Assembly: GCA_963674695.2 (NCBI GenBank)
Contig: CAXXGI010000002.1
Span: forward strand, 544,001-608,000
Direction of reading: 5' to 3'
DNA: 64,000 nt
Origin: a bacterium
GTDB taxonomy: Bacteria > UBA10199 > 2-02-FULL-44-16 > JAAZCA01
Below the pieces are notes generated by a model. The model ran no database searches, had not been told where the DNA came from, and saw nothing but the letters and a program-made list of their open reading frames with translations. Both the position numbers and the translations under genes were made by a program. This document shows, in pieces, positions 1 through 64,000 of the stretch; the first letter of the stretch is position 1; each line of letters opens with the position of its first letter.

Positions 1-2
1 GC

Positions 3-3000
3 CATCTGTCGGTTCCGGAAGGGGTGCGCAGCGATGTGATCGCCCTGCGCTATGACGGCGCTGACCTCGGTTCGATCGCGATCGATCAGGAGAGGAGACA
101 GCGCATTGCGCGCGTTCTGGTCGGATCTGCCGGTTCGATGACGATGCCGAATCCGGCGTCCGACGGGTTCACCATCCCGGCGTCCGTTTCGCTCTCCAAC
201 GAGTTCCAGGTGCAGGGGCACGAGGGGCCCGTGGCGGTCTGGCTCGTCTATACCGACGGCCAGCAGGCCGAGGTGACCCACGAGGCCGAGCTCGTGATCA
301 AAGACGGCGATCAGAGCGAGTTGAATCCTTTCCGCCTCGATGCGGAGAACAAACGGGTGACGGTTTCCGAGAACGGCTGGGCCGCGGTGCGCGCAAGGCT
401 CGATGGGGGTATGGGTTTTGGCATGCTCGTCGGAAACCTCGGCGAGGCCTCGCTCGTGGTGAAGGTGGGCGACACTGTTGTCGGCGTCGACTCCACCGTT
501 GACCTCGCGCGTTCTCAGTCCGATCTGGCGCATGCCGCTGCGGGCATCCCCTATGAGCTGCCGATCACGGTCTCGACCTGTTACGGAACGAACTGTTCCG
601 GTGGTGGCTCGAACGTGACGACCGTGGCGACCTATGATGTTCAATCGGGTGGTGAAATCGCGCGCGTCGATGCGAGCGGCGATGCGCGTCTGTTGCGCAT
701 CAATGAGAGTTCCTTTGTCGATCAACAGCTTGCCGCCGGTGGCGAGGGCGCCTGCCAGGTCGTGACGGTTTCAGTCGGCGGCTTTGAGTCGGTTGACTTC
801 ACCGTCTGCGGGCGCACGATGCAGGCGGCGGCCGTTCAGTTTACCGAAGACTTCGATCCAAATGCGAACTATCCGGAAGCGTTCCGGCCGATCGCGGTGG
901 GTGAGCGTGAGCCGACCTCCGGTCCTTCACGTGCCATCACCGGTGAGACGCGCGTCTTTGACGATGCCTTCGGCCTGGTGCAAGCGCCGACCGGATTCCA
1001 GCGCGGTCGCGCCAAGGTCTGGGGGCGCTTCGAGACCTTCGATAATGCGAATCTCTGGAAGAACCTCCTCGATCATCTGACGGATCGAGAACTCATCCTG
1101 AATGGTTCGGAAGCGATCACATTTGGTCAGAAGGTGGGAACTGCTGCCGATGCCTATCGCGTCATTACGCCGCAGGGGGAATGTCCCAGTTGCTCGGTCG
1201 CGTTGAAGCTCGAAGACAATGCGAAGGTGGCACGCATCTTTGACGATGCGGGTGCCTTCAGCGTGTCGACGACGAACGAGGCGGTCGATCGCCTCGCCCT
1301 CTTCGGCGCCTCCGCCAACATCCGTAATCACCTGGGGACATCCTTCGGACAGGGTGCGATGGAGGAGACCTTCGACGGTTCGCTGGGCGCGGTAAAGGGG
1401 ACGGCGGGAAGCATGCGCGTCCTGGCGCGCACGGCCGGCGATGACAGTCGCTTCATCGCCGTGGAAGGACCCGCCCAGCGCTATGCCGACCTCGTGACGG
1501 TCGCGATGCAGCGCCAGCCGTTGCCCGCGGATGCGTCATCCGCAACGGCGCGTGCCTTCAGTGCCTCCTGGGCGGCCGAGCCTGTCTGTGCAGGATCAGG
1601 CATGCAGGAGATCTGTGAGAGCCGCTCCGGCGAACTGAATGCCCAGCAAAACGGCGCGGTGGGACTTGCGGCGAAACTGACCGATGATGACACGATGACG
1701 AGCGAGCCGTATGCCCTGGCCGTCAACCTCCTTCCCGCATATCGCGACGTCGACGTCGGCGGATACGAGGACTATGTGCAGCAGCCCGGACGGTTCATTC
1801 GCGCCCTGAATGCCGGCGATCAGCAGCCGATCGATGTCCTGATCAATATCGGCGCGGGTAATGAACTCTGTACCTATCAGATGATGCTTCAGTGGTTGCC
1901 GGGTGCGCTCTTTTCCTACGTCACGGGTTCCGGCGAAGAGTTCCTCGGCAGTCCCGTCGGTGCCGGCGGCATCACGCCGCAGCCGGGTGCAGATCCGAAG
2001 GTCGTGAAGATCGGCGGTACCAATCCGAACGGCTGCATCGCGGCCGATCCGACTACAGGCCTCGTGCGTGTGGCGCGCTTTGTCCTCGAAGCGGCAAGCG
2101 GTGGAACGGCCGAGCTTTCCGGATCGCTTGAACTCCTGCAGGGGCGCGCGAGCGGTAGTGGCGGCGAGATCACCGATCTCTGCGCGGCATCGGGCGACTG
2201 CAGCGCGTTTACGCCGGTGGCGCCGCATGTCATCGTCGCCGGCGCGGGTTTCATCGACCCGGCTATGGGTGCAGCGTGTTCACGGCCGGACGATTGGCCC
2301 TGCGACGAGAGCCTCTGCGTGCAGGGTCGCTGTGCCGGTCAGCCCGACGGCGTGCCGTTCATCTTCGATACGGCGACGGATGCCTCCTACTTCCGTGGCG
2401 ATGCCAACAAGGATGGCCTCATCGACCTGAGCGATTCCTCTGCGGTGCTGCTGAATCCGGATGCGATCACGCCGGTGGCGGTGGGCGATCTGACTTACGA
2501 CGGTACGGTCACCGATTACGATGGCGTCAAGATCGCGCAGACCTTCCTGGGACGCTCCTTCATTCCGTATGCACGCCAGGCGCAGGACATCGATGGTAAA
2601 CGCCGCATCTCCGTCCTCCTCAAGGGGGTCGATGCAGCGGCGACGCCGAATGTGGAAGACGCGACGGTCTCGATGCGCTTCCCGGATGGTGCGGTCACCA
2701 TTCCCGAAGAGGTCTCCTGTGAGGATGGTTTCTGCCAAGCGACGAACACTTCCGGTTCCATCTTCTCCATCGATGTGACGCCGACCGATCCGACCGCCTC
2801 GATCGCCTACGATCTCCGGGTCCAAGTCTATGACAGCGGCGAGGATCTCGTCTTCGCCGAGACCTATCGGGGATTTATGACCTCCTGCACCACGGACGCC
2901 CAGTGTGCCTCCGGCCAGGTCTGTGATCCGAGCGGGATCTGTGTCGACTCCTGTCTCGATGCTGAGGGCGATGCCGACGATATGCGCTGTGCAGCATCTG

Positions 3001-6000
3001 TCGCCTGTGCGGTCGGCAGCTGTACGGAGGAGACGGGTGTCTGTTCCTACGACTATAATGATGCAGACTGCGACGATGGCAACGACTGTACGAGTGACAC
3101 CTGCGATGCGATCGACGGCTGTACATATGCGAGCGTGCCGATTGGGAGTGCGTGTGATGAGGATGCTGGCATTTGCGTTGCAGATGATTTCTGTCAGCGC
3201 TTCTGTAGCGCTGAAAATCCATGCCCGGAGGGCCAGGAATGTGTGAACGGTAGCTGCGTGCCGCCGCTGAATTGTCAGACCATCGACGATGCGAGCTGTG
3301 ACGCCCTCGACGACGGATTGTGTCTGGCCGGCGCCTGCGATGTCGAAGCGGGAACCTGCGAGGCGACGCCTGTTGCGAACGAGACCGCGTGCGGCGCGCA
3401 GGGGCGTTGCGTCGACGGCGTCTGCGAGACCGGTTGTGACGATGATGACCAGTGTCCGCGCGGCCACTGCGATGACGAGACCGGCCAGTGCGTCGCTGGT
3501 TGTGAAGCGCCCACGCCGTTTGAGTGCCCCAACGGCGTCTGTGCGGCCGATGCTGACAGCTGCCCGTGTGCAGACAGTGCCGACTGTGACGACGGTGACC
3601 TCTGTACGACCGATACCTGCGTCAGCGGTACCTGTTCGATGACGCCCAAGGACTGTGCCGCTGATCTCGATCTGACCTCGACCGACTGTCAGGAGGCCAT
3701 CTGTGCCCCGCAGACTGGCGCATGCGAAGCGCGTTCGGCCAACATCGGCGGCATCTGTGAAGAAAACGGCCACTGCGTGCCGACCGGCGATGGCTCATGT
3801 CTCGTCTGCGCGGAGAATGAGGTCTGGAACGAGGCGCAGGCCGCGTGCGTGAGTGGTGAGAGCTGCACCGACCAGGGCGGCTATGTGCCGACCGGCACGA
3901 GCCTCTGCTGTATGGCCAACGAATTCTACGATGCGCAAAACGGCGCGTGTGTGAGCTGTGCCGACACGCTCATCTGGATCGACGATGTGAATGCGTGCGC
4001 CTGTCCGGACGAGAGCCGTCGCCAGGGTGAGGCCCAGAGCTATGCCTGCTGCGCGGTCGGTCTGCGCTGGAACGGAAGCACATGCGAAGAGATCCCCGAG
4101 GCCGAGCTCGACGTCATCGGCGCGAACATCGCCTTCGGCACGGTGCCGGAAGGATTCGCCGACTGGACGCACGACACCTTCGACATGGGACTGATGGGCG
4201 GGACGCCCGGACAGTACACCTCGAACCTCGTCGGGATGCAATCGCCGGGTGCCGGCAGCGTCGATGCCAAGGCGATGGGGGCGCTCTGGATGCAGCCCGA
4301 AGGGGTGAGCTTTGCCAGCGATAGCCGCGCGGTCGTCGTCGCGGGTGAGCCCGCCGGGGCGCGCATCGTCGTGAGCCGCGATCGGCTCTGGCGCGATCAG
4401 CGCGCGGTCCAGCCGCCGGAGGATGAGCGCACCGATTTCACGAATCAGCTCTACAATGCACTCGCCGCAGAAGATCAAAACGCACGCGCGCTCACGGTCA
4501 TGACGATCGTGACCGACGCCGATGGCCGTCCGGTCGACGCGCCGGGGCTTGTGATCAACGGTGCGAGCGCAACCAAGCGTACAAACAGCACCGGAATCTA
4601 CAGCCGCACGTTCTCGCCGACCGATGGCTTCCAGCCGGGTGTCGACAGCGCATCGCAGGGCATCAAGGTGGAGGCGGGGAATCGGACGCTGGCAGCAACG
4701 GATGTCTCACTCGCCGAAACAGCCGTCTCGGTCGATGCGAATCTCCTGCCCGGCCAGGCCGTCATCGACCTGCCGCGCAACGCGATCTTCATGCCGACGA
4801 GCGGTGAGCAGCAATTCACCGTTCCGGTGCGCGTCAATACGACCGGTGACGACAATCAGACGCACATCATTAGCTCATATAAGCTCGAGATCGACTTCAA
4901 CGCGAGCGCCTTCAGCGTGGTCAGCGTGAAGCCGGGCATGTATGGTGCGCATCTCGGGATCGGTTGGGATGTCGTGGGCGATCGCCTGACGATCGGCGGC
5001 GGTTATCAGCCCAAGCCGGACCGCAACCCGGAGCCGAAGGGAACAAATGCCGAATTCTTCCGGATCACCTTCGCGCTCAAGGCGGGTGTCCCCGCGGGCG
5101 CGGTGGAATGTATCACCGGCGGTACGGTGAAGGAACTCATTGCCGGATACAAGATCGGCGAGCAGTGGTTGGTGCCACAGGGTGCGGGGCGCGGTATCGT
5201 CGTGCGCTCGCGTGAAAACGCATGGCAGGCGACGGGCGCGATCACGGCCGTCGATGGCAGCCAGGTGCAGGGCTTCGTGGCAGAGCTCGCCGACGATCGG
5301 TGGCTGGATACGTCGCACTTTACGCGCGGAAGCCTGCCGGAGAGCATGCTCACGATTATCGGGATGGGGAGGGATGGGAAGATGAAGTCAGTTGATGCCG
5401 ACGCGACTGAGGTGACATTCGAACCAGCCGATGCCGGATTTGCATACGATGCATCAAGCCGTCTCGTGAAACTCGCGCGCAGCGCGGCGTCGATCGCCGC
5501 GGCGGCGGTGGTGACCGTGACGAGCGCGATCTGCAGTGCCGATGTGGCCTGTGCCGATATGACCCTCCCGGTCGATGTCGTCGGTGTCACTCCGGCGGCA
5601 CTCGAGATCAAGGCGCCGGATGTCGTCGGCAAGATCGCTGACAATATCTATCTGCCGGCACAGGTCCGCGCCCTCTGGCCGAATGATACGCTCGAGAATC
5701 CTCCCTTTGGCGAGGCCCAGCTCGACGTGACGCGGCTCGTCGATTGCAAGGCCGATGGGATCTCGATCACCGATTGCATCGTGCGGCCGGAGCAGGCAGG
5801 CGAGATCGATGTGCAGGTCGTCGGCTGTGACGGCGGCAACTGCGGCGCGCCGCACGCGATCACCGTTCGTGATGAGACCATACCGCCGACGATCCACGTC
5901 GCTGTTCCCGCGACGGTGGCGTTCAACGAGGAGACGTTGCAACTTCCGGCGAATATTCTCGATACTGGTGTGGCGCCGACCACGGCCAAGGCCACCAGCG

Positions 6001-9000
6001 CGTTCGGCGCGCTTGAAGCAGCAGCACCGCTGACCGTCGTGGCATCCCTCGGCGGCGAACATGTCGACGTGACGGGTCTGAGCGAAATCTCGATCTCGAC
6101 GGGCAACAGCGTTGAGGCGGGTGAGACGGGTGGCGTGAAGGTCGTGCGTTCGGTGGCGCCGGGCGCGACCACGGTCAAGGCGGAGTTCGCCGGCAACGTG
6201 GGTTCGGCGCTCGTCTCGGTCGATCCGGGCGATGCCCTCCCGCCGATCATCCGCGTTGTTGACGGCGATACGGAGCTGCTCCCCAACCGCGAGCAGAACG
6301 ACGATGGTGTCTGGCGTCATGCCCTGGCGCGGAGCGACGATGATCTGTCTGCGCTCATCCCCATCTGCACGCGCGTGCGCGAGACCGATGAGGGTCTGCA
6401 GCGAAGCAACGTCAACTGCAGCCCGACGGCCGACTTCCGCGTCTATGCGTCCTATAGCGATGATCCTGCTCGCCTCTACGACGTGACGCTCTCGGCCAAC
6501 TACGCGATCGAGGTGGCAGACGGCAGCGAACAGGTCATCACCTGGAGCAAGGATGCCGAAGCGGGCCTGTTGCACATCGAGGGCCTGGGCGAGGCGCCGG
6601 GGATCAATCGCATCCTCGTGAACGCCCCGGGCGCACCGCAGGCGGTCCTGGAGATCGCACGCCTCACACTCGCGTCAACGGAAGTTCGCGTCTTCGAGGA
6701 CTTCACGATCGAGGGTTGGTATCCGCCGACGATCGCGCGCGAAGCGGTTGCCGATGATGAGCTCACCTTCATCGAGAGCGTCCCCTTCTACCAGCGCGGG
6801 CGCGCACGCGTGGCCGGCATCTGGAGCGACGGCACGCGCACCGACTTCATCAGCAATTATCAGGCCGCGCGCGATCTGCTCACGGTCACCTCGTCGGATG
6901 AGGTCACAGCCGCCATCGCGCCTGATGAAAACTTCTACCGCGTCACCCCGGCCGACGAACCTGTCAGCGGCAGCATCGATATCGAGGCCGATCTGACTGA
7001 CGGCATCCTCGAAGGTTACTTCGATCCGGAGCCAAAAGAGATCTTCATCACGCCGACGGCAGTCGATGTCGAGGACGTGGTGCTCACCACCGAAGGGGCG
7101 CCGAGTGCACGCAATGCGGATGATAACGCCCCGATCGACGGCTTCGAGGGAACGGTCTCAGCGGCAAAGGGCGATCGAGTCGTGCGCCGCGCGGTCATCC
7201 GCATGGCCGACGGCACGCGGTTTGTGTCGACGAACGAGGATGGCACGCAGATCGTCGCCAAGGGGAATGTCCGCTTGCTCGGGTTTGGCCCGGCCATCGA
7301 GAACTTCTTCCCGGTCGATCCGAACGAGGATGAGAACTATCGCGACCTGCTCATGAGCCTGCTCGGTGCACAGAACTTCGCGCAGATCGTGAACGGCACG
7401 CAGGCTTCCGCAAAGATCGCCTCTCCCGCAGAGAGTGCGCTCAATGTGAACGCCAACGGTGCGATCGATCTGCCGGTGACGATCGCCGCCAACGCGGGCG
7501 CGCCGCTTGCCGAAGATGCCGTGGGCCACACGCTCGCCATCAACCTCCTGCCGAACGTGGGCGATGTCGATCTGGGCGCCAAGAAGGGCCTCGCCTTCCC
7601 GGTCGTCCAAGCGGGCGAAGAGCTTGCTGCAGATGTGCGCATCAACGTGAGCGGTTCGCAGGGACTGAGCTTCTTCAACGTCTGGATCGCCTACGATCCG
7701 AACGTGCTCGTCTGCACGTCGGTTGCCAATGCCATGCCGGGGGCGCTCAACCTCGCCGACACCTGCAACGCGCCGCAGCCGACGGCCGATGGACGCGTGA
7801 TGCTCAACCTGAACGGTCCGATTACATCCGGCACGCTCCCGACCGGTAGCGACGTGCACGTCGCGACGGTCACGTTCACGGCCCAGGCCGACAAGGGTGT
7901 GGGCCTCGTCGACGGCTTCACGCTCGAGATGATTGAGCGCAGCGACACGACGATCGGCGATGCGATTGTTCCGAATGGCAAGCGCGCCTTCGTCGCCGGA
8001 AAGGCGCTGGCCGATCCGACGCGCCTGGGCGATGTCAACGAAGACGGGGTGTTCTCCGGCTCCGATGTGACCGGCATCTACCTCTATCACTTAAACCCAC
8101 AGCAGAATCCGCTCGGAAACGTCGAGGCGAGTGACGTCGAGGTGGACGGTACCTTTATCACCAACGACGCCTTCCGCGCGCAGCAGGTCTTCGGGCGCGT
8201 CTTCGGCTTCGTCTCGGCAGGCGGCGAGCAGGTCACCCCCGATCGCGCCAATCTCCTCTTTCGCATCCTCGGCGAGACCTACGAACCGCTCAACGATGAG
8301 CAGATGCGCCTGCTCGTGCGCGTCCCCTTCGAGGCCGATGCCTATCGCGTGGCCGGCGGCATGTGCGATGACGATGCCAACCCCTGCCCGATCGACTTCA
8401 CCTGTGCCGAGGCAAGCCCGCGCACCTGCGAGGCGGCAGGCCAGGGGGGCTTTTTCATCGCTACGCATCGCGCCGATGGAAGCTTCGTCCTGCCGCTGGA
8501 AAAGGCGGAGGGGGCGGCGGCATTTGAAAACGTCGTGATCCCCGAGATCAACGCGACCTTCCTCTATCTCGCGGGAGGGGCGCGCGCCAACACGGTGCCG
8601 ATGACCTTCATGAACGTCATGCTCCTGGGACAGGGGTGTGACAACGACGACCAGTGCCAGGATGATCAGATCTGCAACGCCTTCGGCACCTGCGAAGATC
8701 CCGGCGAGTGCTCCTCGGATGCGATGTGCGCGCTCGACGAAACGTGCAACGATGAGCGCATCTGCGTCCCGCGCTGCGCGGCGAACGAATACTGGGATGG
8801 AACGCAGTGTCAAACCGGCGGCGGCTGTGACGACACGCACCCCTGTGACGATGATCTCATCTGCGATATCGCCACAGGCGAGTGTCGGCCGCAGTGTTCT
8901 GTCGATGCCGACTGCGAACCTTACGGCGCCGATCTCCTCTGTGTGAACGGCATCTGCGAAGATCCGATTTCCTGCACCGACGACTGCTCGATTCTCGACG

Positions 9001-12000
9001 ACGCCTGCAACGACGGCGCCTGCGTCGGCAACATCTGTGAACGCGCCCCCGCGCGCGACGGCGAGGCGTGCGATGATAACGACCCCGCGACGATCGATGA
9101 TCTCTGCGCCGCCGGCGTCTGTGCCGGAACGCCGCAGAGTTGTGGTCCGCAGAACCCCTGCCCGACGGGACTCATCTGCAACGACAGCGGCGTCTGCGAA
9201 GAGCCGATCAATGCGTGCAATGAGGGACAGAGCTGTGATGACAACGACGTCTGCACCGGTCCGGATGTGTGTAATGATAGTACATCCCTCTGTGAACGCC
9301 CGCCGCTGACGGGCAACGCCTGTTCGCTCGCCGATGGAACCGGCGGCATCTGCTCAAACGGCGTCTGCATCGGCGGCGGCGACTGTGCGTCGAACGAGGA
9401 GTGCATTGCGGCCAATCCGTTGCTGCCGTTCTGCGAGGAGGAGCACTGCGTCTCCTGCCCGGAAGGAGAGATCTGGGATCCGTATGCCGCGAACGCTGCG
9501 GGCGCATGCGTGGCGGAGGAAAATTGTGCGGCGAGCGGTCGCATTGCGCGCGAAGGCGACGGCTTCTGCGTCTGCCCGGACGATAAACCGGTATGGGATG
9601 GCGCACAGTGCTCTGGTGGGAACCCCGAGGACTATCTGAGCCCCGTCGAGGGCGTGCGCATTGATTTTGGCGCGACCGCGAATCGCGGCCTTTGGAACGA
9701 GGCCTCGACCTGGAACAGCGCGGATGAAGACTACAGCGGCGAGGTCCTCGCCGTGAGTGCGCCCGGCGGCGAGGCGGTCGACTTTACCGCGACGCTCATG
9801 CGGATGAACGGCACGCCGTTTGCGCAGGCGATCCAGGCGAGCGAGGATTTCGATCCCGCGACGCCATATGCGATCAAGCTCTTCCTGACGCGCGAGGCGA
9901 TCTTCGAGGATGCGCGCATCCGGGATGCCAATAAGTCGCACAGCGTTTCGGCCTTTGCCTTCGTCACCGACGCGCGAGGGCGTCCGGTGAACGCAGATGC
10001 CGGCGTGCAGTTTCGGATTGGAAGCGACACTTGGTCTCCAGGGGTCAACGGCAAGTACAGCGGTGTCGATGGCCTCTATGCGACGACGCTCGAGGTGAAC
10101 GCGACGGAGAACACGATGATCTCCGCGCGCTTTTGGGACGTGGGATTTCCGGAAGCGTCGAAGGATGTCGCCTATCAGGCCGATCCCGACGTGACGGATC
10201 TTGCGACCGTCGGCGACATGGTCCTCGAACTGCCGCGTCGACCCATCTTCCCGGGGCAGGATTTCTGGACGACGATCGTGGCCAACACGAATGTGACTGA
10301 TTCCCAGGATCAGTTGATCCATGCGATTAAGGTGAAGGTCATCTATGACGCCGCATCCTATGAATACCGCGCGGTTGATCGCGCCAATAACGGGAAACAG
10401 TTCGGCACGGTGAATGCGGGCGTGAATGATCTGGATGCTGGACGCAAGGAGATCACGCTCTTTGCGACCTTTGATTCGAACTCCGGCTCTGCAGCGCCGA
10501 TGCTCGCCGATCGCGCGGAGCTGCTCGATTTGAACTTCAAGTTCATCGGTGGCAATCCGGGCACGATCGAGGTGAAGCCCGTCGAGCTCCTCTATAAAAA
10601 GGATGGCACGTTCAAGAATATCGTTGATCTCAATGCGAATCCCGCAACTTCAATCTATCCGGCATCTGGACTTAACGTCGCGACCGACGATGTGGTCGGC
10701 TTCGCCGCCGCGATCGCTGACACCGACTGGGTCGATCGCTCCGGCATCGGGGGAACTGCCGATCCGCGCACGATCGACGCGCATCTCATTCGCGCGTATA
10801 CCTTTGTGGATGAAGCCCTGACCGTTCAGGTTCAAGCACCGGCGCCGTTTGTCGCTGATGGGAAAAGTGTGTCGCTTTCGGATGCGGCGCCGGCATTCAG
10901 CAAGGGAACGATCACCGTCTCCTCGAGCGACCTCGGAAATGTCTCCTATCCGATTGAGCTCTCCGCCGATCGGATCTTCCGCGCATCCTGCGCGCTCACC
11001 TTCGAGGGGTTCAATCCCCCGTTCGTGTTGGGGAGGGTGACGCAGACGAGTTTCCAGCGTGCTCAGGGGCGTGTGCTGTGTAAGGACGGCGATCGCGTCG
11101 TCTACGACCTCACGCATGAAGTGCAGTGCCAAAAGGTCTCCGGTGATGCCAATGTCCACAACGAGCTGCTCGCAAGCCGTTGCCTCGTTGCGCCGACCTC
11201 TCTCGGTGAGCTGAGGATCCAAGCGGTCCGCGATGAAGCGCCCGTTGGCGAAGTGATCGAATTCAAAGTGAGCAGCGATCAGGTTGCGGTCGATGAACTC
11301 CTCATCGGTGTTGCCGGCTCGGTCACCGCGCCGAAAAAGCCTGACGAGATAAAGCTCGCTGTTTCGGGGATCCAGGGTGCGGATACCGCGCGCGCGGTTT
11401 CGGCCTCTGCCTTCAACCGCTTCACCGCGATGGAGAACGGGCCGATCGTGGTACTCGCGCGTTATGCGGGCGGCACGACCGCCGACACGACCGCCGATGT
11501 GACCGATCTGGTCCTCGATTCCCTGAGCTTCATGGGTGGGGCCGTGGCGCCGGTGGAAGAGGGTGGTGCGCGCAAGCCTGAGGTGCGCGTCCTCGAGCCG
11601 GGCATCACGACGATCACCGGGAGTTATGCGGGCAAAGAGGGCAAGGGACATGCGATCGTCGCCTTCCCGGGTGAGCCGAAAGTTCACGTCGCGCCGACGG
11701 GAACGGTCCTGCTTTCTCCTTCAAACGATGATTGGGCGAAAAAGCTGGGCAACATCCCGACCGAGCAGGCTATGGTCGTCGATGTCTTCTATGGTGATGA
11801 TCACGCGAACGCCGATGCCATCTATGCAAAGGCGGCGGTGGCGACCTATACGAACGGCACACCCGAGGCGGAGCGCGTCGTCGAGGTGGTCGGCGGCGTC
11901 GTGCGCCCGATTGCGGGGCGTGGCATGGGTTCGGATGAGATCTGTATCACCGTGCCAGGATTTGATTTTGCTCCCACCTGCGTGAAATTTACCGTCACCG

Positions 12001-15000
12001 GCATCGATGGCCTCGAGGTCAAGACCTACGAGGACTTCGACCCGAAGGATACCTATCCCGAGGGGTTCAAGCCCGCTGCGGGCGACAAGCCCCAGGTCGA
12101 GCAGAATGCCTTCGGTTTCGTCGAGGGGATCGACGTCTATCAGCAGGGCCGCCTGCGCGTGCAGGGCCACTGGTATCACAATGACACCTGGATCTGGCTC
12201 ACTGACATCACGAACTTCTCCAAGCTCGACTCTTCGCTCCTGCTCGAGACCACGGTGGGCGGAACGATGCGCACCGATGTCGTGGGGATCGCTCCAGCGC
12301 CGGCCACAGGTCGCGATTACTTCGGACTGACACCGCTGATGCCGGCTGAGGCGCGCATCGTCGCGCGCCCCGCAGCCGGGGCGAGCACGGCGGGCATCGC
12401 GGGGGTGCGCATCATCACTATCGCGGATGATCCGGTCGATATCGATCTCCTCGAGATCCTATCGACGAGCTTCTCAACTGCAGGCGCGGGAGTGAGTCGC
12501 AAGAGCGTTTCCGATACGCTCATCGGCGGTGGCGCGACGGCGTTTGCCGGGACGATCGGCGGCGAGCGCGCAAGCTCCCGTTCGCTCACCGTCGGTGGAA
12601 GATTTGCAAACGGCGGCGCGCGCGCAACCCTCGTGGCAAACGGCGTGCAGCAGGTCAGCGATGAGGGCGCTCCTCTGGTGACGATGGGGATGAACGCGAC
12701 GGGCTATGAGAATCGCAACGCCGCAACGTCAGTCGGTGAGAACGGCACGATCGTCGCCGGCATCCACGACAACGGTGCGGTGATGGTGACGCTAGATCTG
12801 AATCGTGACACGGCGAGCGCATTTGCCGCGACCGCACGCCCCTATGCCATCAACCTCACGCCGAAGGTCGGCGATGTCGATGTGGGCGAGATCACGGGCC
12901 GATTCGTCCCGGTGCTCACGGGTTCCCATGAGGTCGAGCTGCGCATCAACGCGGGGAATCTGCACCTGAATAACTACGAGATCACCGTGACCTATGATCG
13001 TCGCGTCATCGATGTGGCGGGCGGCGCGGGCAACTATGCCATCACCAATCTTCTGGCGAATGATTCGAATATCACCGGACAGGAATTCAACGCCAAGGTC
13101 GAGGTTGCCGATGCCCCGCCGGATGACACCACCGGGCGCATCAATCTCTTCTGGACGGTGACAGCGGGTACGAGCCCCACGGGCGTGATTCCGGTGGCGA
13201 AGATCACCTTCGCTCCTGCGACATCGAAGAGCAGTGGCGATTCGATCACGAACCTCTCCGGTATCATCTTCGCCATCAGCGGTAAGGCCGATATGGGTGG
13301 CACGAGCACGCCCATCGGCGGGACAAACGAGCGCACCTTCGATGCGGGCACGGGGCTCGTCGATCCGCCGACCGGAAACGTGAACGAGGATGAAGCCGGT
13401 GTTTTCAACGGCTTCGACACGGCCAGGATGCGCGAATATATGGTCGAAACGATCGGTGCGGATGATCTTGATCTTTCCGAGGCCGACTTCGACTACAGCC
13501 ACGAGGTGCGGGGCGCTGACGCGACGGTGGAAGCCGGCGATATCGCCGGGTCGGATGTCGTCCAGGCCGAGCAGCTCCTCGTGGGCAACTACTACTTCAT
13601 CGAACCGGTCATCGCGCAGGTGAATGGTTTGAGCGCGAAGCTCTCGGTCGTCTTCCGCGACAAGAAGCGCGAGCCGGTCACTGCCTCCATCCGTCCGGAA
13701 ATCGCGGTTGCAGCGCCAGCCGGTGCGGCGCTCTTCCAGGATGAATCGCTCTTGCAGCCGCTGGTTGCTGGTGAAGCGGGATATGAAATACTCGTGAAGC
13801 CGACCACTGGCCGCGATGCCTTCACCGCCTGGATGCAGCTCCCGGCGGGTTCGACGGAGACGACCTTTACCGTCCGCCTCTTCGTTCTCGACCAGAACAA
13901 TGCGAGCATTGTTCTCAACGACAGCACCGCGACCTTCATGCGCGCGCTGGCGCCGAGCTGTCAGAGCGGTGCCGATTGCGAAGAGGGCTTAAGCTGCGTC
14001 GACGGCGCCTGCATCGACGACTGTCTCGATGACGGCGATTGCGACGGGCTGCTCTGCGATACCGACACCGGCGTCTGCATCGATCCGAACGAGTGCACGA
14101 CCGACGAGGACTGCCCGGATACGGAATACAACGATCGCTACTGCGATCAGCAGACGAACCAGTGTGCGGCCTGTCTCGGCGGGTACCATTGGGATGGAAA
14201 TTCCTGCGAAGCGGGCGAAGAATGTGATGATGAGAATCCCTGCGATGAGGGCTTCATCTGTGCCGACGGCGAGTGTCGTCCGCAGTGCAACTTCTCCATC
14301 GATTGCCCCGATCTCAACCAGATCTGCGTCGACGGCGCCTGCATCGTGCCCGAGTGCGACGAGGGGTATGCCTGGGACGGCATGAGCTGCATCTGCGTCG
14401 CCGATTCCTGTGGCGGCAACGAGTGTCTCCCGCCGCGTCTGCTCGACGCGATGAGCGTCTGCGCCTGCCCGGGCGAGATGCTCTATGACCCGAGCGACGC
14501 CACCTGTATCGATGCGGATGAATGCCTCGAACCGCGCGCGGCCGATCCTGCCAGCGGCATCTGCACCTGTGCGGATGGGCTGCTCTGGACGGGAACCGAA
14601 TGCGTCGACGAGGATGAGGTCGAGTGCGGAATGGGTGCCCATTACGATGACGTCGCACGCGCCTGTGCCTGCGATTCCGGTCAGCAGGAGATGGACGAGA
14701 TCGGCGACTGCGTCGATCGCTGCGACGACGACGACTTCTGGGATGCCGTCGCGCAGGCCTGCGTCGAATGGGAATGCGCCGAGCCGTTGCGCAACTGGTG
14801 GGATCCGCCTGCGTGTTGTGCACAGTACACCGCCTACAATCCGGAGTATGACGCTGAGACGATGCCGGTTGAAGATCAGTGCACGGGTGAAGGCGAAGGG
14901 TGCGAGAATGATACAGATCGCCAGATTCCAAATACGGATCTCTGCTGCGCGTTGGATGCCATCTACGATGATGTCGTCGGCAGCTGTATGGATCGCTGTG

Positions 15001-18000
15001 ACGAGGGGCATGTCTGGAACGTCGATACCCAGAGCTGCGATCGCCTGAGCTGCAGCACCGAGGATCGCTGCCCGAGCGGCGGCACCTGCACGATCGAGAC
15101 GAGCCTGTGCGAAGGGGATGGAATCGAACCCTACGACTGCCTGCCCGACATGAGCTGCCCCGAGGGGTATCTCTGTGAAAACGGCGAGTGCCGTGGCGGC
15201 GGCGACGATCCGTGCGTGACCGACGAGGACTGCGCTGATGCCTTCACCTGTGTCGCCGGCGTCTGCAGCGAGTGCGATGCCAACGGCCAGTGTCCGAATG
15301 TGGCCTGCACATTGGCGACCGATTGCCCGGCGGGATTCGAGGCCGCGGTGCTTTCCTGTTCTGAGAGTGTCTGCAGCAACTGCGACACCCAAGGTGTCTG
15401 CATGCCGCAGCCGTTTGTCTGCGAGGCCAACCGCTGCGTTCCGACCGGCGGTGACAACGGCGATGAATGCGATACCGATGATGACTGCATCGAGCCGGGG
15501 CTCGTCTGCCGCGATGGTGTCTGCAGGCGTGACAATTTTGAATGCATCGATAACTGCGAATACGTCCCGGGCGCGAAGGTGGAGTTCGGCACGAATCCAG
15601 AGGATGCAACCGTCTGGACGCAGGATACGAAGGACGTTTGGCTTGCAAGCGGCGTTGATGCCGATCGCGGCAAATACACCAGCCACATCACGGCGCTCAC
15701 GCATCCGCTCAAAGTCGATGCCAAGGCGCAGGTGCGCGGGCGCAAGAGCGAGAGCCTCTATGACATCCTGACCGATCCGCTCGCGATCCTGACGGATTTT
15801 GCAGCGGAGCAGCCGAACGTGCGCCTCATCCTCAACCGGCGTGCGGTCTTTGAAGAGGTCGATTCGACCGCGGGGGCGAAGGGTCGGCGCATCAAGGCCT
15901 ATGCCTTCGTGCGCGATGCGCAGAATCGTCCGGCCGGTCCCGACCTGATGGACGTGAAGTTCCTCCTCGTCGATGGCGTGACGAACCTGGAGGTCGACGC
16001 TGCTGCTGTGAGCGGAATGCGCGGCCTCTACGGCGCGACGATAACGGCCCCACCGGGCGTCTTCGTCGCAGGCGAAGAGCATGAAGCCCAGGTGCAGGTG
16101 AAGGTGAACGGTGCTCCGATCTTAGCGAATGAGACCGATCCGTTGGCGGTTCCGATTGTGGTCCATCCCGATCCGGCGCGCGCGCAGCTGCTGGCGAACG
16201 TCGGCGACGTGCTCGTCGACCTGCCGCGGCGCGAGATCGTGGGCAGCGAGAGCTTTATCCTGCCGATCCTGGTCAACTCCGGAACGCAGGACCTGATGGG
16301 GATCGAGTTTACCCTCAGCTATGATCAGGCGCGTTTCGAGTTCCTCTCCGGCGGGCGTGGCGCCGGTGTCCCTGCAGGGGCATCGATCATCACGGATCCC
16401 GCAAATCCGGGGCAGGCAGACGGCAGCGTGCGGGTGAGCATCTTCGTTCCCGAGAGTGCCGGACGACGTGCCGGTGCAGCGCTTGAGGTCTTCCGGATGG
16501 CGTTTCGTCCGCGGGGCATCACCGGCCAGGGCGGCGATTTCCGTGCGAGCGTCACCGCGCTGCGCACGACCGGCGATTATCCGATCGGCCCCGACCGGGC
16601 GCGTGATGCGCAGGTCTTCTCGCGCGCAGGTCTCGGCGTTCAAGGGGATGTCGATGTGGTGGTGCGTGCGATCCAGGGGTTTGCGGCCTCTGCCGTGATG
16701 GATGATCTCAATGACTTCACCGCCATCGGCGGCCCTGCGGCGGCAACGCTGGTGCGCATGCCGATCGTATATAATGATGAGGCTGCGCCGATCGATGCAG
16801 CGGCAACCGCCAGCGCGGTGCTAACCCCACTGGGTTCCATGCAGACGATCGCCGCCGAGGGGCGCGTGCAGCTGCGTCCTGGGGCGATGCCGACGCCGAG
16901 CGATGGCGTGCGCGTCTCGTTCTCGGGTGCGGCCGGTTGCGCCGGCGGCACGAATGCTTGCAGCGCCATCACGATTCCGTTCACGGTTGCAAAACTCGCG
17001 ACCGATGCTCCGGAGACCTTCTTCGTCGAGCCGCGGGCACAGACCGTGACGCTCTCCGCCATCAGCGGGACGACGGCCTTCCGTCCGCTTTCCCTCCGGG
17101 CCGTCTGGAACCGCCCGATGGGCGACGCGGATTCGGTGCCGTTCGATGTGACGCACATGCTCACCTGCTCGAGCGATTCGGGCCAGATGATCCCCCCGAT
17201 CGCCTCGATGCCCTGTTACTTCACGGCGCAGTCGACGGGAAACTTCGAGGTGACGATTCGCGGCGGCGATTTCGCCAAGACGTTCAACGTCGAGGTCATT
17301 GCATCGGCCGATCCGGTCAGCGAGATCTTCGTCGCCGTCCCCGGCATCTTCAACCCACAGCCTGAAGGGTTGGTGGGTGCAGTGAATGAACAGGGCGTGG
17401 CGCCGGCCGAGGCCCTGCTCACCAACCGCCTCAAGAAGATCGGTTCGCGCGCACCGGTTGCGGTCTGGGCGCACATCAAGGAGGAGTGGAGCTTGGTGAC
17501 GCCGCTCGTCGCGGCGGATAGTCTGACGGTCACGCAGGGCGACGGTTCGGTCCTCACCCTCGATCCGCAAACCGGCGAGGTGATCGTCCAGGGTCCGGGG
17601 CAGGCGATCGTCACGGCGAGCTTTGGCGAGATGGCTGATGGCAGCCCCGCCCGAGGAACCGGAACGGTCGATGTCCTCTTCGACGGCGTGGGCGAGGTGA
17701 GCGTCGGCGTGCCGACGATGCTGGCGCGCTCGCAAGGTGATCTGGCACAACGCGTCCTTGGTCTCCCGACCTCAAACACGATGCAGGTCGATGTGAACTG
17801 GGGGGCGAACGGGAGCCTACGCAATGTCCAGGGGCAGGAATGGGTGACGTTTGAAAACCTCGACGGCGCATCCGAGCAGGTGATCACGGTCAATGTCGAC
17901 GGGAAATACAGCGTGCGCGAGGATTTTCCGACGGGGCTCAATCTTCAGGATCCGAACGACTGGTGCGATGACATCCAGGTCACGCTCACCGGTCGCGGCG

Positions 18001-21000
18001 AGATGGACGGGGCTGCGGGTGAGAACGCCCAGGTCATCACCGACGGAAACGGCGACAACATCGGCGTGACGATCACCGAGCGCGTCTGCGTGGTGACCCT
18101 CGAGTCGCTCGGTGTCGCTACGAACGAGGACTTCGCCGCACGAAGCGACGATCCGCAGGCGTATCAGGGAACAGTTGCCGACAGTCTCTTCACGCCGATC
18201 TTCACGGCGAGCGATGGATCGATCTTCTATCAGCGCGCTCGTGTGGTCGTGACGGCGAACTGGACGGGTGGGCAGGATGCCGTGCGGCTCACGCCCACAA
18301 ATGCGGTCGTCAATGCGGTGCTCGGCGTGGATTCCGGTTTGGGATCGGTCGATGTCGGCGACGCCATCTATCGATTTGTGCCGAGTGGGACGACGGGGAT
18401 CGGAAACGTCCGAGCCAATGTACCCAAACAGGTTGCGCCCGACTTTGACGACCTCATCTATATCGATGCGATCTTCGGCGAACACCCGATCGAGGTGAAG
18501 GCCGATCCTGCGGGCGATGGAACGATGGCGCAGGTCGAGATCCTCGGCTGGCGCGTCGAGCGCACGCAGGGCTATACGCCCGCGCGGACGTCAGCGGGGG
18601 TGGATAGCAGCAACGTGCCGATCGCGTTTGCCGGGACGATCGGTGCCGGCGGTGCGGTGGCAAAGGATGCCGTTCGCCTGCGCCTGGTCGGAACGATGGC
18701 TGATGGCACCCGCTATGTGGTCGTGGCCCCCGAGGCCGAAGGGAACGGCCAGACGGTTCTTGCCGGTGGCGAAGAACTCCTGACGATCGGTGCGCCGGTG
18801 GCGGTGAAGCTCCCCAATGGCGCGGTCTATGATCCCGTGCTCGCGATGAACGCGGGGACGTATACGCTGTTGGGCGTTTTGCTCTACAATCCCTCGACGA
18901 CCAATCCCTCGTATAACGGTGTCATTCGCCTGCCCATCGCGCTCTCCGATGGCAGCGACCCAAGCGGTGGCCCGATCAACGGGAACCTCGCCGTCAATCC
19001 ACAGCCGGGTATTGCCGATGCGATCACGGAGCCCGATATCGATATCGTCTATGATCAGAATGGGAACGGGCGCACCGATGCCAGCGATCTGCGCGGGCGC
19101 TTCATACCCGTGTTGCCGGAGAGCCAGACGCTGCACAAGATGATCGTGCGCGTGAACCCTGGGCAGGGTAGATCCCTGGGCGATTATCTCGCCACGCTTA
19201 CCTATGACGATCGCGTTCTGCACGTTACGGATGTGACCCTCGCACCGGCGGCGGCGTCGCGTTCGAGTATCTTCAATGTGAAGCCGGTGGAGGGGATTAC
19301 GGCCGACGGTCCGTCCAAGAGCGGTCACATCAAGATCGTCGGGACCTTTAAGGAGAATGCGCGCCCGACCGGGACGATCGACGCGGCGGTGGTCACCTTC
19401 CAGATGAAGAAAGCGACGGACATCACCCTCTTCGACGGTTTCCTCCAGGATGCCAGCGTCTATGTGGGCGGGCAGAAGCAGACGGTGACGTATGCCGACA
19501 TCTTCAGCCTCGATGGCGTCGATCTCACCGTGCGGCAGATGATTGCGGGACGGGGACTCATCGATCCCCCGATGCCAAAGCGCGGCGATGTCGATGGCGA
19601 CAACAAGTATCTCCCCAGTGATTTCACGGCGGCACAGGCCGCGTCGATGGGGACAGCGTTGGGGACGAACGAATTCTTCGAGGCCGACACCAATCACGAC
19701 ACGGTGGTCACCCTCGGCGATGTCGAACGCCTGGCGCAGGGGATCATCGGCAACTTCTACTTCATGGAGGTCGATGCGCCGCAGCAGGGCTTCGGCTTCG
19801 CGCAGGTCGTCGTCTCACTCGGCAATAGCTCGAGCACGAACCAGATCCTCGTCGTCGACGAGGAGATTCAGAGGGGCGCCGAGGTGCGCGTCGGAATCAG
19901 GACGCTCGAAGCGGGCGATATCAATGCCCTGCAGATCACCGATGCGAACGGAAATCCGCTCCCAATCGATGTGGATGGTCGCGCGACGGCCGTGCAAATC
20001 GAGGAGAACGGGGAAAAGACCGGACGCTTTGCGGTCTGGGTGCGCAACATCCCCGGCGAGCAAAACGCCCTCGGCCTCGATGTCACCTTGCAGGTGAACG
20101 ATCCCGCGAGCGGTGAGCCGACCGCACCGCTGTCGCAGCCGATCCTCTTCATCGATCCGGCGATCAGTGTCTTGGGCGATGGGAGCCTCATCTGCTACGA
20201 CTGGCAGGTCTATGACGCGACAAGCGAGCTCTGCGTCCCGATGTGTCCGGAGGGGCAGTCGTGGAACGCGGATGAGGCGCAGTGCTATCCCGCGCCGTGT
20301 GCGCTCAACCAGGAACTCGTCGGTCAGGAATGCGTTACGCGCTGTACGGGCCAGAACGAGCGCTACACGCTCGAGGGCGATTGCGTCTGCACCTATGAGT
20401 ATGCGCGCGATCCGGAGCTGGATATCTGCGTGAGTGATTGCGGTGAGGGCAAGTGGCTCGCCGGCGGTGGCGACACCTGCTGCCCGATCGGTGAAGTGGC
20501 CGTCTTCGACTTCACGGTCGAAGAGAAGGTCTGTGCCTCCTGTGCCGATGCGCAGCAGCCCAACACGCCGGATCGCACGGAATGTACCTGTGAAAACGAT
20601 GCGCCGACCGAATACCGCATCGACCGGACCTTCAGCAATTCGCATTGCTGTGCGGACGGGACCTACTGGAGCGAGCGCGGTGGCGAGTGCCTGACCGCGG
20701 GCGAGTGCGCCGGCGGCGAGGTCTTCTGCCAGGCCTACGATATCTGCATCACCTATGAGGGATGTCAGCTCGATCAGGTCTACTGCGCGGTCAGTTGCCT
20801 CTGTATGTCGCGTCCGGTCTGTGCCGATGGGGAGGTCTACGACTTCCAGCGCTGCGCCTGTCGTGTGCCGCCGGAGTGCCCCGAGGGACAGCAGTTCGAT
20901 CCGGTGCGCAGCCTCTGTCGTGAAATTCCGGAATGTCTAGTGGGCGAGGTCTTCGATTTCGTGGCGGATGCCTGCATCGTGCCGCCGGAGTGCGGGCCGG

Positions 21001-21167
21001 GTGAAGTCTACGACCCGACCATCGGCGACTGCGCGCTCTCGTCGAGCCCGCCATCAGCGACGCCGGAATCACCTCTCAGTGGCGGACCGCTCCTGGAAGG
21101 CCCGGGTCTGCCAAACTGGGGTATGGGTGGTGGTGGCGGATGTTCATGCCAGATGTGCCATGAGTGA
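3..21167 (+). CDS. Giant multi-module surface protein (cohesin-like, Ig-like, dockerin-like and Cys-rich repeats), 5'-partial
   Basis: 7047-aa ORF from 24; the frame is open back to position 3 (HLSVPEG before the GTG), so the start lies outside the window. Four recurring modules with dockerin-like loops (GDANKDGLIDLSD, GDVNEDGVFSGSD, GNVNEDEAGVFNGFD, GDVDGDNKYLPSD), cohesin-like V.VN...L......L.YD segments and acidic Cys-rich blocks. Confidence 0.9.
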   Translation, partial: HLSVPEGVRSDVIALRYDGADLGSIAIDQERRQRIARVLVGSAGSMTMPNPASDGFTIPASVSLSNEFQVQGHEGPVAVWLVYTDGQQAEVTHEAELVIKDGDQSELNPFRLDAENKRVTVSENGWAAVRARLDGGMGFGMLVGNLGEASLVVKVGDTVVGVDSTVDLARSQSDLAHAAAGIPYELPITVSTCYGTNCSGGGSNVTTVATYDVQSGGEIARVDASGDARLLRINESSFVDQQLAAGGEGACQVVTVSVGGFESVDFTVCGRTMQAAAVQFTEDFDPNANYPEAFRPIAVGEREPTSGPSRAITGETRVFDDAFGLVQAPTGFQRGRAKVWGRFETFDNANLWKNLLDHLTDRELILNGSEAITFGQKVGTAADAYRVITPQGECPSCSVALKLEDNAKVARIFDDAGAFSVSTTNEAVDRLALFGASANIRNHLGTSFGQGAMEETFDGSLGAVKGTAGSMRVLARTAGDDSRFIAVEGPAQRYADLVTVAMQRQPLPADASSATARAFSASWAAEPVCAGSGMQEICESRSGELNAQQNGAVGLAAKLTDDDTMTSEPYALAVNLLPAYRDVDVGGYEDYVQQPGRFIRALNAGDQQPIDVLINIGAGNELCTYQMMLQWLPGALFSYVTGSGEEFLGSPVGAGGITPQPGADPKVVKIGGTNPNGCIAADPTTGLVRVARFVLEAASGGTAELSGSLELLQGRASGSGGEITDLCAASGDCSAFTPVAPHVIVAGAGFIDPAMGAACSRPDDWPCDESLCVQGRCAGQPDGVPFIFDTATDASYFRGDANKDGLIDLSDSSAVLLNPDAITPVAVGDLTYDGTVTDYDGVKIAQTFLGRSFIPYARQAQDIDGKRRISVLLKGVDAAATPNVEDATVSMRFPDGAVTIPEEVSCEDGFCQATNTSGSIFSIDVTPTDPTASIAYDLRVQVYDSGEDLVFAETYRGFMTSCTTDAQCASGQVCDPSGICVDSCLDAEGDADDMRCAASVACAVGSCTEETGVCSYDYNDADCDDGNDCTSDTCDAIDGCTYASVPIGSACDEDAGICVADDFCQRFCSAENPCPEGQECVNGSCVPPLNCQTIDDASCDALDDGLCLAGACDVEAGTCEATPVANETACGAQGRCVDGVCETGCDDDDQCPRGHCDDETGQCVAGCEAPTPFECPNGVCAADADSCPCADSADCDDGDLCTTDTCVSGTCSMTPKDCAADLDLTSTDCQEAICAPQTGACEARSANIGGICEENGHCVPTGDGSCLVCAENEVWNEAQAACVSGESCTDQGGYVPTGTSLCCMANEFYDAQNGACVSCADTLIWIDDVNACACPDESRRQGEAQSYACCAVGLRWNGSTCEEIPEAELDVIGANIAFGTVPEGFADWTHDTFDMGLMGGTPGQYTSNLVGMQSPGAGSVDAKAMGALWMQPEGVSFASDSRAVVVAGEPAGARIVVSRDRLWRDQRAVQPPEDERTDFTNQLYNALAAEDQNARALTVMTIVTDADGRPVDAPGLVINGASATKRTNSTGIYSRTFSPTDGFQPGVDSASQGIKVEAGNRTLAATDVSLAETAVSVDANLLPGQAVIDLPRNAIFMPTSGEQQFTVPVRVNTTGDDNQTHIISSYKLEIDFNASAFSVVSVKPGMYGAHLGIGWDVVGDRLTIGGGYQPKPDRNPEPKGTNAEFFRITFALKAGVPAGAVECITGGTVKELIAGYKIGEQWLVPQGAGRGIVVRSRENAWQATGAITAVDGSQVQGFVAELADDRWLDTSHFTRGSLPESMLTIIGMGRDGKMKSVDADATEVTFEPADAGFAYDASSRLVKLARSAASIAAAAVVTVTSAICSADVACADMTLPVDVVGVTPAALEIKAPDVVGKIADNIYLPAQVRALWPNDTLENPPFGEAQLDVTRLVDCKADGISITDCIVRPEQAGEIDVQVVGCDGGNCGAPHAITVRDETIPPTIHVAVPATVAFNEETLQLPANILDTGVAPTTAKATSAFGALEAAAPLTVVASLGGEHVDVTGLSEISISTGNSVEAGETGGVKVVRSVAPGATTVKAEFAGNVGSALVSVDPGDALPPIIRVVDGDTELLPNREQNDDGVWRHALARSDDDLSALIPICTRVRETDEGLQRSNVNCSPTADFRVYASYSDDPARLYDVTLSANYAIEVADGSEQVITWSKDAEAGLLHIEGLGEAPGINRILVNAPGAPQAVLEIARLTLASTEVRVFEDFTIEGWYPPTIAREAVADDELTFIESVPFYQRGRARVAGIWSDGTRTDFISNYQAARDLLTVTSSDEVTAAIAPDENFYRVTPADEPVSGSIDIEADLTDGILEGYFDPEPKEIFITPTAVDVEDVVLTTEGAPSARNADDNAPIDGFEGTVSAAKGDRVVRRAVIRMADGTRFVSTNEDGTQIVAKGNVRLLGFGPAIENFFPVDPNEDENYRDLLMSLLGAQNFAQIVNGTQASAKIASPAESALNVNANGAIDLPVTIAANAGAPLAEDAVGHTLAINLLPNVGDVDLGAKKGLAFPVVQAGEELAADVRINVSGSQGLSFFNVWIAYDPNVLVCTSVANAMPGALNLADTCNAPQPTADGRVMLNLNGPITSGTLPTGSDVHVATVTFTAQADKGVGLVDGFTLEMIERSDTTIGDAIVPNGKRAFVAGKALADPTRLGDVNEDGVFSGSDVTGIYLYHLNPQQNPLGNVEASDVEVDGTFITNDAFRAQQVFGRVFGFVSAGGEQVTPDRANLLFRILGETYEPLNDEQMRLLVRVPFEADAYRVAGGMCDDDANPCPIDFTCAEASPRTCEAAGQGGFFIATHRADGSFVLPLEKAEGAAAFENVVIPEINATFLYLAGGARANTVPMTFMNVMLLGQGCDNDDQCQDDQICNAFGTCEDPGECSSDAMCALDETCNDERICVPRCAANEYWDGTQCQTGGGCDDTHPCDDDLICDIATGECRPQCSVDADCEPYGADLLCVNGICEDPISCTDDCSILDDACNDGACVGNICERAPARDGEACDDNDPATIDDLCAAGVCAGTPQSCGPQNPCPTGLICNDSGVCEEPINACNEGQSCDDNDVCTGPDVCNDSTSLCERPPLTGNACSLADGTGGICSNGVCIGGGDCASNEECIAANPLLPFCEEEHCVSCPEGEIWDPYAANAAGACVAEENCAASGRIAREGDGFCVCPDDKPVWDGAQCSGGNPEDYLSPVEGVRIDFGATANRGLWNEASTWNSADEDYSGEVLAVSAPGGEAVDFTATLMRMNGTPFAQAIQASEDFDPATPYAIKLFLTREAIFEDARIRDANKSHSVSAFAFVTDARGRPVNADAGVQFRIGSDTWSPGVNGKYSGVDGLYATTLEVNATENTMISARFWDVGFPEASKDVAYQADPDVTDLATVGDMVLELPRRPIFPGQDFWTTIVANTNVTDSQDQLIHAIKVKVIYDAASYEYRAVDRANNGKQFGTVNAGVNDLDAGRKEITLFATFDSNSGSAAPMLADRAELLDLNFKFIGGNPGTIEVKPVELLYKKDGTFKNIVDLNANPATSIYPASGLNVATDDVVGFAAAIADTDWVDRSGIGGTADPRTIDAHLIRAYTFVDEALTVQVQAPAPFVADGKSVSLSDAAPAFSKGTITVSSSDLGNVSYPIELSADRIFRASCALTFEGFNPPFVLGRVTQTSFQRAQGRVLCKDGDRVVYDLTHEVQCQKVSGDANVHNELLASRCLVAPTSLGELRIQAVRDEAPVGEVIEFKVSSDQVAVDELLIGVAGSVTAPKKPDEIKLAVSGIQGADTARAVSASAFNRFTAMENGPIVVLARYAGGTTADTTADVTDLVLDSLSFMGGAVAPVEEGGARKPEVRVLEPGITTITGSYAGKEGKGHAIVAFPGEPKVHVAPTGTVLLSPSNDDWAKKLGNIPTEQAMVVDVFYGDDHANADAIYAKAAVATYTNGTPEAERVVEVVGGVVRPIAGRGMGSDEICITVPGFDFAPTCVKFTVTGIDGLEVKTYEDFDPKDTYPEGFKPAAGDKPQVEQNAFGFVEGIDVYQQGRLRVQGHWYHNDTWIWLTDITNFSKLDSSLLLETTVGGTMRTDVVGIAPAPATGRDYFGLTPLMPAEARIVARPAAGASTAGIAGVRIITIADDPVDIDLLEILSTSFSTAGAGVSRKSVSDTLIGGGATAFAGTIGGERASSRSLTVGGRFANGGARATLVANGVQQVSDEGAPLVTMGMNATGYENRNAATSVGENGTIVAGIHDNGAVMVTLDLNRDTASAFAATARPYAINLTPKVGDVDVGEITGRFVPVLTGSHEVELRINAGNLHLNNYEITVTYDRRVIDVAGGAGNYAITNLLANDSNITGQEFNAKVEVADAPPDDTTGRINLFWTVTAGTSPTGVIPVAKITFAPATSKSSGDSITNLSGIIFAISGKADMGGTSTPIGGTNERTFDAGTGLVDPPTGNVNEDEAGVFNGFDTARMREYMVETIGADDLDLSEADFDYSHEVRGADATVEAGDIAGSDVVQAEQLLVGNYYFIEPVIAQVNGLSAKLSVVFRDKKREPVTASIRPEIAVAAPAGAALFQDESLLQPLVAGEAGYEILVKPTTGRDAFTAWMQLPAGSTETTFTVRLFVLDQNNASIVLNDSTATFMRALAPSCQSGADCEEGLSCVDGACIDDCLDDGDCDGLLCDTDTGVCIDPNECTTDEDCPDTEYNDRYCDQQTNQCAACLGGYHWDGNSCEAGEECDDENPCDEGFICADGECRPQCNFSIDCPDLNQICVDGACIVPECDEGYAWDGMSCICVADSCGGNECLPPRLLDAMSVCACPGEMLYDPSDATCIDADECLEPRAADPASGICTCADGLLWTGTECVDEDEVECGMGAHYDDVARACACDSGQQEMDEIGDCVDRCDDDDFWDAVAQACVEWECAEPLRNWWDPPACCAQYTAYNPEYDAETMPVEDQCTGEGEGCENDTDRQIPNTDLCCALDAIYDDVVGSCMDRCDEGHVWNVDTQSCDRLSCSTEDRCPSGGTCTIETSLCEGDGIEPYDCLPDMSCPEGYLCENGECRGGGDDPCVTDEDCADAFTCVAGVCSECDANGQCPNVACTLATDCPAGFEAAVLSCSESVCSNCDTQGVCMPQPFVCEANRCVPTGGDNGDECDTDDDCIEPGLVCRDGVCRRDNFECIDNCEYVPGAKVEFGTNPEDATVWTQDTKDVWLASGVDADRGKYTSHITALTHPLKVDAKAQVRGRKSESLYDILTDPLAILTDFAAEQPNVRLILNRRAVFEEVDSTAGAKGRRIKAYAFVRDAQNRPAGPDLMDVKFLLVDGVTNLEVDAAAVSGMRGLYGATITAPPGVFVAGEEHEAQVQVKVNGAPILANETDPLAVPIVVHPDPARAQLLANVGDVLVDLPRREIVGSESFILPILVNSGTQDLMGIEFTLSYDQARFEFLSGGRGAGVPAGASIITDPANPGQADGSVRVSIFVPESAGRRAGAALEVFRMAFRPRGITGQGGDFRASVTALRTTGDYPIGPDRARDAQVFSRAGLGVQGDVDVVVRAIQGFAASAVMDDLNDFTAIGGPAAATLVRMPIVYNDEAAPIDAAATASAVLTPLGSMQTIAAEGRVQLRPGAMPTPSDGVRVSFSGAAGCAGGTNACSAITIPFTVAKLATDAPETFFVEPRAQTVTLSAISGTTAFRPLSLRAVWNRPMGDADSVPFDVTHMLTCSSDSGQMIPPIASMPCYFTAQSTGNFEVTIRGGDFAKTFNVEVIASADPVSEIFVAVPGIFNPQPEGLVGAVNEQGVAPAEALLTNRLKKIGSRAPVAVWAHIKEEWSLVTPLVAADSLTVTQGDGSVLTLDPQTGEVIVQGPGQAIVTASFGEMADGSPARGTGTVDVLFDGVGEVSVGVPTMLARSQGDLAQRVLGLPTSNTMQVDVNWGANGSLRNVQGQEWVTFENLDGASEQVITVNVDGKYSVREDFPTGLNLQDPNDWCDDIQVTLTGRGEMDGAAGENAQVITDGNGDNIGVTITERVCVVTLESLGVATNEDFAARSDDPQAYQGTVADSLFTPIFTASDGSIFYQRARVVVTANWTGGQDAVRLTPTNAVVNAVLGVDSGLGSVDVGDAIYRFVPSGTTGIGNVRANVPKQVAPDFDDLIYIDAIFGEHPIEVKADPAGDGTMAQVEILGWRVERTQGYTPARTSAGVDSSNVPIAFAGTIGAGGAVAKDAVRLRLVGTMADGTRYVVVAPEAEGNGQTVLAGGEELLTIGAPVAVKLPNGAVYDPVLAMNAGTYTLLGVLLYNPSTTNPSYNGVIRLPIALSDGSDPSGGPINGNLAVNPQPGIADAITEPDIDIVYDQNGNGRTDASDLRGRFIPVLPESQTLHKMIVRVNPGQGRSLGDYLATLTYDDRVLHVTDVTLAPAAASRSSIFNVKPVEGITADGPSKSGHIKIVGTFKENARPTGTIDAAVVTFQMKKATDITLFDGFLQDASVYVGGQKQTVTYADIFSLDGVDLTVRQMIAGRGLIDPPMPKRGDVDGDNKYLPSDFTAAQAASMGTALGTNEFFEADTNHDTVVTLGDVERLAQGIIGNFYFMEVDAPQQGFGFAQVVVSLGNSSSTNQILVVDEEIQRGAEVRVGIRTLEAGDINALQITDANGNPLPIDVDGRATAVQIEENGEKTGRFAVWVRNIPGEQNALGLDVTLQVNDPASGEPTAPLSQPILFIDPAISVLGDGSLICYDWQVYDATSELCVPMCPEGQSWNADEAQCYPAPCALNQELVGQECVTRCTGQNERYTLEGDCVCTYEYARDPELDICVSDCGEGKWLAGGGDTCCPIGEVAVFDFTVEEKVCASCADAQQPNTPDRTECTCENDAPTEYRIDRTFSNSHCCADGTYWSERGGECLTAGECAGGEVFCQAYDICITYEGCQLDQVYCAVSCLCMSRPVCADGEVYDFQRCACRVPPECPEGQQFDPVRSLCREIPECLVGEVFDFVADACIVPPECGPGEVYDPTIGDCALSSSPPSATPESPLSGGPLLEGPGLPNWGMGGGGGCSCQMCHE
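4110..21040 (+). repeat. Three complete ~5.5-5.9 kb protein-level modules (starts ~4110, ~9640, ~15560); a partial fourth lies at 3-4100
   Basis: Motifs recur in the same order: (I/V).FG(T/A), (T/R)DA..RP, LPR..I, EDF, YQ(R/Q)(G/A)R.(R/V)V, F.GT, (I/V)N..P, dockerin-like pair, Cys-rich block. Divergent at the DNA level. Confidence 0.85.
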
Positions 21168-21240
21168 ACGGTGAACGGTGAACGGCATAGTATATCATAT
21201 TTGCTGTTTACGGTTTACCGCTTACTGTTCACCGTTTACG
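21164..21240. repeat. Inverted arrays of heptamer repeats (GTGAACG x3 / CGTTYAC-like) between convergent genes
   Basis: gtgaacggtgaacggtgaacgg ... gtttacggtttaccgcttactgttcaccgtttacg. Contains the stop codons of both flanking genes; may act as a bidirectional terminator. Confidence 0.8.
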
Positions 21241-21756
21241 TCTATACGTTCCCATCATCTCTGTCTGCGCCAGAATGCGATCTTTCATCGCGTGTTTGAG
21301 CATTCCCTTGTTGGCTTTCTTGGGGAGTGCGAGCAGGCGATCGAGCGCATAGAGCTTGAAGTAGTAACGGTGTTTTCCGCCCGGCGGGCAGGGGCCGCTA
21401 TAGCCGTATTTGCGGGAATCGTTCAAGCCCTGCTCGCTTTCATCCGGAAGTTTTTCCGTCGGTGCGATCTTCTCGGCAAGCCCGGTTGCGGTTGCCGGGA
21501 TATTCCAGATGACCCAGTGCACCCAGACGCCCATCGGCGCGTCCGGATCGTCGGCGATGAGCGCAAAACTCTTTGTCTTTTTTGGCGCACCGCTCCAGGT
21601 AAACGCCGGCGAGATGTTTGCCCCGTCGCAGGTATACTGCGCCGGAATCGGCGCGCCGTTCGTAAATGCGGGGCTCGTGAGTTCCAAGGCCATGGCATCT
21701 CCTCCCATGATAGCGGTGATGAGAACGATCGTTGCGACGATAAGGGTCCGTTTCAT
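21229..21756 (-). CDS. YbhB/YbcL family (PEBP / Raf kinase inhibitor-like) protein, secreted
   Basis: Signal-like N-terminus; motifs DPDAP, WVHWVIWNIP, GYSGPCPP, HRYYFKLYALD. Confidence 0.95.
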   Translation of the reverse strand: MKRTLIVATIVLITAIMGGDAMALELTSPAFTNGAPIPAQYTCDGANISPAFTWSGAPKKTKSFALIADDPDAPMGVWVHWVIWNIPATATGLAEKIAPTEKLPDESEQGLNDSRKYGYSGPCPPGGKHRYYFKLYALDRLLALPKKANKGMLKHAMKDRILAQTEMMGTYRRKR

Positions 21757-21771
21757 AGATTCCCTCCGAGG

Positions 21772-22620
21772 TTAGGTTTTGAGCGTTTCAGCCAAATGTA
21801 CATATTCCTCGATCGTGAGCGTCTCCGGGCGGCGGCGGGGATCGATCTGGCACGCGGCCAGCGCTTCGTCGATCGCGTCTGCCGATGCCCCGAGCGAGCG
21901 GTTTCCCATCAGGGCATTGCGGATCGTCTTGCGACGTTTGCCGAAAGCGGCCTTCACCACGGTGCGAAACTGCGCTTCGTCGGCGATGCCGTCGTCTCCC
22001 GTTCGAAAATCGATGCATACGATACTCGAGGTGACCTCCGGCGGGGGGAGAAAACTCTTGGCAGAGACATCGAAGAGGCGACGGACATCCGCGTGTGCTT
22101 GCAGCAGCACTGAGGGGATGCCGTAATCCTTCGTGCCGGGGGAAGCGGCGAGACGCAGCGCCACCTCCTTCTGGACCATGATGATCGCTCGATCGATCAG
22201 CTGGCGTGCGTCGAGCATCCAAAAGATGATTGGCGAGGAGATGTTGTAGGGCAGATTGCCTAAGATCTTGAGACCGTGAACCGTGAACCGTGAACCGTGA
22301 ACGATAACCTTCAGATCGCATTTCAGGATGTCGGCATGTATCCAATCGATGTTGTCGCGGTCGCCGAATTCCTCCTGGGCGATGGCCAAAAGGGCTTCGT
22401 CGCGGTCGATGGCTATCACCCGTCGGGCCTGTTCCGCCGCGAGGCTCGTCATGAGTCCCAAACCGGGGCCGATCTCGACGACCGTATCGTCTTCGTTGAT
22501 TTCAAGCGCGTCGACGATCTTGCGCATCGTGGGCATCGGCGTCAGAAAGTTCTGCCCGAGGCGCTTTTTCGGGCGGATGCCGTGTTTCGCGAGCAGCGAT
22601 TGAATGGAGGGAAGTGACAT
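21772..22620 (-). CDS. rsmA: 16S rRNA adenine dimethyltransferase RsmA/KsgA
   Basis: KKRLGQNFL, VEIGPGLG, GNLPYNIS, MVQKEVA, RRKTIRN motifs. Confidence 0.97.
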   Translation of the reverse strand: MSLPSIQSLLAKHGIRPKKRLGQNFLTPMPTMRKIVDALEINEDDTVVEIGPGLGLMTSLAAEQARRVIAIDRDEALLAIAQEEFGDRDNIDWIHADILKCDLKVIVHGSRFTVHGLKILGNLPYNISSPIIFWMLDARQLIDRAIIMVQKEVALRLAASPGTKDYGIPSVLLQAHADVRRLFDVSAKSFLPPPEVTSSIVCIDFRTGDDGIADEAQFRTVVKAAFGKRRKTIRNALMGNRSLGASADAIDEALAACQIDPRRRPETLTIEEYVHLAETLKT

Positions 22621-22630
22621 AAGGACTCGT

Positions 22631-22760
22631 GGGCACCTCTAAAAACTCAACTATTGATGCCACCTCCCGGGGAAAATGGAGATCTTTTTTCCGATACCCC
22701 TGTAAAAAAGATCTCCATTTTTCCCTCGCGTTGGCACATCATAGGTTTTTAGAGGTGCCC
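22631..22760. mobile_element. MITE-like palindromic element with 16-bp terminal inverted repeats
   Basis: GGGCACCTCTAAAAAC (22631-22646) and GTTTTTAGAGGTGCCC (22745-22760) enclose an internal hairpin; near-identical ends occur at 51907-52009. Confidence 0.65.
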
Positions 22761-22778
22761 ATAAATCCATGGTCGGTA

Positions 22779-23804
22779 TTAAAGGCCGATTTCCTGATTG
22801 GCCGTCACCCCGAGCGTCAGGGGGCTGGTTTCGCCGCGCGCAAGGCGCAGCATTCCCACATGCGCAATCATTGCGGCGTTGTCGGTGCACAGCGCCATCG
22901 GCGGAATGACGGCACGGATGCCGGCGGCCTGGGCTTTGTCCGCAAGCCGTTGCCGCAGCTGCCGGTTTGCCGCGACGCCGCCGGCGAGCACCACCGTCTT
23001 CGCACCGTGCGCGGTGGCTGCTTCGATCACCTTGTCCACGAGAATGCGAACGACTGCCTCCTGAAAGCTGGCGGCGAGATCGCAGACGAAGGCCTCCTGC
23101 TCTCCCGGGTCGTTCGTCGTTGTTTGTGCCTGCTTCTTGTGGAGCAACAGGACGGCCGTCTTGATGCCGGAAAAGCTGAAGTCGAAGGGAGAAGCATCGC
23201 GAAATTTCGGCGGGGTGAAACGGAAGGCCAAAGGATTCCCGCGCTCAGCCGCGCGATCGATGGCCGGACCGCCCGGATATCCCAGACCCAGAAGCTTGGC
23301 TACCTTGTCGAACGCCTCGCCTGCGGCATCGTCGCGCGTGGCGCCGAGGAGTTGGTAGTCGCCAAATCCATGGACGAGATAGAGGCTCGTGTGTCCGCCG
23401 CTGACGACCAATCCCACATATGGTGCGACGATATCATCGCACTCGAGCGCGGCCGCATTCAAGTGCCCCTCGAGATGATTCACGCCGATGAGCGGGAGTC
23501 CTTGCGCGAACGCGATCCCCTTGGCCGCGGCCAGTCCCACGAGCAGCGAGCCGGCTAACCCCGGTGCATAGGTGACGGCGATGCCATCTAAGTCGGCGAA
23601 GGTCATCTGCGCATCGGCGAGTGCTCCTTCGATGACCGGAACGATGTTCTCGAGGTGACGGCGCGAGGCGAGCTCGGGCACGACGCCGCCGAAGCGTTCA
23701 TGCACGTCGTGCTGGGTGGCGATGATGGAGGAGCGGATTGTTCCGTTCTCGACGATGGCGGCGGCGGTTTCGTCGCACGATGATTCGATGCCGAGGATGC
23801 GCAT
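22779..23804 (-). CDS. tsaD: tRNA N6-adenosine threonylcarbamoyltransferase TsaD
   Basis: ILGIESSCDETAAA, GGVVPELASRRH, HLEGH, VSGGHT, DDAAGEAFDK, CTDNAAMIA. Confidence 0.98.
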   Translation of the reverse strand: MRILGIESSCDETAAAIVENGTIRSSIIATQHDVHERFGGVVPELASRRHLENIVPVIEGALADAQMTFADLDGIAVTYAPGLAGSLLVGLAAAKGIAFAQGLPLIGVNHLEGHLNAAALECDDIVAPYVGLVVSGGHTSLYLVHGFGDYQLLGATRDDAAGEAFDKVAKLLGLGYPGGPAIDRAAERGNPLAFRFTPPKFRDASPFDFSFSGIKTAVLLLHKKQAQTTTNDPGEQEAFVCDLAASFQEAVVRILVDKVIEAATAHGAKTVVLAGGVAANRQLRQRLADKAQAAGIRAVIPPMALCTDNAAMIAHVGMLRLARGETSPLTLGVTANQEIGL

Positions 23805-24703
23805 CAGAACTCCCGATCCGGGATATAGGTAGAATCAGCGTCGGTCTTTTCTTCGGATTTCTTTTTCGATGCTCCATTCATGCGACCCTGGCGTTGCTGA
23901 ATGGTCTCCGTCGGATAGGAGGTCAGCCCCCCGGTGGCGCCAGCTGCGGTGGCTTCGCGATCCTTGATGCGTTCCAGTCGCACCTTGGCCTGATCAGCTG
24001 CGGCACTCGAGGGATATTCCTTGATCGCCTTCTCATAGAACGCCTTCGATTCTTCGGCCATCCCCAGTTCATAGAAGGAGTTTCCCTGCTTGAGCAGGGC
24101 GTCGCCTATCTTTGGGCTGCGGCGGTTGCCCTCGATGAAGGTTTGATATTCCTTGATCGCGCGTCGATAGTCGCGCACGCCATAGAAACATTCGGCGATC
24201 CAGAGCTGTGCGCTTCCCGCATGCTGGCTCTTCGGATATTTATTGCGAAAGCGTTGAAAGGTTGCGGCTGCCTCGAGGTATTTCGATTGGTTCACGAGGT
24301 CGAGCCCCTTTTGATAAAGGGCGATCTCGCTTGCTGCGGCCGGTGCCACCTTGCCCAAGGCCTTGGTCAACTGTGCGGAGAACATTTCGAGGCGTTCCTC
24401 GATCGATTGAATGCGGTGGTCGAGTTCCGTAATGACGCGCATGAGTTCGTCGCTCTGCTTTTGCAGGAGATGGGTGTTTCCCTTCACCTGACCCTTGAGC
24501 GTCGCGAAATCCTGTTGCACGCCTTCGGAGCGCGAAATGGTTGAGGCGACGCGCTGGTTGTTCTGCAGATAGGTCTTTTGGATTTCCTGGATACGATTTT
24601 CCAGTTCGCGAATACGCTTGGCCTCATCGGAGGCTGCGGGCGCAGGGCGAGCGCTCAACAGCAGGAGACTGGCGACGACGAGAAGGGTGAATACCTGTTT
24701 CAT
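23804..24703 (-). CDS. cpoB: Tol-Pal system protein CpoB/YbgF (coiled coil + TPR)
   Basis: Signal peptide, coiled coil, TPR motifs (YPKSQHAGSAQLWIAECFY, DALLKQG); lies directly downstream of pal. Stop overlaps the tsaD start (TGATG). Confidence 0.88.
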   Translation of the reverse strand: MKQVFTLLVVASLLLLSARPAPAASDEAKRIRELENRIQEIQKTYLQNNQRVASTISRSEGVQQDFATLKGQVKGNTHLLQKQSDELMRVITELDHRIQSIEERLEMFSAQLTKALGKVAPAAASEIALYQKGLDLVNQSKYLEAAATFQRFRNKYPKSQHAGSAQLWIAECFYGVRDYRRAIKEYQTFIEGNRRSPKIGDALLKQGNSFYELGMAEESKAFYEKAIKEYPSSAAADQAKVRLERIKDREATAAGATGGLTSYPTETIQQRQGRMNGASKKKSEEKTDADSTYIPDREF

Positions 24704-24782
24704 GAATCCTCCGAAGGGGTCGGTTTGATCGGATCTTCCTCGAGTTCCCTCAGTACAGGGGGAGAATACTGAATTCCACTAT

Positions 24783-24821
24783 AAAACACAAAGACGCGCT
24801 CCTCCAGAGAAGGAGCGCGTC
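24783..24821 (-). terminator. Intrinsic terminator after pal
   Basis: 11-bp stem GACGCGCTCCT/AGGAGCGCGTC followed by a T-rich tract on the minus strand. Confidence 0.7.
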
Positions 24822-24858
24822 CCGATGTGTTCAATCATTTCCTGCGCCGTGCGGATGA

Positions 24859-25284
24859 TCAGCGAGCCACAAAGTCATCGCGGCGATTCTGCCACCAGCA
24901 GCTCTCGTTGTGCTGTGTGCACAGCGGGCGCTCCTTACCGTAGCTGATTGTGCTCAGGCGGCTGTCGGGAATGCCCAAGTTCATCATATAGCTCTTGGCC
25001 GACTTCGCACGACGATCACCCAGGGCGATGTTGTACTCGACCGAGCCGCGCTCGTCGCAATTGCCCTCGATGGTGACGGTGGTGCTTGCGTTGGCCTGCA
25101 TCCAGGCGGCATTTGCGCGCAGAACTGGCTCGTACTCGGCCTTGACGTTCGAGCGGTCAAAGTCGAAATGGACACGCTGCAGACCCGCGGCCGGCTTGGC
25201 GACCGGCTTTTTCTGCTGCTGTGCACACCCAAAAACCATGCCGGCACAAATGACCGCTACCACTGCTAACGACAGTCTCTTCAT
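24859..25284 (-). CDS. pal: Peptidoglycan-associated lipoprotein Pal (OmpA-like)
   Basis: Start reassigned to ATG 25284 (MKRLSLAVV, RBS AAGGAGG). Lipobox VFGC; VHFDFD, IEGNCDERGSVEYNIALGDRRA, ISYGKERP, NRR. Confidence 0.95.
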   Translation of the reverse strand: MKRLSLAVVAVICAGMVFGCAQQQKKPVAKPAAGLQRVHFDFDRSNVKAEYEPVLRANAAWMQANASTTVTIEGNCDERGSVEYNIALGDRRAKSAKSYMMNLGIPDSRLSTISYGKERPLCTQHNESCWWQNRRDDFVAR

Positions 25285-25354
25285 GACTTCCCTCCTTGGA
25301 AAAGTTGAAATTCCTGAATGATATGAATGAGATCCTTCCCCCGTAGTATTTATA

Positions 25355-25383
25355 AGGTTACGGGAGCCCCCCCCAGTTGTCAA
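25355..25383 (-). promoter_or_regulatory. Sigma-70 promoter of pal
   Basis: Minus strand reads TTGACA-N17-TAACCT; the spacer contains a G8 run. Confidence 0.65.
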
Positions 25384-25444
25384 GTCTGGATTGCATGTTT
25401 TATAGCTTCGCAGGCGGGTAGGGAGGCGTGAAACGAACGGGTTC

Positions 25445-25669
25445 TTAGCGATGCGAGCAGGTGCCGCCAGCACAGCAGCTTCCGGGCGTGGTGCAGCTCT
25501 CACACGCTTCGGGCGCCTTTGGCGACCCACCATGTGCGGCAAACGTCGAGAGGAGCTTGTGGAGCTCTGTGCTTCCGCAGGAGGGGCATTGTGGACCGGT
25601 ATCGCTCGTGCGCATCAGCAATTCGCAGCGTTTCCCGCAGCTGCGGCATTCATATTCATAGAGGGGCAT
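25445..25669 (-). CDS. FmdB family zinc-ribbon protein
   Basis: MPLYEYECRSCG...CPSCGS.EL.KLLS.F; start at ATG 25669 (74 aa). Confidence 0.9.
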   Translation of the reverse strand: MPLYEYECRSCGKRCELLMRTSDTGPQCPSCGSTELHKLLSTFAAHGGSPKAPEACESCTTPGSCCAGGTCSHR

Positions 25670-25842
25670 AGGGCGTCTCCTTGGCTCGCCATATGCGTCG
25701 TTTTGGGGGCGACTGTCAATTTGTTCGCAGCGATGAGGGGAGTGTTCTTGTAATGCGCTGAAATATATGGAGAAATATGGTGTATGCCGGGCGGGTGCGG
25801 CGATTCTTGCCACCGCATGCGGCATTCGCTAAGCTCTGCTCC

Positions 25843-26223
25843 ATGATCGAGAACCCCCGCATTGCCATCGCCGATCGCTCGCAGTTGGCCGCCAATATCT
25901 ATCAGCTGTTGCTCGTTCCATTTCAGCCGACGCTCGTCGTGCGCCGTCGCTTCGAGGAGTTGCGGCCACACTTCTTTCGGCGTGAGCGCGTGCACCTGGG
26001 GCTTTTTAACTCCAATACCTTTGGCAAGAAGTTCGATGAGATCCTCAAACACCTGACGGAGGATGAACCGCTGCGCCGCGTGAAGAAGGTCTTTCTCTGT
26101 CGAGCGAGCCACGCCGAGGACGAGTGGCGCGAACGTCTCGGTCGCTTGGCAAACAGTACCGTGATCACGCGGCCCTTTCATCCGGCGGAGTTGACACAGT
26201 TGCTGAAGCGGTTGTTGGGGTGA
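25843..26223 (+). CDS. Degenerate (pseudo) response-regulator receiver domain protein
   Basis: REC-like pattern RIAIADRS...LGLFNS...VFLC...ITRPFHPAEL; the phospho-acceptor Asp appears as Asn and the KPF Lys as Arg. Confidence 0.6.
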   Translation: MIENPRIAIADRSQLAANIYQLLLVPFQPTLVVRRRFEELRPHFFRRERVHLGLFNSNTFGKKFDEILKHLTEDEPLRRVKKVFLCRASHAEDEWRERLGRLANSTVITRPFHPAELTQLLKRLLG

Positions 26224-26239
26224 GGGGTGAAGGAGCAAT

Positions 26240-26587
26240 ATGACGATGGCACCGCCGGAAAAACGCATCCATCAGCGTCGGCCCTATCGCACCGAGGTCG
26301 TCTTCGAGGACGAGTTCGGCGACGGTCTCTTCTATGTGCATTCCGAAGACGTGAGCGCGGGTGGGCTCTATCTCGCCGCCGACATTCCCGTGCGGATGGG
26401 GACGCTGCTCTTCCTCTCCTTTGTCTTGCCCGGTCACAAGCGTCCGCTGCGCGTCACGGGCGAGGTGGTGCGCTGCATTCCCGGTCAGGAGGATCGGCCG
26501 GCCGGCATGGGCGTGCGTTTTGTGGGGCTCTCGGAGCTGGCGTGCAAACGCCTCGATGAGTTCTTAGATCAGACCATAGACCATTGA
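26240..26587 (+). CDS. PilZ-domain protein (c-di-GMP binding)
   Basis: RxxxR (RIHQR), DxSxxG (DVSAGG) and GEVVR...GMGVRF; RBS AAGGAG. Confidence 0.92.
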   Translation: MTMAPPEKRIHQRRPYRTEVVFEDEFGDGLFYVHSEDVSAGGLYLAADIPVRMGTLLFLSFVLPGHKRPLRVTGEVVRCIPGQEDRPAGMGVRFVGLSELACKRLDEFLDQTIDH

Positions 26588-26676
26588 CCATGATGTTGCC
26601 TGTCATTCCCGCGGAGGCGGGAATGACAACAATCCGCAAAATCGTTTTTTTCGAGCAGACCATCGACTATTGATCG
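26571..26676. repeat. Heptamer repeats (AGACCAT-like) plus a dRS3-like palindrome at 26601-26628
   Basis: agaccatagaccattgaccat; TGTCATTCCCGCGGAGGCGGGAATGACA; agaccatcgactat. Lies between convergent genes. Confidence 0.75.
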
Positions 26677-27422
26677 GGTCGCTCGACGTTTCCAAAAAAT
26701 TCCTTCCAGGGAAAGCGGTCGCCTTTGACGGGGGTCCAGAAAGGTTTTCCGGCGGTGCGCCAAGAGTCCACGGCGATTCCCGTCTCGAAGGGTTTCCCCT
26801 CGGCGGTGATGATCAGCGCGTTGTTCTCACGAAAATCTTTGGGCCAGGCTTCTCCCCAGTGGATATCGAACTGCTTCCAGTCCTTTGTGCCGAGCGCTTC
26901 TCGCAGGTCATCAACATAATGATAGCAGAACCCCTTTTTGCGAAATCCCGTATTGATGAGCACGTTGTGCACGAGTGCGGACACCGCGACGCGGTATTCC
27001 TGTGAGAGGGCGTAGATCGTTTCGATGATGATCTTGGCGATGGCGTCGGCTTCCGCCTGCACCGCAGCCGTCTGGTTGCTTTGGTGGAGGGCGATGAGGT
27101 CGCGCTTGAGGCGGGCGACGGTCTTCCAGAATGTCCGCTCGATGTCCAGTGTGCGCGAGGGGGCAACCGCCTTTCGCTCCTGGCGCGAGAGCCGGAGTCT
27201 TCGATTGTGTTCATAGGCTTGCAGTCGATAGGGGGCGAGCTGCACGGCGAGTTCTTCCCGGCGTTGGTCGAGTTCGTTCACGATCTCTTCCGTCGGTCGT
27301 TCGCGATCGGCGTCGGTGATCGCATAGGTCGGCAGCTGATAGGCCTGCACCGTTCCCGCGAGGCACAGGAGCACGGTCAGGGCGATCGCTCGGATCCAAA
27401 TCTGTCGGATTCGAAAGGGCAT
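26667..27422 (-). CDS. Hypothetical secreted protein
   Basis: 251-aa ORF with a signal-peptide-like N-terminus (AIALTVLLCLAGTVQA); abuts the upstream gene. Confidence 0.75.
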   Translation of the reverse strand: MPFRIRQIWIRAIALTVLLCLAGTVQAYQLPTYAITDADRERPTEEIVNELDQRREELAVQLAPYRLQAYEHNRRLRLSRQERKAVAPSRTLDIERTFWKTVARLKRDLIALHQSNQTAAVQAEADAIAKIIIETIYALSQEYRVAVSALVHNVLINTGFRKKGFCYHYVDDLREALGTKDWKQFDIHWGEAWPKDFRENNALIITAEGKPFETGIAVDSWRTAGKPFWTPVKGDRFPWKEFFGNVERPDQ

Positions 27423-27869
27423 CTATCGGGTTGGCGTCCTGCGGACCAGGCGTTGCTCCAGGGCACTTACCCGTTTCTTGAGGGCCTCGAGTTCGGCTTG
27501 CACCGAGGGGATGCGCTGGATGTTGTCGACGGCGGGTCGGACCTTCTCATCCACGAAGCCACGCACCTGTTCGAACTCATGGGCGCCGCGGGTGAGTATG
27601 TCTTTGAGGGCTTCGCCGCCGCCCTGGATGATTTGACGAAAGGTTCCCAGCGGCAGGACGTTGGTCTTGCGCTTCTGTTCTTCGAAGATGATCTGCGCCA
27701 GCGTGACCGCGCTGAGGTCCTCTTTGGTCGTGTTATCGATGACCTGAATCTCCTCGCCCTGCTTGATCATCTCGCTGATGTCCTCGAGGGTGACGTAGCA
27801 GGAATCGGAGGTATCGTAGAGTTTGCGATTGGCGTAGCGTTTGATGACCTTCGGATGCTTCGTGCTCAT
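27423..27869 (-). CDS. PHA-synthesis-regulator (PhaR-type) DNA-binding domain protein
   Basis: IKRYANRKLYDTSDSCYVTLEDI...DLSAVTLAQIIFE, C-terminal coiled coil; RBS AAGGAGG. Confidence 0.9.
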   Translation of the reverse strand: MSTKHPKVIKRYANRKLYDTSDSCYVTLEDISEMIKQGEEIQVIDNTTKEDLSAVTLAQIIFEEQKRKTNVLPLGTFRQIIQGGGEALKDILTRGAHEFEQVRGFVDEKVRPAVDNIQRIPSVQAELEALKKRVSALEQRLVRRTPTR

Positions 27870-27890
27870 AACTCCTCCTTAACCGAAATT

Positions 27891-27961
27891 TGTCATTCCC
27901 GCGAAAGCGGGAATCTCGCTTTGCACGGTACATCGAGATCCCCGCGTTCGCGGGGATGACA
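27891..27961. repeat. dRS3/REP-like double-hairpin element
   Basis: TGTCATTCCCGCGAAAGCGGGAATCTCG...CGAGATCCCCGCGTTCGCGGGGATGACA; seven related copies in the window. Confidence 0.85.
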
Positions 27962-27990
27962 AAAAAAGGTTTACCATCAATCTCGTCTGG

Positions 27991-28425
27991 CTATTTCTTC
28001 TTTCGCGCGGTTTTCTTTTTCGCGGGTGTCTTCTTCGTTGCCGCCGGTTTTTTCTTCGTCGTGTCCTTTTTCTTCGGGCTGCGTTTTGCTGCTTTTCGTT
28101 TCGGTTTGGCGGCGCGTTCCTCGGCGGTCATCTCGTTTTCGATCGCGTCGAGAACGGAGCTGGCGACATCGCGGGCGACCTTTTCGACGGGCACCACGCG
28201 GGTGATCTCCTGGGCCAACTCGTCGGCCACCTCGATGGCGCGTGAGAAAAAATCGCCCAGGTGTGGGCGTGAGACGGAGGGGGCCGCATATTCGACGTAG
28301 AGCTTGAGAAAGCGCAGCGCCCCCTGCGAGGCGAGGAGAAGTTCCCGTCCGGCGGCGAGGATGTGGCGCTTGGTGGCCTCCATGTCGGGAATGTCATCGA
28401 CAAACGGTTTTCGTTTTGCAGTCAT
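27991..28425 (-). CDS. Hypothetical protein with Lys/Ala-rich histone-like C-terminal tail
   Basis: Start reassigned to ATG 28425 (RBS GGAGG). Helical body, then AAKPKRKAAKRSPKKKDTTKKKPAATKKTPAKKK. Confidence 0.8.
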   Translation of the reverse strand: MTAKRKPFVDDIPDMEATKRHILAAGRELLLASQGALRFLKLYVEYAAPSVSRPHLGDFFSRAIEVADELAQEITRVVPVEKVARDVASSVLDAIENEMTAEERAAKPKRKAAKRSPKKKDTTKKKPAATKKTPAKKKTARKKK

Positions 28426-28547
28426 GATCGGTTCCTCCGAAAGAGACGGTGCCCTTCGCGGGCGAAGACGATGCACCCCGCTGTGGCGAAGACGAAGAGT
28501 CCGTCGAGCAGGGTGAAATGGGTGATGAATTCGTTCCACGTTGGCAT
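28422..28547 (-). CDS. Putative small membrane protein (41 aa), below the ORF-track cutoff
   Basis: MPTWNEFITHFTLLDGLFVFATAGCIVFAREGHRLFRRNRS; GGTGGA upstream; stop overlaps the next start (ATGA). Confidence 0.55.
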   Translation of the reverse strand: MPTWNEFITHFTLLDGLFVFATAGCIVFAREGHRLFRRNRS

Positions 28548-28679
28548 AGGGTCCACCTAGCATGTCTGCGTCATGAATGTCCAACCCTTTCCAAGGAGTA
28601 TATATGAAATAAGGAATAATATCAATGGGATATAATGTGGCTTTCTTTATGACATCATCGGGGCGCGTCATGATTATTC

Positions 28680-29105
28680 TTATTTTCGCGTGCCGGAGAA
28701 GGCGTTGACCGGCGTGGGATCCCGGTCGCGATGATGGAGGGTGATGAGGATCACGTTGACGTGCGCGAGAAAGATGAAGATCGCGGCGACGATCCAGAGC
28801 GGGAGCGCGCGTGGGCTTATGAGGAGCCAGATGCCCGCGAGCGTGAGGAGGTAACCGAGGGGAACGACCGCCTTGGTGAACTGCAGCTCGATGCCGGAGC
28901 CGTGCGGGGCATCGCGGTAGAAGCGCTTCGTGGCGCAGATTCGCAAAAAAACGTAGAGCAGGGCGACGAGGGCGACGGCGATGATGTTCGCGGTCGAGGG
29001 ATTTTGCGCGAGCAGGTGCACGCTTCCGACCGTGGCCAGGATGAGGCCCAGCACCTCCATGAGGCGAACCATCACTGCGTTGCGATGAAAGAAGAATGTG
29101 AGCAT
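28680..29105 (-). CDS. Hypothetical integral membrane protein (~4 TM)
   Basis: 141-aa ORF with four hydrophobic segments. Confidence 0.8.
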   Translation of the reverse strand: MLTFFFHRNAVMVRLMEVLGLILATVGSVHLLAQNPSTANIIAVALVALLYVFLRICATKRFYRDAPHGSGIELQFTKAVVPLGYLLTLAGIWLLISPRALPLWIVAAIFIFLAHVNVILITLHHRDRDPTPVNAFSGTRK

Positions 29106-29108
29106 ATT

Positions 29109-29203
29109 CGTGAACCGTGAACCGTGAACCGTGAACCGTGAACCGTGAACCGTGAACCGTGAACCGTGAACCGTGAACCGTGAACCGTGAACCGTGAACC
29201 GTG
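29109..29203. repeat. Perfect heptamer tandem repeat (CGTGAAC)x13
   Basis: 13 exact units plus CGTG; degenerate inverted copies follow at ~29225-29255. Confidence 0.97.
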
Positions 29204-29204
29204 C

Positions 29205-29213
29205 ATTATAACA
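29205..29213 (-). promoter_or_regulatory. Extended -10 promoter (TGnTATAAT)
   Basis: Minus strand reads TGTTATAAT immediately before the repeat array and the membrane-protein gene. Confidence 0.5.
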
Positions 29214-29250
29214 TGGTCGTGCTTGCTGTTCACCGTTTACGGTTCACCGT

Positions 29251-31299
29251 TTACAGTGATTGGCATGCCGACGCGTTTGTATCCCGACACTTCTGTAACA
29301 GCGAGATGGCGTCCTCCATCTCCAGCTGCTGTCGCTGCGTCCACACGAGCGCGCGTTCCGTGATGGCGATGTGGTCGGCCAGATAGCGATCGTCCACGAT
29401 CTCGTCAGCCCCCTTCTCGTCGCGTTGCCGCACGAGCGCGTCACGGTATTGGCGCATGCTCTTGAGCTGTCTGGCGCGCAGGCGTGATTCGGCACGGGCG
29501 CGCGGGGCGAGTTTCGGGAAGAGGTGCGCGGGCACCTGCGGATGGACCTTGGTGCGGACGAAGTCGGCCACGCCGATCATCTTGATCAGCGGCGTATTCT
29601 CCGAAAGGATCTGTTCGAGCGCGGCCAGTTTTGCGGCGAGCAAATCTTCGCCGCTTGAGCGTGCGAACGGGTCGACGCCGTCCATATGGGCCGTCGGAAC
29701 CTTCAGGCCAAACCACTTCACGAGCAGCGGATAGAGGTCGACCGCACGCGCGGCACCAAAGGATCCCTTCGGCACGCTGGGGCCGGCGATCAGCAACGGC
29801 ACGCGCATATCATCGTTGGTCGCGCCTCCGTGGTTTCCTCGTTTTACCTTACGAAAGCCGAAACGGTCGCGCGTGGTGATGAAGGCGTCGCCGGCGCGTC
29901 CATCATGAAAGATCTGTGAGAGTTCGATCACCGCGTCCGGATAGCGTTCCTCGACCGTCGCCTCCCGCCAGGCACGCGTCGAGTGCGGAAGTCCATCGAG
30001 CAGAGGCGCGAGTTTCGGGTTCTCCGCATAGCCGAGCGGATCGCCGACGAGCGTATCGAAGCGATAGCTGCAATACTCCTCATGACCGATCGGAAAGCAG
30101 TCAATATCGGCGCGCTTTCCCTCATGATTGAACAGACGTGCGCTACGCTGGCCCGCGCGCACGACGAGCAGGTCGGTCGCGGGCATGGCGAGGATCGTTT
30201 CGATCAGGTCGATTCCTTCTCCATCGCTGATCTTCATTTTCCGCAGCACGTCCGGGTTCTCGATCGGTTCGAAGCCGCCGTTGTGGCGCACATAGATATG
30301 CGTGGAGGACACGCCGCGGCTGGCGGCATAGAGCGCATAGTGTTTCTTGCGCGGATTCTTCGGCTTGACGACGATGCCCTTGGCCTCGAGCGCCTTCTGG
30401 AAGCGGAACAGTTTCCCCGTCTCATGCATGCCGTGATCGGCCGATATAATGATGAAGGTCTTGTCCGCGATCCCCTGTTTCTCCAGGAGGGCGAAGAAGT
30501 CGGCGAGGAATCGATCGAACTGGACGAGCACCGCTTCGACCTCCGGGCTCTGCGGTCCATACTTGTGGCCGGAGACGTCGGAGGAGTAGAGGCCCACCAG
30601 GGTGTAGCGCGGAATGGCGGATGCTTCCCCCCCGAACTGATCGAGCACCTCGGTGAAGGCGAGCTGATCGATCTTGGAGATGTTGCCCGAGACGTAGGCC
30701 GACCAGAGCGCGGCGATCGGGGCGTTGGCCGGATGGACGAAAGAGGCCCCGCGGTTAAACGAGCTGTAGATGGCCGCGGTCGGGTGCCCGGCCAGCAGGT
30801 CGAAGATGGCGGTCGGGGCATCGAGGTCAGCGACGTCGGGATTGAGCAGTGCGCGCAGGTTGATGAGGTCCGAGTTGACGTCATCGTGTTGCGTGATGGT
30901 GAGATAGTCCACGGGTTCGCGACGCTCGCGGTCGAAGCGCTCCAGGTGCGGGATGCCCGCATGTCCCGGAAGGAGCCCCGTGGCGAAGGATTGATAGACG
31001 GTCGTCGAGGTCGTTGGAAAGAGTGAGGTCGCCCGGTGGAAGCGCGCGCCGCCCTCGACGAAGTGCTGCGCGATCGTCGGCAATTTTCCCGCGGCGAGCG
31101 TGCGGTCGAAGGCGGTCAGGTTCGTGCCATCGATGATGAAGTGCACGACGTAGACGTCGCGGATGGGTGCCGCGGCGACCGTGGCTTTGGATTCCACGGG
31201 GGAGCGGCTGCGGGCATACTTGTTGCTCGCGCCCTGGGCCGGTGGCGTCAGGGCGATGACGACGAGCGCCACCATCATGGGGAAGAAACGTTGTTTCAT
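29251..31299 (-). CDS. Alkaline phosphatase superfamily protein (nucleotide pyrophosphatase/phosphodiesterase-like), secreted
   Basis: Signal peptide; FIIDG, SLFPTTS (Thr nucleophile), D..GH.YGP, IISADHG, GNHGG. Confidence 0.9.
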   Translation of the reverse strand: MKQRFFPMMVALVVIALTPPAQGASNKYARSRSPVESKATVAAAPIRDVYVVHFIIDGTNLTAFDRTLAAGKLPTIAQHFVEGGARFHRATSLFPTTSTTVYQSFATGLLPGHAGIPHLERFDRERREPVDYLTITQHDDVNSDLINLRALLNPDVADLDAPTAIFDLLAGHPTAAIYSSFNRGASFVHPANAPIAALWSAYVSGNISKIDQLAFTEVLDQFGGEASAIPRYTLVGLYSSDVSGHKYGPQSPEVEAVLVQFDRFLADFFALLEKQGIADKTFIIISADHGMHETGKLFRFQKALEAKGIVVKPKNPRKKHYALYAASRGVSSTHIYVRHNGGFEPIENPDVLRKMKISDGEGIDLIETILAMPATDLLVVRAGQRSARLFNHEGKRADIDCFPIGHEEYCSYRFDTLVGDPLGYAENPKLAPLLDGLPHSTRAWREATVEERYPDAVIELSQIFHDGRAGDAFITTRDRFGFRKVKRGNHGGATNDDMRVPLLIAGPSVPKGSFGAARAVDLYPLLVKWFGLKVPTAHMDGVDPFARSSGEDLLAAKLAALEQILSENTPLIKMIGVADFVRTKVHPQVPAHLFPKLAPRARAESRLRARQLKSMRQYRDALVRQRDEKGADEIVDDRYLADHIAITERALVWTQRQQLEMEDAISLLQKCRDTNASACQSL

Positions 31300-31335
31300 G
31301 GGGTTGCGCTCTTTAGCACCCGCATGTGCCGACCG

Positions 31336-32838
31336 TCAAGGGGCGCGGTTTGTGGCGGCCAGCGCTCGGCGCACGCCGTCGCGGTGAGCCGCTTCCAGAA
31401 ACGCGATCGCCTCATCTCCAGCCTGGCTCAGGATGGCCTCTACCGCCGCCTGCTGGGGGGCGTCGGCATGGACGCCGAGCCCGTCGATGGGGGTGACGGC
31501 CTGCTCGATGCGTTTGAGCTTCATCTTGATCGCATCGATCCCTGCAAATGTTTCCTCGGCGAAGGGGGTGTGGGGCTTGGGCACGAAGGGGGCGATCGTG
31601 AGCGACACATCGGTGGTGCGCGGGCCCTTCGGGGCGCATCCACGGACCGTGTCGCGGATACGGGTGGCCAGATCCACGATGGCGTCGACGTCCTCGTTCG
31701 TTTCATGCGGCAGGCCGATCATGAAGTAGAGGCGCAGGCGCGTGATACCGGCGCGGGCGAGCGTTGTCGCGGCGTCGATGATCTGCTTGTCGGTGAGTCC
31801 CTTGGCGAGCCGGCGTCGAAGGCGCTCACTGCCCGCCTCGATGCCCAGCGCGATGGAGTGTTGCCCGATCGTCGCCAAGAGCGTTGCGATCCTCTCGTCG
31901 ACGTCAGCGGCGCGCACGGATGAAAGTGAGAAGGTGGCACCGCTCGTTCGAATCTGTTCGACGATGGCGTCGAATTCCGGGTGTGACAATAAATCCGCGC
32001 CGATGAGACCGAAGCGCTGGCGATGATGGAGGCCCGTCTCGACCATTGCAGCCACGGCCGCTGCACGGCGATGGCGATACGGGGCATAGAGGGCGGGGGT
32101 GGCGCAGAAGCGACAGGCGCGTGGGCAGCCGCGGCTGATCTCGATCAGGTGCATGTCGCCGAACTCCGCATCGTCGCTGTGCACGACCGTCTGCGTCGGC
32201 CAGGCATCGAGATCGGCGGTGTATCGTCGCTCATCGAGCGGCGGGGTGTTCTCCGCGCTGGGGACGAAGACGCCCGGGCATTCGGCCAGGGCCTCGATCG
32301 ATTGTTCACGCCCGACGTTTTCGGCCAACAGCGGGAAGAGGCCCTCGGCGAATGCCTCGGCCTCCCCCAGGCAGACGGCGTCGGCGATCTGCGCCAGCGG
32401 CAGCGGGTTGAGCGTTGGCGCAGCTCCGCCCGCGATGATGAGTGGCGCATCCGCGCGGCGCTCGTTTGCGCGCAGGGGCAGGCCGATGAGCTCAAAGAGG
32501 ATCGGCAGGTTGAGGAGGTCGTTCTCGAACGAGATGGTCAGCGCGATGACGTCGAAGTCGTTCACCGGTCGCTGCGATTCCAGCGTCAGGAGCGGCGTCT
32601 TGGTGCGTTCGTATTGCGGGATTTCGCGGCGGTCCGGCAGGAAGGCGCGTTCGCAGAGTATGTCGGGGCGATCATTCAAGAGGCGATAGAGCGTATGGAC
32701 GGCGAGGTTGCCCATGCCGACGCGATAGGGGTTGGGGGAGATGAGCGCCACACGGGTGCAACCCCCCGGATCCTTGACGATGACGCCGGATTCCCGGCCG
32801 CACTGTGCCTGCAGGCGTTTTTTGAGATCCCAACTCAT
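31336..32838 (-). CDS. Radical SAM protein with N-terminal B12-binding-like domain
   Basis: EISRGCPRACRFC (CxxxCxxC), YRVGMGNL, IEAGSERLR, LYFMIGLP, FVPKPHTPF; start is ATG 32838 or 32856. Confidence 0.9.
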   Translation of the reverse strand: MSWDLKKRLQAQCGRESGVIVKDPGGCTRVALISPNPYRVGMGNLAVHTLYRLLNDRPDILCERAFLPDRREIPQYERTKTPLLTLESQRPVNDFDVIALTISFENDLLNLPILFELIGLPLRANERRADAPLIIAGGAAPTLNPLPLAQIADAVCLGEAEAFAEGLFPLLAENVGREQSIEALAECPGVFVPSAENTPPLDERRYTADLDAWPTQTVVHSDDAEFGDMHLIEISRGCPRACRFCATPALYAPYRHRRAAAVAAMVETGLHHRQRFGLIGADLLSHPEFDAIVEQIRTSGATFSLSSVRAADVDERIATLLATIGQHSIALGIEAGSERLRRRLAKGLTDKQIIDAATTLARAGITRLRLYFMIGLPHETNEDVDAIVDLATRIRDTVRGCAPKGPRTTDVSLTIAPFVPKPHTPFAEETFAGIDAIKMKLKRIEQAVTPIDGLGVHADAPQQAAVEAILSQAGDEAIAFLEAAHRDGVRRALAATNRAP

Positions 32839-32893
32839 GTTCGGCCCATAGATCATTTATAAGGGGCTTGCAATGGCCGAACCTATTGGAGAT

Positions 32894-33030
32894 ACGAAGG
32901 ACGATCGCTCATAACTCTTCGTTGGGACGAAGGGCGATCGATTCCTTCGGGATCTTGGATGAATGGTGAAAACGATTTTTCGCCCCTCGTCCGAGAGAAC
33001 GAAGTGAACGTTCGCCCCTCGTCCTTCGGG
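32894..33030. repeat. Dispersed palindromic element (CGAAGGG family), copy 1 of 3
   Basis: acgaagggcgatcgattccttcgggatct and gaacgaagtgaacg motifs are shared with 60661-60763 and 62511-62620. Confidence 0.7.
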
Positions 33031-33037
33031 GTTTTTC

Positions 33038-33538
33038 ATGCTTCCCTGGGGAAAACGCGCACAGGCGGTGAAAAGGGCCGAGGAGCTCCTGGAGGCCTGT
33101 TGCCGGCGGCTGGAGTTGGCGCCAAAGGTGCTGGATAAGGGTGCGCGCGACTGGATCGGGAGGCGGAACTGGCCCGCCGATTCCGCGGAGATGGATCGCG
33201 TCGTCACCTATGCCGCGCTCACCGCCCCCGGCGAGACGATCGAGGCGGCTCACTTTGCGCCCCGCCGTCGCTGCGATCATGAGGCGTTCGGGCCGGCGCA
33301 GTTCGACGCGATGGCGCTCGAAGAGATCGTGCGCCAAAAGGTGGGACACTTCTTTGGGCGGCTTGGGCCCCATGAGGTGCGCGGCGTCTATCGGACCGTC
33401 ATCGATCAGGTGGAGCGCGCACTCATCGAGGAAGCCCTGCGCTGGGCCGAGGGCAATCAACTCAAAGCCGCACGGGTATTGGGCATCAGCCGCAACACGC
33501 TGCGGAAGAAGATGCACGATTTGAAATGCGGACCATAG
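33038..33538 (+). CDS. Fis-family HTH protein with a degenerate sigma-54-activator AAA lid
   Basis: WPADSAEM (cf. WPGNVREL) and VERALIEEALRWAEGNQLKAARVLGISRNTLRKKM; no Walker A or GAFTGA. Confidence 0.85.
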   Translation: MLPWGKRAQAVKRAEELLEACCRRLELAPKVLDKGARDWIGRRNWPADSAEMDRVVTYAALTAPGETIEAAHFAPRRRCDHEAFGPAQFDAMALEEIVRQKVGHFFGRLGPHEVRGVYRTVIDQVERALIEEALRWAEGNQLKAARVLGISRNTLRKKMHDLKCGP

Positions 33539-33545
33539 ACGAAAG

Positions 33546-33671
33546 CAGATTGCTGACGTAGTTTTCTCCTGGTGTCATTCCCGCGGGGGTAAGCGGGAAT
33601 CTCGATTCTGATGGTCCATCGAGATCCCCGCTTTCGCGGGGATGACAAACCTTGAGTTTGTCATCAAACTG
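33546..33671. mobile_element. dRS3-like double hairpin (33573-33647) nested inside imperfect terminal inverted repeats
   Basis: CAGATTGCTGAC ... GTCATCAAACTG surround TGTCATTCCCGC...GCGGGGATGACA. Confidence 0.65.
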
Positions 33672-33707
33672 TAAAGACCAAGCGGTGTTGTGAAGGGGTG
33701 TGTGAGC

Positions 33708-34403
33708 ATGAATGCGGATGCATTGAACTCGGATCTTGAACAACGGATCACGGATCACGGATCACGGATCGCGGGTCTCTACGCCATCGTCGATTCACAA
33801 TGGAATCCGTGTGCCACGCTCGCGGCGCTCGCCGAGCGCTATCTCGAAGGCGAGTGCCGGTTGTTACAATTGAGGATGAAGGACGTCCGGGATCCGGGAT
33901 CCGGGATCCGGGATCCGATGCGAAAAGAGGCCGAGGCGATCATGCGGCTGAAGGATCGCTTCGATTTTACGTTCATCGTCAACGACCACGCTGACCTCGC
34001 CCGCGAGGTCGGCGCCGATGGCGTGCACGTGGGTGAGAACGACGAGTCGGTTGCGGCGATTCGCGCGCGCCATGGCGCGCATCTGCTCATCGGCTATTCG
34101 TCGCACTCGGTCGATGAGGCGAGGAACGCGGTCGATGCCGGCGCGGACTATGTCGCCTTTGGCGCGATCTTTCCGACCAAGACCAAGGGGCCGGGGCACC
34201 CGGTGCAGGGGCTCGACCGGTTGAAGGCACTCGCCGCATCCGTCGATGTGCCGGTCGTGGCCATCGGCGGCATCACGCGCGAGAACGTGCACGCCGTCGT
34301 CGACGCAGGCGCCGATGCCGTGGCGATGATCACCGCGCTTTCGCAGGCGCAAGATATGGTGGAAGAGACGAAGTGGTTCACTCGTGAGATGGCAAAATGG
34401 TGA
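33708..34403 (+). CDS. thiE: Thiamine-phosphate synthase ThiE
   Basis: LQLRMK, FIVND, ADGVHVG, GYSSHS, DYVAFGAIFPTKTK, VAIGGI; two repeat-derived inserts. Confidence 0.95.
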   Translation: MNADALNSDLEQRITDHGSRIAGLYAIVDSQWNPCATLAALAERYLEGECRLLQLRMKDVRDPGSGIRDPMRKEAEAIMRLKDRFDFTFIVNDHADLAREVGADGVHVGENDESVAAIRARHGAHLLIGYSSHSVDEARNAVDAGADYVAFGAIFPTKTKGPGHPVQGLDRLKALAASVDVPVVAIGGITRENVHAVVDAGADAVAMITALSQAQDMVEETKWFTREMAKW

Positions 34404-34482
34404 GATCGCGAGATAGTGAGATGGCTAAATAGCGTGATGGCTTAAGAACGCTTTTACGATTGAGCCATCTCACGATCTCACG
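34385..34482. repeat. Degenerate octamer repeats (GTGAGATG-like) and their inverse
   Basis: gtgagatggc...gtgagatcgcgagatagtgagatggc ... gccatctcacgatctcacg; includes the thiE stop codon. Confidence 0.65.
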
Positions 34483-34490
34483 GAGTTTTT

Positions 34491-35261
34491 ATGACCAAAA
34501 AATACGTCCTAGCCATCGCGGGTTCCGATCCCTCCGGGGGGGCGGGGGTGCACGCCGATGTGCGCACGCTCTCGGATCTGGGCGTGCATGCGCTCATGGC
34601 CATCACCGCGATCACTGCGCAGAACGATGAGGCGGTCATCGCCATCCATCCGACGCCCGCCGATGTGCTGACCCAGCAGATCTCGACCGCGTGCAAGGGC
34701 AAGGAGATCGCGGCGGTCAAGATCGGCATGGTCGCCACCAAGGCGAACGTGCGGGCAATCACCTGGTCGCTCCAGCAGATCAAGTCGGCGCATGTCGTGA
34801 TCGACCCGATCATGCACTCCTCCTCCGGTGCCGCGCTCCTGGAGAGCAACGCCATCGCGCTCTATCGACAGACGCTCCTGCCGCTGGCGACGGTCGTTAC
34901 GCCGAACCTGATGGAGGCGCAGGCCTTGGCCGGCATGCAGGTGGCGAGCTTGGAGACCATGCGCACGGCCGCCGAGGTGATCCACGGCGATCTGATCAAG
35001 CGGCGTGGCGGCGCGGGCAGGCAGCTCTCGGTCATCATCAAGGGCGGGCACCTGGAAGGGGATGCCATCGACGTTCTCTTCGACGGTGAGAAATTCCATA
35101 GCTTCTCCGCTCCGCGCATTCCGGGGCTTTCCCCGCGCGGAACCGGCTGCCGTTTCTCCTCGGCGATCGCCGCTCACCTGGCCAAAGGCGAGCCGATCAC
35201 CTCCGCCGTCCCCCGCGCCAAGGAATACCTGGCCTGGTATATCGAGCGGGCATCGGTGTAG
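34491..35261 (+). CDS. thiD: Hydroxymethylpyrimidine/phosphomethylpyrimidine kinase ThiD
   Basis: IAGSDPSGGAG, TAITAQN, VKIGM, TPNLMEA, KGGH, GTGC.FSSAIAA. Confidence 0.96.
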   Translation: MTKKYVLAIAGSDPSGGAGVHADVRTLSDLGVHALMAITAITAQNDEAVIAIHPTPADVLTQQISTACKGKEIAAVKIGMVATKANVRAITWSLQQIKSAHVVIDPIMHSSSGAALLESNAIALYRQTLLPLATVVTPNLMEAQALAGMQVASLETMRTAAEVIHGDLIKRRGGAGRQLSVIIKGGHLEGDAIDVLFDGEKFHSFSAPRIPGLSPRGTGCRFSSAIAAHLAKGEPITSAVPRAKEYLAWYIERASV

Positions 35262-35280
35262 CGATAGGTGAATCCTCCGA

Positions 35281-35310
35281 TTGACAAAAGTGCTATATTA
35301 TAGTACTTTT
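35281..35310 (+). promoter_or_regulatory. Sigma-70 promoter with an overlapping palindromic operator
   Basis: TTGACA-N17-TACTTT; inverted repeat AAAAGTGCTATA-T-TATAGTACTTTT (35286-35310, one mismatch). Confidence 0.75.
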
Positions 35311-35315
35311 ATCGT

Positions 35316-35684
35316 ATGTATATTTCCTCGAAAAAACTCAAAAACATCTGTAAGCACAAGGGGTTGAAGCTCGGTGAGCTGTTGGAGAAGGCCGATGTCA
35401 GCAAAACCGCATTTTATGCGCTCGTTCGGAAGGAGGATATCCTGCCGCGTTCCATCCGTTCGATTGCATCGGCCTTGGGCGAATCACCATCTGTGTTTCT
35501 GGAGGAGGAGAGCCCTGAGGAGCGGAAGATCAAGCGACTCATCAAAAGGATGAACGCTATCGTGAGGCGTAAGCCGAATCTCGATCGAGACAATGTCTGG
35601 CACACGCTGCTGCTCTTGAGCGAGAGGCCGGTCGTTCGACTGCGAAGGGGGCTGACCCGTGGCAGAAAAATCGATTTTCACTGA
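35316..35684 (+). CDS. XRE-like HTH protein, putative antitoxin/autorepressor
   Basis: LKLGELLEKADVSKTAFYAL...IASALG HTH pattern; overlaps the next gene. Confidence 0.75.
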   Translation: MYISSKKLKNICKHKGLKLGELLEKADVSKTAFYALVRKEDILPRSIRSIASALGESPSVFLEEESPEERKIKRLIKRMNAIVRRKPNLDRDNVWHTLLLLSERPVVRLRRGLTRGRKIDFH

Positions 35685-36129
35685 CAGAGAGATCGCTTTT
35701 TTAAAGGAGCTCGTCGGTCAGAAGGTTCCATTCATGATTGTGGGCCTCTCTGCGGCCGCCCTCCAGGGAGCGCCCGTCGTCACCCAGGATGTCGATCTCT
35801 GGTTTGAAGACATCGCCGACGCCGGGATCGCCAAGGCGCTCAAAAAAATGGGGGGAAGTTATATCCCTCCAACGATGCTCAATCCCCCCCTCTTCGCGGG
35901 AGGGGACGTCGAACTCTTCGATATCGTCCTGACGATGCATGGCCTCGATTCCTTTTCCGTCGAGCTCAAGGACTCCATCGAAATCAAGCTCGGCTCCTGC
36001 AAGGTGCACGTGCTCCCGCTCGAAAGAATCATCAAGAGCAAGGAGACCCTCTTGCGGCCAAAGGATAAGCTCGTGCTCCCCGTGCTCAAGGATGCGCTCG
36101 AAACGATACGTGCAAACAGGAAGAAATAA
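35659..36129 (+). CDS. Nucleotidyltransferase-fold protein, putative toxin
   Basis: VGLSAAALQG...TQDVDLW (G..A...G...T.DxD) and LE.II.SK....RPKD...L motifs. Confidence 0.8.
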   Translation: MAEKSIFTDREIAFLKELVGQKVPFMIVGLSAAALQGAPVVTQDVDLWFEDIADAGIAKALKKMGGSYIPPTMLNPPLFAGGDVELFDIVLTMHGLDSFSVELKDSIEIKLGSCKVHVLPLERIIKSKETLLRPKDKLVLPVLKDALETIRANRKK

Positions 36130-36153
36130 GGGTGCTTCTCGTGAGGGTGTGTG

Positions 36154-36183
36154 AAAAAACGCCCCGCTCATGCGAGCGGGGCG
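36154..36183 (-). terminator. Intrinsic terminator
   Basis: A6 then CGCCCCGCTC-ATGC-GAGCGGGGCG; U-tract on the minus strand, downstream of the HEAT-repeat genes. Confidence 0.7.
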
Positions 36184-36282
36184 AGATTGCTGACAAACCT
36201 GTGTTTTTGTCATCCCTGCGAACGCGGGGGTCTCGATGTACCGCGACAACCGAGATTCCCGCTGACCCCTGTGGGAATGACA
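36184..36282. repeat. dRS3-like double hairpin (36208-36282) preceded by an AGATTGCTGACAAAC end
   Basis: Same family as 27891, 33573, 53528 and 55707. Confidence 0.75.
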
Positions 36283-36289
36283 GCACCCA

Positions 36290-37639
36290 TCAGCTCTTTC
36301 CACTTTCGATGCAATTGCCGTGGCCGCAGTTGGCTTTCGGTGTCGGGATGGGGATTCCCAAGCGGTCGAGCGTCTGCAGGGAGGCGGCGCGCACCTGGGG
36401 GTCGTTGGCCTCAATTTTATTGAGCTGAAGTGCCTTGATGATATGGGTGCGAAGCTTGCCGTGTTTGACGCCGAGGATACCGATGAGCACCGTCGCTTCG
36501 CGCGTCCGGGCCAGATCCGGCGTTTGCTTCAGATTGAGGAACTGGGCGATGGCGCCGATCTCCGCAGTTATTGCCTGCGGGTTGTCGTTGGCAATCTCGG
36601 TGAGCGATTGGAAGGCCGCCATGGCGACGTTGGAAAAGGGGTCGCTGATGAGTTCGGCCAGGATTGCCACGCTTCCCTCGGCGACAAAGTCCTTGAGCCT
36701 GTTCGCGGCTGCCTCGCGCTTGGCGTTGTCGAAGTCCCTGCTCTGGACCTTGAGCGCCTCGAATGCCGTCCGCCGTTCCTCGCGCACGGCCGCTTCGATC
36801 ATGTTGTCCATTTCGGCGAGCTTCTCTTTGAGGCTTGTGGCGATTGTCTTCGTGTCCGCGGTGGCGTCCTCTTCGGATTTCGGTGCAAGCTCCTCTTTGA
36901 CGGGGTCCAGGTGCGTCGCGTCCTTCTGTGCGATCAGCAGGAGTTCTGCGGTCGCCGCATGGGCGACCGCAAGCTGTTCATCCTTCGTCAGGGAGACGAG
37001 CGTTTGTATGATCTCCGGATGGTGCGCATAGCGGGAGAGCCCCTCGATCTGTCGCGCCCGGAAACCCGGTTGTTTCGATGCGGATAGGGCGATCGCATGT
37101 TTTTCCCTGAACGCATTGCGCTCATCGTTCATCCGGATTGCGGTGACGAGTTTCGCGATATCATCGGCGCTGAGCTTTTCGGTGACAAGCTGTTCGACGA
37201 AGAGCCGCCCGATGACGTCTCGCGAGCTGTTGAGCGACAGCTCGGTCGAGGGGATCACCTCGGTAAAGACATCGATGAGCCGGTCGTCGATCTCGATGTC
37301 ATCGGGGCTCGGATGGATGAAGGGTTGGAGCGGTGCGAATGCAGGCGTGCTCATCACGATCTCGAAGAGCTGGTCGTCGGCGGAGATGCGGTCCGTGTCT
37401 CGGTCGTGTCCGGACATTCGCCTCCAGGCCTGCTGGTATTGGGCGAAGCTCAAGTCAGGCTTTGAAGGAAATTCAGGGATGGTGATCGTGCAATAATTGC
37501 TGCATTCATGTGCCGATTCCTTCGCTTGCGTGCAGGCGGTGATGAATTCGGGTTCATCCTCCAGCTCGCGCCCGAAGAGCTTCTTCTGCATCGCGCTGCA
37601 GATCGCGTGGGTCCTGATGTCGACGTAGGTGTTGCCCAT
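36290..37639 (-). CDS. HEAT-repeat orphan protein (paralogue of the upstream gene)
   Basis: Alpha-helical HEAT-like repeats (LVSLTKDEQLAVAHAA, LISDPFSNVAMAA); RBS AAGGAG; no signal peptide. Confidence 0.82.
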   Translation of the reverse strand: MGNTYVDIRTHAICSAMQKKLFGRELEDEPEFITACTQAKESAHECSNYCTITIPEFPSKPDLSFAQYQQAWRRMSGHDRDTDRISADDQLFEIVMSTPAFAPLQPFIHPSPDDIEIDDRLIDVFTEVIPSTELSLNSSRDVIGRLFVEQLVTEKLSADDIAKLVTAIRMNDERNAFREKHAIALSASKQPGFRARQIEGLSRYAHHPEIIQTLVSLTKDEQLAVAHAATAELLLIAQKDATHLDPVKEELAPKSEEDATADTKTIATSLKEKLAEMDNMIEAAVREERRTAFEALKVQSRDFDNAKREAAANRLKDFVAEGSVAILAELISDPFSNVAMAAFQSLTEIANDNPQAITAEIGAIAQFLNLKQTPDLARTREATVLIGILGVKHGKLRTHIIKALQLNKIEANDPQVRAASLQTLDRLGIPIPTPKANCGHGNCIESGKS

Positions 37640-37676
37640 GATCGTGCTCCTTTATCGTTTTGTCGTGGAGGCGATC

Positions 37677-39956
37677 TCACCATTCGTTGTGGTAAGACGC
37701 TGCCTCGACCTTCTGTTTGGTGCAGGTGCCGTTCCGGCAGCCGGTCTCGGGGGTTCCGGGCGATGCGCCCAAACGACCGAGTGTCTGAATGGAAGCGGCC
37801 TTGACCATGGTGTCGCTCGCATTTTCGGCGTTGAACCGGAGCACCTTGATGAGGTGGCTGCGGAACGCGCCGGGGGCGACGCCGACGACCCCGATGAGCG
37901 TCGTCGCCTCGCGCGTCTGCGCGGCGCTCGGGGACTGCTTCATATTGAGCAGCGGCGTGATCTGGTCGACGTATCGGGCCACGGCCTCCGGCTCGACCTT
38001 GGTGATCTCGGTGAGCGTCTGAAAGGCCGTCATGGCGACGTTGCTGAAGGGGTCCTTTGTCAGCTGGATCAGGACGGGCACGGCGCCATAGCCGACATAC
38101 CCTTTGAGCTCTTCGGCGGCTTCCTCGCGAGTGGCGTTGTCGAAATCGACCGCTTTGATTGCGAGCTCTTTAAATTCGCTGTTTTTTCGGTAGGCTTCGA
38201 TGAACAAGTCCTCTGCGGTGAGGTTGTCTTTGCCGACGACCCCGGCGATCGTCTTGAGCTGATTCTGTGTGAGCGGATGCGCTTTTCTTTCTTCTGTTCC
38301 GACAGTGACGGTGTCGAGCGCTTCGAGTGCGGCTTCGACGATCTCCTTGTCCGAGCTCGTGGCCGCTCGAATCAGGATGGGGACGGAACCGCGGTGCGCA
38401 TACTCGCCCAATTCTTTGATGGCCTTTGCGCGTTTTTCAATGTCCTCCTCGTTTTTGACCTCGTCGCACAGATGTTCAAATGCCAATTTCTCCTCGTAGA
38501 TATCTTCGAACGATTCCTCCGCGGAGAGATCGGCCTTGCCGACGACCCGGGCGATCGTCCGGAGCTGGCTCGGGCTGACGGTGACGGTGGCGCGATCGAG
38601 GGATGCGAGCGCCGCCCCGACGACGTCCTCGTTCGAATCCTTGACCAGGCGCATGAGGACCGGCGTGGCCCCCCGATCGATGCAATCGCCCAGCAGTTTG
38701 GCTGCACTCGCTCGTTTCTCGGGATCGGAGGAACGGGCATCCTGACACAGGACCGGGAAGAGGTCCTTCCGGTCGAATTCATCGGTGAAGTTGTGATCCC
38801 GGGTGACCTTGGGCAATCCGACGATGCGGGCGATCTGCGGCAGCAGGCCGTCGACGGCGCCCGTGACCGTCGTGTCTTCGTTATTCGAGAGGGCGTCGAT
38901 TTGGATCAACACGCCTCGGACGACCGTCTTGTCCGGATCCTTCAGGAGCGGGGCGACGAGATCGATCAACGTCATCGGGTGGAGAAATTCTTTGGCATAT
39001 TGAACGGCCTGCAGGCGATCTTTGGCATCGCTCGATTCGGTCATCCGCTGAATCGCCTGGGCCTGCATGCCGATCTTCTCTTCGATGAGCGCCTCCATCT
39101 CCGGCGAGATGGCCTCAGCATCTTTCTTCCGCATTTCGTCGAGCGCGCGCTTCGCGTCGAGGGCGGTCTCGATCTGATCGCAGCCGAGGATGGCCACGAG
39201 GGCAGGGACGATGTCGCCCACGTCGCTGTAGTCGGAGATATGGGTCAGTACGGTGCCCGGGTCGGTGGCGACCATTCCCTTCAAGGCTTCGAATTTCAAT
39301 TGGATGTATTTCTCTGCGCGCGTCTGCATCGCCGGCGAGATGTATTCGGGATGATCCTCCGCGATGGCCTTGAGCGCATCTTTCGCCGCCACGGCGACGC
39401 CGAAGTCCCGGTCATTCGTGAGCGCGACGAGTGTGATGATGGCGTTCGGGTGAACCGCATACTGCTTCAGATGAGAGACGGCGGCGAGACGATCCGAGCC
39501 CTGAAGGAGGGCCGCACCGGTGATGTTGGCGATTGAAGTGTTCTTTTCGGTTACCAAATCCACCAAGAGGTTGAGATCCTCAGTCGAGATCGTGGAATCA
39601 GCGGTCACATAATCTTGGTTGTTGTAGTTATAGCCGTCGCCCGTAAAAATGTGAGAGGCCCGTTCCTTGAGTGCGATATCCTCCGAAATCAGGGCGGTAA
39701 ACATTTCGCTCACCGAAAAATAATCGGCGAAGTCTCCTTGGCCGGCATATGTATCGAAGAGGGCGAGAGCTCGGTTTTGCTGATCTGTATCGGCGATCTG
39801 TTCTTGCAGATCGTCTCGCGAGATGGACGAACAAAAGGAGTTGCATGAGTTCCCCTCCCGACAACCCAGGTCTTCTCCAACCTCCTGTCCGAACAACTGT
39901 TGCTGGATGGCGCTGCACGTTTCGTATGATTTGAGTTTTACGGCTTTGTCGCTCAT
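37677..39956 (-). CDS. HEAT-repeat orphan protein with internal ~80-aa repeats
   Basis: Start reassigned to ATG 39956 (MSDKAVK, RBS GGGAGGA). Repeats such as LVKDSNEDVVGAAL and LTKDPFSNVAMTAF; no signal peptide. Confidence 0.85.
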   Translation of the reverse strand: MSDKAVKLKSYETCSAIQQQLFGQEVGEDLGCREGNSCNSFCSSISRDDLQEQIADTDQQNRALALFDTYAGQGDFADYFSVSEMFTALISEDIALKERASHIFTGDGYNYNNQDYVTADSTISTEDLNLLVDLVTEKNTSIANITGAALLQGSDRLAAVSHLKQYAVHPNAIITLVALTNDRDFGVAVAAKDALKAIAEDHPEYISPAMQTRAEKYIQLKFEALKGMVATDPGTVLTHISDYSDVGDIVPALVAILGCDQIETALDAKRALDEMRKKDAEAISPEMEALIEEKIGMQAQAIQRMTESSDAKDRLQAVQYAKEFLHPMTLIDLVAPLLKDPDKTVVRGVLIQIDALSNNEDTTVTGAVDGLLPQIARIVGLPKVTRDHNFTDEFDRKDLFPVLCQDARSSDPEKRASAAKLLGDCIDRGATPVLMRLVKDSNEDVVGAALASLDRATVTVSPSQLRTIARVVGKADLSAEESFEDIYEEKLAFEHLCDEVKNEEDIEKRAKAIKELGEYAHRGSVPILIRAATSSDKEIVEAALEALDTVTVGTEERKAHPLTQNQLKTIAGVVGKDNLTAEDLFIEAYRKNSEFKELAIKAVDFDNATREEAAEELKGYVGYGAVPVLIQLTKDPFSNVAMTAFQTLTEITKVEPEAVARYVDQITPLLNMKQSPSAAQTREATTLIGVVGVAPGAFRSHLIKVLRFNAENASDTMVKAASIQTLGRLGASPGTPETGCRNGTCTKQKVEAASYHNEW

Positions 39957-39995
39957 GTCTTCCTCCCGTGTGGTGTTTGCTGAAATGATATCTCC

Positions 39996-40022
39996 GTATC
40001 GCACTTCGCACGATTCTGTTGT
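39996..40022 (-). promoter_or_regulatory. Sigma-28-like promoter motif
   Basis: Minus strand ACAACA-N13-TGCGATAC, ~40 nt before ATG 39956. Confidence 0.55.
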
Positions 40023-40066
40023 GCGAAAACGTGTTCATCGCCCGAAAAAACGTCTGTGAAGAAATG

Positions 40067-42457
40067 TCATTCCGACATCATGTGGGCGGCGTCGATGGGA
40101 AACGGTTCCTCGATATCGCTGAGCGCATTCGGTGCCGGCGGTTCGGCAGTGGGCTCCGCATAGTCCCGTTTGAGGATCTCCGCGTCGGCGGCGAAGTGGA
40201 TGTGGGCCTGATACGGCCCGCTGTGCAGGAGCACGGCCTCCTCGCCGGTGAAGAGGTCGAGTTCGGGGAAGAGGGTGATCGCCGCGCGCGACGTGCTCAC
40301 ATCGATGTGCGGGGTGAGATCCCGATCCGAGGGGTCCAGGTTCCAGGGGGCCAGGATCTGGAGCTTGCCGAAGCGTTGGCTTGTTCGAGTGAGCCCCGAG
40401 TGGATGAGCTCGACGAGGAGGCAGGCGCCCAGGATCTGCTTCTGGTAGAGCCGGTCGAGGAGGACGTCGACGAGATAGCGCTCCTCGTCCCGGCTCGTAT
40501 GAGGCTTGGCGCCGAAGTGCGTCGTGATCAGCGTGCGCGATTCCTTGACGACGTCCTTGAAGATCTCCTTGCTGGCCAACCAATCGTCGTGAATGGTGGA
40601 GCGCGCTGCGTTCGGCAGGCGCACTTCGCGGAAGTCGATGGCCGTGCCGAAGCGGTGGTCGCTGTCCTCGTCTTCGCGATAGGCGCTGCTGATGCGGACG
40701 TAGAGCGGGCTCTTCTCCGTTGCCCCCGCGCGTTTGGCCACGCGTGCGAGCACCGGTTCGATGGCGCGGGCCAGTTCCGGCGTGACGCGGTTGGAGGTCT
40801 TCTTCGCATACTGGCGCTTGCCGTCGGAATCCGTGCTCGTCACCGTGGTCATGTTTGCGGCGATGGTGAACGTCTTCCCTTCGATGGGCACGAGCGTATC
40901 GTAGTCGACCGGCGGAATATAGGTGCGGCTGACGTGTCGACTCAGGCGCCGTCCGATGAGCGTCCGTCGACGATGCGCACGCGCGCGCGGCCAGCTCTTT
41001 TTGATCCGCCGTGCGGCCTCGGCGCCGAAGAAGGAGATGAATCGATCGTATTCCGGGGCGAAGCCATCCTGCTTGAGGCAGAACTCGAAGCCGGTCTTGC
41101 GTTGCCCGGTGACGTGCAGCCCGTAGGCCAGGAGCAAAACGTCGTTGGGGTCCTCGCTCTTCACCTCCTTGGCGAGTTTGACGAGCGCATCCCGGTCTTC
41201 AAACCGGGCGGCCAGGAGGATGAGCTCCGATTGCTTGACCTCGTCGAGTTGTTTGGGATCCGCGCTCCAGGCCTCGAGGAGCAGGTGATAGTAGAGGCGG
41301 ATGCGCGAGGTGCTGTCGTTTTCAAACTTCCATGCGCCCCCGGTGTGGGTCGGATAGATGATCCCTTCGAGTTCCACCTGGCTTTTGAGTTTCGGCTCGA
41401 TCTCGTTCGTGCGCGTCTTTTCGAAGACGATCTCGAAGTCGCCCTCCAGAGCGAGATCGCGGCCGACGATGATGTCGAGCGCCGCCGGGAGCGCGACGAT
41501 CGATTCCTCGGTCTTCCCCCGCGGGCGTTCGCGGCGCCGCACGTTGGGATCGGTGGTGGCCACTTCGAGCGTGTCGGTCGTTCCCGGAACCCCGTTCATC
41601 TCCGGCAGGAGCAACGGGCGCATCTCGCCGCCGGCGATGCTCGCGCCCGTGCCGATGCCGGCGCGGTGCAGGTAGTGGAGCCAGACGGCGGAGAAGGCGT
41701 TCTCATCCCCGTGTCCGTGCAGCAGGACGTTGAGGGCGCCATGTCCGTTCATGTACGGCGCGTGGTGTCCGCAGGAGAAGATTCCCCCGCGGGTGAAGAG
41801 AAATCCGTAGACGAGTGCGGCGCGTTCGGCCGTCGGCGAGACCCCCCACGGATGGTCGAGCATCCGGCCGATGCCTTCGAACGATTTTGAGGGGCGGCTC
41901 TGCGGCAGCTTCTTCAGCCAGGCGTCGAAGATACGGTCGAGCGACTCGAGGCGGGCACCCGCGCGGCGGGCGAGCTTCAAGGGATCGGGGGCGGGCCCCT
42001 TCGGCTTCGATGCGCGTTCGCCGTCTTCGATCTCCGGCAGGCCGTCGATCACGATGTCGGTGGCCATCGGCGTGAGCTTTGCGTGTTCGGCCATGAAGAT
42101 CTGCATGGCCAGGACGAACGAGAGGATCTCTTTTTCCTGGATGGCCTTGTTGCGCAGGGCGCGGTAGTCGGCCGCGCTCTTCACGCCGCGCAGGATGTCG
42201 TAGTAGCGCGTGACCGTGCTCGGGCCGGGTTTCTTCTCCGGCGCCTTCGGCGCGGGCGTCGGTTTCGATGCCGCGGAAGGGTGCGGCGATGTGTGCGCGC
42301 CACGTTTCGGGACGTCCGAGATGAGCGATCTGACCGCGTCGATACCCTGCTTGATGAAGGAGGAACTTTTCTCCTGCGGCGCGGGATCTTCCTCGTGCGG
42401 CGTCGCGGCGACGGCCTGTCGAAGGAGGGCGGAGAGGGTCGTGCCGGTGATGGTCAT
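40067..42457 (-). CDS. Orphan protein with a C-terminal peptidase M15-like (LAS Zn-peptidase) motif set
   Basis: ISSAYR...SDHRFGTAIDF...HIHF; Pro/Lys-rich N-terminus; start overlaps the upstream stop (ATGA). Confidence 0.72.
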   Translation of the reverse strand: MTITGTTLSALLRQAVAATPHEEDPAPQEKSSSFIKQGIDAVRSLISDVPKRGAHTSPHPSAASKPTPAPKAPEKKPGPSTVTRYYDILRGVKSAADYRALRNKAIQEKEILSFVLAMQIFMAEHAKLTPMATDIVIDGLPEIEDGERASKPKGPAPDPLKLARRAGARLESLDRIFDAWLKKLPQSRPSKSFEGIGRMLDHPWGVSPTAERAALVYGFLFTRGGIFSCGHHAPYMNGHGALNVLLHGHGDENAFSAVWLHYLHRAGIGTGASIAGGEMRPLLLPEMNGVPGTTDTLEVATTDPNVRRRERPRGKTEESIVALPAALDIIVGRDLALEGDFEIVFEKTRTNEIEPKLKSQVELEGIIYPTHTGGAWKFENDSTSRIRLYYHLLLEAWSADPKQLDEVKQSELILLAARFEDRDALVKLAKEVKSEDPNDVLLLAYGLHVTGQRKTGFEFCLKQDGFAPEYDRFISFFGAEAARRIKKSWPRARAHRRRTLIGRRLSRHVSRTYIPPVDYDTLVPIEGKTFTIAANMTTVTSTDSDGKRQYAKKTSNRVTPELARAIEPVLARVAKRAGATEKSPLYVRISSAYREDEDSDHRFGTAIDFREVRLPNAARSTIHDDWLASKEIFKDVVKESRTLITTHFGAKPHTSRDEERYLVDVLLDRLYQKQILGACLLVELIHSGLTRTSQRFGKLQILAPWNLDPSDRDLTPHIDVSTSRAAITLFPELDLFTGEEAVLLHSGPYQAHIHFAADAEILKRDYAEPTAEPPAPNALSDIEEPFPIDAAHMMSE

Positions 42458-45336
42458 TTGGCACCTCCCTTTTTGCCCACCGTCCCCTTCAGGGAGCTCG
42501 TACCGCTGCCGATCTGAACCTGTCCTTTGATGCGATGATTTTTTCCCTGATACGTGGCGCTGTCGGCGATGTGGAACGAGCCGGTGAACATGCGCCGGGT
42601 GATCGCGTAGGTCGCCCAGTAGACGAGCCCTTTTTTCGTGCGGCGCGTGCCGTAATCGCTCTGGGGAAGCGCGAGCGTCATCGCGCCCTTGCGCGCGATC
42701 TTGAGCCGTTGCGGAAACTGCGCCGACGCGTTCTGCTTTTCGAAGAGCGCGCGCTGCTCGTCATCGCCGTCGAGGTCGACGGCCAGTTCCACGCGGACAT
42801 CGTCGCCCAACGTCACGCGTTTCACGGCATTGTAGGCGCGGATGGATGTGGCCTGGGCGGGGATGATGGCGGTGCGGGCCTCGAACTGCGTCTCGTCGCC
42901 GACACCCTCGAGCTTACCCGAGAGGCTCGTGTCCGACACGAACGACGCCAGCGGCGAGAGCGACATCGGCACGGACACGGGGAACTCCATGCTCTCCTCC
43001 GGCATCGACATGGCCACCCCTTCCCCCTCCGGCGCGGTTGTCTTGGCGGCCTCATCTGCTTCCGGTTTCTTTGTCGCATCCGATGACGCCACCGCGGTTT
43101 TCGGCTTCGGTCGGGGCGGTGGCGGGTTTGGAATCATCATGGCCAGCCGGAAGGGATTCGGGTCGCCGCCGGCCAACAGAAGCCCCGAGGCCTTGACGGG
43201 CAGGTCGTAGGTGTAGCAGCCCTGATGGATCGCCATCGTGCCGTCGGAGAGGCGGTAGACGCCCTTCAAGAGGCCCATTCCCTCGATCAGGCAGATGCGC
43301 GCGTCGTCGACGAAGAGCTCCTGGCCGGGGCTGAAGTCGAGTATATCCTCTTCGCTTATCCGCGAGGCGCGTTCGACGTTCATCGTCACATCGCCGGTGC
43401 ACGGGTAGGCGTCGTAGTCCTCGTTGCGTTCGCACTGGCGCCGATAGCCGACGATGAACGGGGTCGTCTCGTCCATGAAATGGGAGAGCGCGGCGGCTTC
43501 AAAGGCGCAGTGGGCTTCGCCGTCGCCTTCGATCTGGAAGCGGACCTTGCCCTGTTCGAGGGTGAAACGGGCCTGATCGACCGTGAGCGCCAGGACGTTC
43601 TTTCCCGGGAGGGTGTAGCGCCCGTTGGAAAACCCCTGAAACGGCGGCAGGTCCCATTCATAGCGGTAGACCCCTTCGTCCTGCCCCGGGGTGACGTGCC
43701 GCTCGATGTCGCAGTCGCGCGTGACCTGGCGCTTCGGCGTGACGACCGTATCGAGCGCGTTCCAACTCAAATCGGCACCGCGGTCTTTGCCCTGCACGTA
43801 GAGCGTGGCGCCCAGGACCACCGGTTCGTCCTGTTTGTATGTCTTCTTGGTCAGACCGATGTCGTAGACGGTTACGCGGCTGGTGTCGTTGTGCACGTCG
43901 AAGTCGACGCGGAACGGGATGTCGCTCACCTCGATCTCGTGTTCGATCTCGAAGGTCATGCCCCGCTCGATGCCGTCGAAGGAGCAGTGGCCGTTCTGCG
44001 CGAGGTATTCCGGGACGGTGATGTCCATCCGATAGGTGCCCGTCGAGATCTCGCGCAACTCGTCGTGGGGATAACAGACCCGCATCGGCGTCGGCCTCTT
44101 CTCGAAGATGTCGACGGTGCAGTCGAAGCAGGCGCCGATATCGTCGATGTTGTGTGAGGTGATGTGCGGGGTGTGCTCCTCCGAGTCGGAATGGATGTAG
44201 AGGAAGAGCGAGATCAGCATGCCGGGGGAGACGGGATACTCCTTCGTGTGCCAGGGGTCTTCGTTGAAGACCGTCGAGACCTCCAGCTGGGAGGTGGGAT
44301 CGAGCGCGAGCAGCGATCCGATCGCGTTCGGCGTGATCCAGAAATCCTCGTGTCCCCAGCTGATGCCGTCGAAGACGGAGAGCCGCACGGAGATGGCGGC
44401 GGATTCCGTGTGCGGGACGAGCATCCGCGCGACCGATGCGTTTTGATCTTTCCACCGGATGCGCGAGGATCCCTCAAGGGTATGCCAGAAGAACTTGAGC
44501 GGCGTGCGCTTCTTGGGGTCCGGGTGCGCGTCGGGATCAGAGCTCTCGCGCCCGTCGAGCGTCACCCAGGTGCCGCGCAGGACCTTCTTCGGATAGACGG
44601 CCTTTGCCACCGGGGGTTGGTTTTCACGAATGTTGACGATGCCGCTGCCCAGGTGTTTGGGATCCTGGCAGGCCCAGATCAGTTCGCGAAATCGTTCGAG
44701 ATAGGCCTCGGGCGCATATGGGATCATGCTGAATGCCGTGTGGTGGACGTTATCCTCCCGCGAGGAGAGCACGGCATGCGGGTTGAAATAGCAGACCTCT
44801 TCGATGTTATCCGCGTTTTTTCCCATGTTGCGTACGAGGAAGGTGCGGGTGATCATTTCGAGCAGGGTGTCCGCCTTCGTATCGGCGGGTCCGAGCACGT
44901 TGATCTCTTCGCCGACGAGGTTGATGTCGAGCTTTCCGGCGTCTTTGAGGAGTTTGAGGCTCTCCTTCAGGATATCGTTGGTCCGGTTGGTGAGGCGCGC
45001 CCCGACCTTGTCCTGAAAGGAGATGATGCTGCGCGGTTCGAGCCCGAGTTCCCCGATCAGGAAGGAGATGGCGTGCTCGGTGCGGGCAAAATCGTCGGGT
45101 TCGCTCGCATGATCGCGGAAGATGGTCCAGCTGCGGTCGAGGATATCGCGGACGAACGCCCGTAAGGATTCGTTGTCCAGCTGTGGTCCCGAGGGCATGA
45201 AGTACTCTTCCTGCTCGGCCACGATCGCCAGCGGCATGTCGCCCGCGGACGGAGGACGTCTTTCAAGGTCCATGACCGAGATGTATCCCGGGACCTTCGG
45301 TTGGATGACGTCAGGTTTTTTTCCGCCAGCGTGCAT
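42454..45336 (-). CDS. Large orphan protein with a PKD/REJ-like Ig domain
   Basis: NQPPVAKA...VTLDGRESSDPD...LKFFW...LSVFDG; RBS AGGAG; no signal peptide. Confidence 0.78.
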   Translation of the reverse strand: MHAGGKKPDVIQPKVPGYISVMDLERRPPSAGDMPLAIVAEQEEYFMPSGPQLDNESLRAFVRDILDRSWTIFRDHASEPDDFARTEHAISFLIGELGLEPRSIISFQDKVGARLTNRTNDILKESLKLLKDAGKLDINLVGEEINVLGPADTKADTLLEMITRTFLVRNMGKNADNIEEVCYFNPHAVLSSREDNVHHTAFSMIPYAPEAYLERFRELIWACQDPKHLGSGIVNIRENQPPVAKAVYPKKVLRGTWVTLDGRESSDPDAHPDPKKRTPLKFFWHTLEGSSRIRWKDQNASVARMLVPHTESAAISVRLSVFDGISWGHEDFWITPNAIGSLLALDPTSQLEVSTVFNEDPWHTKEYPVSPGMLISLFLYIHSDSEEHTPHITSHNIDDIGACFDCTVDIFEKRPTPMRVCYPHDELREISTGTYRMDITVPEYLAQNGHCSFDGIERGMTFEIEHEIEVSDIPFRVDFDVHNDTSRVTVYDIGLTKKTYKQDEPVVLGATLYVQGKDRGADLSWNALDTVVTPKRQVTRDCDIERHVTPGQDEGVYRYEWDLPPFQGFSNGRYTLPGKNVLALTVDQARFTLEQGKVRFQIEGDGEAHCAFEAAALSHFMDETTPFIVGYRRQCERNEDYDAYPCTGDVTMNVERASRISEEDILDFSPGQELFVDDARICLIEGMGLLKGVYRLSDGTMAIHQGCYTYDLPVKASGLLLAGGDPNPFRLAMMIPNPPPPRPKPKTAVASSDATKKPEADEAAKTTAPEGEGVAMSMPEESMEFPVSVPMSLSPLASFVSDTSLSGKLEGVGDETQFEARTAIIPAQATSIRAYNAVKRVTLGDDVRVELAVDLDGDDEQRALFEKQNASAQFPQRLKIARKGAMTLALPQSDYGTRRTKKGLVYWATYAITRRMFTGSFHIADSATYQGKNHRIKGQVQIGSGTSSLKGTVGKKGGAK

Positions 45337-45363
45337 GAAATTCTCCTGTGGCTGTCTCTTTCA

Positions 45364-45390
45364 TTATCGGCAGGAGATTCGATTTGCTGT
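45364..45390 (-). promoter_or_regulatory. Sigma-28-like promoter motif
   Basis: Minus strand ACAGCA-N13-GCCGATAA (exact FliA -10 box), 27 nt before ATG 45336. Confidence 0.65.
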
Positions 45391-45480
45391 GTGGTTTCTC
45401 GGATGGCGGGGAAAAAAGAGAAGACAGCTGTCTACATCGTCCATTGAATCGGATGGGGTCGGCCGTTTTGATGTGTCCCA

Positions 45481-46083
45481 TCAACGGGAGGCGTGGTGCC
45501 AGAGATTGCCGCGCGTCTTCGGCGGCGAAAAAAGCTCGTCGGAGATGCAGGTGGTGGAGTGTTTCGATTCGTTGAAGATCACGCGATAGGTCGTTTTGTC
45601 CCGGCGATCGGTGAGCTTGAGGATGATGTCGCGACGCCGATCCCCGTCGAGGTCGGCGGTCCCCAAAAGGACCTTCTTATAGATGTTCATATCGGCCACG
45701 GCTAGCGACGCCTGTCCCCCGGGGATGCGTCCGTCGGTCTCGGGGAAGACGAGCGCGGTTTGGGCGACGAGGACGAAGTGATCGTCGGTGCGTTCGAGCT
45801 TTACGTCGATGTCAGTGAAGGGGGTACACGTCTTGTTCGGGGAGGGGACGCTGTTGACAGCGGTCGTCTCACCGAAGGGAAAGTTTTCCGGGAGCAAGTG
45901 CTCGTCGATAAGGGCCATGGGGCTGAATCGGGGAAAAATCTCCGAATAACACTGCATGCCCTGGAGGCCGAGGGGGAGCATGAGTTCCAAATAGGGGGAA
46001 CAGGTCTTTCCTTCGATGAAGGTGCATTGCACGCGCCATTGCTGGTCGCTTTGGGAAAACTGGCATCCGGCAGGGAGCGTCAT
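45481..46083 (-). CDS. Hypothetical protein with an FG-GAP-like DxDxD loop (paralogue of the upstream gene)
   Basis: TADLDGDRRRDIILK; N-terminal C...VQC....KTC; RBS GGAAGGAAG. Confidence 0.72.
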   Translation of the reverse strand: MTLPAGCQFSQSDQQWRVQCTFIEGKTCSPYLELMLPLGLQGMQCYSEIFPRFSPMALIDEHLLPENFPFGETTAVNSVPSPNKTCTPFTDIDVKLERTDDHFVLVAQTALVFPETDGRIPGGQASLAVADMNIYKKVLLGTADLDGDRRRDIILKLTDRRDKTTYRVIFNESKHSTTCISDELFSPPKTRGNLWHHASR

Positions 46084-46098
46084 GACGACTTCCTTCCG

Positions 46099-46698
46099 TC
46101 ACAGGGGAAATGCGATGGGCCGGCAGGACATCCCCACCTTCACCTCGTTGATGAAGACGCGGAAGCTCACGTCGCCGTTTTTTGCGGTTCGTTTGACGAT
46201 GATATCCTCGCGCGCGTCGTCGTCGATATCGACGACGGCGATCGCGATGGCCCCAACGGTGTCGGCGTCAAACGATGCGATTATGACCTCATCTCCATTC
46301 GCCTCCATCATTTTGTTTGGCTGGGCGAAGATGCTGATCGAAGCTGATCCTCGCGTGTCGACCGAAGATCGGGTCGAGATCAGGATGTCCTTGAAGGCAC
46401 GGCATCCTTTGTCCTGGGTGCGCTTCGCATCGGCGACGGCGCCGAAGACCCTTCCGGAATCGCTGAAGATGAGGTTCGCGAGTCTCTCGCGCTTTACGGT
46501 GGTTTCCCGAAAGTGTAGGTCCAACTGGGCGCGCATGCTCTGGCCGTTCGGACAGAGCGGCCCCTCCTTCGATGACTGATGCTGATAGAGCGTGCAGGTC
46601 TTCTCTCGCCACGGCGATTGACACTGGACGTGAAAGGTTCCCGCGGGGCGGTAGCTGGTGGTGCAGCTCCCCGGCATGATGATCGGCCTCGGTTCCAT
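46099..46698 (-). CDS. Hypothetical protein with an FG-GAP-like DxDxD loop
   Basis: Start reassigned to ATG 46698 (RBS AGGAGGT); VVDIDDDAREDIIVK; C...VQC....KTC. Confidence 0.72.
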   Translation of the reverse strand: MEPRPIIMPGSCTTSYRPAGTFHVQCQSPWREKTCTLYQHQSSKEGPLCPNGQSMRAQLDLHFRETTVKRERLANLIFSDSGRVFGAVADAKRTQDKGCRAFKDILISTRSSVDTRGSASISIFAQPNKMMEANGDEVIIASFDADTVGAIAIAVVDIDDDAREDIIVKRTAKNGDVSFRVFINEVKVGMSCRPIAFPL

Positions 46699-46729
46699 GT
46701 GACCTCCTGATGATGGCGTTCCTCTCTCT

Positions 46730-46757
46730 TCATCGCACAGAAGCGAGCATTTGTTGC
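46730..46757 (-). promoter_or_regulatory. Sigma-28-like promoter motif
   Basis: Minus strand GCAACA-N14-TGCGATGA, ~31 nt before ATG 46698. Confidence 0.5.
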
Positions 46758-47011
46758 GATGAATTGCTGAAACGGTCGGAAAAATCCGCCAGAAAGGGCG
46801 GTCATGGGGGGGCGGCGATGTCATTGCCTCGTCACTGGCCGGGTCAGCTCCGACCCTCCCTGCACGGCAAACGCCGTCTCTGCGTCGATGGCGATCTGGC
46901 ATGAAAATTGCTCTTTTCTGCTCTCGTGGGGTATTTGTCATTTGGATTTTGTCATTTAGATTTTGCGGTACTCTGTTTTGTTGCGGATGAAGCTGGATCG
47001 GGGGAGGGGTC

Positions 47012-47437
47012 ATGGGTATCGACAAGAAGGATCTGCAGCGCATCATCGACAACCATATTCCGCCGGAGGATGCCGCCTCGACGGTGCGGCTTACGCGCGG
47101 GGACGAATCCATCGCGGTGCGCCGTGGCGACGACGGCACGGTGGAGGAGGTGACCTATCAGACCGCACAGGATGGATGCGATGTTTTCATCCAGAGCGAT
47201 CAGGTCATCGTGAGCGAAGGGAACGATCTGCGCTTCTACAAGGGCGATGCCCACATGGAGCGGTTCGTCACCGATGCGAGCGGCGAAGTGAAAAGCGCCG
47301 AGATCGACGCCGATCGAAAGACCCAGGACCAGAAGATCATCGACGGCGCCCGCGTCTGTTTCCAGCAGTTTCTCACCCACCCCGATGCGCTCGACGTCCG
47401 CGTCGCCCTCGCAGACGAAGAGATCCTGGAGCCGTAG
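47012..47437 (+). CDS. Hypothetical protein
   Basis: 141-aa acidic ORF with host-like codon pattern and RBS GGAGG. Confidence 0.7.
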   Translation: MGIDKKDLQRIIDNHIPPEDAASTVRLTRGDESIAVRRGDDGTVEEVTYQTAQDGCDVFIQSDQVIVSEGNDLRFYKGDAHMERFVTDASGEVKSAEIDADRKTQDQKIIDGARVCFQQFLTHPDALDVRVALADEEILEP

Positions 47438-47509
47438 AGCATCACCACAAACCGAATTCGTCGCGGCCAGCAGAGAGTGCGAGACATCGCCCGGCACGGG
47501 GCATGCCAG

Positions 47510-47799
47510 ATGATCAGGCCGGTTGGAAGACCTCATTTGTACGTTTCCGCAGTGCAGGCCAAACCCTTCCCTTCGTCGTGAGGGCGCGCTTCGCTCGCTA
47601 CCCCTTGCAAAAAATCCGTTGCCCTCATCACCATTGAGGATCCTCCTTCGTCGGCTCTCAATGTTGTGAGGCCAATCGGATTTTATTGCTTCGGGATACG
47701 CTCGTCTCGCAAACGCGCCTTGATACTCCTCCGGGAAGGGTCCGGCCTGCACTGCGGAAGAAGGGCTCAGAAATGAGGTCTTCCAACCGGCCTGATCAT
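47510..47799. mobile_element. 290-bp long-hairpin MITE-like element
   Basis: Perfect 29-bp terminal inverted repeats ATGATCAGGCCGGTTGGAAGACCTCATTT; inner arms TTCCGCAGTGCAGGCC/GGCCTGCACTGCGGAA and ACCCTTCCC/GGGAAGGGT. Confidence 0.75.
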
Positions 47800-47858
47800 G
47801 AACAGCTTATCGCATCGCAGGCCAAACGCTTCCCGTCGATGTGATACAGATCTCTTGA

Positions 47859-48006
47859 AGACAGCGTCCGGCAGTGTGTTTGGAGGGGATCTCTTCTTTC
47901 ATCGCAATCGAAGCCTCTAATGCTGCGATGAAAGAAGAAAAAGCCGTCGAGGCGGCGTTTGAGCCGAGATGGCGGTCCCCGTAAAACACACTGCCGGACG
48001 CTGTCT
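47859..48006. repeat. Palindromic element, copy A (96-bp core shared with 49209-49358)
   Basis: Outer IR AGACAGCGTCCGGCAGTGTGTTT; core 47885-47980. Confidence 0.85.
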
Positions 48007-48068
48007 CACTTGTGCTCCATGTTTTTCCGCGATTGACTCTCGTGCGTTGGCTGTGGTTCACTGGCGGC

Positions 48069-49142
48069 ATGACACCGACACTGAGCCTCTCTCGTTTTCC
48101 GACCGACATTGCGTTTGATTCGGCCGTCACCGTACTGGCGCATGCGCCGGGGTTTGTCGCCATCGATGGGCGGGGAGCCGTTGGGCGCGATGGCCGATTC
48201 TCCGTCGTGGCCAAAGCGCCCACGCGCACCTTTCGTCTCGCGGGCGGCTTCATCATCACCGATGGTCATCCCACGATCGATACGCCGGCCGAGGCGCTGG
48301 CGCGTTTTTTCGAGGAGACGGCGCGTTTTCCCTATGATGCCAATCTCCCGTTTTCGGGCGGGGCGATCGGTTTCGTCGGGTTCGAGGGCGCGGCGGCGTT
48401 GCGCGGGTTTGAACCGGCCCAGGGTTTTTCCCGTCTGCCCCAGTGTCAGTTCGGTATCTACGATACGGCATTCGTCTTCGATCATGCCGAGGGGACGGCC
48501 TCGATTGTTGTCGCCGCCTCCAGTGAATATGCGGCCAGGCGCCGTGCACTGGTGTTGGAGGATGAGGTCAACTCCTGGCGTCCTCCCGCAGGGCCGGAGT
48601 CGTTCGATCCGCTGGCCGCGCAGGAAATCCGCTCGTTCCCCGATACGAACACGTTGCGCGGGCTCGCGCACGATGCACACAGCTGGGTTCGTTCCGAGGT
48701 GCTCTCGCACGTCCACCTGGTGCGCCATCGCGAAACCCCGGCCGATGCGCGCAGCATCGTCGCGTCGTTCCTGCAGGCTTCGTCGTCCGGTTCGGTGCGC
48801 GCGCTTTTCATGCACGAAGGGGCGGGGTTCATTCTGGAATCCGGCGAAGGCGCCGTGCGCGCATACGGCGACCATGCGGAATGTACCGCGTCGTTCATCG
48901 GGCAGTTTCCGTCGGCAGCGCTTACCGGTGCGCCGCTCGATCGTGCCTATACCTTTCTGCATCGGCACGAATCGACGCATCGCCAGTTCTACGGCGGTGG
49001 TTTCGGATGCGTCGAAAAGGGCGCCTGCTCGTTTCGCACGACCCAGCGCGCCGAGATCTTCGCCGATGGACTCAAACGCACGACCTCCGGCGTCGACCTG
49101 ACGGCCTCGTCCGATCCCGCACAATGCTGGGTCATCTCCTAA
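48069..49142 (+). CDS. Degenerate anthranilate synthase component I / PabB-like protein
   Basis: LPFSGGAIGFVGFE, FPSAALTGAP, HESTHRQFYGGGFG; shortened C-terminal domain; start uncertain. Confidence 0.7.
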   Translation: MTPTLSLSRFPTDIAFDSAVTVLAHAPGFVAIDGRGAVGRDGRFSVVAKAPTRTFRLAGGFIITDGHPTIDTPAEALARFFEETARFPYDANLPFSGGAIGFVGFEGAAALRGFEPAQGFSRLPQCQFGIYDTAFVFDHAEGTASIVVAASSEYAARRRALVLEDEVNSWRPPAGPESFDPLAAQEIRSFPDTNTLRGLAHDAHSWVRSEVLSHVHLVRHRETPADARSIVASFLQASSSGSVRALFMHEGAGFILESGEGAVRAYGDHAECTASFIGQFPSAALTGAPLDRAYTFLHRHESTHRQFYGGGFGCVEKGACSFRTTQRAEIFADGLKRTTSGVDLTASSDPAQCWVIS

Positions 49143-49208
49143 AAGATTTGATTCCCCATTTTCCGTTTGGTCATACGTTCCATGCGTTGAAAGGGTCGGT
49201 TTCACGTG

Positions 49209-49358
49209 ACCCCTTCATGCGGATAGATATGTGCAGGGGATCTCTTCTTTCATCGCGATCGAAGCCTCTAATGCTGCGATGAAAGAAGAAAAAGCCGTCG
49301 AGGCGGCGTTTGAGCCGAGACGGCGGTCCCCGAAACATATCTATCCGCATGAAGGGGT
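49209..49358. repeat. Palindromic element, copy B
   Basis: Perfect 24-bp outer IR ACCCCTTCATGCGGATAGATATGT; core 49236-49331 differs from copy A at two positions. Confidence 0.85.
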
Positions 49359-49422
49359 GAAGGAAGCGCGTGCAGATGCCGCATTCGTTTTCAAACGCGC
49401 ACGGCTGTGGTAAGGGATCGGT

Positions 49423-51126
49423 ATGGGCCACGTCATTCTGCGCGATCTGCTGATCATCCTCGCCGTTGCCGTCCCGTCGGTGCTCATCGCCCATCGGCTG
49501 CGCCTTCCCTCCATCGTGGGCTTTCTCATCACCGGTGCCATCATCGGCCCGAATGCGCTCGGCCTTATCCCCGACATCGCCGAGATTCGTCTGCTCGCCG
49601 AGGTGGGCGTGGCCCTCCTGCTCTTCTCCATCGGGCTCGAGTTCAGCTTCGATCGTCTGCGCGGGTGGGGGCATCAGGCCATCGGCATGGGGTCGCTGCA
49701 GATCCTTTTGACCATCGGCGCGGGTTTTGGCTTGGGATGGGTCTTCGGTCGATCGATGGCCGAGAGCCTCATCCTCGGCTGTGCCATTGCGCTCTCCTCG
49801 ACGGCGATCGTGCTCTCCATCCTCTCGCAGCGGCGCTGGTACGATTCGCCGGCGGGGCGTCTCTCCACGGGCATGCTGATTCTGCAGGATCTGGCGGTGG
49901 TGCCGATGATGGTGGGGCTCTCCATCGCTGGCGATGCAACCGTGATGAACACCGCCCAGACCGTGCAGATCGCAGCGCTCAAACTGGCGCTGTTGGCGGT
50001 GGTTTTTCTCCTGGCGCGATGGCTCCTCTCGCCGTTGCTGCGCTTCATCGCGCGCTCCGGCAGCAAGGAGCTCTTCGTCGTGGCCATCGTGATGATCGCC
50101 ATCGGCGCGGGCTATGCCTCCGATCGCGCGGGCATCTCGTTTGCCATCGGCGCCTTTCTCGCGGGGATCCTCGTCTCCACGACCGACTTTCGCTTTCAGG
50201 CGCTCTCGGAGATCGCCCCTTTTCGCTACTGTTTCAGCGGTCTCTTCTTCGTCGCGGTCGGCATGATCGTCGACCCCGTCTTCATGGTCCACAATGCGCT
50301 CTACGTCGGTGCGCTCATCGGCTTCATCCTGATCGTGAAGGCGCTGATCGTCGGCGGCTGCGTCGTCATCTTCGGCTATCCCTTGAGCGTGGCGACCATC
50401 GGGGGACTCATGCTCGCGCAGGTCGGAGAGTTCTCCTTTCTCTTCGTCTTTTCCGCGCGCATGTTGGGGCTTCTCAACGCCGAACTCTATCAGTTGATCG
50501 TTGCAGCTTCCGTCGTGACGATGCTGGTGGCGCCGCTGCTCATGTCGTTGGCACCAAAGCTGGGTGAGCGACTGGCGCACGTCAGTTGGCGTTGCCCGCG
50601 GTTTCGCAAACGCTTTCGCATCAGCGCGCCTGACGAGGAGGGGCGTCCCTCGGGGCATGCTATCATCTGCGGCTTTGGCACGTTGGGTATGACCATCGGG
50701 CATCTGCTTCGTGAACGAAGCATCGACTATGTTGTGCTCGAGCTCAACCCGACCACGGTCGAGCGCCTCCGCCGTAAGGGCGATCGCGTCTATTTCGGCG
50801 ATGGCGCCAGCTCGGAGCTTCTGCATCACAGCGGCATCGATCAGGCGCGGCTCTTGGCCATCGCTGTTCCCGATCAGCTCAACGCCCGTGCGATCGTCAC
50901 CCGCGCGCGGAAAATGAACCCCGACCTCTTCATCATCGTGCGCAGCCGCTATCGCAATCAGGTCGACAGCTTCTATGCGGTCGGGGCCGATGTCGTCGTC
51001 TGCGAGGAGTTGGAGGCGGGCATCGAGATGGGCCGCTATCTCCTGCAGGAGCTGGGTGTTGAGCCCGATGAGGTCCACCGCACGATCGATGCGATTCGCG
51101 CCTTCGGCAGCGCCGACTTTTTCTGA
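49423..51126 (+). CDS. Cation:proton antiporter, CPA2/Kef type with TrkA-N domain
   Basis: LLAEVGVALLLFSIGLEFS, LSSTAIV, GMLILQDL, LAQVGEFSF, IICGFGTLG, YFGDG. Confidence 0.95.
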   Translation: MGHVILRDLLIILAVAVPSVLIAHRLRLPSIVGFLITGAIIGPNALGLIPDIAEIRLLAEVGVALLLFSIGLEFSFDRLRGWGHQAIGMGSLQILLTIGAGFGLGWVFGRSMAESLILGCAIALSSTAIVLSILSQRRWYDSPAGRLSTGMLILQDLAVVPMMVGLSIAGDATVMNTAQTVQIAALKLALLAVVFLLARWLLSPLLRFIARSGSKELFVVAIVMIAIGAGYASDRAGISFAIGAFLAGILVSTTDFRFQALSEIAPFRYCFSGLFFVAVGMIVDPVFMVHNALYVGALIGFILIVKALIVGGCVVIFGYPLSVATIGGLMLAQVGEFSFLFVFSARMLGLLNAELYQLIVAASVVTMLVAPLLMSLAPKLGERLAHVSWRCPRFRKRFRISAPDEEGRPSGHAIICGFGTLGMTIGHLLRERSIDYVVLELNPTTVERLRRKGDRVYFGDGASSELLHHSGIDQARLLAIAVPDQLNARAIVTRARKMNPDLFIIVRSRYRNQVDSFYAVGADVVVCEELEAGIEMGRYLLQELGVEPDEVHRTIDAIRAFGSADFF

Positions 51127-51272
51127 TGGTTCGTTTGCACTTTAACATATTGATATATATGGAATTATTGACTTTTGAGAGGCATTTTTTGTCATCAGGA
51201 GGGGTTATAGGAGTAATTTGCAGTTATAACAAGATCTCGGTATAAGTAGATATAACTTAGTAGAGTCATTAA

Positions 51273-51866
51273 CTTCCCCTCGTTCTTGTTGGGGCCGGTT
51301 TGCCCATACTCACCAGGCTTGCCGGTGAATCGAAATCATACGCGGAGCGGCTCTTTGATTTTCCGACGATCGGACCGCTTTTCTTGCCCGATGTGCGAAA
51401 GGCGTTGCGGGATCCCGTGAGAAAGGCCGATGTTGATTTTACCAATGATGCCATCGATGAAATCGTCCGTATGACGGAGGGGTATCCATATTTTATTCAG
51501 GAGTGGGGCTATCAGTCATGGAACCATGCGGAACGATCGCCCATTACTCTCGAGGATGTTCAGTGTGCGACGGAAAAAGTTATCAATCGTCTCGATGCCA
51601 ATTTTTTTCGAGTTCGCTTCGACCGCTTGACGCCGCGTGAGAAAGAATATCTGTGTGCTATGGCCCATCTTGGTCCAAACGCTCACCGTGCGGGCGACAT
51701 CGCCACCGTGCTTGGTGTCAAGGTCAACAGCTTGGACCCAATTCGCGCGAGATTGATCAATAAAGGGATGGTTTACAGTCCGAGGTACGGCGAGTTGGCC
51801 TTTACCGTTCCCCTCTTCGATGATTTTATGCAACGCGCCATGCCGAAGTTTGCATCCCATCCATAG
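51273..51866 (+). pseudogene. 5'-truncated AAA-ATPase/wHTH gene fragment
   Basis: The frame begins after TAA (51270) with LPLVLVGAGLP...YAERLF...TEGYPYFIQEWG...LINKGMVYSPRYG.LAFTVPLF; no Walker A, no RBS. Confidence 0.7.
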
Positions 51867-51906
51867 AACTTTCCTGGAATCGCATGGTTTTCATCAAATG
51901 ACCGAT

Positions 51907-52009
51907 GGGCATCTCTAAAAACCTGTCTTTTGGTTGTCACCCCCGCCTGCCCTGACCTTACCCCATGCGGGAATGACAAAACCAAAAAAAGCAGTTTTTA
52001 GAGGTACCC
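51907..52009. mobile_element. MITE-like element: GGGCA(T)CTCTAAAAAC ends around a degenerate dRS3-like hairpin
   Basis: Ends match 22631-22760; inner TGTCACCCCCGC...GCGGGAATGACA at 51935-51978. Confidence 0.65.
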
Positions 52010-52235
52010 CGATGAGATTGAAACTTCTTCATTTAATCATTTTGAAGCAGCGATCGAAGGAAAATGAGGGAGATTATCTTTTCCACCTCATCGCACACTT
52101 TGTTCGCTCGCTCGAACTTCACTTTCTGAAGCGAGTATGGTTGTGAGTGGAAGTCCAAACGCTTTACACCCTTTCATTCGTGATGCTATCCCTCGGCTTC
52201 ATCTGCAGTCAAACCACTCTTTTAAGGAGGCCGGA

Positions 52236-53492
52236 ATGACGATCGACAAGCACAATCCCTTTCAGATCGCCCAGCAGCAGCTCGATGAAGCCGCAAAGCT
52301 CTTGGGCATGGATCCCGGAACGCATGCGGCGCTTCGCGAACCGATGCGCGAGCTGCATGTCTCTCTGCCCGTCAAGATGGACAATGGCGAGACGCGCGTC
52401 TTCAAGGGATTTCGCGTACAGTATAACGATGCCCGCGGACCGACCAAGGGGGGCTTGCGCTTTCACCCGGAGGAGACCATCGATACGGTGCGCGCGCTCG
52501 CGGCCTGGATGACCTGGAAGTGCGCGGTCGTCGACATTCCGCTGGGCGGCGGCAAGGGTGGCATCATCTGCAACCCGAAGGAGATGAGCCCGAATGAGCT
52601 TGAGCGTTTGTCGCGTCAATACATCCGTCAGGTCGGTCGCATGATCGGGCCGGAGAAGGATTGCCCCGCGCCGGACGTCTATACCACGCCGCAGATCATG
52701 GCCTGGATGATGGATGAGTATTACTGGCAGAAGGGGTACAACGTGCCGGGCGTGATCACGGGAAAACCGCTTCCGGTCGGTGGTTCGAAGGGGCGCAACG
52801 ATGCGACCGCGCGAGGCGGTGTCTACTGCGTGCGCGAGGCGGCCCGTGCGCTGAAGATCGATGCCGCAAACGCGACCTATGCGGTCCAGGGGTTCGGTAA
52901 TGCCGGGCAGTATGCGGCGACGCTGATGAATGAGATTCTCGGTGCCAAGAAGTTGCTCGCCGTCTCCGATTCGCGCGGCGGTGTCTTCAACCCCGAGGGG
53001 ATCGATGCCGAGCAGATCGTGAAGTACAAGCTCGAGACCGGAAAGGTCGAGGGCTTTCCCGGGACCAAGCCGATCACGAACGAAGAGCTCTTGGAGCTCA
53101 ACGTCGACATCCTCTTTCCGGCGGCGCTCGAGAACTGCATCACCGAAAAAAACGCGGGCAACATTCGCGCGAAGATCATCGCGGAGTTGGCCAATGGTCC
53201 GACCACCCCGGATGCCGATCGCATCCTGCACGAGAAGGGCATCTACGTCATTCCGGATTTCTTGTGCAACGCCGGTGGCGTGACCGTCTCCTATTTCGAG
53301 ATGGTGCAGAACAACACGAACTTCTACTGGGAGTTGCCCGAAGTGCATCAGCGTCTCGACGAGAAGATGACCTCGGCCTTCACGGCGGTGCACGAGATGC
53401 GCGAGAAGCAAAAGGTGCACACCCGGGTCGCGGCCTACCTCGTTGCGATCCAGCGCGTGGCCGAGGCGATGAAGCTGCGCGGGTGGGTGTAG
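52236..53492 (+). CDS. gdhA: Glutamate dehydrogenase (Glu/Leu/Phe/Val dehydrogenase family)
   Basis: Start ATG 52236 (RBS AAGGAGG); [53 protein letters not shown]. Confidence 0.95.
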
Positions 53493-53620
53493 GCCAGTCA
53501 GGCCAGTCAGGCGAGACAGATAGAGATTGTCATTCCCGCGAAAGCGGGAATCTCGCTTTTGCTGATACATCGAGATCCCCGCTTTCGCGGGGATGACAAT
53601 CAAGGGTTGTCAGTAATCTG
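53491..53620. repeat. Nonamer repeat (AGGCCAGTC), dRS3-like double hairpin (53528-53598) and a GTCAGTAATCTG end
   Basis: Read directly; the same nonamer occurs inside hemW. Confidence 0.8.
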
Positions 53621-53652
53621 GCGGGCGGGGCGAAAACCCCGCCCGCTTTTTT
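53621..53652 (+). terminator. Intrinsic terminator after gdhA
   Basis: GCGGGCGGGG-CGAAAA-CCCCGCCCGC-TTTTTT. Confidence 0.85.
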
Positions 53653-53718
53653 CTCTTCGAGCGGTGTCATCCTCGTAACCCTATGAAATAACTAAAATAA
53701 AAACCTGCAAAATAGAAC

Positions 53719-53745
53719 GCAACATTTTCGCTCATCGGACGAGAA
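53719..53745 (+). promoter_or_regulatory. Sigma-28-like promoter motif
   Basis: GCAACA-N13-GACGAGAA, ~63 nt before ATG 53809. Confidence 0.5.
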
Positions 53746-53808
53746 CCCTTATGGACATTTTGACATTGCCATCGGGCCTCCCTGCGGGGGCTCCAAGGAG
53801 GGTTCCTC

Positions 53809-55581
53809 ATGAGTGGGATAAGTTGCATGTCGAGCGATGTGCGTGAAGCGGGTGCCGGTTTTGGGGTCAGCGGTCTCGATGCTGATTCCTTTGAAGTGCT
53901 CAAACAGTTTTGGCTGAAATCCTATTTTTCCAGCAATAGCGAGGCCGCCGCCGATATCGACGAGTGGGATTGCCTCTCCTCGAACGATCCGAACGATTTT
54001 TCGCGCGTCACCTTCGACGACATCTGTCACGAGGATACGTTTTTCACCTCGGTTGATCGCACATTCGCCAATCAGTCCTATGACAGCGCCGATGGATTGG
54101 ACGACGGCTCCGAGCAGAAAAAAATCTTCGACGGGCTCACTGAGGTCAAGGCGGACCGCTGGTTTCCGACGACGGTCTATTACTTCGGCGCCCTGCGCGA
54201 CATGGCCACCATGCGCGACCTGGTGATCGAGAAGGGAAAGAATGCCGGGAGCAAAGAGACGGTCGCCAAAATTTCGGATGAGGAAAAGCGCGACGCCGCA
54301 GCCAGGGCCCTCGATCGCAAGGAGGCAGTCGAGAAATATACGGCAGCGATGATGACCTCGTTTCAAAAACATGCGGGCGGACCGAATCCGTGGGATGGGA
54401 TGCGGGAACTCATCGAATCGATCGCTCCGCGTTCGCTGAATCGTGGACCGATGTCTACGGCGAGTAACGCGCTCAATGCAGGAAACAAGCCCTTCAGCGA
54501 TGTGCTCGAAGCGGCCTGGGCGTTCAACAAAGCCGACACGATGGGGCTCACTACCATCCTGCTCGCGCGCGAGGCGGAAGCGGATCTGCGCGCGGCCATC
54601 GATGCCTTCTTCTGTAAATCGCCCGCGTCGATCGCCGCCTTCGAGGAGGAGCGTGCGCGCCTGATCGGGTATGTGCTTGCCGCGGAAGAACGTTTCATCA
54701 GTGTAATCGATCAGCATGGGGCGAATGCCGTCGGCAAAATCGAGCTCTTCGCCGAAATGGCGCGCATGATCGAGCGCGAGACGACGCTCACGCGCGTCTG
54801 CGACGGCTCCAATCGCCTGGCAAAAACGCTGCGCCGCAAGCTCAATGCCGTCGCCAAACCTCTGAAAACCAAGATCGCGACGATTCGTCAGGACGATTCG
54901 TTCGACCTGAATACGGTGAAGGGGCATCTGAGCGCGGCGCGCAATCTTCTCTCCGGGCACATCACCCCAGCGGGCACCGTGCGCGCGAACCTGAATGCGC
55001 GGCAGCGGGCAATCGCGGAAGCGCTCGTGCAGATGATCGAGACGATGGATCGGGGGCTGGGGATCTTCGGCCTCGAGTGCAAGCCGTGGGCATATCCGAA
55101 CGCCGACTATACGAAGTGCATCATCACCGAGGGCAGCTGTGCCAAGGTCGATGCCGTTCTCGAGGGGGGGAAATGCGTCTGCCCGCCGGGGAAGGGTTGG
55201 AGCAGCGACGATCCGGAAACGGCCACCTGCATTCCAACAAAGGAGGCCTGCTTCGAGGCCGAGATGGGATGGGATGCCTCGGCCAAGGTCTGTATCGATT
55301 GCGCCTCGGTAAACAAGGTCTTCCGAAAGAACAAGGGATGCGTCGATCGGTCTGTGAAAAAAACAACGAAGCCAAGGGGAGGGGCGAAGAAGAAGGCGGA
55401 TGCCCCACCGCCGCCGCCGCAGGATGATGCCCCGAAGCCCAAGAAGTGTGTGAAGCCCAAGACCGCCACCGCCGGCGAGCGCTTTGGATTCTCCCCCAAG
55501 GAGAGCGAGGCCTACAAGGGCAAGCAGGTCGAGTATCGCAAGTGCCTGAAGCACAATCGGAGCCTGAAGCAACAGCAATAA
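53809..55581 (+). CDS. Orphan protein with helical core and Cys-rich/Pro-rich C-terminus (paralogue A)
   Basis: RBS AAGGAGG; shares SNDP..V.FDDIC, WF..T.YYFGA.R, WDGM.ELIE and TA.ERF with the next gene; no signal peptide. Confidence 0.85.
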   Translation: MSGISCMSSDVREAGAGFGVSGLDADSFEVLKQFWLKSYFSSNSEAAADIDEWDCLSSNDPNDFSRVTFDDICHEDTFFTSVDRTFANQSYDSADGLDDGSEQKKIFDGLTEVKADRWFPTTVYYFGALRDMATMRDLVIEKGKNAGSKETVAKISDEEKRDAAARALDRKEAVEKYTAAMMTSFQKHAGGPNPWDGMRELIESIAPRSLNRGPMSTASNALNAGNKPFSDVLEAAWAFNKADTMGLTTILLAREAEADLRAAIDAFFCKSPASIAAFEEERARLIGYVLAAEERFISVIDQHGANAVGKIELFAEMARMIERETTLTRVCDGSNRLAKTLRRKLNAVAKPLKTKIATIRQDDSFDLNTVKGHLSAARNLLSGHITPAGTVRANLNARQRAIAEALVQMIETMDRGLGIFGLECKPWAYPNADYTKCIITEGSCAKVDAVLEGGKCVCPPGKGWSSDDPETATCIPTKEACFEAEMGWDASAKVCIDCASVNKVFRKNKGCVDRSVKKTTKPRGGAKKKADAPPPPPQDDAPKPKKCVKPKTATAGERFGFSPKESEAYKGKQVEYRKCLKHNRSLKQQQ

Positions 55582-55609
55582 GATGATGATTGAAGTCGAA
55601 TCGACGTTG

Positions 55610-55645
55610 CGGGATGGATCGAGCCTCTTCGATCCATCCCGTTTT
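55610..55645 (+). terminator. Intrinsic terminator
   Basis: CGGGATGGATCGA...TCGATCCATCCCG-TTTT. Confidence 0.75.
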
Positions 55646-55706
55646 CTATTCCAGGGCGTCTCCTCATTTGACTGCAACCTCCTCAAACAAAAGAAGACTT
55701 GATTGT

Positions 55707-55777
55707 TGTCATCCCCGCGAACGCGGGGATCTCGATCTGTTGTGTAAAGCGAGATTCCCGTTTTCACGGGAATGACA
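55707..55777. repeat. dRS3-like double hairpin
   Basis: TGTCATCCCCGCGAACGCGGGGATCTCG...CGAGATTCCCG...CGGGAATGACA. Confidence 0.8.
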
Positions 55778-55877
55778 CCTTAGAGACTGAGGATATGCCA
55801 TAACCCGCTCATTTTTCACCGCAAAATAGAAATGTCCCTAACTACCTGAAATAACTTGTAAATTCCCCAAAAAGTGC

Positions 55878-55904
55878 GCAACAAATGGCAGCCGATACCG
55901 ATAA
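55878..55904 (+). promoter_or_regulatory. Sigma-28-like promoter motif
   Basis: GCAACA-N13-ACCGATAA, ~64 nt before ATG 55969. Confidence 0.65.
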
Positions 55905-55968
55905 GACAGGTGGAAGGGCACGGGCGCTGCCGGTCGGCGGTGTTTCTCTATCATCAAGGAGGGGTTCA

Positions 55969-57603
55969 ATGGGTGGTCCCAATAGTTGCAAGTCAGCGGA
56001 TGTTCCTGCCGCATTTTCTGTTCCCGGTTTGCGCTACGAGAGCTTCGAGGCGCTCAAGGAATATGGCATCCTCAAGGATGCGGGCAAATGGGAGTGCGCG
56101 GTTTCGAACGATCCCGATGCGCCTCGTTCGGTTTCGTTCGATGACATCTGTTCCAATGACCAGGACTTTTTCTTTCCTAATCTGAATCGCGGTTTCAAGG
56201 ACGCCGCCGGAGTGGGGCATGGCTACGATACCAGCGACAGCACGGGCGAGGGCGAGGCGCAGAAGAAGGTGTACACTGCGCTCAACGGTCTCGGTGCCTC
56301 GAAGTGGTTCGCCGATACGACCTATTATTTCGGCGCGATGCGCGGCGTGTCGAATTCATCGGAGTACGGGGCGAAGATGGGGGCCGAGCTCAAGGCGAGC
56401 ACCGGCTACCGTTGGGACGGCATGCTCGAGCTGATCGAGACGATCGGGACGAACATATTGCCGTTTAAAACGTTGAACGTTGCGCTGAATTCACCCACCA
56501 AAACCGATTTCGACGATGTCGTCCGCGCCGCCTGGAACTTCAATCAGGCCAATGTGGACAACCTCTATTCGAGCGTGCGCTATGTGCGCGCGGTGGAAAA
56601 ACTCGAGGATGACCTGAGGGCGTTCACGTCGAGCTCTATGGATCTGGATGCATTCGAGTCGAGCCGGGCGCGCATCCTCGAGGATCTCGAGCAGGTCGAA
56701 CAGGCCTACCTCTCGGTTGTGGCACGTGCGAGTTTGTCTCAAGACGGGATGGGAGCGACGATCGAGAATTTCCGAGAAAGGATCGAAAATATGTCATCCA
56801 CATCCGGTGTTCGTGGACAGGTGGACGGACGAGCCTTGCAGAATAGGGTTGATATCATGAAGGAGTTTTCGGCGATCTGCATCGAGAAGGTGAAGGAAGC
56901 GAAGACCGATATCGCTGCGGTGAAGGGGAGTCTTACGACAGCTCAAAATTATCTCGAAGGGAATGATGCGATCACCCCGAAGATCGGAGCCTCCGGGACG
57001 GTCCTCGTTCAAATGGATCCGGAGCAGGAACACATCATGAAGGCGCTCCACAGGATGCTCGACCTTTTCGAGGGCGGACTCGATCGCTTCGAGGGGATCC
57101 AGTGCGAGAAGCCGTGGGAAGAGGCGAAGGGTAAGCAATGTGTTGCCACAGATACCAGCTGCGCCAGAATCGGTGCGGTGCTCGAAGAGGGTGCGTGTGT
57201 CTGTGTCGCGCCGAAGGTGATGACCGGTTCCGGAAACGACAAAAACTGTGCCTTTACCAAAGAAAGCTGCTTCGCCGCGAAAAAGGGTTGGGATGCCGGC
57301 ACCAGTACCTGCATCGATTGCAACCCGCAGACGCAGAAATTCAAAACGAATGTCGGCTGTGTCAATAAACAGACGCAGCCGCCCGATGCAGGCACCAGCA
57401 GGACGCAGCGGAACAATCCGCCGCCACTGCCGGAGCAGGAAGATTCCGCTGATGATACGCCGCCTCCTCCCCCGCAACCGGAGGATTGTGGTGACAGGCC
57501 ACCGAAGCCGACGGCGTCGGAAAGGTTTTCCAGCGATTCCGCCGATAAGGCGAAGGTCAAAAAGTTCAATGCGTACATGAAGTGCAAGCGCAACAATCGA
57601 TGA
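55969..57603 (+). CDS. Orphan protein with helical core and Cys-rich/Pro-rich C-terminus (paralogue B)
   Basis: Start reassigned to ATG 55969 (RBS AAGGAGG; MGGPNSC aligns with MSGISC of paralogue A). Confidence 0.85.
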   Translation: MGGPNSCKSADVPAAFSVPGLRYESFEALKEYGILKDAGKWECAVSNDPDAPRSVSFDDICSNDQDFFFPNLNRGFKDAAGVGHGYDTSDSTGEGEAQKKVYTALNGLGASKWFADTTYYFGAMRGVSNSSEYGAKMGAELKASTGYRWDGMLELIETIGTNILPFKTLNVALNSPTKTDFDDVVRAAWNFNQANVDNLYSSVRYVRAVEKLEDDLRAFTSSSMDLDAFESSRARILEDLEQVEQAYLSVVARASLSQDGMGATIENFRERIENMSSTSGVRGQVDGRALQNRVDIMKEFSAICIEKVKEAKTDIAAVKGSLTTAQNYLEGNDAITPKIGASGTVLVQMDPEQEHIMKALHRMLDLFEGGLDRFEGIQCEKPWEEAKGKQCVATDTSCARIGAVLEEGACVCVAPKVMTGSGNDKNCAFTKESCFAAKKGWDAGTSTCIDCNPQTQKFKTNVGCVNKQTQPPDAGTSRTQRNNPPPLPEQEDSADDTPPPPPQPEDCGDRPPKPTASERFSSDSADKAKVKKFNAYMKCKRNNR

Positions 57604-57627
57604 TGGTGGATGAATGAATGCTCTGTG

Positions 57628-57664
57628 CGGGCGGATCGGTTCTCCGATCCGCCCGTTGCTTTTT
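57628..57664 (+). terminator. Intrinsic terminator
   Basis: CGGGCGGATCGG-TTCT-CCGATCCGCCCG followed by TTGCTTTTT. Confidence 0.7.
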
Positions 57665-57688
57665 CCCCTCCATTGAACAGCGGACAAG

Positions 57689-57910
57689 GTCGCCGCGAGG
57701 GGAAATCATGTGCATCTTCACAGGTGAAGCTTGTTCCAGACGCACATGATTTCCCCTCACGGCGACATGAGGCATTGAAGGTGGGGGTCAAAAAGCGGGC
57801 GAAGATCGTCGTGGGGTTGAAGGTCAAATGCGGGTCGCCTTCCGGGGAGAGAAAAAACCCTTTTTCCGATGAAGCTGTAAAAAGGGGTTTTTCTCTCCCC
57901 TCGCGGCGAC
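57689..57910. mobile_element. MITE-like double-hairpin element
   Basis: 15-bp terminal IR GTCGCCGCGAGGGGA/TCCCCTCGCGGCGAC; internal hairpins at 57689-57766 and 57834-57910. Confidence 0.65.
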
Positions 57911-57925
57911 GCAAAGTATTTTCTG

Positions 57926-58023
57926 ATCACGGATCACGATGTGCGGTTCACCGTTCACCGTTTACCGTTCACCGTTTACAGTTCACCGTTTACAGTTCAC
58001 CGCTCACCGTCTACGGTTCACGA
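57926..58023. repeat. Degenerate heptamer array (GTTCACC/GTTTACA) directly upstream of hemW
   Basis: ggttcaccgttcaccgtttaccgttcaccgtttacagttcaccgtttacagttcaccgctcaccgtctacggttcacg. Confidence 0.85.
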
Positions 58024-58026
58024 CAC

Positions 58027-59196
58027 ATGCTCGGCATCTACATCCATATTCCGTTTTGTCGTTCCAAGTGCGCCTATTGCGATTTCTTCTCCGTCGCGCG
58101 CGCGCGCGGCGATGTCCCGCATGAGGCCTATGCGCAGGCGATTGTCGCGCAGCTCGATTGCGATGCGTCGGCCTTCGAAGAAGGTCCGGTCGGCAGCATC
58201 TATTTCGGCGGCGGCACGCCCTCGCTCATGCAGCCGGCATTCTTCGCGCGCGTGATCGGTGCCATCGAAGAACGCTTCGATTGTGCAAGCGATTGCGAGG
58301 TGAGCACGGAGGCAAACCCGGGGAGCATCGATGCCGAGTGGTGCACGCGCGTGTGTGATGCCGGCGTGAATCGTCTCTCCATCGGCGTGCAGTCCTTTCA
58401 ACCGGAACTCTTGAAGACGCTCGGGCGCGTGCACAGCTCCGATGAGGCGATGACCGCCATCGCCGTCGCGCAGGACGCGGGATTTCAGAGCGTCTCCATC
58501 GACCTGATGTTCGGTATCCCGGGGCAGGGCATGGCGCAGCTCGAAGAGGATCTGCGCACCGCGATGACCTTCCCCGTCGAGCATCTCTCGGTCTATCAGC
58601 TGACGATCGAGGAGGGGACGCCGTTGTGGGCGAGTCAGGCCAGTCAGGCCAGTCAGGGGTTGGATGAAGAGGAGATGTTGCAACAGATGCGCACGGTGGC
58701 GCGCATGTTGGGGCGCGGGGGATGGGAGCGTTACGAGATCTCGAATTTTGCCAAACCCGGATGCGCGTGTCGGCACAATCTCAACTATTGGCGCTATGGC
58801 CAGTACCTGGGGCTGGGAGCAGGGGCCACTTCGATGGTTCGATGGTACCGACGAACCGACGAACCATCGAACCATCGAACCGTCTTCGGTCGGCGTTTCA
58901 CCCAGGTGCGCGACATCGAGTCCTATATGCGCGACGAGGGGGCGCTCGCTGAATCCGAAGCGATCGATGCACGCACGGCGATGGGGGAGTTTTGTTTCTT
59001 GGGGCTGCGTATGCATGAAGGGATTTCTCCCGCTGCATTCGAAGCATGTTTCGGCGTGCGTTTTGAAACGGTCTTCGGCCAGCTCTCTGCCGAACTCGTG
59101 CGCCACGATCTTCTCGAGGAGTGCGGCGATCGTCTGCGTCTCACCACGCGTGGGCTGGAGATATCCAACCAGGTCTTCGCTCGGTTTGTCTCGTGA
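58027..59196 (+). CDS. hemW: Radical SAM heme chaperone HemW (HemN-like)
   Basis: Start reassigned to ATG 58027; IYIHIPFCRSKCAYCDF, YFGGGTPS, EANP, YEISNFA, HNLNYW (HNxxYW), YLGLGAGA. Confidence 0.95.
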   Translation: MLGIYIHIPFCRSKCAYCDFFSVARARGDVPHEAYAQAIVAQLDCDASAFEEGPVGSIYFGGGTPSLMQPAFFARVIGAIEERFDCASDCEVSTEANPGSIDAEWCTRVCDAGVNRLSIGVQSFQPELLKTLGRVHSSDEAMTAIAVAQDAGFQSVSIDLMFGIPGQGMAQLEEDLRTAMTFPVEHLSVYQLTIEEGTPLWASQASQASQGLDEEEMLQQMRTVARMLGRGGWERYEISNFAKPGCACRHNLNYWRYGQYLGLGAGATSMVRWYRRTDEPSNHRTVFGRRFTQVRDIESYMRDEGALAESEAIDARTAMGEFCFLGLRMHEGISPAAFEACFGVRFETVFGQLSAELVRHDLLEECGDRLRLTTRGLEISNQVFARFVS

Positions 59197-59274
59197 TTGC
59201 CTTTTGATTGCCATTCTCTGCCGATGTGCGTAGAATGGACAAATTCCACGTGAAAGAGAGGGCCCGTAAATCTC

Positions 59275-60654
59275 GTGCGACTCCAATTCCTCGGTGCGAC
59301 GGAAACCGTCACCGGCTCTAAATTCCATCTGACCAACGGCACTCACTCATGGCTCATCGATTGCGGCCTCTATCAGGGTCTGCGCGATCTGCGTCGGCGC
59401 AACTGGAATCCGCTGCCGATCGACCCCAAGACGGTCGATGCGGTCATCCTCACGCATGCCCACATCGATCATTCCGGGTATCTGCCGCTCTTCATCAAGA
59501 ACGGGTTCGAGGGGAAGGTCTTTGCCTCTGAACCCACCATGGAGCTCTGCCGAATCCTGCTCCCCGATGCGGGGTATCTGCAGGAGGAAGAGGCGAAGTT
59601 CGCTGCCAAACACGGGTTTTCTAAGCATAGCAATCCGATGCCGTTGTACACCTACACCGACGCGGTCGCATCGCTGGATTATTTCGAAGATTTGCCCGAT
59701 CGCACCTGGGTGAATCTCGCCGACGGCGTGCGTATGATGTTTCGCCCTGCGGGTCATATCCTGGGCTCGAGGCTCATCAACATCTCGGTCAAGGAACCTC
59801 ATCACAAGTTTAACGTGATGTTCGTGGGCGACATCGGCAAATACGATGCCCTCATCGCGGTCGATCCGGGCCCCGTCAAGAGCGTGAACTACCTCGTGCT
59901 CGAATCGACCTATGGCGATCGCTTACATCAGGAAGAGGATGTGCTGGCGCGGTTTGAGACCATCATCGATCGTACGGTGGAGCGCGGCGGAAAGGTGGTC
60001 ATCCCCTCTTTTGCCGTGGGACGTACGCAGGAGGTCCTCTTCGTCCTCAAAAAACTCGAGGAGGCGGGGCGCCTGCCCGATGTCCCCGTTTTTCTCAACA
60101 GCCCCTTGGCCATCGACGCCACGGCCATCTATGAGCACTTCGCCAGCGAGCACAATTTCTTCGAAGACGTGGCCAAACCGGACCAGGCCTTTCACCCGTC
60201 GCGTCTGCGCATCGTTCACGATGCCGAAGAGTCGAAGGGGTTGAACGCCCTCAAGGAGCCGGCGATCATCGTCTCCTCCTCGGGCATGATGACCGGCGGT
60301 CGCATCCTGCATCACTTGAAGGCCTATCTGCCCGACCCGAAATCGACGCTCGTCGTCACGGGGTTTCAGGCGGCTGGAACGCGTGGGCGCGCTATCCTCG
60401 ACGGCGCCAAGGCGGTCAAAATCCATGGCATGCCTGTGGCGATTCACGCCGAGGTGGAGTTCATGGATTCGCTCTCCGCCCACGCCGATTATAATGATAT
60501 CATGCGCTGGCTCGGCGGTTTTTCCGAACCCCCCAAGACGACCTTTCTCGTTCACGGCGAGCCGAAGTCCTCCCAGGCCCTCAAGGAACACATCGAAAAG
60601 ACGCTTGGCTGGAATGTCGTGATCCCCAAATACCTCGAAAAGTTTGAGCTGTAG
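59275..60654 (+). CDS. Metallo-beta-lactamase beta-CASP family ribonuclease
   Basis: FLGATETVTGS, LTHAHIDHSG, AGHILGS, ESTYGDR, SGMMTGGR, SAHAD, LVHGE. Confidence 0.95.
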   Translation: MRLQFLGATETVTGSKFHLTNGTHSWLIDCGLYQGLRDLRRRNWNPLPIDPKTVDAVILTHAHIDHSGYLPLFIKNGFEGKVFASEPTMELCRILLPDAGYLQEEEAKFAAKHGFSKHSNPMPLYTYTDAVASLDYFEDLPDRTWVNLADGVRMMFRPAGHILGSRLINISVKEPHHKFNVMFVGDIGKYDALIAVDPGPVKSVNYLVLESTYGDRLHQEEDVLARFETIIDRTVERGGKVVIPSFAVGRTQEVLFVLKKLEEAGRLPDVPVFLNSPLAIDATAIYEHFASEHNFFEDVAKPDQAFHPSRLRIVHDAEESKGLNALKEPAIIVSSSGMMTGGRILHHLKAYLPDPKSTLVVTGFQAAGTRGRAILDGAKAVKIHGMPVAIHAEVEFMDSLSAHADYNDIMRWLGGFSEPPKTTFLVHGEPKSSQALKEHIEKTLGWNVVIPKYLEKFEL

Positions 60655-60660
60655 GAGAGC

Positions 60661-60763
60661 GTGAAGGGCGACCGCTTACTTCGTTCGCTGAGACGAGGGG
60701 CGATCGATCCCTTCGGGATCTAGGGCGAAGAGGCTGTTTCGCCCTTCACCCTTCTCCCTACGT
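60661..60763. repeat. Dispersed palindromic element (CGAAGGG family), copy 2
   Basis: acgaggggcgatcgatcccttcgggatctagggcgaa; outer gtgaagggcga/tcgcccttcac. Confidence 0.7.
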
Positions 60764-60784
60764 CTTTCCTTCCCATGCGTTCAG

Positions 60785-60841
60785 TTGACAGTCTTGCCCA
60801 GAGGATGGTAGCGTTTGGCACTCCAATGTGCAGTGTGCCAA
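60785..60841 (+). promoter_or_regulatory. Sigma-70 promoter and CIRCE operator
   Basis: TTGACA (60785)-N18-TAGCGT, then TTGGCACTC-N9-GTGTGCCAA (60815-60841), matching CIRCE TTAGCACTC-N9-GAGTGCTAA, directly upstream of hrcA. Confidence 0.9.
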
Positions 60842-60863
60842 CGTATTGTTCTTTAAGGGTATT

Positions 60864-61895
60864 ATGGTTTTTCAGCTTACATCTCGCCAGCGGGAGATCC
60901 TCGATCTGCTCGTGGCCGACTATATCGCCTCCGCCGCTCCCGTGGGGTCGCGCACGATCGCCAAATGCTATCCGGGGCGGCTCTCCCCCGCATCGATCCG
61001 GAATGTCATGTCCGACCTCACCGACATGGGACTCTTGGCGCAGCCGCACATCTCGGCCGGCCGTATCCCGACGACCGAGGGGATGCGCTATTATGCCGAG
61101 ACGCTCCTCAAACGGCGGGAGCTCACCGAGGATGAGTGTACGATCATTCGCCAACACTGCGACGGAGATGAACAGGGGATCTCGGCGGTTCTGCAGCGGA
61201 CCACCCGGATGCTCGCGGCCGTCTCGCACTATGCCGGTCTCGTCCTCACCCCGGGGCCGCAGCGCGTGCTCTTCAAGCAGATCGAATTCATTCGGTTGGG
61301 CAGTCGACGCCTGTTGGGCATCTTCGTCTCGCAGGATGGCCTCGTTCAGAATCGCCTCATCGAGTTGACCGAGGAGATGACCTTTACGGAGCTGGAGCGG
61401 ATTGCCAACTATTGCAACCGTTCGCTTACGGGGCTCACGCTCGATGAAGCGCGTGAAAAGATCGAACGGGAGTTGGCCGATGAGCGAGCGGACTACGATC
61501 GTATCCTGCGTCGCGCGATGGTCTATTCGCAGCAGGTCTTGGGAGACGTTCCGGCCGGCGACCTCGTCTTCGATGGCGAGTTGCAATTGCTCGACGTCCC
61601 CGAATTTCACGAGGCCGAGACGTTTCGGCGCCTCATCGAAGCCCTCGAAGAGAAACGCCGGCTCAGCGACGTCCTCGCACGCTGCAGCGAGGCTGAGGGC
61701 GTGCAGATCTTCATCGGCGCCGATGCCGAACTGGAGCAGCTCGATGCCGTGGCCATGGTGGGCGCGCCCTACATGCGGGACGGAAATGTGATCGGCGTGC
61801 TGGGCGTGATCGGGCCGGCACGCATGGATTATTCGCACGTCGTGCCCATCGTCGATTTCACCGCGAAGGTGATCGGCGATGCGTTAGACAGTTGA
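60864..61895 (+). CDS. hrcA: Heat-inducible transcription repressor HrcA
   Basis: Start ATG 60864; PVGSRTI, SPASIRNVMSDL, QPHISAGRIPT, GVLGVIGPARMDY. Confidence 0.97.
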   Translation: MVFQLTSRQREILDLLVADYIASAAPVGSRTIAKCYPGRLSPASIRNVMSDLTDMGLLAQPHISAGRIPTTEGMRYYAETLLKRRELTEDECTIIRQHCDGDEQGISAVLQRTTRMLAAVSHYAGLVLTPGPQRVLFKQIEFIRLGSRRLLGIFVSQDGLVQNRLIELTEEMTFTELERIANYCNRSLTGLTLDEAREKIERELADERADYDRILRRAMVYSQQVLGDVPAGDLVFDGELQLLDVPEFHEAETFRRLIEALEEKRRLSDVLARCSEAEGVQIFIGADAELEQLDAVAMVGAPYMRDGNVIGVLGVIGPARMDYSHVVPIVDFTAKVIGDALDS

Positions 61896-61960
61896 ACGGT
61901 GAACGGTGCGATGTAACACGATTTTGCTTACGGTTCACGGTTCACAGTTGACGGTTAACG
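61893..61960. repeat. Inverted heptamer repeats between hrcA and grpE
   Basis: tgaacggtgaacggt ... ttacggttcacggttcacagttgacggttaacg; the first unit contains the hrcA stop. Confidence 0.75.
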
Positions 61961-61969
61961 GAGAGCGTG

Positions 61970-62509
61970 ATGACGAAAAAGCATAAGCACAAAGCGGATG
62001 GGGAGAAGGTGGTTCCAGAGATCGCAGAGAGCGAGAGTTCTTGCGACGAGATCGGCGAGCAACTGCGCGCGGCGGAGGAGGAGGCGAAGGTTCACTACGA
62101 CAAACTCCTGCGCGTGATGGCCGAGTTCGAAAATTTCAAGCGGCGCGTCGTCAAGGAGCAGGCCGAGCAGATACGCTATGGCAACGAGAAGCTGCTCGAA
62201 GCGCTCTTGCCCTCGCTCGACGACCTGGATCGCGTGCTCGATCATGTGGCGCCGGATGCCTCCGAGGACGTCCAGAAGATCGCCGAGGGAATCGAACTGG
62301 TGCGCAAGAGCCTGCTCGCGACGTTGTCGAACTTCAACCTCAAGGAAGTTCCGGCGCTTGGGCACGCATTCGATCCGGCCATCCACGAGGCGATCGCCAC
62401 GGTGGAGAGCGAAGGGCATGAATCGGGCAACGTCATGGCCGTGCACCGAAAGGGGTATTGGCTGGCCGAGAGGCTCCTGCGCCCGGCGATGGTGACGGTG
62501 GCGAAATAG
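61970..62509 (+). CDS. grpE: Nucleotide exchange factor GrpE
   Basis: AEFENFKRR, LLPSLDDL, FDPAIHEAI, KGYWLAERLLRPAMVTVAK. Confidence 0.97.
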   Translation: MTKKHKHKADGEKVVPEIAESESSCDEIGEQLRAAEEEAKVHYDKLLRVMAEFENFKRRVVKEQAEQIRYGNEKLLEALLPSLDDLDRVLDHVAPDASEDVQKIAEGIELVRKSLLATLSNFNLKEVPALGHAFDPAIHEAIATVESEGHESGNVMAVHRKGYWLAERLLRPAMVTVAK

Positions 62510-62510
62510 C

Positions 62511-62620
62511 CGAAGGGTGAAGGACGAAGGGTGATCGATACCTACGGTATCTAGGGCGAAAGAGTCTTTGCGCCCTTCGTCTTAGTGAACGAAGTGAACG
62601 GACGCCCATCGTCCTTCGGA
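62511..62620. repeat. Dispersed palindromic element (CGAAGGG family), copy 3
   Basis: acgaagggtgatcgatacctacggtatctagggcgaa ... gaacgaagtgaacg. Confidence 0.7.
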
Positions 62621-62635
62621 ATCATTGGGGGAATC

Positions 62636-64000
62636 ATGAAACGAATTCTGCTCATCTGTGCGGTGCTGGTGTTTTCAGCTGCTTGTGCCACCGGCATGGG
62701 GCCGAACCGCAAGGCGCACTATCCCAACCGCGTGACGCCTGATCTGCAAGCCTCCTTCGATGCCGCCGATGCCCTCTATCAGCAGGGCAATTTTGCCCCC
62801 GCCGATGCGGCGTTTGCCGCGTTCATCGAGGCGCAGCCCTACACGGAACTGACCGACGAGGCTCGCTTTCGGCGCGGCGAGATCGCCTTCTCTCGCAACA
62901 ACTATTCCATTGCCGTAGCGCGCTATGCCGAGGCCACGAGTCAGATCGTTTCGCCGATGGTGGCCCCCAAGGCGCGGTTTAAGCGGGCGTTGGCGCTCAT
63001 GCGCCTCAAGCGGCCGGCAGAGGCGCTCAAGGATCTCCGCGCGATCCCGCGCCGTGAGGCGAGCGCGGTCTTGCGGCTGCGCATCGATTCGCTCGGCGTG
63101 CTCGCTTCGCAGGCAGCCAAGGTTCCGCCCAACGATGCGATCCTCTGGAACCTGTATCTCCTCGACGACTATGCGCAGCTGCCCGATCCGAACGTGAAGA
63201 CGGTGCGCGATGAAAAACTCGTGGGGCTGGAAGCGGCAGAAATCGAGGCGCGTCGCTGGATCGACGATCCGATGGTGACGCTCGCCGCGGTGCAGGCCAT
63301 GCCGCTCAAGTCGATGAAGGGGACGCAGGCGGGCGGCTATGTGGCGTACAAGGAGATTCAACTCTATCACCGGATGGGCGATACCCGCGAGGCGACGCGG
63401 GCGCTCAAGTCCTTTCTGCGCGGCTATCCGAAACACGATCTCTATGGCGCGGGCAGGCTTCTGATGTCCGAGCTCGGCGGCATGGAGGAGATGGCGGGTG
63501 TGAGCGTCGGCGTCATCCTGCCGCTCACGGGGCGCTATGCGGTCTATGGCGCGTCGGTCCTGCACGGCATCGAGTGCGCGGGCGGTATCTTCACCCCCTG
63601 CGTCGGTCCGGGCGGAGTGGCGATCCTGATCCGCGATTCCGAATCCACCAACGCGGGTGCGGTGCGCGCGGTCGAAGAACTGGCGGCCAAAGAGGTGGTG
63701 GCCATCATCGGACCGCTGCGTTCCACGGTGTCGATGGCGGCAGCGCAGAAGGCCCAGGAGTTGGGCGTGCCGATGGTGACGCTCTCTCAGCAGGCCCAAG
63801 TGACGGACGTGGGCAGCTTTATCTTTCGCAACTCGATCTCCACCGAGTCCGAGATCAATACGCTCGTGGATTATGCTATTCGCAAGAAAGGGCTGCGGCG
63901 CATCTTCGTGCTCTATCCGGACAACCGCAAGGGGGCGGAGTACTTTCGCATCTTCTCCGAGGCGGCTGCGGGAGCCGGCGGTCGCATCGTCGCCAGCAAG
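62636..64000 (+). CDS. LppC/LpoA-like lipoprotein (TPR + periplasmic-binding-protein fold; penicillin-binding protein activator), 3'-partial
   Basis: Absent from the ORF track because there is no stop in the window. MKRILLICAVLVFSAAC lipobox, TPR segment, VGVILPLTGRYAVYG, AIIGPL. Confidence 0.85.
   Translation, partial: MKRILLICAVLVFSAACATGMGPNRKAHYPNRVTPDLQASFDAADALYQQGNFAPADAAFAAFIEAQPYTELTDEARFRRGEIAFSRNNYSIAVARYAEATSQIVSPMVAPKARFKRALALMRLKRPAEALKDLRAIPRREASAVLRLRIDSLGVLASQAAKVPPNDAILWNLYLLDDYAQLPDPNVKTVRDEKLVGLEAAEIEARRWIDDPMVTLAAVQAMPLKSMKGTQAGGYVAYKEIQLYHRMGDTREATRALKSFLRGYPKHDLYGAGRLLMSELGGMEEMAGVSVGVILPLTGRYAVYGASVLHGIECAGGIFTPCVGPGGVAILIRDSESTNAGAVRAVEELAAKEVVAIIGPLRSTVSMAAAQKAQELGVPMVTLSQQAQVTDVGSFIFRNSISTESEINTLVDYAIRKKGLRRIFVLYPDNRKGAEYFRIFSEAAAGAGGRIVASK

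Follow-up and report, generated by a model that had tools for sequence, protein, structure and literature searches.

A predicted sigma-28-type promoter class with a changed -35 box and its likely reader in a type III secretion cluster of an uncultured bacterium

Eight genes and five promoter-like sites

The window, a stretch of 64,000 nucleotides of bacterial DNA, carries eight genes encoding proteins A to H, which are preceded by five bipartite sites (Table 1). All five sites were found where the initial annotation had placed them, and the distance of 27–64 nt that it gave was confirmed as the gap that separates the -10 box from the start codon. The scores come from a weight matrix of two blocks, for which the whole genome served as training set. 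The D–C site has a perfect -10 box, GCCGATAA. The site of G lies downstream of a terminator-like hairpin, itself located after a glutamate dehydrogenase gene, and the sole G-related gene in another genus (genome G001) has upstream matrix matches of 22.1 and 21.5 bits. The sites ahead of H, of the D–C operon and of G are all strong. The candidate site of the B–A operon fits in position and orientation. In a genome-wide scan, intergenic DNA showed no enrichment in the score range of the B–A and F–E sites, and these two are therefore only plausible as weak members of the promoter class described below. The sites of the window are off-consensus copies of the genome-wide promoter.

Table 1. Promoter-like sites and protein-coding genes of the window
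Feature	Position	Strand	Description
Weak candidate promoter before B–A operon	39994..40024	-	GCACAACAG-N11-GTGCGATACGG; 13.5 bits; 40 nt ahead of ATG 39956
Promoter before D–C operon	45362..45392	-	ACACAGCAA-N11-TGCCGATAATG; 19.7 bits; 27 nt ahead of ATG 45336
Weak candidate promoter before F–E operon	46728..46759	-	TCGCAACAA-N12-GTGCGATGAAG; 11.8 bits; 31 nt ahead of ATG 46698
Promoter before protein G	53717..53747	+	ACGCAACAT-N11-GGACGAGAACC; 19.0 bits
Strong promoter before protein H	55876..55906	+	GCGCAACAA-N11-TACCGATAAGA; 24.6 bits; 64 nt to ATG 55969
Protein A	36290..37639	-	449 aa; HEAT repeats (Pfam HEAT_2, 6.7e-09)
Protein B	37677..39956	-	759 aa; HEAT/ARM repeats (Pfam HEAT_2, 5.8e-30)
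Protein C	40067..42457	-	796 aa; orphan; LAS/M15-like zinc-peptidase signature at C-terminus
Protein D	42454..45336	-	960 aa; orphan; first in D–C operon
Protein E	45481..46083	-	200 aa; orphan; one D-x-D-x-D..D-I-I-L-K loop
Protein F	46099..46698	-	199 aa; orphan; first in F–E operon
Protein G	53809..55581	+	590 aa; mostly helical; Cys-rich C-terminal module
Protein H	55969..57603	+	544 aa; G paralogue; begins MGGPNSC

Gene A is the second of its operon, follows B after a gap of 37 nt and encodes a protein that begins with MG; A and B are paralogous (40% identity over 254 aa). Protein D has no homologue in the 92 other genomes of the class (E ≤ 1e-5) and one paralogue in its own genome, where the order D then C is kept. 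No Pfam family scores above its cut-off in D, and the PKD domain proposed earlier could not be substantiated: no PKD family appears in Pfam even at E ≤ 10, the sub-threshold matches are limited to REJ (E 0.24) and DUF3224 (0.007), and PKD-like Atlas neighbours are weak, at 0.76–0.79, below the 0.9 mark. Genes D and C overlap by 4 nt where D ends. A search of 1.84 billion representatives brought up just two relatives of protein C (E ≤ 0.001), and a word-indexed search brought up none. LAS/M15 zinc peptidases are recognised by two zinc-ligand motifs, H-x(3-6)-D and H-x-H, combined with the fold of the family. The M15 motif attributed to C is present as a signature (SSAYR..H..G.A.D, then H-x-H), with Pfam support below the cut-off. 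H-x2-G-x-A-x-D and H-x-H are invariant between C and the sole homologue of its C-terminal domain, and Pfam Extensin-like_C matches both proteins in the same profile region below threshold (E 0.022 and 0.19); the AF2 model of C, with a pLDDT of 42, is too poor to judge the fold.

Proteins F and E are distant paralogues (24% identity, E 9e-8); F has no Pfam match even at E ≤ 10, and E has none either. Protein G belongs to a set of four paralogues in the genome, itself included, and has one weak match elsewhere, in one of the 12 other genomes of the family. Its AF2 model (pLDDT 63) consists largely of long helices and gave no significant fold match. H is 32% identical to G over the full length, and the G/H family shares an invariant Cys near residue 6 as well as invariant C-terminal Cys residues. 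The Cys-rich modules of both proteins look extracellular, and the paired Cys residues and D-x-D-x-D stretches described before are visible in the translations.

The description of the eight proteins as signal-less orphans was borne out. By our heuristic, their best N-terminal ten-residue Kyte–Doolittle means range from 0.37 (protein B, which has no signal peptide) to 1.44, compared with about 2.0–2.2 for signal-like N-termini, and none of the alternative upstream starts adds a hydrophobic segment. In a heuristic scan, none of the eight N-termini showed an RR motif with a hydrophobic stretch behind it. Custom heuristics were used throughout to call genes, choose starts and test for signal peptides. 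The cargo is lineage-specific, as the absence of D from the other class genomes and the two relatives of C illustrate.

A genome-wide promoter class and its predicted sigma factor

The consensus of the genome-trained matrix is aCGCAACTT-N11(12,13)-nGCCGATAAt. At ≥20 bits the genome contains 202 matches, of which 150 fall within the 14.0% of the sequence that lies outside crude gene calls (binomial p 2e-83), and three second-order Markov genomes gave 2, 1 and 5. The bipartite motif, originally noticed ahead of genes other than housekeeping ones, thus stands far above background. At ≥12 bits chance alone would give about 270 matches per genome, or roughly 0.004 per 100-nt upstream region. Downstream of 173 of 203 strong matches, an open reading frame of at least 100 aa begins in the same orientation at a distance of no more than 150 nt, and a Shine–Dalgarno-like site accompanies 136 of these 173; the median distance from motif to start is 38 nt. 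Spacers of 11 nt prevail among the strong matches (n = 141), followed by 13 (n = 32), 12 (n = 29) and 14 nt (n = 1), and conservation is restricted to the two boxes and does not extend to the spacer. None of the sequencing runs recorded as RNA contains the region.

Class 3 flagellar promoters read by FliA (sigma-28) in E. coli and Salmonella have the consensus TAAAGTTT-N11-GCCGATAA. The -10 element of this family is clearly present here: the matrix positions C-C-G-A-T-A-A have frequencies of 0.63–0.98, and 55 of the 142 exact GCCGATAA octamers in the genome are intergenic against an expected 14%. The TAAA(G)-type -35 box is not, since canonical TAAA-N14-16-GCCGATAA does not occur in the genome. 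The consensus -35 box is CGCAACTT, and aCGCAACTT can be aligned with TAAAGTTT only at the central AA and the trailing TT. A new -35 box had been proposed in the form RCAACA; its novelty holds, and the exact form proved to be off-consensus. Taken together, these features support a promoter class of an alternative sigma factor in which the sigma-28 -10 box is combined with a non-canonical -35 box, with about 200 predicted promoters dispersed over the 3.03-Mb genome. The eight proteins had been seen as a small local system, a view that gives way to this number and to conservation across the class.

The motif extends well beyond this genome. Exact GCAACTT-N12-14-CCGATAA was found in 91 of 93 genomes of the class, with three matches in total for the reversed control. 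The idea that the five sites arose by chance or are left over from repeated or mobile elements is hardly credible. Two of them do score at background level and short intergenic repeats are abundant in the genome, but the excess over the simulated genomes, the restriction of conservation to the boxes, and the recurrence of the motif at matching positions across 43%–64% G+C and its presence in nearly all class genomes, with a reversed control near zero, speak against such an origin. For the motif class this idea was refuted; it keeps some likelihood only for either weak site by itself.

A FliA/WhiG-like sigma factor was sought in the genome, and exactly one was found, a protein of 289 aa (contig C3:8530-9399) encoded inside a type III secretion cluster. 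Its best NCBIfam model is FliA_WhiG (TIGR02479), at 132.4 bits, short of the family cut-off of 189.6, followed by SigB/F/G (81 bits) and RpoD_Cterm (38.5). It has regions 2–4 of a group 3 factor, and its best solved relatives are WhiG and FliA. The recognition helix of region 4.2 reads LSKSWTSRLH in this protein and ESRVSQ(I/L)H in solved WhiG and FliA. In 11 aligned sigma factors of the clade, down to 40% identity, the helix is LSKSW(T/V)(S/C)R, with L-S-K-S-W and R invariant and the two positions between W and R at least 90% T and S. This altered helix would fit the altered -35 box. The initial proposal of an alternative sigma factor with a new -35 box is thus upheld. From family, position and co-occurrence, the 289-aa protein is the most likely reader of the motif. 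It would be a natural case in which the -35 specificity of a sigma-28 factor and its recognition helix changed together, useful for understanding and engineering orthogonal sigma/promoter pairs.

A different reader, whether a second sigma-like protein of 888 aa, an ECF sigma factor or a DNA-binding regulator of bipartite sites, appears very improbable. The 888-aa protein contains sigma regions 2–4 and is itself encoded behind a 25.0-bit site. Against this, the -10 box is a hallmark of the sigma-28 family; the fixed orientation, the spacer classes and the short distance to the start codon mark a promoter, not an operator; and the changed helix of the 289-aa factor matches the changed box. The 888-aa protein was also rejected as a second FliA-like sigma factor, as RpoD/RpoS models fit it best (128 bits) and FliA scores lower. 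Moreover, sites precede the operon of the 289-aa factor itself in relatives: 14 of 19 sigma loci, with G+C contents of 43% to 64% in the set, have matches of ≥20 bits upstream on the strand of the sigma gene (28 matches in 188 kb), and in 12 of those loci the two strongest matches are 2.0–2.4 kb apart.

The type III secretion cluster and a candidate anti-sigma partner

The gene order in the cluster is Z180, a TPR chaperone, SctJ, a motif site, X141, sigma, Y165 and a FliG-like gene, followed by SctL, SctN and SctO and, further on, SctQ, a FliO-like gene, SctR, SctS and SctT. All core components (SctV, N, J, L, O, Q, R, S and T) are present, with an FHIPEP profile match of 786 bits and matches in the cluster to YscJ_FliF, FliH/SctL, the T3SS ATPase, YscO-like, FliP, FliMN_C, Bac_export_3 and Bac_export_1. 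X141, Y165 and Z180 match no Pfam family. Flagellin_N, Flagellin_C and Flg_bbr_C have no match in the genome, which is rated 100% complete, and rod and hook genes were not found there. By its gene content the system is predicted to be a non-flagellar type III secretion system (T3SS), so that a suitable non-Sec export route, which the initial annotation had called for, does exist, with the sigma gene within its cluster. Three genes encode secretin domains, the best YscC match reaching 123 bits against a cut-off of 238, and no needle or translocon genes were identified in the genome. FliG-like and FliO-like genes are unusual in injectisomes; together with sigma-28 and a FlgM-like partner in a flagellum-less cluster, they may bear on the origin of injectisomes from flagella.

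Motif sites precede two T3SS operons (C3:4376, 29.2 bits; C3:7672, 30.0 bits), one of which is that of the sigma gene, and therefore the circuit would feed back on itself. All three elements, sigma factor, motif and T3SS, are conserved throughout this class of uncultured bacteria: the sigma factor is found in 91 of 93 genomes (63 of the 63 good ones) and FHIPEP in 90 of 93, and in at least seven class members the sigma gene lies within about 10–20 kb of the FHIPEP gene. From these observations, it is highly probable that the five sites of the window belong to one sigma-28-type promoter class whose reader is the single FliA/WhiG-like factor of the T3SS cluster.

Most relatives have a small, poorly conserved open reading frame directly upstream of sigma. 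In one of them, L011, the variable frame lies between X and sigma, and its modelled complex with sigma has an ipSAE of 0.78, the best control giving 0.00; of the solved complexes, 58 of 80 attain the mark applied to this score, as do 2 of 110 mismatched pairs. At least 57% of contacts are shared between runs, the pLDDT of the partner is at least 56, and in the model the C-terminal half of the encoded product wraps around sigma regions 2–4. The model thus presents the L011 product as a FlgM-like partner binding sigma, although its pass may reflect likeness to known structures, since sigma-28/FlgM complexes have been solved. The modelled arrangement around sigma resembles that of the FlgM/sigma-28 checkpoint (1rp3, 1sc5), whereas the candidate frame has no sequence similarity to FlgM and is missing from the genome of the window. 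Here the syntenic gap of 360 nt holds no FlgM-like frame, none was found elsewhere in the genome by tblastn or profile, and the best match to Pfam FlgM has an E-value of 0.12.

Known sigma programmes, regulon content and possible cargo

Flagellar FliA regulons comprise about a dozen or two promoters. The present class is like the FliA class 3 promoters in its -10 box, in its overall spacing (the -35 box starts 19–20 nt before the -10 box) and in the family of its sigma factor, whose own operon carries the promoter, as do fliA and flgM. It differs in the -35 box, in the recognition helix (KSWTSR instead of ESRVSQ), in its roughly 200 promoters and in having no flagellin or rod/hook genes. The sigma-28 promoter of Chlamydia trachomatis keeps a TAAA-type -35 box, where the roughly 200 promoters found here have a new one. 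HrpL is an ECF sigma factor (group 4) with a different box; because ours belongs to the sigma-28 family (group 3), it is not a member of the HrpL family, and its regulon is several-fold larger and conserved class-wide. The likeness is one of function: in Pseudomonas syringae, Erwinia and Dickeya, one alternative sigma factor and one box, the hrp box, are reported to serve the T3SS apparatus and effector genes and to permit a genome-wide listing of candidate effectors (PMC3879358, PMC2957411), and by this analogy the present system likely works in the same way. Chlamydia trachomatis also retains sigma-28 as a non-flagellated bacterium with a T3SS and uses it for late developmental genes, the regulon comprising two genes according to a heading of the paper (PMC10597470). 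For Bdellovibrio bacteriovorus, TTAAG-N16-CCGATA is reported at 92 of 140 mapped attack-phase promoters, with proteases, surface proteins and many uncharacterised genes among the FliA targets (PMC3627812). Sigma-28 has been widened there to a global life-stage regulator, on a scale near that of our sites; Bdellovibrio has a near-canonical -35 box and a flagellum, in contrast to the present genome, which has a re-specified box, no flagellum and its sigma gene within the T3SS cluster.

The genes behind the predicted promoters are mostly lineage-specific and without Pfam domains: 110 regulon proteins have 88 Pfam families compared with 180 for 110 motif-less neighbours. The eight window proteins appear to be ordinary members of the sigma programme. 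An enrichment of signal-less proteins behind the motif, expected from the initial annotation, did not materialize, as signal-like N-termini occur in 42 of 173 regulon proteins (24%) and in 559 of 2068 proteins (27%) genome-wide. Because this Sec-like rate is undepleted and 17 of the 173 proteins start with a lipobox-like sequence, the regulon is not purely a set of T3SS effectors. Over residues 2–26 of the signal-less regulon proteins, S, T, P, N, Q and G are over-represented (38.1% versus 31.3%, p 1e-8), and L, K and R are less frequent.

We propose that the sigma programme would be activated along with the secretion machine, in the majority of relatives by way of a FlgM-like anti-sigma factor encoded beside sigma. 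Many signal-less members of the regulon would be T3SS substrates, and the rest of the regulon would be envelope and surface proteins exported by Sec. That some or all of the eight window proteins are among the substrates is a tentative suggestion, to which we give slightly less than an even chance. On equal footing with it stands the view that the promoter class and its sigma factor hold and the eight are not T3SS cargo, the motif instead serving a broad life-stage programme like the Bdellovibrio attack phase, for which the study cited above offers the precedent (PMC3627812). The proteins of this programme would remain intracellular or be exported along some other path, with the T3SS as just one co-regulated module. 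The genome-wide rate of Sec-like and lipoprotein-like proteins agrees with this, as does a regulon that includes proteases, peptidoglycan enzymes, PilZ and GGDEF proteins, the second sigma-like protein and very large proteins: the motif precedes six of the twelve longest genes (1831–3770 aa), whose products would in our judgement be unusual T3SS substrates. Proteins A and B, with their HEAT repeats, may be located in the cytoplasm. The position of the sigma gene inside the T3SS cluster and near FHIPEP in other class members, the motif ahead of T3SS operons, the bias in the signal-less N-termini and the fast turnover of cargo, as in effector sets, argue for the secretion-linked programme instead.

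A more far-reaching and rather doubtful reading is that the class retained the sigma-28/FlgM checkpoint in an injectisome-type machine after loss of the flagellum. In this circuit the working apparatus would export a fast-evolving FlgM-like anti-sigma factor and so free a sigma-28 re-specified to CGCAACTT; the freed factor would then turn on lineage-specific cargo genes behind about 200 promoters, and among their products would be candidates for injection that carry eukaryote-type N-terminal acylation motifs. If so, the box would be a class-wide 'hrp box' that reads out the complete, almost uncharacterised effector repertoire of 90-odd species, and a pointer to a host- or prey-dependent lifestyle. 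In some 90 uncultured species, the key CGCAACTT-N12-GCCGATAA flags about 7–10% of the genes of each genome; these genes are mostly without a known domain and appear tied to one regulator and one secretion machine. The content of the regulon, with its proteases, peptidoglycan enzymes, giant proteins and MG- starts, hints that the class lives by contact with other cells; MG- starts are enriched fourfold in the regulon.

The motif in the window and across the genome

The five bipartite sites claimed for the window by the initial annotation were checked directly, and all are present at the coordinates tabulated below. Each combines a -35 box, of consensus CGCAACTT, with a -10 box of the CCGATAA type and heads one of five transcription units (as read from ORF coordinates) that encode eight proteins, here called A-H. 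The sites lie 27-64 nt from the start codons, which carry Shine-Dalgarno-like sequences. Scored with a two-block weight matrix, three of the sites are solid, and those before B and F are at background level by score alone; a chance match of at least 12 bits is expected in only ~0.4% of given 100-nt upstream stretches.

Coordinates of motif sites and other features (C1-C3, contigs of the window's genome; L numbers, loci of relatives or scaffolds)
Feature	Location	Strand	Details
Site before B	window 39994-40024	-	B then A, gap 37 nt; 13.5 bits, background by score alone
Site before D	window 45362-45392	-	D then C, overlap 4 nt; 19.7 bits, solid
Site before F	window 46728-46759	-	F then E, gap 15 nt; 11.8 bits, background by score alone
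Site before G	window 53717-53747	+	single gene; 19.0 bits, solid
Site before H	window 55876-55906	+	single gene; 24.6 bits, solid
28-nt copies	window 47897-47928, 49246-49277	-	flank the next feature
Anthranilate-synthase-like gene	window 48012-49142
Palindromic repeat	L005:8230-8340; window ~35700-36400, 55600-55770		L005 copy in X141-sigma gap
Giant ORF	window 1-21167	+	starts 17.3 kb before window, C2:526741
289-aa sigma factor	C3:8530-9399
FliG-like gene	C3:9988-11052		FliG_M, FliG_C
FliO-like gene	C3:16558-16893
888-aa sigma-like protein	C3:148026-150692 (L097:8667-11330)
Fourth sigma-70-family match	C2:625640-626251		within 598-aa open frame
ORF W	L011:5317-5697, L010:5383, L017:5017, L020:5221		between X141 and sigma gene
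MG/Cys family	C2:249-262 kb, C2:82806, C2:91368, C1:971861, C3:205661		and others

The window spans C2:544001-608000 of a genome of 3.03 Mb (58% G+C, three contigs). Three sequencing runs, all from a single study, contain this DNA, and none of them is recorded as RNA. In the whole genome, GCCGATAA occurs 142 times. Fifty-five copies are intergenic, a fraction covering 14.0% of the genome outside crude gene calls, and most of these have GCAAC(T/A)T ~20 nt upstream; the canonical arrangement TAAA-N14-16-GCCGATAA has no occurrence in the genome. The matrix, refined on intergenic matches only with a training threshold of at least 15 bits, has the consensus aCGCAACTT-N11-nGCCGATAAt. The motif had been put forward as a shared signal, and it is found above chance: there are 202 matches of at least 20 bits (150 intergenic), against 2, 1 and 5 in three simulated second-order Markov genomes. 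The corresponding counts are 263 (176 intergenic) against 36-41 at 16 bits or more, and 490 (211 intergenic) against 265-272 at 12 bits or more, which gives an excess of ~200-225 sites; intergenic enrichment is absent from the 10-14 bit range of the genome-wide scan. An ORF of at least 100 aa starts within 150 nt on the same strand for 173 of 203 strong matches (median distance 38 nt), and spacers of 11, 12, 13 and 14 nt account for 141, 29, 32 and one of the strong matches. Of the proposed local eight-protein system, the motif and its alternative-sigma reading stand, but not the confinement to the window, since the system extends far beyond it. No promoter of this kind is described in the open-access literature that we searched.

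Near-identical 28-nt copies (GCAGCATTAGAGGCTTCGAT[C/T]GCGATGA) flank an anthranilate-synthase-like gene in the window. Both fit a loose version of the motif, and the single copy reaching the matrix listing scores 10.1 bits.

Sigma factor and type III secretion cluster

A search of the genome with the FliA/WhiG model returned four sigma-70-family genes. The FliA/WhiG-like factor that had been anticipated is a 289-aa protein, whose best family is FliA_WhiG (132 bits, although this is under the 189.6 cut-off; RpoD_Cterm gives only 38.5) and whose closest solved relatives are WhiG and FliA. The second gene is RpoH-like, the third match falls in the C-terminal domain of an 888-aa protein, for which RpoD and RpoS are the best models, and the fourth lies within a longer open frame. 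In the region 4.2 recognition helix, the aligned solved WhiG and FliA proteins read ESRVSQ(I/L)H, whereas the 289-aa sigma reads KSWTSRLH. Among 11 sigmas of its clade, with identity down to 40%, L-S-K-S-W and R do not vary, and the intervening two positions are at least 90% T and S. We infer that a changed recognition helix would accompany the changed -35 box, and the alternative-sigma reading of the motif holds.

[quoted passage not shown] The order is Z180, TPR chaperone, SctJ, motif site, X141, sigma, Y165, FliG-like, SctL, SctN and SctO (X141, Y165 and Z180 being genes of the cluster), followed further along by SctQ/FliN, a FliO-like protein, SctR, SctS and SctT; SctV is encoded elsewhere in the genome. 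The Z180 operon is preceded by a motif site of 29.2 bits and the X141-sigma operon by one of 30.0 bits, and with the motif placed ahead of sigma's own operon the predicted circuit is self-reinforcing. In this genome, rated 100% complete, no flagellin N, flagellin C or rod/hook C-terminal domains were found, and none of its three secretin genes reaches the YscC cut-off. The FliG-like and FliO-like genes within the T3SS cluster are a flagellum-like trait.

In the 888-aa protein, sigma-70 regions 2-4 occupy the C-terminus and follow an N-terminal extension of 650 aa without a Pfam family. With a 25.0-bit motif site ahead of its gene, a sigma cascade is possible.

Conservation and a possible anti-sigma switch

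Nineteen related sigma loci were found, all from metagenome-assembled genomes, labelled Deltaproteobacteria, Myxococcota/Myxococcales, Pseudomonadota, Victivallales or plain 'bacterium'. Matches of at least 20 bits occur upstream of sigma and on its strand in 14 of the 19 loci (28 matches in 188 kb; G+C from 43% to 64%). The two strongest are 2.0-2.4 kb apart in 12 of these 14, the same pattern as before Z180 and X141 in the window's genome. Four of the five match-less loci have less than 1.9 kb upstream of sigma, and the fifth is a 40%-identity outlier. Across 93 species genomes from 24 families of the GTDB class, exact GCAACTT-N12-14-CCGATAA is present in 91, with 2-57 copies each, against three matches in total for the reversed control. 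The sigma is likewise found in 91 of 93, including 63 of 63 good genomes, and FHIPEP in 90 of 93, often 10-20 kb or less from sigma. Some class members (e.g. genomes G055, G064, G002 and G087) have a second or third FHIPEP gene, one scoring ~860-890 bits as against ~785 for the copy kept throughout the class; part of the class may therefore have a true flagellum in addition to this T3SS.

In most relatives, a poorly conserved, fast-evolving ORF of 127-164 aa (ORF W) lies between X141 and sigma. A complex model from locus L011 places the C-terminal half of W against sigma regions 2-4 with a score of 0.78 (best of three controls 0.00), a mark that was attained in 58 of the 80 solved complexes and in 2 of the 110 mismatched pairs; contacts agree to at least 57% between runs and partner pLDDT is at least 56. 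The model supports predicted binding of sigma by this W, although its pass may show likeness rather than binding, since FlgM/sigma-28 complexes have been solved. In the window's genome the gap between X141 and sigma measures only 360 nt and contains a repeat element, and neither tblastn nor a profile of 11 sequences found a W homologue elsewhere in the genome. A FlgM-family protein was also considered in this genome and rejected, the best E of the Pfam FlgM model being only 0.12. Several gene spacers contain copies of a palindromic intergenic repeat that translates to ..IPAFAGMT.. on one strand and to ..RDSRFRGND.. on the opposite one.

Two known systems work in a similar way to this one, as far as the portions of the reports consulted describe them. 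In Bdellovibrio, TTAAG-N16-CCGATA occurs at 92 of 140 promoters (PMC3627812), a FliA regulon grown beyond motility; HrpL with its hrp box controls a T3SS plus effectors (PMC3879358, PMC2957411). The present system differs from both: its -35 box and recognition helix are re-specified, the flagellum is absent, the sigma is embedded in the T3SS cluster together with FliG-like, FliO-like and FlgM-like genes, and the system is kept class-wide while its cargo changes fast. The sigma-28 regulon of Chlamydia comprises two genes according to the consulted part of one study (PMC10597470).

Regulon content and the window proteins

A Pfam census gave 88 families from 110 regulon proteins (those encoded behind strong motif sites) and 180 from 110 motif-less neighbours, an indirect measure, as it counts families per set rather than the share of match-less proteins and the control set includes operon mates of regulon genes. 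Named matches include SLT, LysM, M23, M15_2, S8 and C25 peptidases, RHS, PilZ and GGDEF, and the motif precedes six of the 12 longest genes. An enrichment of motif genes for signal-less proteins was not borne out: signal-like N-termini are as frequent in the regulon as genome-wide (42/173 versus 559/2068). The signal-less members have more S, T, P, N, Q and G at residues 2-26 (38.1% versus 31.3%, p 1e-8), and MG- starts are over-represented in the regulon (27/173 versus 82/1895, odds ratio 4.1, p 8e-8).

For the eight window proteins, the absence of a signal peptide was upheld, with no signal-like N-terminus in 8/8 by a home-made heuristic. A and B are HEAT-repeat proteins. Protein D has no homologue in the 92 other class genomes; it has one paralogue in the same genome, followed by a C paralogue, both behind a 26.1-bit site through an upstream gene. 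Among 1.84 billion representatives, two are related to protein C, and one of these shares SSAYR..H..G.A.D and H-x-H with the C-terminal domain of C. The proposed M15 peptidase motif is kept in this relative, but Pfam support is sub-threshold. A profile of this domain against PDB sequences gave only ferritin noise, and its AF2 model, made without an alignment, is unusable (pLDDT 42). In the window's genome, G and H have two further family members; another genus supplies a single weak relative, with matrix matches of 22.1 and 21.5 bits upstream. The AF2 model of G from five sequences (pLDDT 63) gave no Foldseek match in the PDB at E<=0.001; Salmonella SipD, which headed the list at E 0.095 and TM 0.12-0.19, was rejected as a fold relative and is not evidence. 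The eight proteins are plausible candidates for an effector arsenal.

The window also contains part of a giant ORF of 12,808 codons (38 kb), which has no motif site ahead and of which two 1000-aa pieces are without a Pfam family. Elsewhere in the genome, ~15-20 proteins start with MG....R(R/Q)QC-x(12-14)-C-x(6)-C, many of them encoded immediately after motif sites and the remainder within those clusters; the early Cys pattern of A and B resembles this family.
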